Assembly (NCBI GenBank): GCA_030324005.1
Contig: JARDVH010000059.1
Span: forward strand, 58,811,879-58,875,878
Source: Negaprion brevirostris
Taxonomy: Eukaryota
Length of the DNA: 64,000 bases
Direction: 5' to 3'
Part shown: positions 1 through 64,000 of the stretch, in pieces
Layout of the letters: each line of letters begins with the position of its first letter
Numbering within the stretch: the stretch's first letter is position 1
The notes under the pieces: model-generated
Seen by the model: only the letters and a program-made list of their open reading frames with translations
Databases searched by the model: none
Told to the model about the DNA's origin: nothing
Made by a program: the position numbers and the translations under genes

Positions 1-660
1 GCATTGAACACTATGTTTTTTTCATGTCTGGCATACATAAACCGTCACCTACATTGCTTTCTAATTGTAACACAACTCATAAATCTGCTATTCATGTCAG
101 CAGTCAAAACCTGTTTCCAACTCTTTGCAAGAAAAAGATCCAAACACTCATTTTCCTGCTGTCACCTGTTAATGAGCCACATCGTGAGTTTCTATGGCCT
201 AAATTTTTAGGTCCTTCCCCTTATGGGAATCGCTGCAGGTGAGGTTTTACGGACCATCAAAAGATATGTTGACTTCAAGTGGAAATTTTGGATCCTGAAG
301 CGGAAATCCTGGCTAATGAGTAATTCCATGAACCAGTCTACTTGAAGATTAAAGTTCCTCATAATTATTGCATTGCTTTTGTAACCAGCTCTACTTATTT
401 TTTGATTAATACCCACGGTATTGTTGCCATTAGAGGCCAATAAACTATACTCCCAGTATTCTCTGACCTTAGTTATTTTGTATCCCCACCCATACTGATT
501 TTTATACTTGGCCTTCCAAGTAAAGACTTTATGCCAATCTTTATTATCAGAATCATAAAACTGGTACAGAACAGAGAGATCATGTGACGCACTGGCTCTT
601 AAACAGACATTATGACTTAGTTGCATTTTCCTGCCTTTTTCCTGTACCCCAGCACAATTT
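1..660 (-). mobile_element. Decayed CR1 LINE ORF2 endonuclease region
   Basis: Minus-strand translation INQKISRAGYKSNAIIMRNFNLQVDW resembles the CR1 endonuclease motif IIMGDFNL..DW. Confidence 0.6.
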
Positions 661-676
661 TTTATGTAAGTAATCA

Positions 677-1255
677 TCAAATGCTGTCTTGAATGCCTCG
701 ATTGAACCTGCCTCCACTACACTTCCAGATAGTGCATTCTAGATCGTAACCACTTGTGGTATGAAAAAGTCTTTTTCTCATTTCACATTTACTTATTTTG
801 CAAATCACTTTAAATATGTGTCCTCTTGTTCTTGATCCTTTTGCAAGCAGTAAGTTTTCTCCTGGCCACTCTGACTGGCCCCTCATGATTTTGAACAACT
901 CTATCCAATGTCCTCTTAGCTTTCTTCTCTCTAAGGAGAACAGTCCCGATTTCTCCTCATAACTGAAGGTTCTGATCCCTGGAATCATTCTTGTGAATCT
1001 CTTTTGCACTCTTTTCAATGCATTCACATTCTTCCCATAGCATAGCACCTAGGACTGTACCTAATACTCCAGCTGAGGTCTAAGTCCGTTGTGCAGTACT
1101 GTATCAAATGCCTTTTGAAAGTCTATGTACAACACATCAACAGCATGACCCTCCTCAACCCTTTCTGTTACCTCCTCAAAAAATCCCAGCAAGTTTGTTA
1201 AACATGATTTTTCCTTTAAAAATCCATGCTGGCTGTTCCTAATCACCCCATACTG
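677..1255 (-). mobile_element. CR1 LINE RT and C-terminal fragments
   Basis: SQHGFLKEKSCLTNLLGFFEEVT..VDVLYIDFQKAFDTV and RVQKRFTRMIPG..GLFSLERRKLRG. Confidence 0.9.
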
Positions 1256-1259
1256 TTTC

Positions 1260-1430
1260 TGGGTCAAAACCCTTCAACTCCTTTCTAACAGCACTGTGGG
1301 TGTATGTACACCACATCGACTGCAACGGTTCAGCGGACAGCTTATCACCACCGTCTCAATGGCAATGAGGGATGGAAAATAAACGCTAGTCCAGCCAGGG
1401 ACACCTGCATCCCATGAATGAATCAATTAA
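1260..1430 (+). mobile_element. LINE 3' end, second CR1-clade family
   Basis: GGGTCAAAA..AACAGCACTGTGGGTGTA..CATCCCATGAATGAAT; reverse-complement homologous to the copies at 10583 and 43195. Confidence 0.7.
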
Positions 1431-2624
1431 AATACACCAACTCTCTCGACTGCTCCATTCCCATCAAATATCAGCATGCATACCGTAAATCCAGTATGGA
1501 GCAGACACCCTTCAGTTCAATAGTGGAAAGACTAAAGTAATTGTCTTTAGTCCCTGTTATAAATACTGTTCCCACTGACCCCATCTCTTTCCATGGGAAA
1601 TATCTGAGACTAAACCACATTGTTCAGAAACTTGGTGTCATATTTGTTCTTGAAATGAACTGTCCACTGCATTACGAAGCCATCACTAAGGCTGACTCTC
1701 ACCTCATCCCCACACCATCCCCAGCCCAACCCCAAAGCAATGTCAGGCACAAAGTGCTGCAGGAAGGCTTAATAAGATCAAGGAAGGCTTAATAAGATCA
1801 ATGTGGGACTTCTGTCCCTCACTGGGGAGGAAGCCCTAGCCTCAGGAACTGCCGGCCAACCTAATTGGCCAGCAATCCTGGCAGTGCCAAGAGCACATTA
1901 GTAGGCACTGCTGAGACTGCACCAAAAAAACAGAAGAAAGTCCAATAGATCCCCAGAAACCAGGGACTCTGGGGATTGAACAGGCTTAGGGAGGGGAATT
2001 GTAGGCATTCAGGTTAAGGGAATAGGCAGATAGAAAGAAANNNNNNNNNNNNNNNNNNNNNNNNNNNNNNNNNNNNNNNNNNNNNNNNNNNNNNNNNNNN
2101 NNNNNNNNNNNNNNNNNNNNNNNNNNNNNNNNNNNNNNNNAATTATTTTAAGAATTAGACTGTTCACTCCCACCGGATTGTCATACTGATTATATTATGG
2201 CATGGACAACCAATTACTGAGCTCAATTGACTGGGTAGTAAACCTGCTTGACTCTTAATAATCTATTTAATTGTGGTGGCAAGGCTGATGATTTGGTTCT
2301 CACCCACTCCACGTTATGGGGGTGAGTTTGGGGTGGCTGGAAAGCCCATATACGTAGACAACATGATCTTTAAAAGGGGAGACACAATGCTAGCTTTCTG
2401 ATCCAACAATCCTNNNNNNNNNNCATTAGGAGTTCTTTTCTTGTGAGACCATCAGCATTATTTGACTAGCTGATTCTGCTGCCGTGTCATATACCAACAC
2501 TCATGGTCAGAAACATGCATCACGTATGAGTTGTGTACCGAACAAGTAAGCAAGGGGGTGAGTACAGTTGAGATGGATACTGATATATATAAAACAGTCA
2601 AGAGTATGGTGTTGCTTACTGAGT

Positions 2625-2845
2625 GCTGAGTTGATTAGCTCAATTAGCTGGGTGGCTGGTAAGTGATGCCAAAAGCACATGTTCAATTCCGATACTGGCT
2701 GAGATTTTTAATGAAGGCCTGCCTTTTCAAGCTTGCCCCTTGCCTGAGGTGTGATGATACTCAGTCAGTCACTACTATTCAGCTCTTCTCCTCAAAAAGG
2801 AGAGCAGCTTATGGTCATTTGGGGCAATGGCAATGTTACCTTCTG
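2625..2845 (+). mobile_element. Degenerate tRNA-derived SINE
   Basis: A-box-like TAGCTCAATTAG and B-box-like GTTCAATTCC, followed by a CTTGCCCCTTGCCTGAGG body I recall from shark SINEs. Confidence 0.55.
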
Positions 2846-4643
2846 GGAAGTTAGCTAAATAATACAATTACAATAAAATTATAGTACAATCCCCATCTTG
2901 CCATCCCTGGTGAATTCATTGACAGTGAATCCAATTCTTCTGGACAGACCTATGTGAAGTTACCTGACTAACCCAATGGTGATTATGAAGGAAAAGCATA
3001 TCCCTCCACAGCTATACTTACTGAAGCACCATTTCCATAGCTGTCTCCATGACGGGTGGTATCCTGTATTTATCATCAACGAAATGTTCCTTTGTTTTTT
3101 CCAATATCTCAGCAACAACGTTAATAGTAAGATGAAAAAGTGCTGCTACTATTAAAGCCTGTACGGTAAACAATCTCTCAAACACAAAATGGGAGGTGTG
3201 AATCCTATGTGTGGTGGGTTGTATGACACACACTGGGGTCATTGTTTGGCATCAGAATTGTCCTCGGGCTATCTGTAACCTAATATGGTTGCTCTCGTCT
3301 TGCACTATTCTTAAATTAACAATTGATCTGACACTTCCACAATTTAGAGTGGATGTAAATTGATTACTGTCCTTCTTAAGACGTAATACAATTACATCTG
3401 AAATAATTCTACATTGTGCCAGTGTTGGGACTGGTAATAGGCAGCTTGCGTGACAAGAATGCTCCTAATCTATCTCTTTTCTCCAGAACTGTGGCCTTTC
3501 AGCGAATGACAGACACCATCCAGCATATAGAATTTTGCAGTGGCAGCTTGCTAAGAAAAACATGAGAGATCAGCCCTTCTGCTCTGTTTCCGCTGGCTGC
3601 ACACTATGATTTATTTGAAATCCCAAGAGCAGCTTATCAGCCAAGTTCGAAGAATGCAGACTTAGTGCCTACCTGTTTACTCTAGGCACTGGGTCTATTG
3701 TTCTGTCATATGCCCTGAATGATTGTGGATGGTTGACCTTGGCTGGTAAACTGTGATGATTTTACAAGAATCAACATGTTTCTAAGACAGTAGGCATGTG
3801 CTCATTTACTGTTTATAATTTATATTTTGGACTCAATAGAAACCTGACTGAGTCTTTGATTTAACACTGATCTATATAATTTTTGAGATTGGCCATAGTA
3901 TTAACCAGTCTTGGGTGACGAAAAACTGAATTACTGCTGGGATATAAAGTTCATTTAAGGATGTAATAGTTGATGTTGTACTTCCTAGCCATTAAAAGAG
4001 ATTTTTTATGTTGCAACATTTGATAATAGGGTAACAGAAATATCTTTTATTCAAAAAGGTTTTTTCATATTAAAGCCCAGAAAGTGGTTTAAGAATGATC
4101 TCAGTGCTGGAGCATTTAAGCCTGAAGAATTCCTCATATTTTGTCTCAGAGCTCATTCACATGAGCCTGCTGGAGTGCAGAATCCTTGTCAGTCAGCAAA
4201 GTTGATTCCAATTTTGGGCCATTGCATGGGTTGTGAGCCATAGTAAGGTCCTGGGAAATGGCAGAAGGAATTNNNNNNNNNNNNNNNNNNNNNNNNNNNN
4301 NNNNNNNNNNNNNNNNNNNNNNNNNNNNNNNNNNNNNNNNNNNNNNNNNNNNNNNNNNNNNNNNNNNNNNNNNNNNNNNNNNNNNNNNNNNNNNNNNNNN
4401 NNNNNNNNNNNNNNNNNNNNNNNNNNNNNNNNNNNNNNNNNNNNNNNNNNNNNNNNNNNNNNNNNNNNNNNNNNNNNNNNNNNNNNNNNNNNNNNNNNNN
4501 NNNNNNNNNNNNNNNNNNNNNNNNNNNNNNNNNNNNNNNNNNNNNNNNNNNNNNNNNNNNNNNNNNNNNNNNNNNNNNNNNNNNNNNNNNNNNNNNNNNN
4601 NNNNNNNNNNNNNNNNNNNNNNNNNNNNNNNNNNNNNNNNNNN

Positions 4644-4790
4644 GGGGATTAAGGGTTATGGGGAGAGGGCGGGAGTGTGGAACTGAGCCACGACAGATCA
4701 GCCATGATTTTATTGAATGGTGGGGCAGGCTTGAAGTGCTGCATGGCCTACTCCTGCTCCTATTTCTTATGTTCTTATGTTCTTATGATA
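4644..4790 (+). mobile_element. CR1 LINE 3' end with (TTCTTATG)n tail
   Basis: IKGYGERAGVW*, then GGCCTACTCCTGCTCCTAT and three TTCTTATG repeats. Confidence 0.85.
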
Positions 4791-4819
4791 CTTTATGTTA
4801 TAAGAATGTGTATGTAAGA

Positions 4820-6081
4820 TCAGTCTTCATCTTTGCAATCAGCTTGCAACTGATGACAATATACGTATATATAGCCAAAAATAATAGTTAAGGATCGATG
4901 ATCAGTCAATAATGTGAAACAACAACTACATAATAAATGATGAAACTTCTGTATGCCAAAAATTATACTCAATAATTTTTCTAGCTGAGAGTAGTTAGAT
5001 TCAGCACTCAGAATATGCAAAGCATTCTTCTCCCAAAAACAGGATATGTGAAACTACGGCCATTAATCCAAAAGCTGCAGCATTGCAGGCAAGCAATAAT
5101 GATAGCTTTGAATTAAAATGGACAATACTTCAGATTCCCGCAAAGCAGCTTTGACATCCTTGTATGCTTTCTCTCATTCTGTTGTCCAATCCCATAACTA
5201 GTAAGTTATGTAATAGCTTTAATAATGTAGCTAAGAACAAATTGGCCATAATAATTTACTAATCCTAGAAAACAGTTCAATTGCATCATGTTCATTAGAC
5301 TTGGCGCTTCTAAAATAGTGTCCATCATTTTGGGTGCTTTATGTCAGTCTTTAATGTCAATAACATGACTCAAATACTGGGCTGAAGTCATGAAAAAACT
5401 TGTTCCAGGTAACACTACTCCAGAGAGACCACTTAAAATATGATACATCGTTCTTTGCAATAAGGCTGGTGCCTGGTGTTATTCCAAAAAGCAATCTTTT
5501 ATAATGAAAAAGACTTTATGTGTAACAATAAGCAATGGTTTAGATTCAATGGCTACATTCATCTGTAAATTCACTTGTGAAAGATCAGTCTTGCTGAATT
5601 TCTGTCCACCTGATAATTCAGAACAATTACATGAGGGACAGTGATGCAATTGCAGATAATATAACATTTCTACAATGAAGGCAAAGACACAAACAAACAA
5701 TTACACAAATGCCAAGGAAACATAATCACCTGTGACAACCCCTTATGTGATCATTGTAACTTAAACCTCTGTATACGAGTGCTGTGTCTGAGTTCTCCCT
5801 CCTCGGTGGTAGTTTTCTGATACTAATACGTCATCTGACTTGATGACCTTGGTGGCTGGTCAGTGCCGGTGTGAAATGATGAGGCATCTAATGACTCTGC
5901 TAGTTGTGGTGAGCAGGGAAGTTCAAACCAATATCATGTTGGATGAGCTACAGTTCACATCTGCAGGCTCCTCTCAGGGTACATCAGATGATGGTAGCAG
6001 CTCCTCCGCCCCTCTGCCTGTGACTGTCAAACCTGATGAGACCATGATGACTAAGGAGTGTCCAGCCATGGCACCAGTCTT
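4820..6081 (-). mobile_element. Decayed Gypsy/Ty3 LTR retrotransposon pol fragments
   Basis: YSQLEK.LSIIFGIQKFH..FTLLTDHRSL (RNase H) and FSKTDLSQ (RT); multiple stops and frameshifts. Confidence 0.8.
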
Positions 6082-6406
6082 NNNNNNNNNNNNNNNNNNN
6101 NNNNNNNNNNNNNNNNNNNNNNNNNNNNNNNNNNNNNNNNNNNNNNNNNNNNNNNNNNNNNNNNNNNNNNNNNNNNNNNNNNNNNNNNNNNNNNNNNNNN
6201 NNNNNNNNNNNNNNNNNNNNNNNNNNNNNNNNNNNNNNNNNNNNNNNNNNNNNNNNNNNNNNNNNNNNNNNNNNNNNNNNNNNNNNNNNNNNNNNNNNNN
6301 NNNNNNNNNNNNNNNNNNNNNNNNNNNNNNNNNNNNNNNNNNNNNNNNNNNNNNNNNNNNNNNNNNNNNNNNNNNNNNNNNNNNNNNNNNNNNNNNNNNN
6401 NNNNNN

Positions 6407-7140
6407 TTTTCCTTTGCCATCATCTTGGTTCCTTGCTCTAGATTTCTGACTGAAAATCTTCTGAATCAAATTCTCCCTTCCTCCCATTACGATGCTCACA
6501 CTGAGCTCCTCAACCAGAGGCTCCTCCAGCTCCTCCTCAGACTCAGCACTTGAATCATCTTCTGCAGCTTGTGGAGCTGGATTGCTGTCTTCATCCCCCA
6601 CCCCCCCAACTAGTTGACAGAGCCAGATTGTGCAATGCAGGGTCATGCACTCAGCAGGATTTTGAAGTGAGCTCCCTGAATGGTCCAGGCAGCAAAACAC
6701 CTCTTGGGAAGGTGTATGGTCCTCTCAATTACTGCCCTTGCAGAGGCATGTCTTCGATTGTAGCACTCCTCAGCTGCATGCCCTGAATGTCTGTGGCATC
6801 ATCAGTAAACTTTTCAGTGGATAGCCTTTGTCCCCCAGGAGCCAACCATCCAATCAACTGGAGCCAAAAAGAGCCTTGGCACCTGGGAATGATGGATGAT
6901 TTGGCATCATGGCAGTTTCCTGACACCAAGCACAAACCCGTGGTGTCTGATTCTTATGGTCACACTCAATCCGGATGTTGAAGGAATAGAATCTTTTTTT
7001 ACTGAAAAAAGCCACTGAAAATCATAGTCAATTGCATTTGAAATTGCTTTAATTTGCCCTTTGAGTGTTGGCGGGCATACTTCCAACTTTTGTATGTGCT
7101 CCCACTGACCAAAATATCGTGAGGCATTATGATGATGAGA
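6407..7140 (-). mobile_element. Decayed PIF/Harbinger (HARBI1-like) transposase
   Basis: In-order minus-strand motifs NAID, KRFYSFNIRIECDH, GNCHDA, FCCLDHSGSSLQ, an acidic tract, RENLIQKIF. Confidence 0.8.
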
Positions 7141-9154
7141 GGATGCACCCACACCCCCTCCCCCACTTTTTCAGAAAGAAACCTATTATGAAATGAGATT
7201 TGTAGTTAACCCATAGTCAGATCCAGCATTATGAATTAATGTGAATGGCATTAGGTAATGAATGCAAAGACTCAATACGAGAGTTGGGGGGTGGGATGAA
7301 CTGATTGTCGGGTACGCTGACTTTTTTTAACAGAGAACAGAACCAACCAAGCATGTGTTTAAAAAAACTTTATTACATCACAGGATCCAAATTTACTGCG
7401 TGATTCCTTTTTGCATTGATAAGATTCCTCCAGTTTGCGAAGAATCCTGAAAAAATCAGTAAGGAATACTTTCCTGGTTGAAAATCAAAACTGGTTTGAT
7501 CACATTTGCTTGCAGATCCAGCTCCCTCTTATTCAAACCAAATGTAGTTTTTCAAGAATCAATCTGTAAGCCTAACAATTATGAAAACAATTATCGAAAG
7601 AGTAACTATTATTTGGGAAAGAAAGATTTTCTGTATAATTAAAACTGATCTGCAATGCCCTTAATCTCTAATTTTGAAAAGTTTGTCCAAGAAGGGATTG
7701 AAACAGCCTGGGTTCTATGGTCTCATTTTAGCTGACCCCAGGCACTAGGAATGTGATAATTTCCTCTTCTACTTGATAACAATTTCCTGGTCTCATACCT
7801 TGTGTAAAAGCTAAGTGCACAAAATAATGGCAGTGTACAGGGTCAGAAGAATTTGGAAGTGTACGGCATGCCACAGGCATTTCTTAGGTCATTAGGCCAG
7901 TGATAAGTGATGTGTTTCCTTAATAGTTTTTATAAAAGATGACTCATTCAAGAAGAATGAATAAAATTATTTCAGTTGTGATAATTATAAATTGAAATGA
8001 AAATGAGGAATGCATTTATAGCCATTGAATCCTAACTCAAAGTAATTCTGCATCTTCTTGTGTTAATGTTTCTATTCTGATTAATCCATTAATGTATTTA
8101 TTTGTTACTCAGATACATATTTGGTCATAAACACTAATGGATTCACTCGACCTTGTTTCTGTTGGGTGGAATTTGCTGCTCCCACTAACAGTGGGAATTA
8201 TAGTAGGCTGAGATTCCTAATTTGACAGGAGGTACAAAACCTGTTTTCCAGCAATGAAATAAACTGTTGAAATTCTGTCTCCCAACTTCCAAGGCTGCTT
8301 GAGTTTCCCAATGAACAATGTCAGGAATGCCACTTGTGTTCCTTAGCATCTCATGGCATCTCATTTAAAGGCCACCTTATTGGAATAAAGACGGAGCAGA
8401 GGCCATAGAGAGGGTACACTCCATAGAGGCTGTGGAGAGGGTAAACTTCATTTGATGTCCCCTCCCTAGTTGGAGACAGGCATCTTGACAGTGACAAGAG
8501 GGAGACAATGTACACAGTAATCATAGTGTAGATACTTGCCAGTACTCTCCTTGTGTGTACCTCATTGAGATCCTCGTCTGAGTCTCCTGTGAGACCTTGC
8601 TCTCCAGAGAGCTGGCAAATGAACCCTTCTTTACGCCCCAGCCTGGCTCTTCACAGTGACTCACCACATACAGATTTCTTATTCTGCTACCTGGCATGAT
8701 TAAACAAGCTGCAGATGGTGTCTAACATCTGCTTTGTTGTTTTCCACTTCATCTGCCTACCCTCAATCCAGCTTTCCCCTTCTGATTATTTGCTTTCAGA
8801 CACCCATGAACTGCTACCTGCCCAGGCACAGCAACTCTGTGAGGAAGTGAGAGCAACAACCCAACACTGATAGAAAGACCTATCCCCTGATCTAGCACTC
8901 ACAGCCACAGTTCAGACACTGGCACAGAACATTCCATGGAAATACTGCAAAGAAAATAAAGGTCTTATACTGAATTAAAACTTTCAAGGTCCTAAGTCAC
9001 ATTTCAAGGTACAAGTGAAGGGATAATGTTGCTGATTCCCTCCACCACTGAAGGTGGACTGAGGCAATGAACCTGTCAGTTAGTCTGTTTGTTAGTTTGT
9101 AAACAATATATCTCTGAAACTAATGGATGGATATCAATGAAATTTGGTACAGCA

Positions 9155-9865
9155 CAGAATTATAGAATCTCACAGTGCCAAAAGGGCCCTTTGGCTCAAC
9201 ACGTTTGTACTGTCACATGAGAAACATCTGACCTATCTACCTACCTAATGCCAAATACCAGCACTTGGCCAATGCCGTGACTCCTATGAATTGTTCACCC
9301 AGGTACTTTTTAAAGGCCATGAGGCAATATGCCTTCANNNNNNNNNNNNNNNNNNNNNNNNNNNNNNNNNNNNNNNNNNNNNNNNNNNNNNNNNNNNNNN
9401 NNNNNNNNNNNNNNNNNNNNNNNNNNNNNNNNNNNNNNNNNNNNNNNNNNNNNNNNNNNNNNNNNNNNNNNNNNNNNNNNNNNNNNNNNNNNNNNNNNNN
9501 NNNNNNNNNNNNNNNNNNNNNNNNNNNNNNNNNNNNNNNNNNNNNNNNNNNNNNNNNNNNNNNNNNNNNNNNNNNNNNNNNNNNNNNNNNNNNNNNNNNN
9601 NNNNNNNNNNNNNNNNNNNNNNCCTCTGGTGCAATCACATCCTTCTGATAATATGGCGACCAGAACTGCACACAGTACTCCAGCTGTGGCCTCACCAAAG
9701 TTCTATAAAAATCTATGACTTCCCTGTTTTTGTAATCTATGCCTTGATTGATAAAGGCAAGTGTCCCAACTACCTTTTTCACCACCTCGCCAAAATGTCC
9801 TTCCACCTTCAGAGATCTGTGGACAAACACACCAAGGTCCCTTTGTTTCACAGAGCTATCTAAGG
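9155..9865 (-). mobile_element. CR1 LINE 3' fragment (spans a gap)
   Basis: QRDLGVFVHRSLKV..YRTLVRPQLEYCVQFWSPYYQKD. Confidence 0.9.
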
Positions 9866-9869
9866 TCAT

Positions 9870-9985
9870 GAAAGCAGATGCTGGAGTCTGAAACAGAAAA
9901 TGCTGGAAACTCAGCAGGTCTGAAAGCATCTGTGGAGAAAGAATACAGCCAACATTTTGAGTCTGGATGACCCTTTGTCTGGTGC
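9870..9985. repeat. Penelope-like short repeat
   Basis: AAACAGAAAATGCTGGAAACTCAGCAGGTCTG..CATCTGTGGAGA; related copies at about 10480, 15390 and 52945. Confidence 0.6.
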
Positions 9986-10582
9986 TGGGAGAAGCACTTG
10001 GATTGCGCTAATCTGGCCCCATTGAAATCTCCCAGTCCTTTGCACTAATAAATTAGCTCAGCAGGATGGGAGAATCACTGCCATTTTTCCTCATCTTAGT
10101 CCTAAATTATTGCCAATAATTAAAGATTTTGGCATTTCCCTGTCTTGGAAACTGGAAGGCAGAACTCTTCCCCTGATTAAAAGGTTGCATGAACACTAAT
10201 GTAACTAAGTGGTGACATTACAAGGATTGCCCAGATTCAGCATAAACTCCACAGAATTTAAAGACTTTGCGTAAAAAAAAGTAACTTCTGTATGTCGCAG
10301 TAAAATAAATAACATTATCCTGGTTTACTGCAAAAAATTTACAGTTTGTCATGCTTTATTCTTTAAAATATTTATAAATAACTAATTATTTCCAATTGTT
10401 CAACTTGATAATAGTCTCGGCCTATATGTCTAACTCTCCCAATTCATTTAAAAATAACAATATAAACCTTTTGGAAATCTGGGAACAAAACAGAAAATGC
10501 TAGAAACACTCATCAGGTCAGTCAGCATTTGTGGGTGGAACTGATAACAACAACTTGCATTTATATAGCTTTTTCAATTTTT

Positions 10583-10945
10583 TTATTCTTTCATGGGGTG
10601 TGGGTGTTGCTGGCTGGACCAGCATTTATTGCCCATCTTAATTGCCCTTGAGCATGTGGTGCTGAGCCTCCTTCTTGAACTGCTGGAGTCCACGTGGTAT
10701 AGAAACGCCCACAGTGCTGCCAGGGAGGGGATTGCAGGATTTTGACCTAGTGACAGTGAAGGCACAGCAAAATAGTTCCAAGCCAGGATAATGAGGCTTG
10801 TAGAGGAACTTACAAGTGGTGGTGTTTCCACACATGTTGCCCTTGTCCTTCTAGGTGATACAAGTCATAGGTTTAGAAGACGCTGTCAAAGGAGCCTGGT
10901 GAGTTCCTGCAGTGCGTCTTGTAGATGGTACGCACTGTTGGTGGA
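10583..10945 (-). mobile_element. CR1-clade LINE 3' end
   Basis: GSTVGVSIPRGLQQFKKEAQHHMLKGN*; homologous to 1260-1430 and 43195-43825. Confidence 0.8.
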
Positions 10946-11699
10946 AAGAATAAAATATCCCAAGGTGATTCACAGGAACATTATCAAAATTTGGCTCAAA
11001 TTCAATATTAGGGTAGGCTCAGAGAGATGGATTTTAGGAAAAGTTTTAAAGGAGGAAAGAGACAGAAAATGGCAGGGAGGTTGACTGACCAATTAAAATC
11101 AGGACTGCTCAAAAGGCCAGAATTAGAGGATTACAAATATAGAGGGTGGGGGAAGGTGTGGGAAGATGGGTTAGTTACAGCGCTGAAGGATGTTACAGAA
11201 ATAGGGAGGGATGAGACCATGGAGGGGGAGAGTGCACGTGGAGAATCGAGAAGAGTGAGAGCGGAGGACCATGGACAGGCAGTCAGCGGCAGTGAGAGGA
11301 GAGTGCAAGAGGAGTACACTGAGTCAAGCAGTCAGTTGCAGCTAGAGGGGAGTGTAAGTAGAAGACAAAGAGGGTCAGGCAGTTAGCAGCACCTAGCATC
11401 TAACATTACTTGAGAAACATATGCTCATTGTTTGGATGACATTGTAGCTGAGAATTAGAAAAATACATTGGGCAGCCTCACTTGGGCAAGATTATAAAAT
11501 CCTGTCTGAGGCCAACGGATAATTCTGTTCCTGAAATCTTGCCCATCCTGATTCTGGGGCAGGCGAGGTGATAGAATTTCAGCCATACTTTATAAAAGAA
11601 GCATCTAGTTACATTCAAGTAAGAAACACTAGCAGTAGGGAAATAAATTCAAGGCTGGGTCAAAAAAATTTGCATATGTAAACTAAAGAAGAATAAAGT

Positions 11700-12545
11700 C
11701 AGTGTAAGGAAAGTCAACTGAAGCCATGGCAGGACGGCTCAGTCTTACAGAATGTGTGTGTCGTAGTATGTGGAAAGTCACAGATGCTCCTGGTGTCCTA
11801 GATGGCAACATATGTGGGAAGCATCGCCAGCAGCATAACTTTGAGTTTGGGATTTCAGCGCTCAAATGACTGCCAGAGTTACTGTTAACCATCAGCAAGG
11901 CTGAGAGCTATGTAGATAGCACGTTCAGAGAGATGGTCACATGACAACTTAGGAGCCTGGAGGCAGAAAAGGAATGAGTGATCACTGGGCAGTCTGTGAA
12001 AATCAGGCAACGAATGCAGGAATCCCCTGCAAACATTCTCACCAATCGGTGAGGACATTAATTCCTTGGAGGATTGCAATCAAAGCCACATTTGTAGCAG
12101 GGGAAAGAGGGGATGGGCAGTATTGTTCTGCATTCATTAGTCAGGGGAACAGACAGGTGTTTTTATAGCCATCCATGTGACTCCAGGATAGTAGGTTGCC
12201 TCCCTGGTGCCAGGGTCAAAGATGGTTTAGAGAGGTTGCAGGAGGAGCCTAGGGAGGATGATTAGTCAAAGGTTGTGGCCTACCTTGGCACCAAATCAGA
12301 TAGGAAAGGGAATGAGATCCTGAAAGCCAATTTCAGGGAGTCAGGAAGGAGACTGGAAAACAGGACCTCTAAATCAGTAATCTCAAGGTTACTTCCAGTC
12401 CCATATGCAAATGAGTGCAGTTATAGGAGAATTAAGCATTTAAATACATAAGCTTGGGAAACAAAGGTGGGCTTCAGATTCCAGAGACATTGGACCGGTT
12501 CTGGGGAAGGTGGGACCAGTGCAAGCTCGATGGTCTACACGTTTT
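11700..12545 (+). mobile_element. CR1 LINE ORF1 relic (zinc finger and SGNH-esterase-like region)
   Basis: GCCATGGCA start, ECVCRSMWKV..ICGK, and DSRIVGCLPGARVKD, typical of CR1 ORF1. Confidence 0.75.
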
Positions 12546-12649
12546 TGCCACATAAATGAATTGAAAAAAATGTCTGAGCTGCTGAGGGACCTGAATACTA
12601 AGCTCAGCTTTCCTCAGAACTGATCACAAACATGCAGAGCTTTCCATTT

Positions 12650-13060
12650 CTTACCTGACCTGGTGCAAGAGTTTCCCGAGAAGGTGTCCTTTCCCACCCC
12701 ACCTCCCTGTCTCTGCTGCCTAGCGAGCAAGCTGCAAGTCAAGCAAGCACTTGTTGTTCTTGAGGAGAAAGCAGCGTCCCCACCCCTCCCTGGCGAGACC
12801 CCTGTGAAGTCACGGAGCGGCGTGTCGGAGTGACAATGGGAACATGCAGAGCGTGACAGGAGGGCAATGTGTCCGTGCCTTCACCTGGCTCCAGCTTCAC
12901 TCCCATGGAAACTGAAAATTCTCCAAAAGCAGCAGCAGGCGCCTAGCATTACAATTCCCAGCATAGCCGCTCAGTTACTATGGTGAGTCCATCCAACATG
13001 TTTAACCATCCATTTCCAGGCAAGCCCGACGAAGCGCCAACAAGCGCGCTACAAATTTAT
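12650..13060. promoter_or_regulatory. Candidate CpG-containing promoter / non-coding first exon(s)
   Basis: Local GC and CpG enrichment in non-repeat-looking sequence. TTACAATTCCCAGCAT (12949-12964, ZNF143/SBS-like); X-box-like CCATGGAAAC (12903-12912) and GTTACTATGGTGAG (12974-12987); + strand donor TG|GTGAGT at 12983; - strand donor CAG|GTAAGA at 12654. Confidence 0.5.
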
Positions 13061-13549
13061 ACATTTATCTACACAACGAATGGCTTTGTACAAATTACAG
13101 TATTTGCGTTTATCAAATTCAGACTACCGCGTTGACTTTATGTTTTAATACAAATAACATATAAATGGGCGAATTCACGCATTTAAATTTAAATGTAAAA
13201 TGTGGCATTGTTTCATTAGATAATTATTCTGATAGTGCAGCTCTAATGACTGCTCCCTTTCCCAACAAAAAATATTTGCCAAAGTAACTTTTCATGAACT
13301 TTGCTTTTATTATTAAGAACAGAATCGTTTTGAAAGAATGATTTCCATACATATGCAGTAACTCATTCTTTTATATACCCATGAACTGCATAGTACTTGC
13401 CTGTACGCCCACTGTAATTAATATCCAAATCAAAAACTAGTGAAAGATATGAGAGTGATTCTTAGAGTCCACTTTACATTTTACAATAAAGTCAGAAAGC
13501 CATATGGCGGGCAATGACTGTTTTTTCGAAGGGTGTTCTAAATACTTGG

Positions 13550-13819
13550 TAATCCTGATTAGTAAAAAATGCATCAAAGCAGATTAGTCTTCAGAGTAAT
13601 TCTCATCTGTTCTTCAGGACCACTATAATTCTTACATTTTGTACTGCAATTTCTCTTTCTCAGTCTTTTGACTAAGATCAAGCGTCAGATCAGAACCATG
13701 ATCAGGTGCAATGCCTCTTCTTGTCAGCTTGGGTCTTGTATGTTTCTCTTGTGGGGACCATGAATTGGATTCAATTTGAATTGGTTTTTGGAGCAAACAA
13801 GGAGATGGATTAGGGCTTA
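13550..13819. promoter_or_regulatory. CRX/OTX-type K50 homeodomain site cluster
   Basis: TAATCCTGATTA (13550-13561), AGATTA (about 13581), GGATTA (13807-13812), GGCTTA (13814-13819). Short motifs in AT-rich DNA, so chance is possible. Confidence 0.3.
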
Positions 13820-14349
13820 CCTTGCCCTCTCTGTGCATTGGCTTTGTAACCTTAAGAAAGGAGTAACATTTTAAAAATACATTTTAAAATAATGTGGTTG
13901 GGCTGCACTCAATTTTACATCCAGTGAATATTGGCTAAGATTATGTTACGATACAATTAGAATGAAATCCAGGATTTTGAATAACGTTACAAGCGGTGAG
14001 CAATTTGAGTGGTGGCTTACAGAATAATCTATATCTAATGTGGGTGTTATAACCATGTTCACACTTTGAAGAGGAATTCATGTTTTGAGTTTCATTTTCA
14101 GATTTGATATAAGTGATTGTATCTTTCACTACTGACCTATGGTTGTGAAGCATGTCATGTGATCAAGTAGTAATGGTTTAAAATTTACGTTGCTGTACTG
14201 CAACTATTTAGGAAAGTCATAAAACAATTTAAAATATATGTTAATATCGATCTTAAAATAGTAGACAATTAAATTTGATGCAATTTATGAAGTGATTGTA
14301 CAATTTCAGCCTGTGGAGTTTCAGAACAGTGTATATGTGCTTTAGTTGA

Positions 14350-14556
14350 GATTAGTTTGAGACTAGATTAAGCAAATTGATTCTGCTGTTTGTTGCACTG
14401 TGAAGCTTGAGATAAATCTTGCAGAGTAATCATTCAACATGACACTGGGCAGTCAACTGAAGTTACCAATATTCAGTATAAAAATGAAAAAAAAATACTG
14501 TTAAATGTATCGGACTTCTATAATGCCTGCTGATTTCAATGTTGTGTTGGGTAAGC
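14350..14556 (+). promoter_or_regulatory. Candidate TATA promoter and short non-coding exon 1
   Basis: GATTA at 14350 and 14366, TAATCA at 14427, CCAAT at 14466, TATAAAA at 14477, donor TGG|GTAAGC at 14551. Confidence 0.25.
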
Positions 14557-15264
14557 ACTTGCATTTTTAAACTGAATTTCTGGTATTGTAAATAGATCAT
14601 CTGCACGTACAGAGGATGTTATTGGTCATTTCTATTCGTTACATTTTAATTAATCAAACCAACAAGATTTATATTGAAAGGTTGGTTAAAATACTTAGTT
14701 AGAATACCATGTTTACATGCAGCTTGTAAAATGCTAAATGTTAAATTAGAACAGTCTTAAAAAATCCTTTTTTCTTACAAGCGCAGTCATTGTCCATTAG
14801 CTTAGGCAGTGTTCAGAGTTGCAATTCTTGAAAAATGTACCACTCTATTATTTCATTGTTAGTAGTAATACTATATCGTATGTGATTCTAAGACCTTGAG
14901 AATTTTACCTTCCATAATTTGCTAGTCCACTATGGGCATTTTATTTTCTTGGGAATTGTAGGTGTGATAAAACAAATTATTAACTCCACATTTTGGCAGT
15001 GAGACTGTCAAATTTGGTCATTCAAATTAAAAGTCTAGTAAATTCAAAATGATTTATTCCTAATTTAACCATAAACATGAAGCATGAAGTGCACAACTTC
15101 CTTTCTGTGAAGTTGTAATTTATGGTTATAAAATAATCTTATTATAATATTACTGATAGATTGCTAAAGCAGTGCGATACTGGAAGTATATTGGCTGCAA
15201 AATTCCCAGCAATTACACTGAATAGCCCCCTCCAGAAAATGCTAGTTTGGTGGGCGAGCACTTA

Positions 15265-15278
15265 GTTTCCATGGAAAC
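15265..15278. promoter_or_regulatory. Perfect palindromic RFX X-box GTTTCCATGGAAAC
   Basis: Exact 14-bp palindrome matching the RFX consensus GTTNCCATGGNAAC, 3.8 kb upstream of the start codon of a ciliary gene. Function is inferred. Confidence 0.55.
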
Positions 15279-15389
15279 AGTGGCAAGCACCGCCAGTGGA
15301 TTATCTCCAGCCCCTTCTGAGCTCAGATGTCTGACACCCAATTACAGCTGGGAGTTTCTAACTCTGATCCATCTAAATCCTTCTTGGAC

Positions 15390-15492
15390 AAATAAAAACA
15401 GAAAATGCTGGATCAATTTAGCAGCTCTGACAACATCTGTGGAGAGAGAAATAGAGTTCACGTTTCGAGCCCGTATGACTCTTTTTGAAGAC
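15390..15492. repeat. Penelope-like short repeat
   Basis: AATAAAAACAGAAAATGCTGG..CATCTGTGGAGAGAGAAATAGAGTTCACGTTTCGAG. Confidence 0.6.
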
Positions 15493-16936
15493 GAATTTCC
15501 TTCCTCCATTGTGTTAAAATCTCAGTCTTTTAAGATAAAACCAGAAAATACAAATAATATATACATATGGACTCAGAACGTTAATTCTGTTCTACCATTA
15601 AAGAACTGTATAGCGTGTGCTGTCAATCCCAATATCATTGTCGTGAAAAGTAAGAATTAGTAGGGTAGAATTATATTTTTACAGGATAGCTTTATCTTTT
15701 AGAATGTGTTTTCATTGTAAACAGAAATATTGGTTTGAGTGTTTCAGAATGATCAAAATGAATGGGATATTATTGCAATATTTTCATTTCCCTCTTATGT
15801 AGATATTTGAAGACACTTGAGTAGTTTTGCTCTAAGACCAGGTATGTAAAATGTTTAAAAGTACAATTTTTATATATTATTTATATTTTGGGGTTTTCTT
15901 TTTAAAAAACTGAGATCTTAACACAAGTGAGAGGGGTACTTGGGCCCCACTCGCCATACTTGCGAATGCCGGCAGGGGCTCAAGATCCGGAAGTTGCAGA
16001 CCTTGTAGCGAGAATGGGTGTGAACCTGCTTTACATGCACTTCAATAAACTTGAATCTCATTAACCCACTCCATCACGGAATGATGACACTGTGCCCTGC
16101 CTAGTATATTGACACTGCGTTAATGTGACATATTGGCGCAGTTTAGAGCAGGTTCACCTCGATGTGAAGCTGTTGTGAGGTTCTTCCCAGGGGAGTAAAG
16201 TATTGCCTCTGGGTGAGAGGGACACGGCCAAGCACTGGCTTGGCAATGCACCTGGCACTGCCCTTGGCACAGGTTGGCATTGNNNNNNNNNNNNNNNNNN
16301 NNNNNNNNNNNNNNNNNNNNNNNNNNNNNNNNNNNNNNNNNNNNNNNNNNNNNNNNNNNNNNNNNNNNNNNNNNNNNNNNNNCCTCGGGGCTACACAGAG
16401 TGCCTGCCTCTGGCTGTGCCAACCTGGCACTGTTGGTGTTGCCTGACACTGCCCTGCCATGACCCTCACCACTTGAGGGCTATGCTCACCTCTGCATCCC
16501 TATTTCCAAAAGCCAATGGTGATTCCCACCGGCATGTTATCATGCTGGTGAGGGTGGCTGGAAGTAATGGCGTTAAACCATTAAAAGGTATTTAAATACA
16601 TTCAAATCAAAGGAAATCAAGTTCATATCAGCATGAACCTGATTACATCACAGGCAGGGGTGATCTTGAACTGAGATCTCACTGCCACAAATCCTGTCAT
16701 GGCCCCCTCACAAGATTTAGTGGCCACAATGGATTTACACCTGTGACAGCTGAGCCTGAGAATTACACCCTATCTATCTTTATCAAGCCATCACCCCTCT
16801 TCTCTGTCCTTTATAGAGAAACAAGGACCACTTGTTCACCCCTTCTTGATAAGCATATCCTGTCATTCCTGAAAATTCTTGTTACTCTATTTTGCCTTTT
16901 GCCCAGTGGCTTTCAGTGTAATTATTATCTTGTAAA

Positions 16937-17236
16937 GGTGGCACAATTGTATTGCTGCCTCACAGTGGCAGGGACCTGGGTTCAATTCTGACCATGGATG
17001 ACTGTCTGTGTGGAGGTTGCACACTCTTCCTGTGTCTGAGTGGATTTTCTTCAGGTGTTCTGGTTTCCTCCCACAGTCTAAAGCTGTGTAGGTTGGATGA
17101 ATTAGCCATGGTAAAAGTTTAGGGTTATAGGAATAAAGCAGAAGAGAAGGCCTGGGTAAAATATTCTGTCTGAAAGTCGGTGCAGACTTGTTGGTCTGAA
17201 TGGCCTCTTCTATACTGTAAGGATGCTATGATTCTA
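16937..17236 (+). mobile_element. tRNA-derived V-SINE (HE1-like) with CR1-type tail
   Basis: GGGACCTGGGTTCAATTC B-box, CTGTCTGTGTGGAGGTTGCAC..GGTTTCCTCCCACAGTC core, tail GGTGCAGACT..CTATGATTCTA. Confidence 0.85.
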
Positions 17237-17249
17237 GAATCTGACATTG

Positions 17250-18330
17250 CCTGATGATGAGATCTAGAGACTTGTAGGATTGTACAATAACTGTTTACAA
17301 CACATAACTATATACATGTATACATGATAAACTCCTGACTTGGTGCAATCTCCAGGCTGACTTCTACCAGACTCACTCCTACACTTGATTACATCATGTG
17401 ATTCTCAACATTATAATGTGGGCAGTAGTTTCCTCAGTTCCACATTAACCCTTCGAGTCCTGAACGCTCTAATATCAAATCTCCCCCAAGTCCTTATATT
17501 TAGAATATTTACATGCTGTCCTTCTCCCCCTAGTTTCTGAATTTACAGACTCAGATGGCCTGGCTTTCCGACTCTTCAGATCTTCTTTTCAAGTTGCAAG
17601 GAGTGGTAGTCTCAACTGTTTTTGGCTGACACTGTTGGTCTTGAGTTGAAGTTGTCATATCTGATACTCTGGTATTTCTGACACTCGGGTGTCAACATCA
17701 AGTTCACTTCTTGTGCCTCTCAGTGTTGTATTTTACATTATCGACAACCTGTCTTCCTTTCTTGGCTTATCTCTCTCCTTCTAGAGGGAATATTTGCTCC
17801 GTTCATTCATGGAGTGGTTTTGTCTTTTCTCTTTCAGTGGAGGCCATAGTGTCCTTCTTGGAAGTTGAAGGTTTATCTCCTTTTTGTTTGTATCTTCCTT
17901 ATCCTTGAGTTTAACATCTAATGCTGCTCTCTGTACTTCATGTGCACTTGTGCCCCCTCCCCACTGAGTATTTTTTCTTGGAAACTTGATAGTTGCTTCT
18001 CTTCTGCTTCAGGATCAGCTGCATGTTTTGCATGCCAGGTTGAAGCTCCAGTTTCATTGCTGCAGTTTTTCCTAGTTTTGTGGTGGTAACTGTTTGACTT
18101 TGAAGTTTGGAATCGACCTTCTGCTGCTGCTCCTTGTCCTCTGTACCTTCTGCTTTAAGTCTGCTGGTACCAATCTGCTGGTTTGGCTGGTGGAATGATG
18201 CCCTCTGTAAAGAGTGAGAACTGTTCCAAACTGAAGGCCCAGTTGAGATCATCAGCACTGGTGTGTACCACTCGGGACTATCAAGTTCAGTGTGATTGAC
18301 TACGCCAGCTGTTTTGATGCCTTCTGTCAA
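17250..18330 (-). mobile_element. Gypsy relic: integrase remnant, polypurine tract and probable 3' LTR
   Basis: Frameshifted IS.GPQFGT (SDNGPQF-like) motif near 18225-18255; PPT-like GGGGGAGA on the minus strand near 17480, adjoining an approximately 230-bp LTR-like segment. Confidence 0.55.
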
Positions 18331-18499
18331 TTTTTACCGATTTACCTTCAAGTAGCTGTTTCTGGACCATTTTTACTAAATCAAACTTAAATACATTTTT
18401 ATAATTTTAATGTCTATTTCTACCTTGTTAGATATTCTGGTGAATATTGATATAATGTGACCATTTAATATTTTTTGTAATTTTACTGTCATTGCTTGT

Positions 18500-18735
18500 G
18501 GGGTGGCACAGTGGCATGGTGGTTAGTACTGCAGCCTCAGCGCCAGAGACCCAGGTTCAATTCCCAGCTTAGTCACTGTCTGTGTGAAGTTTGCATGTTC
18601 TTCCCATCTCTGGTTGGGTTTCCTCCCACAGTCTGAAAACCCAAACAGGTGCCAGAGTGTGGCAACTAGGGGAATTTCGCAGTAACCTCATTGCAGTGTT
18701 AATGTAAGCCTTACTTGTGACTAATAAATAAACTT
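18500..18735 (+). mobile_element. tRNA-derived V-SINE (HE1-like)
   Basis: A and B boxes, V-core, tail GTAAGCCTTACTTGTGACTAATAAATAAAC shared with copies at 30254, 62672 and 63320. Confidence 0.9.
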
Positions 18736-19054
18736 CTACTTTAGTTTATTATTTGTGTTCCTTAGTGACACTATCCATATCTTTATTTTCCTTTTGTCAT
18801 TTAGGTATTTAGTATTTCTTTTTGAAGTCTTTGTTAATTTAATTTTGTAGTTTCTCTTTGCTTTCTTGCTTTTTTTGACATCATTCCAATAACCTTTCAG
18901 TATTCCATTTTGTCATCCTCTCCATGATTGTACATGAACCTAGAGTATGTTTTTCACTTCTGTTTTTGCGCTTTCTTTATCTCTAATATTATGGCACACG
19001 TTTGATGTTGATTTCTATTTTATTGCTGTATTGCAGAGCGCTGATTAGTGGAAG

Positions 19055-19693
19055 ATGGCTGAGGAAGAACCTTCAGATTCTGAAGAAGCCCAGATCTCCA
19101 AGTATGAGAAGCCTACAACTGCTCATGGATTCCAAACTACAAGTCCTGTTAAAGCGAAAAAGATTTACTTTTATAAAAGTGGTGACCCACAGTTTCCTGC
19201 GGTTAGGATGAGCATCAACAATCACACGTTTAAGACATTTGGTTCCTTATTAGATAATTTGTCTCAGAAGATTCCGTTGCCATTTGGGGTACGGACAATT
19301 GCCACACCTCGTGGTAGCAACAGTGTGACGAGTCTTTCAGATCTTAAAGATGGACATTCTTACATTTGCTCCGACCAACGGAAAGTAAAACCTATTAACC
19401 TTGAGCTAGTTAATCGGAAACAAGACCCCTGGTTTATTAGCAGATCTTATAATCCTGAGGAGCTTGTATCACGACAGATCAGACAGAAAGCCTCCAAGTC
19501 ATTTCACGCGGACTTAACACTAGCCACAGGAATTCCAAAGAAGCTTGTTGTTTTCAGAAATGGTGATCCTAGTTTCAGACGTAATCTAATTTTGAATAGG
19601 GACAGAATGCAGAACTTTGAGGTACTACTGTACCATATTAGTGAGCTGATGAATTTTCCTGTACTAAAGTTGTACACCACAAGTGGGAAAAGG
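19055..19693 (+). CDS. RP1: RP1 first coding exon (exon 2): DCX domain 1 and most of DCX domain 2
   Basis: Acceptor ttgcag ends at 19036; ATG at 19055 (aagATGg); donor AGG|GTAAGT at 19694; 639 nt, phase 0. Protein has KKIYFYKSGDPQF..TFKTFGSLLDNLSQKIPLPFGVRTIATPRG..LKDGHSYICSD and LVVFRNGDP..LYTTSGKR, typical RP1-family DCX motifs. Confidence 0.95.
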
Positions 19694-21679
19694 GTAAGTA
19701 GGTGCTATTGAAAAATAACTTGTACATAATTTGGAATGCACTTTCTTGGTGCTTCAGGAGTTTGTGGGAGACTCAAAAAATGCAGCCTTTGGTAAGAATC
19801 AACACATATCCCAGTCATAAAAGAAGTGAAATCTTCAATGTGACAATACAAATAGATATTAAATTCCTTACTGAACCAATAAAATAACCTGAAAAAACAT
19901 CATTTGAAAATATGAGGAACAGACACAATTCTATGATATTACAAACAGTAAGAGAATAAAGGACGAAGAACAAAAAACTAACTTCTCCATCCCAGCTAAT
20001 CCAAACCTGGTGCAGCCCATGCGCTCCATTAACTCTATACCCTAATCACGCACATGAAAGGAGTAAAAATTAGATTTAAAAATCTTGTATTCACTTGGGA
20101 AAAGGATACTGTGGATTTTAATGTTGCAGCCATTCAGTTCAATTTTATTTGGATAATTTGTCAAACAAAATAATACTCAGATGCATTCATTCATTCATCA
20201 AAAGGCATGTCCTAGCAATTGTTTCCCAGAAGTAGAAGTAGGCTACTATTTTACAAATAATTCTTAATGAAATTACATTTTATCAGAAAAAGAAATTTTT
20301 NNNNNNNNNNNNNNNNNNNNNNNNNNNNNNNNNNNNNNNNNNNNNNNNNNNNNNNNNNNNNNNNNNNNNNNNNNNNNNNNNNNNNNNNNNNNNNNNNNNN
20401 NNNNNNNNNNNNNNNNNNNNNNNNNNNNNNNNNNNNNNNNNNNNNNNNNNNNNNNNNNNNNNNNNNNNNNNNNNNNNNNNNNNNNNNNNNNNNNNNNNNN
20501 NNNNNNNNNNNNNNNNNNNNNNNNNNNNNNNNNNNNNNNNNNNNNNNNNNNNNNNNNNNNNNNNNNNNNNNNNNNNNNNNNNNNNNNNNNNNNNNNNNNN
20601 NNNNNNNNNNNNNNNNNNNNNNNNNNNNNNNNNNNNNNNNNNNNNNNNNNNNNNNNNNNNNNNNNNNNNNNNNNNNNNNNNNNNNNNNNNNNNNNNNNNN
20701 NNNNNNNNNNNNNNNNNNNNNNNNNNNNNNNNNNNNNNNNNNNNNNNNNNNNNNNNNNNNNNNNNNNNNNNNNNNNNNNNNNNNNNNNNNNNNNNNNNNN
20801 NNNNNNNNNNNNNNNNNNNNNNNNNNNNNNNNNNNNNNNNNNNNNNNNNNNNNNNNNNNNNNNNNNNNNNNNNNNNNNNNNNNNNNNNNNNNNNNNNNNN
20901 NNNNNNNNNNNNNNNNNNNNNNNNNNNNNNNNNNNNNNNNNNNNNNNNNNNNNNNNNNNNNNNNNNNNNNNNNNNNNNNNNNNNNNNNNNNNGTGTGCAA
21001 CTACATTTAAATTGATGTCACGCATGGTGCTGATCGTGGCCATTTTCGAGCCTTGGGAAAGGGGGAATTGGCGCAGAGGTGGGTGCGGATCACGCTATTC
21101 ACCTCACGCTTGACTTTACCAAGTTTTCGCACACGAAAACAGGCGTGAGTGGTAAAATTGGGCTTCATGGATGTAATCCTTTTTAAAAAAAGTATGACGG
21201 TATGCCTGCACGCTGAATGCTATACCATTTTCAATAGGACTTGGGCATCTTTATCTTTAAAGAACTTATAATTACAGTAGATCAGGATAGAATAGGCTTA
21301 GTTTCATTGAATTTAATTTAATTTCATTTCAAAAGGCCAGGTGTTAAATAAAGGTTGATAAAATTGTGTAAAGGAGTTGCATTTTATGCAATAATGCACT
21401 GTGCTCTAATCTTTCCTCATGTGGGATAATCTAGAATGAGAGGTCATTGTTTTAGGATCAGGGGTGGCCGATTTAAAACTGAAATAAGGAGAAACTACTT
21501 TCAAAGGGTTGTGAGCCTGTGCTTCAGTCTAGAAGATTGCTATCTCCAGAATGGTATCGAACTTCAATTACCATTGTGGCTCTGACATTATTCCAGGCCA
21601 GGAATTATCTAGGGTATATTACCCTTGTTACAATCAGAACATTTACAAGAGATCTTAAGTTCAAATCCCGGTTGACAAT

Positions 21680-22200
21680 CCTTTCCATCACTTGCTGATG
21701 ATTGAGAGTAGACTGATGGAGTGATAACTTGCCAGGTTGGACTTGTCCTTTATGTAGACAGGACATATCAGGCAGTTTTCTATCCTGCCGGGTAGACTGC
21801 AGTGTTATGGCTATATTGGAGAAGCTTGACTAGGGGCATAGCCAGTTCTAGAGCACAAGTCCTCAGTACTATTGCTAGAGTGCCTTCAGAGTCCAAGCCT
21901 TTATTGTATCCAGTGCTTTCAGCTGTTTCTTGATATCACTTGGAGTGAAGTGAATTGGCTAAAAACTGGCTTCTGGGAAGCTAGAGAGCTTTGTCAGGGG
22001 AAACTAAGATGGATCATCCATTCGGCACTTCTGGCTTCAGATTGTTGCAAATGTTTCAGCCTTATCTTTTACATTGATGTTCTGGGCTCCTTCTCCATTG
22101 AGGATGGAGATACTTATGAAGCCCCTTCATCCAGTTAGCTCTTTAGTTATCCACCAGCATTCGTGACTGGATGTGGTAGAACTGCAGAGGTTGCATTGGT
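21680..22200 (-). mobile_element. CR1-clade LINE internal fragment
   Basis: CCATCACTTGCTGATGATTGAGAGTAGACTGATGG..; homologous to 55585-55830. Confidence 0.6.
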
Positions 22201-23754
22201 TGTGGAATCATATGTGTATTCGATGAAATACATTTCTGAAATTCCGAGAAACAAAATGGCTTCATGTGTTTCAATCACAGAAAACCACAACTGCTTTTGG
22301 AGATTGACAATATTTATGGTCTATTTATGTCTATTTGATTACTCACTTAACACATCTGGAAGATGAGAAGTTTGGGAAGCAACTCAAATTCTATCACGTT
22401 ACGTATTAATGCTATCTGTAAAAAATTGCATACAGTATACACTTTCTTTAGATTTTAACTTTATTTCCTGTATTATTATAGTGTAATGCTACTTTCACAC
22501 AAGTGCCTGTTGTGCTTAAAAACATTTTTTTGTCATGCCGAAATAACTTTTTCATACAGGTGTTGCCCTATACCATGTGGCCAAGAACCTTCTCAGTTCC
22601 CTTAACTTCCAAATCCATTCAGGGCAACTGAAACCACCAGCTCAAACATTGTCTGATATTTTCATTTGCAAAGATACGATCTTCTAATGTTGGAATATTA
22701 ATTAATTTAACTTTTTATTTCTTACATATCTTTATTAGCCTATTCCTGCTCACAATCAAGAGATAATTATTTTCATTTACGCAATTCAGCATTTGTGAGC
22801 GACCGTTACCCCTTTGGCATTTTCTGAAGGGTATTTAATTAATTTATTTGTAAGCAGACTCAATTCTAGACCCAATTCCTCTCTCTTTGGGGATCACATT
22901 TAATTTGCACTTTATGAGAAACACACATTTCTTGAATTAATTAATGTATTAAAGAATTCAGTAAATTCCACCCCTGACTTCGACACAAAAAACAAGGATG
23001 CCAGATACATTTTAATCTGATTTGTCCCAATTTTTCTTTGTCTAAAGCATTACCTTTAAATGAATCTCAATTTAATTATTTCATGTATTGCTAGAATTTA
23101 TTTTCAATCCAAATTATTATCACTCAGACCCAATTCATGATCTAATTCCTCTTCCTTCAAAGCTGTTTGTAATTTAATACTTCGCAGAATCTATATTCCA
23201 GCCCATCTGATTTCCCCAATTAATTTCTCTGATGCCACTTTTATTTAACTATTTAGCAAGAACATGAGTTTCTACAATTATTGATTATGAAACAATTAAT
23301 AAAATCACATGAAATTTATTGCACAGAAACAAGTTGTTTGGTCCAACATATGCCAGTTTCTGTGGTTGACACAAATCTCCTCCCATATTATTTCATCCCA
23401 TCAAAATAATCTTCCATTTCTTTCTCCATCATGAAGTCAGTTGGCTGACCCTTAAATGTGCCTCTGTTTTTACCGTAACCACTCAAATGATAGAGTTCTA
23501 CATTTTCACCACTGAATTTCTTGTTGGATTACACTTACAACCTCTTGATTTGGATTTCTCTTCAAGTGGTAATATTTTCTACACATATCCCCCATTGCTT
23601 CACCAATGACTTCCATCCATCAGGCCCACGCTTTTCTGTTACCTCTTTGAGTAATGATCACAAATTATAATGCAGCTCCTAAAATCTATTAATTTGCTAA
23701 TAATTGAATAACAAATTTCAATTCACACTTTGTTGTTTCATGTTGGTTTTCCTA

Positions 23755-24420
23755 ATTGCAAGGGGGAATGGAGTATAAAAGTAAGAAAGATTTACTGCAA
23801 TTGTGTGGGGCATTGGTGAGACTGCATCTACAGTAGTGGATACAGTTTCAGTTTCCTTTCTAAAGAAGGGATATACTTACATTGGAAGCAGTTCACAGAA
23901 GTTTCACAAAGCTGATTTGTGGAAAGAAGGAATTATCTTATGAGTAAAGAATGAACATACACATGAACATACACATACACATTCCACTCCTGACTTTGAC
24001 GCAAAAAACAAGGATGCCAGATACATTTTAATCTGATGTGTCCCAATTTTTCNNNNNNNNNNTCATATATTGCTAGAATTTATTTTCAATCCAAATTATT
24101 ATCACTCAGATCCAATTCATGAACTAACTCCTCTTCCTTCAAAGCTGTTTGTGAATGAACATACTTCATTCATGGAAGAATGAAGGATAATCTTATTGAA
24201 ATGTTTAAGATTCTGAGGTGTTGTGAGAGGATGGATGCTGAGAGGATGATTCCCCTTGAGGGGCGGAAAATTTTAAAATGGAGTTCTTCATTTACAATTG
24301 AAATGAGGAGGAATTCCCATTTTCAGGAGATAATTAGTCATTGGGATGGTCTTCCCCAGAGAGCAGTGGACACTGGATCATTGAATATATTCAAAACCGA
24401 GTTAATCAGATTTTTGATAG
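23755..24420 (+). mobile_element. CR1 LINE 3' fragment containing an insertion at 23961-24152
   Basis: GMEYKSKKDLLQL..ALVRLHL, then DNLIEMFKILR..GSLNIFKTELIRFL. Confidence 0.8.
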
Positions 24421-24699
24421 ATGTGTCATGTGTTTGATGCCTCTGTTACTTATACTCTGATTGACACTTTTATAAGATTGTAAAATCAGTAGTTTTTATT
24501 CAAATAATGTTTCTAAATAAGTGTTAATTTTCTCTGTAGTTCCACACTTGCCTTTGTTATTATATGGATCATTGGTTACATCCATAGTGAATACTGGATA
24601 AATGGATATGGAAGTGGCATGAGTTGGTATCGATTTGGCATGGAGAGTATGAGTCATGGAGTGTGGCTGGGAGAATGAGTTGGTGTTGAGTTGACATTG

Positions 24700-25270
24700 A
24701 AATTCTGGAAAGATCCCATCAGATTGGAAATTAGCAAATGTAACTCATCTGTTCAAGAAAAGAAGGAAATATAAAAGACAATTAGCCTGTCTTTGAAAAA
24801 ATAATAGAAACAATTATGGAGGACGTTATATCAGAGCACGCAGAAAATTTAAATGCAATCAGGCAGAATCAACATGGTTTTGTGAAAAAGAAATCATATT
24901 TAATTAAATTAAACATGATTAATTAATTTATTAGTGTTCTTTAAGGAAGTAACAAGATAACGTTGTTGTGTACTTGGATTTCCACAAGGCATTTCACAAT
25001 GTGTTACATCAAAGGTTACACAAAATAAGAGGTCATGGTTTAGGGGGTAACATACTGGCACAGGTAATGGATTGATTATCTAACATAAAGCAGTGAGTAA
25101 ATGGGTAATTCTTGGGTTAGCAAACTTTAGCTAGTGAAGTGCCACAGAAATCTGTACTGGGGCCTCAACTATTTACAATTTATATCAATGATGTGGATGA
25201 AGAGACCATATGTAAGTTGCTAAATTAGATGATGACACAAAAGTAGATGGGAGAATAGATTGTGAAAAGG
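24700..25270 (+). mobile_element. CR1 LINE RT fragment
   Basis: DWKLANVTHLFKK..QNQHGFVK..YLDFHKAF..VPQKSVLGPQLFTIYIND..DDTK. Confidence 0.85.
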
Positions 25271-26029
25271 ATTTACTTTTCGAAAAGCTGTTGAATCCAG
25301 ACTATGGTTCATGACTTCTGCGAGGGCTCATGAACCATGAATTATGGAGAAGCTGGCCAAACCCCATGAACATTGTAGTATCTAGGAGATGTTAATCTGT
25401 AATGGAACTGGTTAGGTCAGGAGTTCAATTGCCAGGACCGGGAATCGGGGTGGGAAACCCAGAATCTGGGTCCAGCCTGCCATTTTTAATTAGCTTTTGA
25501 GTTATCCCATCTCTGCAAAATTCCAAGCCTAAGTCTCCATTGTTTTGTAGATGTCGGTTTTCGGTGTCATCTAAAAGTTTTATTGCACTCAGAATTGCAT
25601 TTTTACAATGGCTGCAGTTTCTTTTTGGTTTGCAATTTACAAAACCATTGCATTAAAGAACCCAAAATGAACATATGATCATCTGTAGTTAACAAAGCTC
25701 TGCCCAGCCATCTGTTATTTCTTGTGGCATGCAGCATATTTATAGTACTTTCGAAGTATAAAGGATTAGTGAGGTGTGTGAACAGGATGTCATAAGCAAC
25801 AAACCACGCAGCTCAGCAGATGGTGTAAGGATTGGTAATTAAAAGGAAGGAATATGTAATAAATTAGGAAAAAAACGGCGTGGTTGTACACTTGCACAGC
25901 CTGACATCAGATCGTGAAGATGAAAGGCTTCTGCTTTACCACAAAAAACCCAGAAGCATTAGGAGTACATTCCATAAGAAAGCCGATTGTAAAGGAACAT
26001 GGTATAAAGAACGTTGAAACAAATTTTTT

Positions 26030-26380
26030 TACTCTTTCATGGGAAGTGGGTGTCACTGGCAAGGCCAACATTTGTTACGCATTCCTAATTGCTCTTATAC
26101 AGAGTGGCTTACTTTGAGGTCATTTAAGAGTCAACCACATTGCTGTGGATTTGGAGTCACATGTAGGTCAGTCCAGGTGAAGATGGCAGATTTCCTTCCC
26201 TGAAGGAATTATTGAACCAGATGGGTTTTTATGATAATCAGCAATGGTTTCATGGTCATTATTAGATTAATTCCATATTTTATCCAATTTGAATTCTACC
26301 ATCTGCTGTGGTGGAAGTCAGAGCCAGGTCCCCAGAGCATTGCCCTGGGTTACTAGTCCAGTGACAATAACACTATGTTA
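26030..26380 (-). mobile_element. SINE/LINE-derived repeat
   Basis: CATGGGAAGTGGGTGTCACTGGCAAGGCCAACATT..AAGAGTCAACCACATTGCTGTGG; related copies at about 58465-58650 and 60755-60960. Confidence 0.65.
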
Positions 26381-27109
26381 TAGCTATACTGCTGCTCATA
26401 TGGAAGTTGCTTTTCAGGATAACAGACAAATAATCGACACTGAGCGGGAGGGAGGGAAGGGAAATTGCATTTTAAAGTCAAAAACCTAGTCAAAAAATTA
26501 GAATTCAGGAAACCATTGAAAGTCAGAAGAGAGGTAACAAGATGGAGGCATTGCGGGCGAGAGGAAGCATAATTTGTGAAAGAGAAATTAGCAATAATGG
26601 AGCAACATAAACTGAGAAGGAGTAGATCATTTAGCTGCTTGAGTCTGTCCACCATTCAGTGAAATTGTGGCTGAACTGTGACCTCATGCTTTATGTCAGC
26701 CTTTTCACCGTATCTCTTCATGTACTTGTTTCCTAATCTTTAGTACACTCAGCTTGACTGGTTCAGTATGAGAGGAGAATCTGATAAATAAAGGCCATAC
26801 AATGACTATAGTGAGGCAAGTAGCTGTGGAGTCATGAGACAGCGTGGAGGTGAGGTGAGGAGAAAAGATGTTTGAGGAGGACTAAGTTAAGTTGATGTAT
26901 ACAAGATTGGAAATGGTTTGTGTTAGATTGTCAAATTATATATAAAAAACAAGCAATATAAGGTTACAAAAATCGTAATTATATCCAAAGCACGAAAAAG
27001 TTCTGATATCTGACAGCAATTAAAAATGTAGTTCTCAGCAGGATATCAACATTGAGTTGTATATGAAGTTAAACATTTAAATTTATGAGTATTACAGAAT
27101 CAATTTGCA

Positions 27110-29130
27110 TTTTAGGTTCATTAAATTTCATCTGCCATTTGTCCATCCATTAACCCAGTCTGTCTATGTCCTCTTGAAGCCTATCACTAGATCAAGAAAT
27201 CAGTGGTCCTACTATTGACCTGTAGGGGACACCCCCACTGTAAACACTCCTCCAGGTGAAAAACAGTCGTTCACATTATTCCTGCTCCTTCTCACTTAGC
27301 CAGCTTGGAGTCCATGTTGGCACAATCCCTTCTATTCCATGGGTTTTGACTTTGCTGACAGGCCTATTCTGAGGCACTTTACCAGATGCCTATTGGAAGT
27401 GCATGTATAGCACATCAAACACATTACATGAACCCTTCCTGTTGTTTCATTAAAACACTCAACCACTTTAGTTAAATGCAATTTTCCTTTAACAAATCCA
27501 TGCTGGCTTTCTTTAATAAATCCACATTTGTCCATTTGACTGTTTTCTCCACAGATTATTGTATCTAAGTAGTTTCCTACCTCTACCATCGATATTAAAC
27601 TGACAGGCCTGTAATTGCCAGGCCTACTGTTATGCTGTATTTTCAAACAAGGGTGTACCATTTACAAATCTTCAAGCCTTTGGCAACACTCCTGCACCTG
27701 AGGAGGATTGGAGAATTATGGCCAGTGTTTCCACAGTTTCAACCCTTGTTTCCCTGTATCCTCCAGTTCTGATGACTTACCATCTTTAAGTACAGCCATC
27801 TTTTTTAATATATCCTCTTTATCAGCCTTTTAGCTCACCCAGTGTCTCAACTGCTTTCTTTATAATTATGACTTTGATAGCAGCTTCTCCCTTGTGAAGA
27901 ATGGGTAGGATTTTCCCCCACCCACCCTGCCCCTCAGCATGTTTTCTGGTGGCCTTTTGCAGGCAGCAGGATCATCCGGTCTTGCTGATGATCTTCCNNN
28001 NNNNNNNNNNNNNNNNNNNNNNNNNNNNNNNNNNNNNNNNNNNNNNNNNNNNNNNNNNNNNNNNNNNNNNNNNNNNNNNNNNNNNNNNNNNNNNNNNTCG
28101 TGCTGATGATCTTCCGGTCCTGCTGAGGTCTATGGGATTTTGCAGGCCCATGCCCACGCCCTCCACCACGGGGGAATGTGCTGCGGGGGTCCCCATCGGC
28201 AGGACCAGCCATTTTGCTGGCAGGAAGGGGCAAAAAATTTTGGCCCTTATTTATTGTGTCCACCATGCCATCTGCCTCTATGCATAAACCTCCTTATTGG
28301 TCTTTCACTATTCTTTTATTTTTATGTAGCCTATTGAAGTCTTCTGCATTTCTTTAAATGTTAGTTTCCAGTCCTTTCTTGTACTGTCTCTTTGCATCTC
28401 TATCATTTTTCCATTTCCCCTCTGAATATTTTATATTTGGCCTAGTTCTCATCCACCTGATGGCTGTCAAATGCATCCTTTTTCTGCTTCATCTTCATAT
28501 TACTGGTTATCTCTTTCGTGATCCAGGAAGCTCTGTCTTTGTTTGCCCTACTTTCCCCCTCAAAGAAATGTACCTCAACTATACCCGAACCATCTCCTCT
28601 TCAAAGGCAGCCCATTGTTTCATTATAGTTACACCAGTAAATCATTGATTTCAATTTACCTGGGCTATCTCTTTTCTCACCACTGAAATCAGTTTTCCCC
28701 CACATTGATTATAATAATTTTGGTTGCTTCTAGTACTTTTTCATAGCGATCCTAAACTTTTAATACTATAATTGGCCCCTGAATGGTTCCTCCACTGGCA
28801 CTTGACCCATCTCATTCCTAATATCCAGCAATATCTCTTTCCTCATTAAACTGGAAACACACTGATCTAGAAAATTCTCCTGAATACACTTTAGGATCTC
28901 TTCCCCCTCTCTGCTTTTTGCACTATTACTGTCCCAGACCACATTAGCATAGTAAAGTACCCCCTACTATGTGGTTTTCCATCTCAATATAATTTCTTTG
29001 ATAATTTGTTCTTCTATGTCCTTCCCACTAGTCAGTGGTCATAGAATGCACTGAGTAGTGCAAGGTATCTCTCTTGTTTCTTAACTCTAACCACAGATAG
29101 ATTCTGTCCTTGTTCCTTCTAGGACCCTGT
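27110..29130 (-). mobile_element. Long decayed CR1 LINE ORF2, interrupted at 27903-28246
   Basis: PGNYRPVSLIS..IKESQHGFVKGK..; endonuclease-like remnants toward 29100. Confidence 0.8.
27903..28246. mobile_element. Putative non-autonomous DNA transposon nested in CR1
   Basis: GC-rich insert with imperfect inverted ends GGGTAGGATTTT / AAAATTTTGGCCC; a similar end occurs at 63103 (GGGTAGAATTTTCCC). Confidence 0.5.
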
Positions 29131-29394
29131 CTCCAGCGCATTAATACTAATTCTGTGTGCCTTCTCTATTCCCATGAGAGATGATACTTCAGAGTTACAA
29201 AGAAAGAGTCTTTGCAACATATTGGATGCAGGGGAAGATATTAAGTTTAGGATTGTGGTCAAAGCCTGTACCTATTACATTTCTTTGATCATCATTTATT
29301 TCTCAACAATACTAGACATATAAAGGTAAATGTTTGGTGTTATTCCGACAGTCCTTGCCTGTATGTTAAAGTGCCTCGGTTTTGATTGTTTCAG

Positions 29395-29548
29395 ATTGAT
29401 ACTCTTTACCCAGTGAGGTATAAGTTTGAAGCTGTGGTTGCTGCTGGCCGAGAGGGCTATAGGCTGAGGAAATATGTTGATTCAAAGTCGCCACCAATCT
29501 CCACTCACATTCAGAACAAAAATGTCAGCAGAACAGAAAAGAAAGGCC
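29395..29548 (+). CDS. RP1: RP1 exon 3: end of DCX2 and linker
   Basis: tttcag|ATT acceptor, GCC|GTAAGT donor at 29549; 154 nt, phase 0 to 1. IDTLYPVRYKFEAVVAAGREGY contains the AVVAAGRE motif that closes DCX2. Confidence 0.92.
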
Positions 29549-30253
29549 GTAAGTCTCTTTTTCTTTCATCCATATACGTGATATTAGTGTTACAAATAAA
29601 CATTCCTACTCTATTGTACTTTTTTCCCAGCCTCATTATAATGGTAATTTCTACAATTGGGAGTGTAGGATTCTCCACAAATATGATCGGTGTTGTCTCT
29701 CAGCTTGTCCACTAGGGGAGCTGCTTCCAGGATTTGCATCGTCTTGGTTGCTAAGTGATCTGAAAAACTGAACTGTCTTGGGGAAGAATGATAGCAGTCC
29801 AGCCACACATCCCAGTTTATAACCAGCTATTCCAACTTTACAGTTACTAGTCACATGGAAAATTGCACTTTTATTTAAAGATTCCAACACTTGAAATATT
29901 TTAATTGAAAGCCTTGTGGATCTGCTGTTATATTCCACACGGTGAATTTGGAAGAGGAAAGTGAGATTTTCCTCGCTGCTGACAGTGAAGATGTACTTGT
30001 GGATCAGAGTTTTGGAAAATCAGGTGGATCAAAGCACGTATCTGCAGAAGAAGACAGCCAATTTATCTGTTATTTTCCAGGTAGGAAAGTCAGATGGGTT
30101 CCTTTCTAAGCATGGTCTCCAGCCTGCCCAATATTCTAATATCTGTTGTGCTTGAGCACAGGGGAACCAAGCAATTTAATATATGCATGAGCATCAATGT
30201 GCAGGAACAGATAATTTCAACAATTATTGTTTTTAACATGTTGTCTCATGTTA

Positions 30254-30558
30254 GGCAGCACAGCATCACAGTGGTTAGCGCTGCTGCCTCACAATGCTGG
30301 GGACCCGGGTTCAGTTCCTGGTTTGGGTCACTGTGCAGAGTCTGCACATTCTCCCCGTATCTGTGTGGGTTCCTCCAGATGCTGTAGTTTTCTCCCACAG
30401 TCGGAAGGACATGCTGGTTAGGTGCATTGACCATGATAAATTCTCCCTCAGTGTACCCAAACAGACACTGGAGTGTGGCGACTAGGGGATTTTCACAGTA
30501 ACTTCATTGTGGTGTTACCATAAGCCTACTTGTGACGAAAATGAATAAACTTAAACTT
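30254..30558 (+). mobile_element. tRNA-derived V-SINE (HE1-like)
   Basis: AGTGGTTAGCGCTGCTGCCTCAC..GGGACCCGGGTTCAGTTCC, V-core, shared tail. Confidence 0.9.
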
Positions 30559-31349
30559 GAGAAGCATTGGAGTAAGCCATTTAGCCCCTTGAGCCTTTTC
30601 CACGAGTCAATGAGATCATGTCTAATCTAATTTACAATATTGCTGCTATTGTGATAGAATTTGCAAATTGTGTGAAATGATTTCCTTCAAATAATGTGCC
30701 TGTTTAGAAAAAAAAAGTTACCCCATTGACTTAAGGAATTGATTTTTGTAAGTTTGCTTTTCTGTTGGGGAACAATCTGCCAATAATACATATTGGAAAA
30801 TCACAAACAGCACACCTGATATTTGCTGCTGATGGTCAAACGTATTCACTGCCAACACAAACTCAGGAGATGACTCCCAGAGTACCACTCAAATACAATT
30901 ACCATGTTGATGCAGTGATCCATTCTCTATTACCAACACTGAATGGTGGCAACATTTCATAGGAATTACACTTTAAGTGATACAGTGAGCACAGCTATAT
31001 ATGATCTCATGACCACTTAAAGGAGAAAAGAGAAACTGGGGATAAATATTAAAATATAGTAGAATGAGATGAAAGATAAATATGGTTAGCTCCCACTGGA
31101 CATGGTTGTACTGAAGGTGGTACTGAAAATTAAGTTGCAAAATGCAGAAGACATGGGACTCAAAAGAGATCAAGAAATGCATTATCCATGGACACAATAG
31201 TCAATGAATTGGAAAAAAAACAGTTGTACTAAAAGAAGATCACGCACACCCTGGTTTTGAGGAAGAACTCAGCTAGTGAACCCACAATTGAGGCAGAGAT
31301 CAATTAACAAAATGCTACTACTTAAGAAAGAAAAGAGACCCTGAGACAT

Positions 31350-32295
31350 ACTCACCCTTATCCAAACTCCCTTCCCACCTCCTCTCCCAACCTCCTCATC
31401 TCCATTTATCTTCCAGCTCTCTCCAACCTCATCCTTTCTCTTCCCCTTCTTCTATCGTTTCCCTTCCTTCCTTCAAGGTTTCCTCTTTTCCTTCTACTCA
31501 TTCTCTCCTCCTCACAGCCTCTCTTCCCCACATGTTACCCTCTTCCCACTTGCCTGCTCCTAATGTTTTCCCTTATCACATCTTTTACCTCCCCCTTCCC
31601 TACCCTTCCTTCTTCTACTCTTCCCTCTTTACCAAAACTTTTTTCTCATTCATCCTCAGCTTTGCCTTCCTCATTCTTTTTTCCTTCACTCTCTCTCTCT
31701 TTTTTCTTTGCCCTCTCTCTCCCACCCTTTCCTCCTTTTCTGTTTTACCTTCACTCTCCTTTCCTCATTATGTCCCATTCTCTTCCCTTCCTCTCTCTTC
31801 TTTACCCCCTTTATACTGTCTCTTCTCCTTTTCTCTTCACCTGTCCCTTCTGCTGCCAAATCCTTATTTTGCCTCATTCGACTTTCTTCCATTTATTTTG
31901 CACATTGTTTTCCCCATTGCCAGACCCCTTCTTCTCTCCCTATCTTTCTTCCCCACTCTCCTTGCTTTCTTTTCTTTTGCCACAATCCTCTTCCCCTTTT
32001 CCTCCCTTGCCTTTCCCCTCATCCTTTCTGTCCTACTCACTTCTTCCTCTCTCATCGAATATTTCTCTCCTCCCTCTTCTATCTCACTCTCCTCCTCTTC
32101 CCTCCTCTCTCCCTTTTCCAACTCATCTAGCTTCTGCTCTTCTTGCCTTCTTCCCTTTTCCCCTTCTCGCTAATCTTTTGTCCTTGCTCTTTCCTTCTTT
32201 TCCTATCCGTTCCTTTGCCTGTCTCTCCCATACCACCCACTTCTCTTCATCCTCTCCTGTCCTCTCTGCTCCTTTTCCCTATTTCTTCCCATCCA
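31350..32295 (+). repeat. About 950-bp polypyrimidine (C/T-rich) low-complexity tract
   Basis: Strongly C/T-dominated on the + strand with no fixed repeat unit. Confidence 0.95.
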
Positions 32296-33054
32296 TTTAT
32301 TGGGCAGAATTTAATGGATGTTCGGGAACGAGTTGGGAAATAAGGAGGCAATTGGTTAAGGGTGGGAGTTGGTAGGAATGTTGGAGTGCCCTTCACCTTT
32401 CCAAAATTATGAAATTCTTTGTGATGGGATAGGTCAAGAATGACTTTCCCACAGTGAGGCTACCTGAAGCCCTTAAGTGGCCACTGGGCCACTCAAAGGC
32501 GTCTAGCTGTTGCCACTGGCATTTTATCTGTGCTATGTCATAAGGGGAGACTTGGTAGCCTCCTTGCCAACTCAGGGTCTGGGTAGGCCAACCTTATCAG
32601 GCATTCCATGGCCTGTGAAAACGACCCTTTACATCAAGGGCCCCACCCCACAGAAATAATCCTGTCACTCGTATCCACCCTGCTTCTCTGTGCTGGGTAC
32701 AGTCGCAAAGCGCCCATCACTCCAGGAGGTACTGTTAGGATTGACTGACATCATTTGAAATAGGGCCTCATCCCTAAGAAGGATGGGACTCCCAATGACT
32801 GCAGATTACCTGCCTGACAAGGGTGGAGTGACCCTTCCCTGCTGTACCCATGGCATTGTGCGTGACTCAGCATGTTCCTGGGACAATATAAAATTTCCCC
32901 TATTCTCTGTCCATTTTTTCACTTCCTCTGCTTTATCTCCTCTATCTCACTGCTCTCTAACCTAGCTTGTCTGGGAGATCAGCTTTAGAAACATAACAGA
33001 AGTTTTAAAATCAAGTGCTAAAAAATGTAATCATGGTATAAGTGACCAATTTGT

Positions 33055-33750
33055 CATCCTATGTTTGTCTACAGATCTCAAAAGGCAGGAGGGCATGTTA
33101 ATAGAGTGATCAAAAAGGCATTTAGGACACTTGCTTTTATCAATCAAGGCATTGTTTACAAAAGCAGGGAAGTCATGTTGAAATTGAATAGAACTTTGGT
33201 AAAGCCACAGCTGGACTACTGTGTGCAGTTCTGGTTGCCACATTATAGGAAGGATGTGATTGCACTGGAGAAGGTGCAGGGGAGATTCACCAGGTTGCTG
33301 TCTGAGAAGGAAAATTTATGAAGTGAGGTTGTGGAGACTGGATTGTTTTTGTTGGAGCAGAGAAGACTAAGGGGCGACCTGATCAAAGTGAATAAGAGAG
33401 CATTGGACAGAATGGATAAGAAGCAATTTTTCGTCTCAGTTGAAGAATCAGTCATGAGGGGACATAGGTTCAAGGTGAGGGGCAGGAGATTTAGTGGGGG
33501 GAATGTGAAGAAAAAATATTTTAACCAGAAGATGGTAATCATCTGGAATGCGTTGTCTGGGAGGGTGGTAGAGGTGGGTTGCCTCACATCCTTTAAAATG
33601 TATCTGGGTGAGCACTTGGCATATCATAACAATCAGGGGTATGGGCCAAGTACTGGCAGATGGGATTAAGAGGGATTCAGGTGTTTCTAATGTGTTGGTG
33701 TGAACCCAAAGGGCCTTTTCTGTGCTGTATGTTTTATAACTCTATGATCC
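33055..33750 (+). mobile_element. CR1 LINE 3' end
   Basis: YKSREVMLKL.RTLVKPQLDYCVQFW..LEQRRLRGDLI..QGYGPSTGRWD*. Confidence 0.9.
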
Positions 33751-34071
33751 TGAAGTAATTTCTTCAGCATTCAAGTGTCAAAAAAAACCAGTCAGAAGTT
33801 GTATAGATCAAGAGGATGCTGATTGAGGCTGAAGCGCTTGAATTCTAGCTTTCTATAAATGGAATTACATGATACTATTCTTTTGATAGTCTATCTTTTC
33901 TGATGTTTTATGTTTGTTCCTTGTCTAAAAATTAAATAGTAATGTAAATGCTTTTTTTAGTTTCTTTGCTGACATTTCTAATTATTTCTCTCTTTTCTAT
34001 TCTTTTTTTTGCCTCCCATTGTTCTTCACCCTTGTCTCACCTTCATCATCTTTCATCTTCTTTGCGTGCAG

Positions 34072-37000
34072 GTGGGATAAAGTTAGGGAGAAGACAATGG
34101 CTCATTAATTCAGTCTCTCCTTCCAGCTCAAATTCTCAGGGTTACTCCACATCTTCTGATAAATTTTATGTGAATAACAGTAAAAACCTTTTAAGAAACA
34201 GCTTCCATTCACCTAAAAATGAAACTGATGCTTACAAGAATTACATTTACACAGGGGAAGAAAAGTCTATGATACCATCAGAAGATGACATTGAGAAGTC
34301 CGTCTTTATGACTGAGGATGGCAGTATAACTGTAGAAATGAAAGTACACCTCCACATAAAGGAGAAAGAGACAATACAATGGACTAGTACAATTAGTCAT
34401 TCTAATATATGTAACAGGAAGCTTAATACTCACAAAGCAAAACTGAAATCTAATGTTGAATCAGCAGATCTTATTAATGCACGCCCTTACCTTAATTCTG
34501 AAGTGATGCACAATGAGAATTTAGGCCATGAGCAAGACTTCCATGATATTTTCACACCTCAAAAATGCACAAGACAAATAGAACATGCTAAACACGGACA
34601 TTGTGACATCTGGCAAAATAAGTTTTTGGACACAAATGAAGATCTTCCTGAACTGGGGGCAGAACTCAAAGATCCTGCTCGTGGGAAGATAACACAGGAC
34701 CAGGTATGTCTGGAAAGCATGCCTGCCAATCCTGACACAGAGATTGGTGCAAATATAGTTCAACTTTCAAAGCTGGATGGGTCAGGACTTGGAGAGAGCA
34801 CAGTAGAGAACTGTAATGAGCGTTTTTCAATATCAAATGCAAAGGAATCTTGCGAAAGAAGTAGTGACGCAGTTTCTGACAAGTCACAAACATGGGAAGA
34901 GGTAAATGTGAATAATCAGGGAGAAGAGAAAACAATCCTAGATAAAGACACCTCTTTTGTTCGGAAAAGTTCCTCCTCAAAGTACTCAGGGTGGTGCCAT
35001 GCAGACCAATTCACTGAACTGAAAATGATCAACTCCCACGATGAAAGTACAGATGCAAGAAATATGTGTTTACAATATTGGGAAGAAAGTGGGTGTGATG
35101 GCATGGATAACAATGTTGCAAAGTTAAATTTGAGACCTACTTCTGCAGATGCAACATGCCCCATTTCAAAACAAGGAACTAAATATGTAAAGAGATCCAT
35201 GAGTGCGTCATTCAAATATTCTAGATCTTCTGCGTCGATTCAAAAGGAAACAACTAGCTTGTCATCCAGAACAGGGTGTTCACACACATCAACTGAAAGA
35301 ATGGACATAAACATGAACTGTATTTGCAGTTCTGAGATTTGTCAAGCCGGAATGTCTGTATTTTCGGAAGATTTAAACAGTGTCTCAAAGTGTTTGCAAA
35401 GTTCTGCTTCTGTGAGGAATCAGGATTGCACCAATACTACTGATAAGGTGGAGATGCCAGTTAACACAGATTCGGATGACTCGTCACCTACAGATGAAGA
35501 GGAAAGAGCTTTTTGCAGAGCTGAAGAGGCATGTCAGATTTACGATGGTTTAGCTTTCTCTTCAAGAGTGGATGAGCAAAACTGCAGTAACCACACAAGT
35601 GAGAATACAGAGCTTTGCCCAGAATATAGCAGTCATTCACAACAACCTCAATTACTAGACCAGCTTGAAAAAACTGATTTGAGTGATGATTGCACTGCTC
35701 CCAGCAATGGTCAAATTGCAATGGAAATGGTTGACACTGACAAGTATCAAAGTACTGAATTTAATCCTGGTGAGATGTCTAATGAAAGCAAAGTGACATT
35801 TCATATTGAAAGAAGCGGCAATAGTCCTGTGTCTCATGATTCCATAGCGTTGTTACCTCCTAAAGAAGAAACAAACTCTGATCTTTCCCAGTTACTGCCA
35901 GAAAAAGGACCTTGCAGTACAGAATCACTGAATTATAAATTACAACAAATGGAGGACCAAGACACTCACACCATCAGCAACAGTTCTGTAACATCCTCCA
36001 GAAATGAAAATATATCTGAGGTGAACATTTGCCAAGATATTTTTTCAGAGGGTAAACTGACCAGTTTAATAATAGGCTGCACAGAAGAATTGAATCTGTA
36101 CCATGAAGAATGTGTTCAGCACAGTGCAGTTACTACGGAGAGAAATTCTGATTTGCCAGAAAGTTCCTCAGTTCGACTAGAAATTGATCCTGATTCAATT
36201 TCAGGTGGAAATATAAAACAAATCCCGGATGTTAGCAGTTGCTCCATTGACAGTGACATCCAACAAAATTTTTCTAATCCTTGCAGGAAGAAATGGAAAA
36301 ATAGTAGACTATTTAATATAACTGCAGTCGGGAAACATAATTTCAAACATGATACTGAAAGTTCAAAACCTTTTTCTATTTTGATGCAACAAGAGGAGCA
36401 GGAATTATATAATGCTGATAGCTCTCAAGCACACAATTTTGTGCAAGAAAGGCTAAATATGTCAGGAACTTCTGACACGGTGTGCAATGATTTCAATCTT
36501 AAATCTTATCCACAAACACAACTTGAAGGGCAGCAGACAGTTGATGATTTGACCAGTAATATTACCAAAGAATCAAATGAATTGTCTGACCATGATTCTG
36601 ATTTTATTAATCAAACCAAAAAGCTTAAATCTGAAATAGAGGTTCCAGCTGGATGCAGGTTAATGCAAGTATCAGCCCCAGCTGTTGGTGACATGCAAAA
36701 GGTATATGAAGTATCAGATGATTGCAACAGTGATGATTTATTGCAAAGGCAAGTAAGTGTCACAGAAGGAGAGGGTAAACCTGCACCCATACCACATGAG
36801 ATTCAGCACAGGACCATTACAGAAGTAATTGATGACAAACTTAATGAGATTGACTTTGCAAAAGAAACAATTGACATTGCAATCCAAGCTGACATTGGAC
36901 TCATTTCTGAAATGGCTGAAGAGAAGGACTCTTTTGGTGAACATGACCTAAGCCAGGTGTTGTGCAAGCTGCAGTCAACGCTTGCTGTGATCAAATGCAA

Positions 37001-40000
37001 TTCTGAACACAGGAACAACATTTGTCTCAAGAATTCTTATGAAAGAGCTGATATGTCAGAACATCTTGCCACCACGTTAAGCACATCTTCAAAGGTCCTA
37101 CTTGCTTGGTTAGCAATAATGAACCTGAATGATACTGTTCCAGCTTCATCCACCAATGCAAAGCTATTGATGAATAATTGTAAGTGTTCTGAGATAATAA
37201 CATTTTTGCAGTCCATAAGGCGTGTTATCAAACTTCAAGAAACTGATGATTTAAAACATAGTATTCCACATCTACAGAAATATGCCTCTCAGTTAGTAAA
37301 AGTGTGGAAAAATGAACATTACAAAGGATCTAGCTCTGCTTTTGAAAATGACCCTCAGACTGAATGTTCTGTACAGCTTGGAACTTCAGATGTTCAACAG
37401 ATTTCTTCATACGATGCTCCGCAATTGATCAAAGCTGCTGAAAATGAGAAGTATTTTTATATGCAAAATTTAATTGAACAGCCGGAGCATGCTGATGAAG
37501 CTGAAGAAAAGGAAGAAGTTAAATTTAATGCTAACATTCTTTCAACAGAAGAAAACACAAAAGAATCAGGTGACAATGATTCTGAACTCCTCAGTTCTAA
37601 AGACAGTTCTATTTTTTCTGATATGTTAGAAAGTCAGATAGAAACTGATTCTCTATTTCTAGGTAAAGGCACATTTGATGAAACAACAGTTATGACCAAG
37701 GAATGGGCTGGGAAGGAAACAGTTGAGAGAGAAGGTGATGATCCGAAGGAGAAGTTTGCAACTTTACAACACATTGAAGATATGAGACCAGAAAATGTTG
37801 CTAAAAATAAAGAATTCCTTTATATCAACTGCATAAATAATAATGAAAATAGACACTCAGGAAACCTGAAGTACAAGGAAACTAGCAATCACTTTACATG
37901 TGCTAACAGTACAGAAAAAACAGATGAATTGTCAGCAGCTTCCGATACAGCGTTTCTTCAAAATAGGATCTCTCTTCAAAGCTCCTTGTGTCACAAATCA
38001 TCTTTAGCAAATGATATATGTGAACCGAAGCACAGAAATATGTTTTGTCAGGGAGAACGTATAAGCAAAAGCAATAGTTGTGAAATACCTGCTTGCCGAC
38101 TTTCACCAGTTGCTTCTGTGGCTTCTAGCAATGATATTGAGAATGGAAAAAAGACTGACAGTCANNNNNNNNNNNNNNNNNNNNNNNNNNNNNNNNNNNN
38201 NNNNNNNNNNNNNNNNNNNNNNNNNNNNNNNNNNNNNNNNNNNNNNNNNNNNNNNNNNNNNNNNTATTGAGAATGGAAAAAAGACTGACAGTCAGCAACT
38301 GACAAAAACAAAAGAAATCTGTGAGAACCCTTCCGCTGAAGGGGAAGTTGGTCATAAGGAATTATTGCCAGGTATTTACCCGCCGGTACCATTAAATCAT
38401 AATATCAAACAGTGTTTAGAAAGACAGCAGACATCTGACTTGTCTGAAGAGAATCAAGAAAGTGCGAACAGTATTGCAAGCAATTACAATTCCCAAGAAT
38501 CCTATGAAATGACAACGGAGGGAGAGGACGTAGTGCTTGTAAAAACAAGACATTTCTCTGCAAACTTTGTGAGAAAAGCTACTGCGAGACTGTATGGCAA
38601 ATCACATTATGTATCAAAACACTTGGCAAATGACTTGACCCCCAGTGACCGTGCAGAGACAGAAGCAGTTTTCCAAACTAGGACCACTGACAACGCATCT
38701 TGTAAAATATCCGCAAGTAGTGATAAATCAAACACTGCTGGAACATACGGCATTGATAATGAATCGTTACACATTTCAGGCTTGGATAAGGGCCACACAT
38801 TTAACAAATCTCAAGACAACAGTGCACAATCTGAAAATGATGGTGTGTATATTGAAAAAGGACGATGGTTTCTAAAAGAAAACCACTTAATAAGAAAGTC
38901 TCCTCCTCTAAACTTGGGAATGTATGGAAACCTAGATACAACGTCAGTTGATACAGCAAGTGATGATTCTGCATACCCACACATTAATGCTATGTATTCC
39001 GGTCCTCCACTGTCTGAATTGTCATCAACAGATATTGAGGAGGGGATAAAATCAAGACCTATGTGTAATTATTTTAACATGTCTCATGGGAGTGATTCAG
39101 AACCATTCCCAGACTTAATCAGTGAAAAAAATCAGTATAGCCATATTTGCAGTGGTTCCCATCTTACCAACAAGAATGACAGCAATAAACAATCAGCTCG
39201 AACTCCTGTTGGGCCTACAGGGATGTATGCTGAAGCGAATGACAGTGACTCATCTTTTAGCTCAGTGGGATTTCATATGTTTGACAACAAAGTGAGTCCC
39301 ATGGTCCAGCCGTTAGCTCAAGGGACTGTGGTGGAGCAGCCATCTAGAGAAACTGCCAGAACTCTTCAAAATCCAGGGTCCCTGGATAAGCATCGTTTTC
39401 TATGTGGCCAGTACTGTCCTATTCTGACAACTGTCATTGAAGCAGGCAATGAGGAGAGCAGAAATTTTGTATATCAGAAAAAATCAGATCCGGAGAATCA
39501 GTGGATATTTCATTCGGAAAATGGAGCAGATATTTTTAACATTGGGAAGTGCAATGATTTAATAACTGGAAAAGAAAATTTCTCAGTATTAAGTAAACAT
39601 TTAAATGATGAAATTATCGGTGACATAGCTAATTGGTTTAATGCTCAAAATTTTGAGGATGACGTTAGAAGAATTAAATTAAGTCTTGTTGCAAAATGTT
39701 TGGGTGCTAATCTTAAAACATTAAAAGCTCCCGTCTACACTGAAGAAACAGAATCGAAGCACAAAGACAAGCCATTTTGTTCTAATATTCAGGCTGAGAA
39801 ATTATATATGAAAGGAATAATAGAACAGTGGTTCATGAAACAGGCAGTAGAAAACAAAATCAAAGCAGTCAAAGGAAGGAAAAATGGCATATCATTCCAA
39901 GCTCGGAAAGTGGAAGATTCTTCAGGTCAACACACTGATCCATACATTCTTCATACAAGAAGCACAGCAAATAATAATGCCACTATTACTTTATTGGAAG

Positions 40001-40122
40001 ACAATGTTATTGGCCAAACCACGTCTTCTGGGAATATCAGTCCAAACGGGGCTACAGTGAGTTCTGAAAAAGAGCCATTTTGTGAAAGACACAAGGCAAA
40101 GCTTGAAAAACACAATAAATAA
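34072..40122 (+). CDS. RP1: RP1 giant terminal exon (exon 4), interrupted by an artefactual gap at 38165-38264
   Basis: Long pyrimidine tract then gcag|GT, phase 1 matching exon 3. RP1-type blocks EDDIEKSVFMTEDGSITVEMKV, KVLLAWLAIMNL, GVYIEKGRWFLKENHLIR, YFNMSHGSDSEPF, LCGQYCPILT. TAA at 40120-40122. Collapsing the 30-bp overlap at the gap gives one ORF; total CDS 639+154+5921=6714 nt (2237 aa). Confidence 0.92.
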
Positions 40123-40289
40123 AAGGGAAAGCACCGTGAGTGAGGGGATTTATTCTGCATGGTTACAAGTATTGTCATTCCTCATGAATGGAAAATAGCA
40201 AAAGAAAGAATTCGGCTGAAATAATAATGCTTTCTGATCAATGCCAAAATAAGGTCCAGCCTTTGCAAAATAAAATTAGATGAAATAAA
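40114..40289 (+). terminator. Candidate polyadenylation signals after exon 4
   Basis: AATAAA at 40114 and 40118 (overlapping the stop), 40269 and 40284, with more downstream. The site actually used cannot be determined. Confidence 0.3.
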
Positions 40290-40416
40290 ATATTTCTTTC
40301 AGTAAATAGTTTGACAATTAATAACAAACTATTCCTCTTAAACACAAGGTGTACAGTAAAAGTTGTCAGGATTTTACAGAAGAATTTACTTTCTTGAGCA
40401 TTAGAGCAACCCAACC

Positions 40417-40547
40417 GGGCAGTACTGTGGCACAGAGGTTACTATTGCTGCCCCCTCAGCTCCAGGGACCCAGGTTCTATTCCGGCCTTGGGTGAGATGC
40501 AGTTTTAGAGAATTGATGCAGACTTGATGGGCCAAATAGCCTCCTTC
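40417..40547 (+). mobile_element. Internally deleted V-SINE
   Basis: tRNA head (GGGACCCAGGTTCTATTCC) joined to a TGCAGACTTGATGGGCCAAAT tail. Confidence 0.65.
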
Positions 40548-43009
40548 GTGGATCAATTAAAAATTGTGTTTCGATTTGCAATTAAAGTTTAGATTAAAAA
40601 TATAAAACCATGGCATTAATTTTGTGCTTTGAGTTTGCATTTTGTAAATATAAATGCTTCTAGTTATTAACATCAGAATGAATCATTGAACAGTCTTATT
40701 TGTTTGCACCCTCAAAATACTTAAACTTGTTTTGTTCTAGTGTACCGGCAAACAAGATCTGAACTTTATTGTTTGAGCAATTTCAACTTGTAGAGTGATC
40801 AGATTTCTTTACCTTTCCAGATATTTTTACATGATTTAGTCATTGTATTCTGTAGTAGCAGATTTGGTCATTTTCCCAAGGTTGTGCTTTTCAATTTGGT
40901 ACTTCAGGAAAGACGCATATAATCCAAACAGGATGTCCAGTAGTGAAAATTGACTGGCTAAGACATTGAGACAGTGTCATAAGGTGTAATCTGAACTCTC
41001 ATCATTACATAAGTATACTTATAAACCATGCTGAAGACATCCATATAGCTTCATAACTGCACCAATGTTTTGTTTCCTGCTTGACTTCTTGAATTCACCA
41101 TTGAACACTGACCTCCTGAAAATTGAATGATTGCAATACTATTTTCAAAATCTTTGATCTGAATTTTATTCCCTTTGGATTAAATACTTGATAAAGGCTG
41201 CTTGTGTTTTACTGGTAAATGAATATCCAGCCATCATCATAACCATTTTGTCCAAACTTATGTTTCAATATCGATTTCTATAATGCTGATGCTCAAAATT
41301 TTATCTGGTTTAATGTTAGGATGGTTGGAGAAATAAAGTTAACAGAATAAAGCACTGATGCTGGATATAACCCCCAATATCAAAGAGTCACTTACAGGCA
41401 CAAAATAAGAATAGTAAACTGTCAGTGTGGATTGCACATCTTCAAGCAATGATGTTACAGTATCAGGTGATTTCACTTAATTTGGTGTAAATTTCAATGT
41501 CAGGAGGAACTCGTAGATGGGGAAGAGTAGGGTTCCCGCCTCTAGCATAAAAATGAGGTGCCCGATTGCACCTGCTTTGTTGGCTCACTTTGCAACCATT
41601 TATTTACCATTGGGCCATTAATCAGTTTGAGGCAGATCTTCTGCCCTCACTGATGTGTTACAGCATCCAATGTTGGAGGGATGGAAGTTGAATGTGTCTG
41701 AGAAAGGGCCACGATATCGACTGGTTGCCAGACTGGATGAGTTTAGAGAAATTTGGAGGGGTGAGGCCAAGAGGGATTTGTAAACAAAGGTGATCGTTTA
41801 CATAACTAAGGGTTAGTTCAGGTTGGAGTTGAGGGTTGATGGGTTAACACTACTTGCTGTGAGTTTGGATGTAGATAGTAAGATTTTGGGTGAGCTCAAG
41901 TTAAGGGAGCAAACAAGGCTGCTTGGCAAGTATTGGAGTCAACCAAGCCAGAGATAAGAAAGGTATATTTGAAGATCTCAGAAGCAGTTAAACCGAGATA
42001 GGAATGGAGACAGGTGCTGTTGTGAAGGTGGAAGTAGGGGTGGTCTTGTTGATAGGGAAGAAATGAGGTTGGAATTTCAGTTCAGAAGTGTGTGGGAGTT
42101 GTGAACAATCTGATTTTGTCAAAAAACCTCCAGTCTCTAATACACCCTCATAAATGAAGGGTTCATTTTATCAACTAAAAGACTAATTTCATATTTATCA
42201 TCTGTCGCATTGTAATATTAATTAGTCTGCTGTAATTAATAATGTTTTGGGAAAGGAAAATTTAACATTCCATGTGTCCATATGGTCTTTGCACTATTCA
42301 CCAAACAGCTCTGTTTGAAGCCCAAATTTCCAACATTCATAAACACACCTTTGGTGTACTTTAACAAGAAGAGAATGGATTTCATTGCACTTATTAATTT
42401 TGATCTGTTGCATCTAACATTAATGCATTAGCAACAAATCTATGACAAAGTAACTGTGGCTGAGCCAGTAAATGAATTCCACTTCTTGCCTGCGTTTATT
42501 GCTGTGATTACACCTGTATTCACATTCACATTCAGAAGAATACCTGTGCACGTTGAATATGTATAACTGTGATAACCTTGGGATATTTCACTATGTTAAA
42601 TACGCTATACAAATACAAGCTATTATTATTATTGCAGCAATATATTTTTACTTTCTGTCACTAGGGAAGCCAATAGGGATTTTTAAACATTCTGCCAGTT
42701 TCTGTTTGTACAATCTAAGTTAGTATGCAAGGTTAATTTTGAGCATTGATCTTTTAATTCTATGTTAAAATTGTTTGTTTCATTATCTTATGTCATAAAT
42801 TAAGAATTTATAATGTATTTGTCACAATATTAAACATAAAAATTGCTTTTAACTTTGTTCAACTGTCAACCTCAGGGCATTTGTATTCCTCTGATATGGA
42901 TTGTGAATTAAATAGTATACAATAAAAAAAAGCTTGTTATTATGTCAATTTCATTGGTATTTGAATGCAGTTGGCTTGTTATGTGATATACTATATTCAG
43001 CATAGTTAT

Positions 43010-43097
43010 GAGAATAGGGTCTGGGTGGGATTGTGGTCGGTGCAGACTCGATGGGCCTAATGGCCTCCTTCTGCACTGTAGGATTCTATGATTCTAT
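43010..43097 (+). mobile_element. V-SINE 3' tail fragment
   Basis: GGTGCAGACTCGATGGGCCTAATGGCCTCCTTCTGCACTGTAGGATTCTATGATTCTA. Confidence 0.7.
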
Positions 43098-43194
43098 AAA
43101 TGGCTGAATGCTGCAATTATTATTTAATCCTTCAAAACCATTTTTGCAAAGCCATGGTGTGTTGATGGAGTTGATTTTTAATATATTTTTTCAG

Positions 43195-43825
43195 GGGATG
43201 TGGGCGTTGCTGGNNNNNNNNNNNNNNNNNNNNNNNNNNNNNNNNNNNNNNNNNNNNNNNTGGTGGTGAGCTGCTCTCTTGAATCACTGCAGTCCATCTG
43301 GTGTAGGTATCCTCAGTGCCATTAGGGAGGATGTTCCAGGATATTGACCCAGTGATAGTGATGGGAGGATGATATAGATTCAAGTCAGCATGGCATGTTG
43401 CTTGGAGGGGAACTTCCAGCTGGTGGTGTTCCCTCGTATCTGTTGTCCTGTCCTTCCAGATAGCAGCATTTGTGGGTTTGGAAGGTGTTGTCTCATGAGC
43501 TTTGGTGAGTTCTTACAATGCACCTTATAAATGGTACACATGGCTGCCACTGTGTGTGTTGGTGGTGAAGGGAGCAAATGTCTGTGGACAGATTCCACTG
43601 AAGTGGGCTGCTGTGTTCCTGTTTGGTCTAAGGCTTCTTGAGTGTTTATGGAGTTGCTGTTATCCAGTGAAGTGGAGAATATTCCATCACACTTCTGACT
43701 TCTGTTTTGTAGGTGGTGGACAGGTGTTGAGAGTGAGGAGGTGAGTTACTTGCCACATGATTTGTAGCCCCTAACCTGCTCTTGTAGCCATCATATTTAT
43801 ATGGCTAGCCCTGTTCAGTTTCTGC
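43195..43825 (-). mobile_element. CR1-clade LINE 3' fragment
   Basis: HTVAAMCTIYKVHCKNSPKLMRQHLPNP; same family as 10583-10945. Confidence 0.8.
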
Positions 43826-44809
43826 TGTCTATGTCTTCAAAATTTCTATCCAGTTTTATATGTCTGGGTTTAAATAAAAGACCCCATAATGTGTTTACAC
43901 AATCCCTGATGATAGATGGCTTTATTTCATTATAAAAACATAACATGGTGCATACTGGTGGTTCAGCTCATGTGGTAGCCAGATTAAGTATAGATACAAC
44001 ATTAATAACCTCAGTGTGCTATATGGGATGTGATGGCATTCANNNNNNNNNNNNNNNNNNNNNNNNNNNNNNNNNNNNNNNNNNNNNNNNNNNNNNNNNN
44101 NNNNNNNNNNNNNNNNNNNNNNNNNNNNNNNNNNNNNNNNNNTATGGGATGTGATGGCATTCAACGTTTTGCTTATTCCGCAACAAGTTTGCAGCGTCAG
44201 AGGGTGTTGAGAACACAGAACAATGATTGCATAGAGAAGCTTCGAAGCCACAGGCTTGGATAGCACTCTAATAAAGACATGGTAAGCAGACAGATTCCTC
44301 ATGTTGAGATTGTAGTCCGGAGTCTGTCAGTTCAGTGAGTGCATCAAGAGGACCAGCACCAGGTTAGATTCGTCACAAAAAGTGAGGGCCCAGAGTGATT
44401 GTGAATCAGGTGGATCCAAACAAAAAGTGAAGCAAAAACCCTCATTAAAATTGGGCCAAAGCCAGAGAAGGGTTCCATAATAACAGGAAGAATGTGGATA
44501 AAGTGAGCAAAAAAGGCTTCAGCGACAACTGTCCTTCAGGAAAAAAAAGGTCAAAGAGACAATGACCATAACTCTCAACCTCTGGGGTGTCATGCCTGGG
44601 GCTGGTGGGTGGTGGAGTGCTGAACTGTATTCCCCTCTGGAAGCCCCCAAGAAAGGATTGCACAACAATTGCTCAGGAGGTTCAACTGGCCTGACTGGAA
44701 ACCAGCCGATATTCCAATTTAAGTGACAGTCTTCAGATGGTTCAGACTATCCCTCAGAAATAGATACTCAGGAAAGTTAGGGTAGCTAACTTTCTGGGTA
44801 GCTATCGTA

Positions 44810-45240
44810 TTAACACCCCAAACTCCACATCTCTCTGTGACACCCCTCCACTATTCTCCCATCACTCCCACTGCATCCCTAGCTCCCTAACTACACCCAA
44901 AACCACACGAGACCCTCAACTATGCCCCCACCACCATGAATACCCCCAACAATCCCCAAGAGGAATCCAACTACCCTTCCCTCCAACCCTTCCACCAGAC
45001 ATCCCTACCACACTACCCTCCCGAACACTTGGGACCCTCACCTCCCATTGAACCTTCCACTGCCCTGACTACCCTCAGCAACCAATTCCTACCATACTGA
45101 TCACCCCTGTTCACTGATCATTAGCCTCTTTGCCTCACAGTACAGCCCCACTGACTACCTGACCCCTCCTCTCGATCCACCTTATCCACACATCCTGTTC
45201 CCATCATCCTTCTGTTCCTCCGTTTTCCCATCATTGTGTC
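44810..45240 (+). repeat. C/A-rich degenerate low-complexity tract
   Basis: Recurrent ACTACCC / CCCTCC units. Confidence 0.6.
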
Positions 45241-45937
45241 ATTTTGCGATTTGTTCTGGCATGTCTGACTTGATTCTGATCATGATCTTCCTGCACTTAG
45301 TCATTTTTGGGATTTTCCACTGGTTTAGAGAGGAGAGGGGCCTTAACACACGTGCAGGCCCGGAGTTGCAGAGATCAGTGCCTTTTTAAAAGTGAAATGG
45401 AAGATCCCCCACTTAGACATTATGAGCCCCTCTCATTGACGGCATGGGTCGCGATTGCCATTCCATATGGCCCATTGTCAAAATGTCCTCAAATTTCACC
45501 AGAGCTACTAGTCAAATGCAAAATGTTTAAAGAACATACAAAGTTTCAGTTTCTTCATTCAGGTGTTACTGAAATAGAGAAGCAAGCCTAGAAAATTCAC
45601 CTGGCAATTGGGAGTGATGATCTCCACAAGTTGAACACATTAGAATTAACAGCAGAAGAGCTAATGAATCCAAACCACCCACTGGAAGACAAGCTCAGAA
45701 TCAGGTTAAAATTCTGCGTTCATCAACCTGAGTTCATGTCATTTGACAGAAGTCTATAGGATCCACAGATTGCTTTGTCAGCAGATGCAGAGTTAAAGAT
45801 AACTCCTGTGGTTTTCCAAACGCAGAGCCAGCAGACAGACTTGTTGATCTGGTGATCACATCAACTCCCATAGATTCATTCTAGGGAGATCTCCAAGACA
45901 AGTCCCAAACAAATAGTACTGAAGAGCTACCGTGGAT

Positions 45938-46272
45938 AAGAACATAAGAACATAAGAACATAAGAAATAGGAGCAGGAGTAGGCCATGTAGCCCTTCGAG
46001 CCTGCCCCGNNNNNNNNNNNNNNNCCAGGGACCCAGGGTCAATTCCATCTTTGGATGACTGTGTGAAGTTTAAAAGTTCTCCCCATGTTTATGTGGATTT
46101 CCTTCAGGTGCTCCGGTTTCTTCCCAAAGGCAAGAGATGTGCAAGTTAGGTGGATTGGCCATAGTAAATTTCTAGGGCAGGGGAGGGGGCCTGGGTATGA
46201 TATTCCATCAGAGAGTCAGTGCAGATTTGGGTCAGATGGTCTCTTCTGTGCGGAGCTACTATACTTCTATGA
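45938..46272. mobile_element. CR1 tail (minus, (AACATAAG)n) abutting a V-SINE (plus) across a short gap
   Basis: AAGAACATAAGAACATAAGAACATAAGAAATAGGAGCAGG, then CCAGGGACCCAGGGTCAATTCC..GTTAGGTGGATTGGCCAT. Confidence 0.75.
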
Positions 46273-46389
46273 AGTACAACACCAATTGCTAATGCAATCA
46301 TTTGAATACCCAAATCTGACATGACACATGGAAGATGCAACCTTTTGCGTGTATCAAGGAAATACCCAGCTTTCCATGAATTCTGTAAG

Positions 46390-47270
46390 GCATGTGGCAG
46401 AAAGGCAGTGCACTAGAGCAAAGATTGATGCAGCTACAAAGAGCCATGCATTAATCTAGACAGATTGTATACAACAGGTACCATCAAACAATTAGAATGA
46501 CTGTTGGGTATCTGATTAGAAATATATACATGGAGTGATTGACAAACCGTAAAACAACAATGATGTGCACCAAAAGACAGAGCAGTCAACAGATTTCACA
46601 ATGAGAATCTCATGGAAAACGTAGGTATAATTATACCATCCAAAATATTCGCCAAAATTCAGATCATCTGCCCTAAGGAAGTTGATAACTGCTCCTTATT
46701 GATCAAGATTGACACAGGGGCAAGTGTCAATATTCTAAGTGGATTCTAAAAGACATGAGTCAACATGGAAGGCCATGGTGAAATCTATTACTGTGAAGCT
46801 TTCCGTGTGCAACAGTTCACTAATTCCAAGTGCAGTATCCACAGCCCTGGAGTGTAAATGCCATTAATTTTTCTGAGTGTCACAAAAGACCCAGCAATTG
46901 TAGGTGAACTGACATGTTGTGAACTCACACTGGTGATACTAATAATTCTGATGAGAATCCACGCAATTGGCCAGACCTCATCCCTCAGATCAAGCTCAGG
47001 AATTACTCCCATCTCCTCAATTCATGAGCTAATATCAAAATACTTAGAAAGTTTTGATAAAATAAGCAGTTTCACGGGAGCTGCAACATCATGCTTGCAG
47101 TAGAATACAAGTCTGACAAGCACCCCAATACATTTTTGCCAACACAAATGCCAGCAGCTACAAGAAGAAACAGCTAAATATTCTACATGACAGAAACTGT
47201 GGAAAACCATCATCCAAGGATTACTTGATTCAATTCGATATCCACGAACATGTGAGAGCATTTTAGCCTC
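46390..47270 (+). mobile_element. Decayed LTR retrotransposon gag/protease region
   Basis: LLIKIDTGASVNIL aspartic protease motif at about 46696-46737; boundaries uncertain. Confidence 0.65.
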
Positions 47271-47459
47271 ATCTGGGCATCTCTGGGAGAGTCATTTTTA
47301 AAGGCAGATGGGTGGTCATACCAGAATCGTTGTGATCTGATAATCTTTAACAACTTCATTTTTCACATGTGCATAGATTTGCTGAGAAGATTCATAAAGG
47401 AGAGTCTATTAGCTGGATATGAACAATGATTTTGAAGTCATCTTCAAGTGTGATGTTAA

Positions 47460-48240
47460 GTTAAGAGCATAAAGAAACATAAAAACATGAAAAATGGGAA
47501 CAGGAGTCGACCAGTGAGCCTGCTTCACCATTCAGTGTGATTATGGCTGATCCTCTATCTTGACACCATACTTCTGCACTCTCACTACACCCCTTGACGC
47601 CTTTAGTGTCTAGAAATCTATATATTTCTTTCTTGAATACATTTAGTGATTTGGCCTCCACAGCCTTCTGAGGTCGAGATTACCAAAGCTTCACCACTCT
47701 CTGAATGAAGACATTTCTCCTTATCTCAGTCCTAAATAGCCTACCCTATATTCTGAAAGTGTGACCCCTTGTTCCAGATCCTCCAGTCAGGGGGAAACAT
47801 TGTCCCTACGTCAAATCTTTCCAGTCCTGTTGGAATTTATACATTTTAATGTGATCTCTACTCTTTCTTCTGCACTCCAGTGAATACTTCTGCACTCTCT
47901 TTATGGAAAGTACATCTTTTTCACATATGGAGACTATAATTGCACACAATGCTCCAAATGTGATCTCACCAAGACCCCGTACAGCTGCAGTAAGACATCC
48001 TTGCTCCNNNNNNNNNNNNNNNNNNNNNNNNNNNNNNNNNNNNNNNNNNNNNNNNNNNNNNNNNNNNNNNNNNNNNNNNNNNNNNNNNNNNNNNNNNNNN
48101 NNNNNNNCTTGCTCCTGTACTCAAATCCTCCTGCAATGAAGCCAGAAATACAATTTGCCATCCTAAGTGCTTGTGCACCTGCATGCTTGCTTTCAATGAC
48201 TAGCGTTCAAGGACACCCATGACTCTTTTGTACATCAATG
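47460..48240 (-). mobile_element. CR1 LINE 3' end
   Basis: GFEYRSKDVLLQLYGVLVRSHLEHCVQ; EAKSLNVFKKEIYRFL. Confidence 0.85.
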
Positions 48241-48695
48241 TAATCTGGTTTATACCCAGCAAGGACATGAACCAAATTAGCATAATTAAATTCTCATTTA
48301 AAATGAAGATGGTCACTCAGTCCTCTCAGCTAATTCATTCCTATGAAGGACCCCGAACTGTGAATTATATTTTTAACCATCTTCAGTCTCATCTAAATCA
48401 GAGATGATTTTGAAGATCAAGATTGATGGTACCCAATCACTCTTACTGAATTACTTGCTCTCCTGTCCTGCTGTATTCTGTTGGGAGGGACATAGATATC
48501 ATCTTGGTGTCTCAACATAAAAATGGTTTATCATTGATATCTATAATTGGCATCCAAGCTACAAGTGACCATAGTTTAGTCAGAGATATTAGTCTCATTG
48601 TAATATCAGATTAATTTTGCAAGTAAAATATTTTACCTTTAGCATTATATTTTACACGCCTATGAAAATTAATTATATTCCTATTTTCACCATAG

Positions 48696-48856
48696 GTAAA
48701 TGGAAGGTAACTGTTTACACTAGTGACCTACCATCTGCAGGTACAACTGCTCAGGTTTATATCACATTCTATGGTGATGAGGGAAACTCGAAAGCTATTA
48801 TACTTCAAGGAAATTCAGAAGAAATGTTTCAGAGTGGTCAAGAGGACAGTTTCACC
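48696..48856 (+). CDS. RP1: PLAT/LH2 domain exon a (probable alternative RP1 3' exon)
   Basis: catag|GT acceptor, ACC|GTATGT donor; 161 nt, phase 1 to 0. KWKVTVYTSDLPSAGTTAQVYITFYGDEGNS..MFQSGQEDSFT is the classic PLAT N-terminal part. Confidence 0.85.
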
Positions 48857-49003
48857 GTATGTATTGACTAACTGTGATCTAATATTATGTTTCTCTCTTT
48901 CTCTCTCTGTCAACCTTTTGCACCTGACAGAGCATAGGTCAAAATTCTGTCTGTTTCTGCAGCTAATTATTCCTGGAGCAGGTCACAAGTCTGTTGCCAG
49001 GGG

Positions 49004-49005
<2 letters not shown>

Positions 49006-49036
<31 letters not shown>
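49006..49036 (+). repeat. (AC)15 microsatellite
   Basis: Perfect dinucleotide run. Confidence 0.95.
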
Positions 49037-49039
<3 letters not shown>

Positions 49040-49314
49040 GAATTGCTATATTCATCCCATTGTGATATTCAAAGTGGATCAGTATTTCTTTCCAATTAAT
49101 TTTCATAGGAAGGTTTCCCTAATATCATGAACTCATTGTACAGTTGGTGGGAAGTTAATTTTAATATATTTCATTCATTTCTTCACGTATTTATAAAAAT
49201 GCTCAATTCAGTTTCTTTCTTCCACATATATTTTAGTGGATACCAAAAGGTACATTTTGCTAATGCATCATCCTTGGGTGGAGTCATAATAGTTGGGAAC
49301 TCATGATAAAATTA

Positions 49315-50080
49315 TATAAGAACATAAGAAGTAGGAGCAGGAGTAGGCCATCTGGCCCCTCGAGCCTGCTCCGCCATTCAATAATATCATGGCTGATCTT
49401 TTTGTGGACTCNNNNNNNNNNNNNNNNNNNNNNNNNNNNNNNNNNNNNNNNNNNNNNNNNNNNNNNNNNNNNNNNNNNNNNNNNNNNNNNNNNNNNNNNN
49501 NNNNNNNNNNNNNNNNNNNNNNNNNNNNNNNNNNNNNNNNNNNNNNNNNNNNNNNNNNNNNNNNNNNNNNNNNNNNNNNNNNNNNNNNNNNNNNNNNNNG
49601 AATGGGCAAAAAAATTAGACCTGAAGATATAGGAGCAGAATTAGGCCATGTGGCCCATTGAGTTTGCTCCATCACTTAATCATTCTCCTGCTTTTTCCCC
49701 TAACCTTTGATCCCCTTACCAATCAAGAACCTATCTATTTCTGTCTTAAATGCACTTACTGACCTGTCCTCCACAGCCTTCTATGGCAATGAATTCCATA
49801 GATTCACTACCCTCTGGCTGAAGTAATTCCTCCTCATTTCAGTTCTAAAGGGCCACCCTTTATTCTGAGGCAGTGCCATTGGATCCTTGTCTTTTCTACT
49901 AATGGAAACGTCTCCCCCAGATCCAGTCTATCCAGGCCTTTCAGTATTCTGTAAGTTTCAAAGAGTTCCCCCTCATCCTTTTAAAACCCATTGAGTATAG
50001 ACCCAGAGTCCTCAATGCTCCTCAGACTTCAAGCCTTTAATTCCTGGGCTCATTCTCGTGAACCTTCTCTGGACCCTGTC
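49315..50080 (-). mobile_element. Two CR1 3' ends separated by a gap
   Basis: ATAAGAACATAAGAAGTAGGAGCAGGAGTAGGCC and ATAGGAGCAGAATTAGGCC..CTCCACAGCCTTC.. Confidence 0.8.
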
Positions 50081-51634
50081 CTGCAAAAATTGTGGAAACC
50101 ATCTTTGTGATTTACTGCGACCTGATAGGGGCACATATTTGAAAATGTATTCTTAACTGTTCATTTTTTTATCCAACATGCACAAAATCACAATTATTTT
50201 ACTGACCTTTTACCAGCTATGAAAGAACTATTTCTTAGTTTCTAATATAAAATTGGATATTTGTGACATTTTAGAAGTTCTCTGTTTCTATGACCTAATC
50301 ATCTGTAGAATTAACAGCTATTAATCAATTTTTGGAATGAATTGACCTTTCATTGCAACCTGAACCGTGCACTTTCCTTTTAATATCTTGGAAGGAAGTT
50401 TGTTCGAAATGATTCCCAAAATAGAAATATCTTGATAGATTCACAGAATTATTCATGGTCCAGAGAGTGGTAATTTAGCTCATCAGATCCCATGTTGGCT
50501 GTCTGTGGAAGAATCCAGTCAATTCCCACTCCCCATCCCTGCAAGCTTATATCCTTCAACTGCCTGGAGAATTTCCTTTCAAAATCAATGATCGTCTCAG
50601 CTTCCACCACCTTTATGGATTGTGAGTTCAAGATGGTTTGCTGCATAAAAAATGTTCCTCCTCACATTCCTGTATCCCTTTTCCAAAACCTTTTTCCCAA
50701 AGCCAGAATTTTACGTAAGGAATACAAGTGTGCGCCTGACGCAAATTTGTGCAAAATGATGCAAGGAAACGTGTCTTAATGTTATCATGCACATGAATGA
50801 TATAACGGTCAGCGGGTACTCATGAGAGCCAGAAGTGAGTTCCCCGACACTTAAGGGACTAATTCAGGCCATGAATTTACTAAATAAAAGTAATTTTATG
50901 TTACCCAAACAATTTTGCAGTTATTATGTAGGCAACACTGGCAGGCGGACAACAGGTTTTCCTCAAGTTCTCATCCAAAGTTGGATAAAAGCCCCCGAAG
51001 TGAAAGTTTTATTTAGAGCTCTTTGTTGTGATGACTTGAAAGGTTCCCCTGTGATTTCTGGTGCATTTCACCTGTGGATAGCTTTCTTTAGGAATACCTT
51101 TTCTTGCCACCTTTGTCTGAGGATTTCAGCAACGTGCACCCTTACATGACTTGTGCACTTCTGATCATGAGGATTGTATACTCAGCTGGTGGGACCTCCT
51201 CTGAAGGGACAGAAGAGAGGGCAGGGAGTGACAAGATGCCAGGTGACTGAAGGCAGTGTCCCAGGGAGCAACCTGAGGAAGGAGAGATGCGGGCAGAGGG
51301 AGTGCAGGGCCTGCAGGAAGTGCAAGGTGGACGGGTCCATGTGAGACACCACATGAAGTAGAACAAACTACCTTGGGCATTCTAGCTGTAAGGCATTCAT
51401 CTCTTAGCAGCTAAATTCCAGGAGATTGGGTTCCCTATTGCCAGTTCTTCGGCACCCTGCCACATTATCCCTTCCCTTTTTCTGAAAGTGAAGAACAGAT
51501 TTCATCATTAGGGCTCCCTTCCTCTGCAACACCATTTGAACCTGATCAGCCCCCTGAGAACTAAGCACAGGAGCTTGCCCTTTGGCCCTCCAAGCCTGCG
51601 CCAATCATGATGCCTGCATTAAATACGCATGCAT

Positions 51635-52060
51635 TTACGGAATCCATATCCTTCCACTCCCATCTATTCATGTATTCATCCAGATGCCCCTAAAATGCAG
51701 CTATCATACTTGGTCCCACCACCTCCCCAGGCACCATGTTCCATTCACCAGCCTCTATATAAAAACTTGCCCCACACGTCTTCTCTAAACTTTTCTCCAC
51801 ACACTTTAAACCTACGTCCCTTACTACTTGACTTTTCTATCCTAGTAAAAAGCGTCTGATTATCCAATGTGTCCTTGCCACACATAATCTTGTGAATCCC
51901 TAACAGGTCACCCCCCAACCTCCGTCATTCCAATGAGAACAAATCAAGTTTATCCAACCTCTCCTCACAGCTAAACCCTCCAGACCAGGCAACATCCTGG
52001 TAAACCTCTTCTGTACCCTCTTCAAAGCATCCAAATCATTCTGGTAGTGTGGCAACCAAT
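51635..52060 (-). mobile_element. CR1 LINE 3' fragment
   Basis: WLPHYQNDLDALKRVQKRFTRMLPGLEG. Confidence 0.85.
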
Positions 52061-54954
52061 GTACATCAGCCAAGTGGTTGGACCTCCTAGCTTTGACGGT
52101 ACAGACTTCAGTGCAAGTTAGCACACACATCCTTACCGCTCTGAGGGTGATGAGGATCGGCCACCCAAATACACATCTCCACACCGTTCCACAACATCTC
52201 TATACCACCCTTGCCGAATGCAAATTGTTGNNNNNNNNNNNNNNNNNNNNNNNNNNNNNNNNNNNNNNNNNNNNNNNNNNNNNNNNNNNNNNNNNNNNNN
52301 NNNNNNNNNNNNNNNNNNNNNNNNNNNNNNNNNNNNNNNNNNNNNNNNNNNNNNNNNNNNNNNNNNNNNNNNNNNNNNNNNNNNNNNNNNNNNNNNNNNN
52401 NNNNNNNNNNNNNNNNNNNNNNNNNNNNNNNNNNNNNNNNNNNNNNNNNNNNNNNNNNNNNNNNNNNNNNNNNNNNNNNNNNNNNNNNNNNNNNNNNNNN
52501 NNNNNNNNNNNNNNNNNNNNNNNNNNNNNNNNNNNNNNNNNNNNNNNNNNNNNNNNNNNNNNNNNNNNNNNNNNNNNNNNNNNNNNNNNNNNNNNNNNNN
52601 NNNNNNNNNNNNNNNNNNNNNNNNNNNNNNNNNNNNNNNNNNNNTTCTCAACTGCTAACTGCCCGTTTCTCACCAAAACAATAGTAGCTGGCAGTTTGGT
52701 CAAAGTACTTCAGCGTTTCTTAAAAGTGAAGCCCAAGACTCGGTTGATGCAATTTTCAGGTGGGCCAGTAAATGGATGAGCAAATGTTGCTTATTTTTGG
52801 CAGGAACTGTTTAAATATGCAAATTAGAGAATTATGCCACTTGTCGGATCCCTGCCCAAATTTTCAGGAACATATGAGCAGAATGTGTACCACATAAGCT
52901 TTGCCCAATTGTATCAGATACTGCAAAGCCCACATAAACAAAACACTGAGGATGCAGGAAATCTAAAATAAAAAACAGAAAATTCTGGAAATATTCAGTT
53001 TGTTAGCCAGCATCTGTGGAGAGAGAAAGTGAGCTATCATTTCAGGTTAATGAACCACTTAACCAGCTATCAACGAGATGGATGGAGATGACTGATAAAA
53101 TGGCTGAATAAAGATTTGGGCCAGAACTGTTCAGGATTCTCTGAACACCAAATTCTCTCTCCTTGCTGGCAGCGGGAATGGAGCGTGAACAGCCAGAAAA
53201 TAATTCTGGCCTTGATTTTTACTTTTGTTGGATGAGGAAGAAAGGGAATGCTCTCCCTGAGTGCACAAAACACTTTAACACAATGTCAACCTGTACAAGC
53301 AGTCCTGCTGTCAATGGATTGCTTTCATCCGTAGGTCAGGGCTGCTAGTTGGCTCAGCATATGAGCTAACTGATTTCCTGGTATCACCCACTGTGAGCTA
53401 GAGTAGAGTGTTCAAGGCAAACATGTGGCATCCAGAAAAGGCCCAAACTGAAAATCTTTTGGAACTCCTAATAATGACATTGAGTAGACATTTGGTCTGC
53501 TGACCTCAGTGTCTGCCCAGGACAGAATTCAAAGATTGGCTTCTGTTCAGGGGAACAGCCAGAAATTCTGTCTCTTGTGTCTTTGCAAAGCCCAATGAAA
53601 CCACTGCAATCTGAGAGCTAATGTGAGTTAATTTGATTTTCTAAGTAAAGGCTTAAAAATAATCGCAAGAATAAGGTGATCAATTCTGGAGAGGATTAAT
53701 TATCTTTAATTATAAATAATTTTATTTCAATAGGAACAGAGATAAAATTAACTTGTTTTAATCTCTGAGGAAAAAGCCAAAGAGGCCAAGTCAACATCCC
53801 TGAGTGGAACAGAACAGGCATCTTTGATGTGCCTCGATAAGCAAGAACTGTCTGCTCTGTTTAAATTAATGGATTAATCTCCACGAAGTCTTCTATATTG
53901 ATGCATGCAATCTCTATTTCACCACACTTCTGCTGGTGGACAGATGCCTGAAATTATGAGACCCTTCACTGAATTTCCTTTCAGCCTAGATTTACTTCAG
54001 TATTTTCCTGTCGCCTAACAAATCATTTGAACAAGCTTAAAATTAACTTTTTTCACTTTAGCTCTGTGTGTTTCTAACATGGAATCACATTTTCAATGCT
54101 TTTCAAGCACCCTTCTTGTACCCCAAAGTCTTTCCATTCTTTTTAAAATTTCCTCTCAAAGGTCTCATCTTACAACTAGCAGTAATTTCCAACTGATGTT
54201 TATTTGCATTATCCCCTTACGTGTTTGTTTCCTTGAAAAGCCCCTTAAAATGCATTGCATAATAAAAGAGCTATCATTACTCATTTTTATGTAACTTCCA
54301 AGTTTTGATATTGCACCCAGATCCGTTCCTACCCCATTGAAATTCGCTTTCCGCCGGTTACGCTCGATTGTTTTTTGTCCTTCTCCATTATCAGACCAAA
54401 TATTATGACATTGTTTATTTCTTTTCACTCTGAGGAGGCAACACACCACTGAGGAGTTTTTGCCTCTTTATCTCGGTGTTATGGAACTTGTATTGCTGTT
54501 GTATCTCTGTGCACCCATTCTCCTTTGCCAGTAACCCTGTTTCACAATACCAAGGCAATGCTCCTGGTTGCTACCTCCACTGATTTTTATTATACAAAGC
54601 AGGTGAGGATTTCAGTCCCTAAAATCTTAGGGGCCCTTGAGGTGGAGGATGGAGGAATGAATGTAGGTGGGGCAGTACAATTTTGTTGGGGGTGATGTGT
54701 TGGCTCATGTCTGGCAATACAGGGATCCTAGGGTGGAGAGATATAAGAGACTTCTGGTGAGGGAAAGCTGGTGGTGGATGTTAGAGGACAGTGAAGGAGA
54801 TCTCAGTCCTGGCATGAGGTTGCAGGTCTAGAGTCAGGTATCAGAAATTTGGGGGATGGGGGAGGATCAGAAGTCTGTGAAGGGGATCAGAGATTGGGGG
54901 TGGTGACCTCAGGGATGGAGTGTGGTTGTTGAAGGTGCACTATTGGCTTTGGCC

Positions 54955-55415
54955 GCATGACGGTAGCTATGCTATAGGACAGAACATATATCAAGAAATA
55001 ATGGAGGCAATAGTCATAGGAGATTTTAATCTAAATATAGTTTGGGCAAATCAAATTAGTAAAAACAGCCTGGTGGAGTTCATAGAGTGCATTCTGGACA
55101 GTTTCTTAGAACAATACATTCTGGAACTAAACAGGGAACAGGCTATTTTAGACCTGCGAATGTGCAATGGAGCAGGATTAATTAATGATTTCAAGGAAAA
55201 GATTCTCCTGGTAAGAATGATCATAACACAATAGAATTTCACATTCAGTTTGAGGTGAGCAATTTGGGATTGAAGCTAGTATCTCAAAGCTAAATAAAGA
55301 CAATTACAATGATATGAAGATAGAGTTGGTTAAAGTGGAATGAGAAAATAGGTTAAAGGGAAAATGGTAGAGAAGCAGTGGTACATATTTAAGGAAATAT
55401 TTCACAACCCTCAAT
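54955..55415 (+). mobile_element. CR1 LINE endonuclease fragment
   Basis: IVIGDFNLNIVW..EFIECILDSFLEQYI..REQAILDL. Confidence 0.85.
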
Positions 55416-55930
55416 AGTGGGATGGGCAAACCACAAAAAACAACAGAGGCATCAGCAGGATTGGAAGATCCCATTGGTGGCCAATGTCAAGCCACCCCTA
55501 CTATTTCCAGGGAGCAAGATAACCCCACCCATCAAAGTTAGTTTTGGTAAGACATCTAGATGGCACACTTGCTCAAGTGCTGCCTTTGACATCAAGGGTA
55601 TTCACCTCATCACTGGAAATGAATGCTTTTGCCCATATTTGGACCAAGGCTGTTGTGAGGTCCAGAATTAAATGTTCTTGGTAGAACCCCAACAGTGCAG
55701 GTTATTGTTCTAGCCCAGATTACTAGCACAGCTCCATCACATGACTTGTGATTGAGATTGGACTGATGGGATGATAATTGAATGGATTTAATTTGTCCTG
55801 TTTCTCATGGACAGGGTGTGGCTGGGCAATTTTGAACATTTATTTTCTCAGGTTCAACATGAAATTGCAATATGTTCTGTAACAATGCAAACAAGGAAAT
55901 TTGAGAAGAATTTATTTATTTACACATTAG

Positions 55931-56017
55931 GTAAACACAAAGAATATTGGCAAATTATACAAAATTCGTATTGGACACGATAATGCGGGAGAATTCCCAG
56001 GATGGCATTGTGAATCG
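55931..56017 (+). CDS. RP1: PLAT/LH2 domain exon b (not in the ORF track)
   Basis: cattag|GTA acceptor, TCG|GTAAGG donor; 87 nt, phase 0 to 0. VNTKNIGKLYKIRIGHDNAGEFPGWHCES matches the PLAT core (IG.L.KIRIGHDN.G..PGW). Confidence 0.88.
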
Positions 56018-57049
56018 GTAAGGACTCAATGAGCAAGCTTATTTCTTCATTTTATGGAACCCTGTAGTTGAGCAAAGAGTAATTAATTTGAAAGAAACTG
56101 TGTGTGAGAACTAAATAATTCAAACAAAATATTGAAATCATATTGAATCAATTAACCTTTACACTGTGTCAATGTTAGTTATAATATATTAGACATATTT
56201 TCCTCTGCTTGTCCTTGTGAACATGAATATAAATTGGACAGTTCTGCAGATTTATTCTTTCAACCCCAGGCTCATTTGGATGTTTGAAAAGAAAGACCAG
56301 AACTGAGATGCTCACCAGCTTTACTCAATCAAACTACATCAAAGATCATTGCTGTGTGTGAGCCCTTGTATACCACAAGATATTTTATGATTTTATGATC
56401 AGTTTTTAATGCAAGCAACACGGGTCTCGCCCACTGGCTGGAGAGCCAGCAAGAGCCTCTTGTCTTCTTTTGGGAAGGCTGGCCAAATTTAGTGCTCAGC
56501 AATATACTTCCCTGAGATCAAAGAAACTGGGGGCAAAAGTTCTCCCTAAATCAGAAATTGGCAGAGGTGCATTGCAGGCAGCTCCAGTGTCATCTACCAG
56601 CCATGCAGTGACCAGGGACAGAGGACTTCAGGGAGACCCCAGGTGAACATTGACTGGTGACAGAATGGGGAACACGAAGTGGGGGCTGCAAGGAAAGAGG
56701 TTGTGCAGTTGACAGCAAGGGACTGTCTTCAAGCTCCAACCTTTAAACATGCCTTGGTTGGAGGGTGTTAAATTCCATCCTATAAGAAGTGTATCTGATC
56801 AGTTAATGTTGCTTACAAGTGAAGTGGAATGCCTTGGTACTCTAATAACTTACTGAATTGATATGACTGCCTTCTAGTCTTTGGATAGCATAAAAATAAA
56901 CTACACATCACATTTATCAAAAGCAACAATTTGATCAGAAAATAAATCCAACACTCTTGAGCTGCAGCATGAGAGGGAGATGGTGGCAAAGGCAGCAAAG
57001 AAGAAGAAAGCTGCTCATAGAGGGATAAGGAGATGAAAGGGAAGAAAGT

Positions 57050-57700
57050 CTCTGAGCTAAAGGCCTATGTGTTTTTTGGGAGGACTCCTCCTTCCTCTCC
57101 CTAAACAAAGAGCAGTGTGTTTGTTGTTTATGTTTCATAAAGAAGGTGCTCACAGAGCCAACTGTTGGAACCAGATCTGCAGTCTCAGTGCCACGTCAGA
57201 GTGGCGTTGCCAGTGGTGCTGAAAGTGGTCTAGGCCCTCAAGTTTGATGCGTCAGGATTTTTACAGGCTGGAACAGGTGACTTGGCTAACATTTAACAGT
57301 TTACAGTCCCTGTTGTATCAGAGAGATGTCAGAATGCCTGGAGAGGGAAGTTCACTGTGTGCTCTCTGAACAAAGAAATGCAAGCTCAGAGTGCATGTGG
57401 CTTTGACAGGATCTTGGACGTCCCCATGATGTAGGGTGCCATTAACTGCACACACGTATTTTTGCAGGTGCTTTGTCTCAATGCTGAGGGATATCATTAC
57501 ATCAAAGGGCACCACTCAGTCAGTATGTAGTTGGTGTATGAACATGCTCAGCATATCATCTTGGCAAATGCCTATTTCAGTCTGTTGTTCTTAGTCAGGT
57601 GGAGGAGGAGAAAGGGAGGAAGGAGCTGACATACTCATATTCTGGATGGGCTATCAATGAGCACTTTGTTTTCTTCTGGTTGCTGTGAATACAACTGTGA
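57050..57700 (+). mobile_element. Decayed PIF/Harbinger transposase
   Basis: ALKFDASGFLQAGTGD (ALNFYASGSFQ-like), GFDRILDVPMM*GAINCTHV (GFP.V.GAIDCTHV-like), then an acidic GAG-rich tract. Confidence 0.75.
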
Positions 57701-57959
57701 ATACACATTATCTAACCATTCCACATCTTTAGTGATGAACCATCACACCATTCTCTCAGCCAACTCTCTGAAAAAAAAGCCACCGTGAAACAACCATTCC
57801 ATATCAACTTTATAACAAAAAGTCCAATAATCCATCCAAAACTGGACTAATCATCCTTTTGCATTTCCTTACTGTCCATCTTGCAGGTATCTTTGCTTGT
57901 CCTGGTGCTCCTAAACAGCCTTTCTCCAGCATGGCATGTGACAGGCTACAGATTTTCAA

Positions 57960-58118
57960 GATGTAGAGTTGCCGGCATTAGACTGGGGTAGGCACAGTAA
58001 GTGGTCTCACAACGCCAGGTTTAATTCCAACAGGTTTATTTGCTAACACAAGCTTTCAGAGCGTTGCCCCTTCATCAGGTCCTGTTGGACTTTAACCTGG
58101 TGTTGTGAGACTACTTAC
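57960..58118. mobile_element. Penelope-like inverted-repeat element with hammerhead-like core
   Basis: 38-bp inverted arms 57997-58034 and 58081-58118 (34/38 match); the loop on the minus strand reads CTGATGA AGGGGC AAC GCTCT GAAAGCTT. Confidence 0.7.
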
Positions 58119-59724
58119 AGCTTTTCAATGCAAGGAGTCTACAAGCGTTCTTGCAAGATGTACTTGAGCAGCTTGGACCTTGAATGCACAACTTAAGATT
58201 GCACCACCTCGACGTGAGCAAATTTTCAACCTTGTAAACTGTGCCAAGTTGGAGCTGGACAGTGCTGGCAGGCATTCTAACAGGCCTGCCAATACACCTA
58301 GCATTTCTGTGTGTATATCCATCGATTTTTTTTTCCCTGCATAAAGCTCCAATCAAGTGCTCATCTGAGTGCATTGTAGCAGAACTCATGTGTGACCTAA
58401 CCCCACAGGGAGCTGATGTCTGTGCATTTTTTTTCTTTTTTGCCCTGACATTTTAAAAATTATTTTCTGGGATATGAGCATCAGTGGCAAGGCCAGCATT
58501 TGTTATCAGTTCTAACTGTCCTCGAGAAAGCTGCCTTCAAACTGAGTAGCTTGTTCGGTCAGTTCAGAGGGTGGTTAAAAGTGCATCTGGAGTCAGATGT
58601 CAGTCAGGCCAGGGAAGGATGGCAGATTCCTGAAGGACATTAGTGAATAAATTGCTGTCCACATGTGTCCAGCGACTCACTTGGCTGGATCTTACAAGCC
58701 TTTTCGTGAGAGGCTGGGCAGTGGATGGGTGTAAAATGGTGAGGGTGGGGTGGGGTGCCTGTCACCGCCATGCCACCACAGTGTTTTACCAATGACGGGG
58801 AAGGTGGAGGTTAGCTCTTCAACTCAGAGGACAATTGAGCTATTAACGTGGTCAAACAACGGTGTCTTCCTGCTGTCAGTGGGATTTTACCAGCTGCTGA
58901 TAGTCTCTAGGCCAATTGGGGAGGCTACCTGGTAAATGTCAGCAGTTTCCCACAGGTTTAGGTGGAGGCCCCTTCTCATTAGTCACTCTGCAGCCCATGG
59001 AGGGGCCCCTGATGGCAAAGGCCATCCCTATTTGTCTGGCCCCAGCAATCCCCAAACCCATTTACCAGTCAGGATGGTAGCATCCTTCCATGCAGTCCTC
59101 ACAGTTGCCTGCAGTCCCAGCAATGGCAATTGCTCTCAGACACTGGTGAGCTGTCTATCCTCTGATTAGCTGGCAGCTCTGTGAAATGGGCTCCTTTTCA
59201 TGAGACAATCTTCCTGATGGCACCAAGACTCCTGATAATTGCCAAATAAGTGGAGAATACTGCTAGAGTCTGACACCTGGCCAGGTGAGGTTGCAAGCTG
59301 TGAGATGTGTGTATGCTGCTTGTGCAAAGGTGAGATAATTCTATAAATATGAGGAATGAGTCATGGCTGATCAAAACTTATGGTAAATGGATGGTGTGAA
59401 TAGAACAATGGTGTTCAGTGCTGCAGTAGGTAGGATAAAGCAAATGAAGGTGCATTCATTGACCTTGAAAACTGGTGTGATGTTAGTAAATTTCTTTCAT
59501 CACAGCATTCAGGTCTTGCTGGCATTTTCCATCATGGTCACCTGCTCCCACTCTCTTCTCAGTCGACATTCTTCTGCCTAGATGATCTCCAGGCCCCTTG
59601 AGGGAAGAGGATGTCTCTCCCCTTGTATCAAGGCCTCCAAAAACGCTGTCTGATGCTCAATTTGCATAGGTTCTCTTGGTCTTCAACTCATCTTTAAACA
59701 ATTTTAGTCTCTTCTGCAACCAGA

Positions 59725-60020
59725 ATACATAAGAACATAAGAAATAGGAGCAGGAGTAGGCCATCNNNNNNNNNNNNNNNNNNNNNNNNNNNNNNNNNNN
59801 NNNNNNNNNNNNNNNNNNNNNNNNNNNNNNNNNNNNNNNNNNNNNNNNNNNNNNNNNNNNNNNNNCAACATTCGCCAATTCTTCTCTCATCCTACCGTAC
59901 TCCCCTCTGTTCAAACAAAGGACGCGTGTCCGGGAACCCACTCTCTCCTCCTCCATCTGCACCAGAAACTCCACCATACAATGATCACTCTCCCCAAGAG
60001 GATCCTTCACCACAAGTTTA
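59725..60020 (-). mobile_element. CR1 LINE pieces (tail and endonuclease end) across a gap
   Basis: (ACATAAGA)n tail; VKDPLGESDHCMVEF. Confidence 0.8.
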
Positions 60021-60278
60021 GCCTTTAGGATATGCAGCCTGGCTTAAAGTCGCGCATATTAGTTATTATTGGTGCTGGCGTCACAATATAGTTAGCAAAC
60101 AGCATGGCGTTTGCGTGCTGCCTGCATCAGCTCAAATGACCGTGGGTTAAGAGCACATTGCTACACTCAACTTTGCACATTATCTAACATAGCCCCCACA
60201 TACTTTAAACAGGAATCTTGGAATGCTTTGATCTTGTGTTTGTGTATCTTACTGTACCTTTCTGTTGGTATGTTGCAG

Positions 60279-60411
60279 ATCCACTTAAAGAATATTTACT
60301 CAGGTAAAGAGTATCATTTTGATGTTAATAGTTGGATGGATCAAAATCAAGATGATGGAGAAATCAGTCGAGAAGTGCCTGTTGAGGAAAACGGTAAAGA
60401 GGTCTTCCCAG
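60279..60411 (+). CDS. RP1: PLAT/LH2 domain exon c
   Basis: ttgcag|ATC acceptor, CAG|GTAAGT donor; 133 nt, phase 0 to 1. IHLKNIYSGKEYHFDVNSWMDQNQDDGEISREVPV matches the PLAT C-terminus (Y.F....W......DG.I.RE). No stop codon, so the gene continues beyond the window. Confidence 0.88.
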
Positions 60412-62671
60412 GTAAGTCTTTTTTAAAGGCACTGTTTGTCATGGAATTTTTACATGTTACTATAATGTAGGCATTTGCATTTGCTGGCCCATTATTTAAG
60501 TGTTTTACTGCTGATGAACTAAATCATTTCCTTACTTAAGTGCCCTTAACAATGGTATGTTATGATTGAATACAACATCCTGCTTATGGTGTATTTTGGA
60601 AGTTGTTGTAGTTTGTATACACTAATGTCAATCATACAATAAAATTTGAAAATCTAGGCCTCTATGTCTCATCGTTGAATATCTCTCCAATTCAACAAAG
60701 AATTGACTTGAAGGCCTCATTAAAGATAAAGCTAAATAAATTTCTCAGTCTAGAATTCATGGAATATGAGTGTCACTGACAAGGTCAGAATTTATTGCCC
60801 ATCAAACATTACCCTTGAGACAACTAGGTGGCTTATTTCAGAAGGATGGTCAAGAGTCAATCACACCATTGTAGGTCTGAAGTTACATGTAGGCCAGACT
60901 GGATAAGGACAGCAGATTTATTTCCCTAAAGGACACTAATGAACCAGACATTTGGTAATTACCATACTATGGGTGGATGTCCATCCAGCAAAGCACACCA
61001 GATCTCAGAGTGGCACCTTGCTCCTCCCAGAGAGATTCCACAGGCTTGTCAGGCCAAGGAAGGAGAGGTGAGAAAATACACTTCCTGGTGGGTTCAGGAC
61101 AGTTGATCTCTCTGGAATCATTTGTGATCCAATTTCTTCTCCATTTGATCCAGAATGGAATCACAGAATAGTTACAGCACAGAAGGAGGCCGTTTGGCCA
61201 TCATGTCTGTGCAGGCTGTCCTGAGGAGCAATTACCCGATTGCCTTCTCCCCAGCTTTATGGAACATGTGCAAGGATGCCTCTGAACATGCCTTGAACTG
61301 AATTTGAGGTGGAGGGGAAGCAATGATAAGAGGGGTATACTTCACCACCCCTCTCCACACCTCTGTCCCACCCCCAAAGTTGTTAGAATTTTGTATCAAT
61401 ATACCTGTCAGCCGGATCTCAGCTTTTGCTTTGGGTATTTCCTTCAGCTTATAATAAACAATGAATACTGTTTAGAGTTACAACAACAGTGGTTTCTTCC
61501 AGTGCAGTTTCATTCTGACAACAATACCTGAAGTGATGTGAGTGTACTATATTGGTAGTTCTGATGTGTGCTTCACAGATGCATACTGGTGGTTCATATT
61601 AGGAGAATTTTGAAGTGTCTCTGTTTGGAGCTGCTTGCAAAAGGAAGAGAAAGTTAGAGTATGGAACTGTAACCCCACAAGTGTACATGGTACATCAGGG
61701 TATAGCTTCAATTTAACTTTATTGCACTTCGTTGGAATCCATTTAAAACATAGGTTTATATGTTCTGTAGTTGATTCATTGCTAAAACATACAATTAACA
61801 TTTTCTGGTTTCAAAATCTTAAATCCCTCACAATAATGTTTTCTATTTTCTCCCCTGCTGAATATGTTGACCATTATGGTTCTGCGGTTGTTTTGCAGAA
61901 CCTTGATCAAGCAGTGAGTGTCAGTAGTCTGTTGAGGGCATGGATATGAACCTAATCCTGTTATATACATTAAGAACAAAGAACTACAAAGAACAACAAA
62001 TTAACAGCTTGAATAAAAGGAAGAATTGAAATAGGAGCTGATTTTCCCCTTCCTGAACCGTGAACATTGAGTGAAATTACCAGACCTGTCCTGACCAAAA
62101 TCAGCCAGCTCAGCATATGCATAGCTCACATGCTATACTGGGCAGAGTTCATATTTATAAGACCATTGTAGGAACTTCATCAAATAGTTTGAAAGCAGAC
62201 TCGAAATACAATATTTTAATAATTCGATAATATTTTATACTTGTGAAAACCAAAACCAAAATATCTTATACTGGTGAAAAACAAAAATTCTGTTCCAATA
62301 AATTTCTGGCCTTTTTTTGGTTCCTTCATGAATGTCTTTTGCCTGGCCTTTTCTAAGGTTAACATAACTTTTGGGTGCAACATGGATGTGACCTGCGGTT
62401 TTCCTGGAAATTGCACTAGTTATATCTCCTACATGTGAGATGTGTAATTGTTATTGCATGAAGCAAGCACATTTGCCACACGTGAACCCTACAATACTTA
62501 TCTCGAGTGACAATCAGTTCCATTTGTATATGGATCTTGCAGATAGGGAGCCGCAGTGAACTAAATCTTTGGCTAACAGATTCTCAGTCAGACTGACCGA
62601 TGTTCCATCAATGCCTTAGTGGTGCTATTATTGGTATGATTTTGACCCCTAATAGACAATACCATGCCGTA

Positions 62672-62946
62672 GGGTGGCATGGTAGTATAGTGGTTAGCAC
62701 TACTGCTTCACAGCACCAGGGACCAATGTTCAATTCCTGGCTTGGGTGACTGTCTGTGTGGAGTTCACACATTCTCCCCGTGTCTGCCTATGTTTCCTCC
62801 GGATGCTCAGTTTCCTCCCAAGTTCTGAAAGATGTGCTGGTTAGGTGCATTGACCCGAACAGATGCTGGACTGTGGTGACTGGGGGAATTTCGCAGTAAC
62901 TTCATTGCAGTGCTAATATAAGCCTTACTTGTGACTAATAAATAAA
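62672..62946 (+). mobile_element. tRNA-derived V-SINE (HE1-like)
   Basis: Same head, core and tail as the copies at 18500 and 30254. Confidence 0.9.
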
Positions 62947-63319
62947 TTTTTTTAACTTTAAAAATGTGCACTTGCTATGCCAAGGCACGCAATTTGCTGG
63001 AAAGTGGAATTTGTCAAGCTGGTCAGGTGATTTGTCTTTGACCAGCATGGGCATGATGGGTTGAAAGGCCTTTTTCAGTGCTGTAGACCTCTATGACTCT
63101 ATGGGTAGAATTTTCCCATGGGAATCATTGTGGGTTGGACACGGGCCGTGTAAAGGTCTATTGACCCGCGGTGAAATTTTCCACCATTGGAGTGAGCATG
63201 CCTGNNNNNNNNNNNNNNNNNNNNNNNNNNNNNNNNNNNNNNNNNNNNNNNNNNNNNNNNNNNNNNNNNNNNNNNNNNNNNNNNNNNNNNNNNNNNNNNN
63301 NNNNTGAATGCTTCCTCTT

Positions 63320-63588
63320 GGGCAGCACAGTGGTTATCACTGCTGCCTCACAGCGCCATGGATCTGGGTTTGATTCCCAGCTTGGGTCACTGTCTGTGCA
63401 GAGTTTGTACAATCTCCCTGTGTCTAGATAGATTTCCTCTGGGTGCTACAGTTTCCTCCCACAGTCTCAAAGACATACTGCATTGACCCAAACAGGCACC
63501 AGCGTGTGGCGACTAGGGGAATTTCACAGTAGCTTCAATGCACTGTTAATGTAAGCCTTACTTGTGACTAATAAATAAACTTTAACTT
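63320..63588 (+). mobile_element. tRNA-derived V-SINE (HE1-like)
   Basis: Same family; tail GTAAGCCTTACTTGTGACTAATAAATAAAC. Confidence 0.9.
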
Positions 63589-63589
63589 T

Positions 63590-63900
63590 CTTGAGGGGCA
63601 TTCTAGGACGAGAGGTCAAAATTTTTGAATAAAGAGTAGCAAATTTAAAACAGAGTTGAGGAGAAATTACTTCACCCAAAGGTGAATCTGTGAAATTCTT
63701 TGCTCAAAGTGCAGTGGATGCTGGGACAGTGAATAAATTTAAGGAGCAGTTAGGCAGATTTTTTAATGGTAATGGGTTGAAGGGTTATGGGGAGAAGGCA
63801 GGAAAATGGAGATGAGGAGCATGTCAGCCATGATAGAATGGCAGAGCGGACTTGATGGGCCAAATAGGTTAATTCTGCTCCTTTATCTTAAGAGCTTATG
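63590..63900 (+). mobile_element. CR1 LINE 3' end
   Basis: GHSRTRG..FKTELRRNYFTQR..LKGYGEKAGKW, followed by a CR1-like 3' UTR. Confidence 0.8.
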
Positions 63901-64000
63901 AATTGTCCCTGGTGTCCCTGCCAGTATTTATTCCTGAACCAAAACATCACTAAATCATTATCTGATCTGTTTGTGAGGTGTTGCTGTCCACAAATTAGCT

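Follow-up and report, generated by a model that had tools for sequence, protein, structure and literature searches.

The RP1 locus of Negaprion brevirostris and its tail form

The window, a stretch of 64,000 nucleotides from the shark Negaprion brevirostris, carries on its forward strand a first coding exon corresponding to RP1 exon 2 (19037..19693; acceptor at 19037, ATG at 19055), whose coding part, 19055-19693, specifies DCX1 and most of DCX2 and ends in a phase 0 donor. The following exon 3 (29395..29548, forward strand, 154 nt) supplies the end of DCX2 and a linker; a Pfam scan recognized two DCX stretches in all (E 8.6e-26). Both exons are shared by the two predicted products of the locus, and the phase 1 donor of exon 3 (GGCC/gtaagt) is their branch point. 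As the original prediction held, with exon boundaries that were all confirmed, this end fits two acceptors, namely that of a giant exon at 34072, giving EKKGR-GIKL, and that of a PLAT exon at 48696, giving EKKGR-KWKVTVYT. Among the holders of the DCX exon listed, none is recorded as RNA.

The coding part of the giant terminal exon, which defines the canonical photoreceptor-type isoform (34072..40122, forward strand; stop TAA at 40120-40122), encodes about 1,970 aa rich in Ser, Glu and Asn. A Pfam scan of this tail found no family and an ESM Atlas search with a tail block gave no usable match; three blocks of it match RP1 tails of coelacanth (E 8e-56), bichir, frogs and teleosts. A 100-N scaffold gap with duplicated flanks (38165..38264) is an assembly artefact rather than a frameshift: contigs of runs X1 and X3 bridge it, joining 38134 to 38265, and the tail isoform is therefore open over 2,237 aa. 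In run X1, a single run from a relative about 2-3% different and RNA by guess, a 6,636-nt contig has the piece 29394-29548 spliced to 34072/34073, a joint missing from the three genomic-looking runs X2-X4, and an X1 contig covers 40061-42878, most of the likely 3' UTR (40123..42940, forward strand), towards whose presumed end lie the poly(A) signals ATTAAA (42907) and AATAAA (42921). Donor 29548 is thus seen in use with the proximal exon, and because this exon carries both a stop and poly(A) signals, its use should terminate the transcript, at a cleavage site that we infer.

Upstream of the coding exons, the perfect palindrome GTTTCCATGGAAAC (15265..15278, no strand assigned) resembles an RFX X-box and may be considered a candidate ciliary promoter element, as a weak lead. 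The exact pattern used at 15265, presumed to represent the X-box, occurred in 0/100 shuffles, a figure to be read in the light of the pattern having been picked after the site had been seen; measured against the published GTNRCC-N0-3-RGYAAC, the palindrome has two mismatches, and 59 places within 1-19055 match it as well as that. The CRX/OTX-type motif TAATCC showed no enrichment (26 vs 32 expected).

The locus is RP1, the orthologue of the human blindness gene. The best database matches of its tandem N-terminal DCX domains are RP1 or RP1-locus models, a giant terminal exon homologous to RP1 tails stands behind the phase 1 exon 3, and a DCX1 tree unites the nine jawed-vertebrate RP1 rows in one set (support 97/80). 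A SOX17-like gene (top PDB match SOX17, narrowly ahead of SOX18) lies ~220 kb upstream, and an XK-related gene, presumably XKR4, ~32 kb beyond the last mapped PLAT exon, reproducing the human order SOX17 - RP1 - XKR4. Canonical RP1 (oxygen-regulated protein 1, NM_006269) and the shark locus thus have in common two N-terminal DCX domains, a short exon 3, a giant last exon with matching tail blocks, and SOX17/XK-family neighbours; no essential difference separates canonical RP1 from the shark tail form, whereas the shark locus additionally encodes a predicted long PLAT form. A jellyfish DCX pair also ranked this locus first in the shark genome (E 9e-22), a ranking that is biased, and no proof of orthology, because both DCX halves share one exon at RP1. 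A PDB sequence search found no RP1 chain.

The paralogue RP1L1 can be ruled out as the identity of the locus, as a distinct RP1L1-like gene resides on C25, 190 kb from a Sox7-like gene. It likewise has a DCX exon, an exon 3 and a giant exon homologous to that of RP1; its locus gave 0 PLAT-profile matches in the 220 kb scanned (32 kb of which are N), and no PLAT or trefoil exon was found in ~195 kb downstream. Another DCX gene, at C59:110.4 Mb, was rejected as RP1L1 on the absence of a tail match.

A predicted long form with PLAT and beta-trefoil domains

Three more forward-strand exons within the window encode successive parts of PLAT1: its first third (48696..48856, phase 1-0), with which the exons restricted to the long isoform start, the middle (55931..56017, phase 0-0) and the last part (60279..60411, phase 0-1), from which the frame runs on beyond the window. 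All are stop-free with AG/GT borders, as expected; Pfam recognizes PLAT in the first (E 2.4e-7) and, below the cut-off, in the second (E 5e-4). The proposal that they represent PLAT repeats was right in that repeats exist, downstream of the window, and wrong in that these three exons form one single PLAT domain (aa 268-373). A search for further PLAT exons downstream did find them, in a frame with 17 PLAT domains in all. Together with the window exons, 50 exons reaching ~260 kb past the window end build a stop-free frame of 55 exons over 305 kb, all 55 with AG/GT borders and in phase, encoding 2,755 aa in the order two DCX, two PLAT, two FGF-like beta-trefoils and 15 more PLAT domains. With our own PLAT profile, the 464-kb RP1 stretch yielded 39 segments on the forward strand and 0 on the reverse strand, which together with the empty scan at the RP1L1 locus rules out a chance occurrence.

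The long frame is 49% identical to a sturgeon model and 47% to an alligator model over its full length, and 17 PLAT domains occur in the shark and in 8/10 long vertebrate models tested. PLAT2 and PLAT8 (61-70%) equal DCX1 (64-66%) in conservation, and for PLAT9, 15 and 16 identity to the other jawed vertebrates tested is no more than 25-46%. The distal acceptor at 48696 is in phase with donor 29548, and 174 database models match this join. From these sequence comparisons, the DCX exons are likely also spliced past the giant exon into the run of 53 exons, yielding a predicted protein of ~2,770 aa, with the exon 3-PLAT junction modelled on other species.

A 525-nt contig of run X1 aligns to 48708-48856, ending at the donor, and bin cover for the next two PLAT exons (1.22 and 1.5) agrees with the expectation for one contig (1.24 and 1.5); judged from this alignment end and bin cover, the contig appears to span the three PLAT exons without introns. 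The PLAT-PLAT joints are not among the 15 X1 joints listed, the 29548-48696 joint is not among the joints listed (2,389 more are unlisted), and 48696-48707 is without X1 contig cover, where contigs can show presence only. Contig depths (174 and 5.8) serve contig identification only and do not rank expression. Cover of any exon was not found in runs X8 and X9. The claim of alternative 3' exons gains support from the phase, the 174 models and the fact that a single run yielded both a spliced tail contig and one of the PLAT exons.

The trefoil module (277 aa; structure model pLDDT 90) superposes with each of its halves on FGF1 (Z ~19.5, rmsd 1.6-2.2 A, ~125 residues), and the best single-domain structural matches are FGF1/FGF2 (Z 19.7, rmsd 2.0). 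In these models the fold is the same as in FGF1/FGF2, yet identity is only ~22% and the shark trefoils are predicted to lie inside an intracellular protein of ~2,800 aa, unlike FGFs, which are stand-alone ligands that bind receptors and heparin; sharing a fold indicates no function. Membership in the fascin family was rejected, given that fascin has four tandem trefoils with actin-binding sites and the shark long form only two, at 11-12% identity. All ESM Atlas matches of the trefoils were <0.9, and a 1,020-aa structure model was poor (pLDDT 58) and left out.

Distribution and origin of the DCX-PLAT architecture

The existence of the long isoform is already on record in databases, and the original suspicion that it is "probably not wholly new" was correct: one sentence in PMC11919084 describes a human RP1 transcript without exon 4 (NM_001375654.1 / NP_001362583.1) and gives its function as unknown. 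This sentence is the support for a putative human long isoform. Alongside it, automated vertebrate models named RP1 or "LOXHD1-like" share the order DCX-PLAT-trefoil-PLAT. We found no published study of the architecture or ancestry of the PLAT isoform in a search of mainly open-access literature. The view that sharks in particular "retain" such an isoform is not upheld, as models exist in most vertebrate groups; those with 16-17 PLAT domains come from shark, sturgeon, frogs, reptiles, birds and three marsupials. The eutherian models encountered have at most 6 PLAT domains in about 1,380 aa. Many models, those from Chiloscyllium, gar and opossum included, end at 6, hence in many cases the 3' half may form a transcript of its own. 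Several models with PLAT domains only and without DCX exist (e.g. Callorhinchus P0131, Microcaecilia P0142), as a separate start would also produce. Among database matches, only 1/68 teleost RP1 entries has PLAT domains; teleosts possess motile cilia, and the long form is therefore either dispensable there or unannotated.

The same domain order extends to models of lamprey, amphioxus, hemichordates, annelids, molluscs, flatworms and a jellyfish. Outside the shark, nearly all DCX-PLAT models are automated (XP_, UniRef). Of 394 stored proteins, 179 have both DCX and PLAT domains; 174 of them are free of tail motifs, their DCX domains leading directly into PLAT, and in this protein-level search tail motifs occur in none of the 42 invertebrate DCX-PLAT proteins. 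The register of the junction is kept as well: shark KKGR-KWKV, lamprey TKGR-FKVW, amphioxus SKGR-FRVW and Owenia TRGK-WKVW. In the DCX1 tree (74 columns, RP1L1 not included), invertebrate DCX-PLAT proteins group with RP1, apart from seven shark paralogue DCX1 rows, with support of 93/90, which is below the 95/80 mark. Since the invertebrate models share the domain order without tail motifs, DCX-PLAT is, on sequence grounds, likely the ancestral gene, as had been proposed, with the photoreceptor tail as an alternative last exon specific to vertebrates.

Possible roles and meaning of the two products

Our preferred reading, which we regard as quite probable, is that RP1 makes, besides the tail splice, a likely DCX-PLAT long form that would attach to axonemal microtubules and, in motile cilia, likely touch the membrane or proteins belonging to it. 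Donor 29548 would join either acceptor 34072, as in the relative's contig, or, with 34072 skipped, acceptor 48696, as models of other species suggest; the downstream exons are intact, in phase and conserved, the first three apparently covered by one intron-free contig. Vertebrates would have gained the giant exon within the intron behind exon 3 of an ancestral long gene, before the RP1/RP1L1 duplication, with RP1L1 afterwards retaining the tail alone. DCX would sit on the axoneme, where canonical RP1 is known to bind. In ciliated cells driven by RFX, the chain of PLAT domains may serve at the ciliary membrane as a spacer or scaffold in the manner of LOXHD1. The microtubule-to-membrane linker would depend on putative membrane binding by PLAT. 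The likeness to LOXHD1 is one of long tandem PLAT arrays, likely serving similarly as a membrane or protein scaffold; LOXHD1-type proteins listed differ in lacking DCX and trefoils, and LOXHD1, with 15 PLAT domains, acts in actin-based stereocilia (PMC8051682). The shark locus itself was rejected as LOXHD1, having two DCX domains and two trefoils beside its 17 PLAT domains; a separate PLAT cluster on C1 is likely the shark LOXHD1.

PMC3424119 presents RP1 as a photoreceptor-specific four-exon gene, the mouse protein binding axonemal microtubules and localizing to photoreceptors. The putative role of the long isoform in motile cilia draws on other reports, all at gene level with isoforms not told apart: a review counts RP1 among the proteins of the airway cilia proteome (PMC11353096), it is a ciliated-cell marker (PMC12556950), a study of motile cilia has it in its lung and fallopian/endocervix clusters (PMC7331728 supplement), and in the mucociliary epithelium of Xenopus RFX2 targets it directly (log2FC -1.52; PMC3889689 supplement). 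These reports of non-retinal expression from motile ciliated cells argue against a real long isoform working mainly elsewhere, i.e. in sensory cilia or hair cells, in photoreceptors, or as a microtubule-actin cross-linker via fascin-like trefoils. We deem this alternative unlikely, even with the tail and PLAT contigs found in one run, tandem trefoils resembling fascin among other folds, and the stereociliary site of LOXHD1 all speaking for it, the closest single-domain match being FGF1/FGF2 and not fascin.

Far less credible is the existence of two adjoining genes, an RP1 of three coding exons and a LOXHD1-like PLAT gene driven from a separate promoter at 43-48.7 kb, which would make the DCX-PLAT models annotation fusions or read-through. 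DCX-less PLAT+trefoil models on record, an in-frame ATG that precedes the acceptor at 48696 by ~35 nt, and two 100-N gaps plus one 47-N gap within 43-48.2 kb would accommodate it; however, tail-free invertebrate proteins join DCX to PLAT in the same linker register, the join is common to 174 models across phyla, and the human transcript is described, in that one sentence of PMC11919084, as an RP1 isoform. A view of the PLAT exons as decaying remnants that are transcribed only through leakiness is largely refuted and hardly tenable, the weak conservation of PLAT9, 15 and 16, the shorter eutherian models and the mostly PLAT-less teleost models being set against 53 exons without stop or frameshift and the DCX1-like conservation of PLAT2 and PLAT8.

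Beyond the preferred reading, we tentatively entertain, at somewhat below an even chance, that RP1 is by origin a pan-animal ciliary axoneme-to-membrane tether, to which photoreceptors added a giant last exon, and that humans still make a version with 6 PLAT domains in motile cilia. Its general form would be DCX-DCX, two PLAT, two beta-trefoils and then up to about 40 PLAT domains. If so, the giant alternative last exon would swap the entire membrane-facing half of the protein. RP1 is among the genes commonly involved in retinitis pigmentosa, and if humans do keep the 6-PLAT form, an unrecognized ciliary protein would be hit by variants of RP1 that lie outside exon 4: exon 4 mutations are predicted to leave motile cilia intact, exon 2-3 mutations to affect both forms, and the downstream PLAT exons would become candidates for unexplained ciliary disease. 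A conserved second product would also account for the presence of RP1 in proteomes of airway cilia and for its standing as a marker of ciliated cells, and the locus would provide a clean example of a cell-type-specific protein arising from one terminal exon added to an old gene.

Exon structure and contig evidence

The original prediction held that exon 3 (29395-29548), which ends the second DCX domain, can be spliced in frame either to a giant stop-containing exon, giving a tail form, or to downstream PLAT exons, giving a long form; its exon positions and phases were confirmed when the window sequence was re-checked. The donor of exon 3 is in phase 1, and the acceptors at 34072 (giant exon) and 48696 (first PLAT exon) are both AG, each preceded by a pyrimidine tract, and both restore the frame. 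The three PLAT exons of the window (48696-48856, 55931-56017 and 60279-60411) jointly build a single PLAT domain. The nearest proteins to the DCX exon, among the matches listed, are from sharks (72-74%). In the tail form, the intron that follows exon 3 holds a long low-complexity pyrimidine-rich tract (31300-32340), and LINE-like and SINE-like fragments occur at 33046-33666 and elsewhere. An N gap in the giant exon was identified as an artefact by contig alignment.

None of the nine sequencing runs listed is on record as RNA, and run X1 comes from a close relative. A 6,636-nt X1 contig connects 29548 to 34073, a connection not seen in runs X2-X4, and another X1 contig spans 40061-42878, ending just before poly(A) signals. 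The alignment of a third, 525-nt X1 contig begins at 48708, inside the first PLAT exon (acceptor 48696), and ends at the donor at 48856; the cover in the bins holding the next two PLAT exons is that predicted from this contig, and exon lengths including the next downstream exon sum to 521, against its 525 nt. Since contig end, bin cover and exon lengths agree, the PLAT exons occur in an intron-less contig.

When vertebrate models were mapped onto 400 kb of DNA downstream of the window, a long frame of 55 exons over 305 kb was obtained, with AG/GT ends in 55/55, phase kept throughout and a stop-free translation of 2,755 aa. Full-length comparison gives 49% identity with sturgeon, 47% with alligator and 42-43% with two frogs; 21 kb beyond the last mapped exon there is a candidate last exon. 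By an iterated profile the shark frame has 17 PLAT domains, as have seven of ten long vertebrate models (16, 14 and 4 in the remaining three); Pfam alone counts 12-13. PLAT2 and PLAT8 equal DCX1 in conservation. Between PLAT2 and PLAT3 lies a 270-aa module whose Chiloscyllium counterpart has a predicted fold of two beta-trefoils (pLDDT 90), each superposing on FGF1 (Z ~19.5, rmsd ~2 A); structure matches to this predicted fold also liken the module to tandem-trefoil lectins and fascin.

The data show shared DCX exons, splicing to a tail exon in which the frame ends, and a downstream run that is intact and conserved. We consider a two-isoform structure very probable, the junction of exon 3 with the PLAT exons being the part that we infer; donor 29548 would be joined either to a proximal terminal exon or to a distal acceptor.

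Identity of the gene

A Sox17/18-domain gene (top PDB match SOX17) lies ~220 kb upstream of the window gene, and an XK-related gene begins ~32 kb beyond the last mapped PLAT exon, its XKR4-like first exon (L030:1502-2272) being ~291 kb beyond the window end on the same strand as RP1. The tail encoded by the giant exon resembles that of RP1 in coelacanth, bichir, frogs and teleosts. A second gene on a different contig (G000:C25:70,334,900-70,352,000; L074-L076), downstream of a Sox7-like gene at a distance of 190 kb, has a DCX exon, mostly inside an N gap, and a giant exon with homology to the tail of RP1; the tail is present and no PLAT exon was found downstream of it. From the neighbours and the tail match, read with the human gene order at RP1 and RP1L1, the window gene is RP1 and the second gene RP1L1. 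A separate PLAT exon cluster (G000:C1:25,390,049-25,489,284, minus strand) is likely LOXHD1. Another DCX exon (G000:C59:110,427,000-110,486,000; L042, L045-L051) stands between a large, presumably TRANK1-like frame and another that is presumably DCLK3-like.

Distribution and ancestry

Vertebrate DCX + PLAT models occur in sharks, skate, chimaera, sturgeon, gar, bichir, lungfish, frogs, reptiles and birds and, among mammals, in monotremes, marsupials and eutherians. Searches with the trefoil (1.84 billion representatives) and an amphioxus query extended the same domain order to lamprey, amphioxus, Ciona, hemichordates (38-41 PLAT domains reached, 41 at most), echinoderms, annelids, a brachiopod, nemerteans, molluscs, flatworms and the jellyfish Sanderia (P0221: two DCX, two PLAT, trefoils); the trefoil also has a weak match in a sponge fragment. 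The Sanderia model closes with a long acidic stretch of Glu/Asp/Lys repeats that does not match the tail motifs of RP1 and may be a low-complexity tail of independent origin, and the echinoderm orthologues P0261, P0273 and P0138 carry fibronectin type III repeats besides the PLAT array.

DCX and PLAT are combined in 179 of the 394 proteins collected, 174 of them without tail motifs and five, all vertebrate models, with them. Of the 82 proteins that carry tail motifs, 80 are named vertebrate and two unnamed; none of 42 invertebrate DCX-PLAT proteins is among them, in a sample biased to vertebrate queries for the tail. PLAT is present in one of 68 teleost RP1 entries among the matches listed, and eutherian models end at six PLAT domains or fewer, while three marsupials have 16-17; lineage losses are a possible explanation of the sparse teleost PLAT and the shorter eutherian models. 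In a DCX tree of 74 columns the DCX1 domains of invertebrates and of RP1 group together, seven shark paralogue rows falling outside, with values of 93/90, below strong support. The ancestral gene was probably DCX-PLAT, the giant exon being a vertebrate addition that would have been gained prior to the RP1/RP1L1 duplication.

Existing records and possible function

The exon arrangement is real, conserved and already in automated annotation; as far as we found, it is uncharacterised in the literature. Our literature search, with most subscription papers outside it, yielded no study of the PLAT/trefoil architecture or of invertebrate orthologues. The RP1 group holds vertebrates only in the 2006 DCX superfamily survey, in whose available text 'lipoxygenase' and 'LH2' are absent (PMC1550402), and human NM_001375654.1, without exon 4, is described as of function not known (PMC11919084). 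The family is hidden in databases because its proteins are labelled either RP1 or 'LOXHD1-like'.

Mouse Rp1 is taken to the axoneme by its DCX domains (PMC3424119), and PLAT domains bind lipids and proteins, LOXHD1 having 15 and working in stereocilia (PMC8051682). Other accounts, none of them isoform-resolved, report RP1 in human airway cilia (review PMC11353096), in ciliated cell clusters (PMC12556950) and in clusters from lung and fallopian/endocervix (PMC7331728), and name it among the direct targets of RFX2 in Xenopus (PMC3889689). A palindrome at 15265 that resembles an X-box, judged with the X-box account in PMC10530576, is consistent with a ciliary role and offers a weak lead to a candidate element. 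Downstream of it, near 15649, stands a strong donor, AAA|GTAAGA, marking a candidate non-coding first exon that would be spliced to 19037. On balance, we lean slightly towards a role of the predicted long form as a linker in motile cilia.
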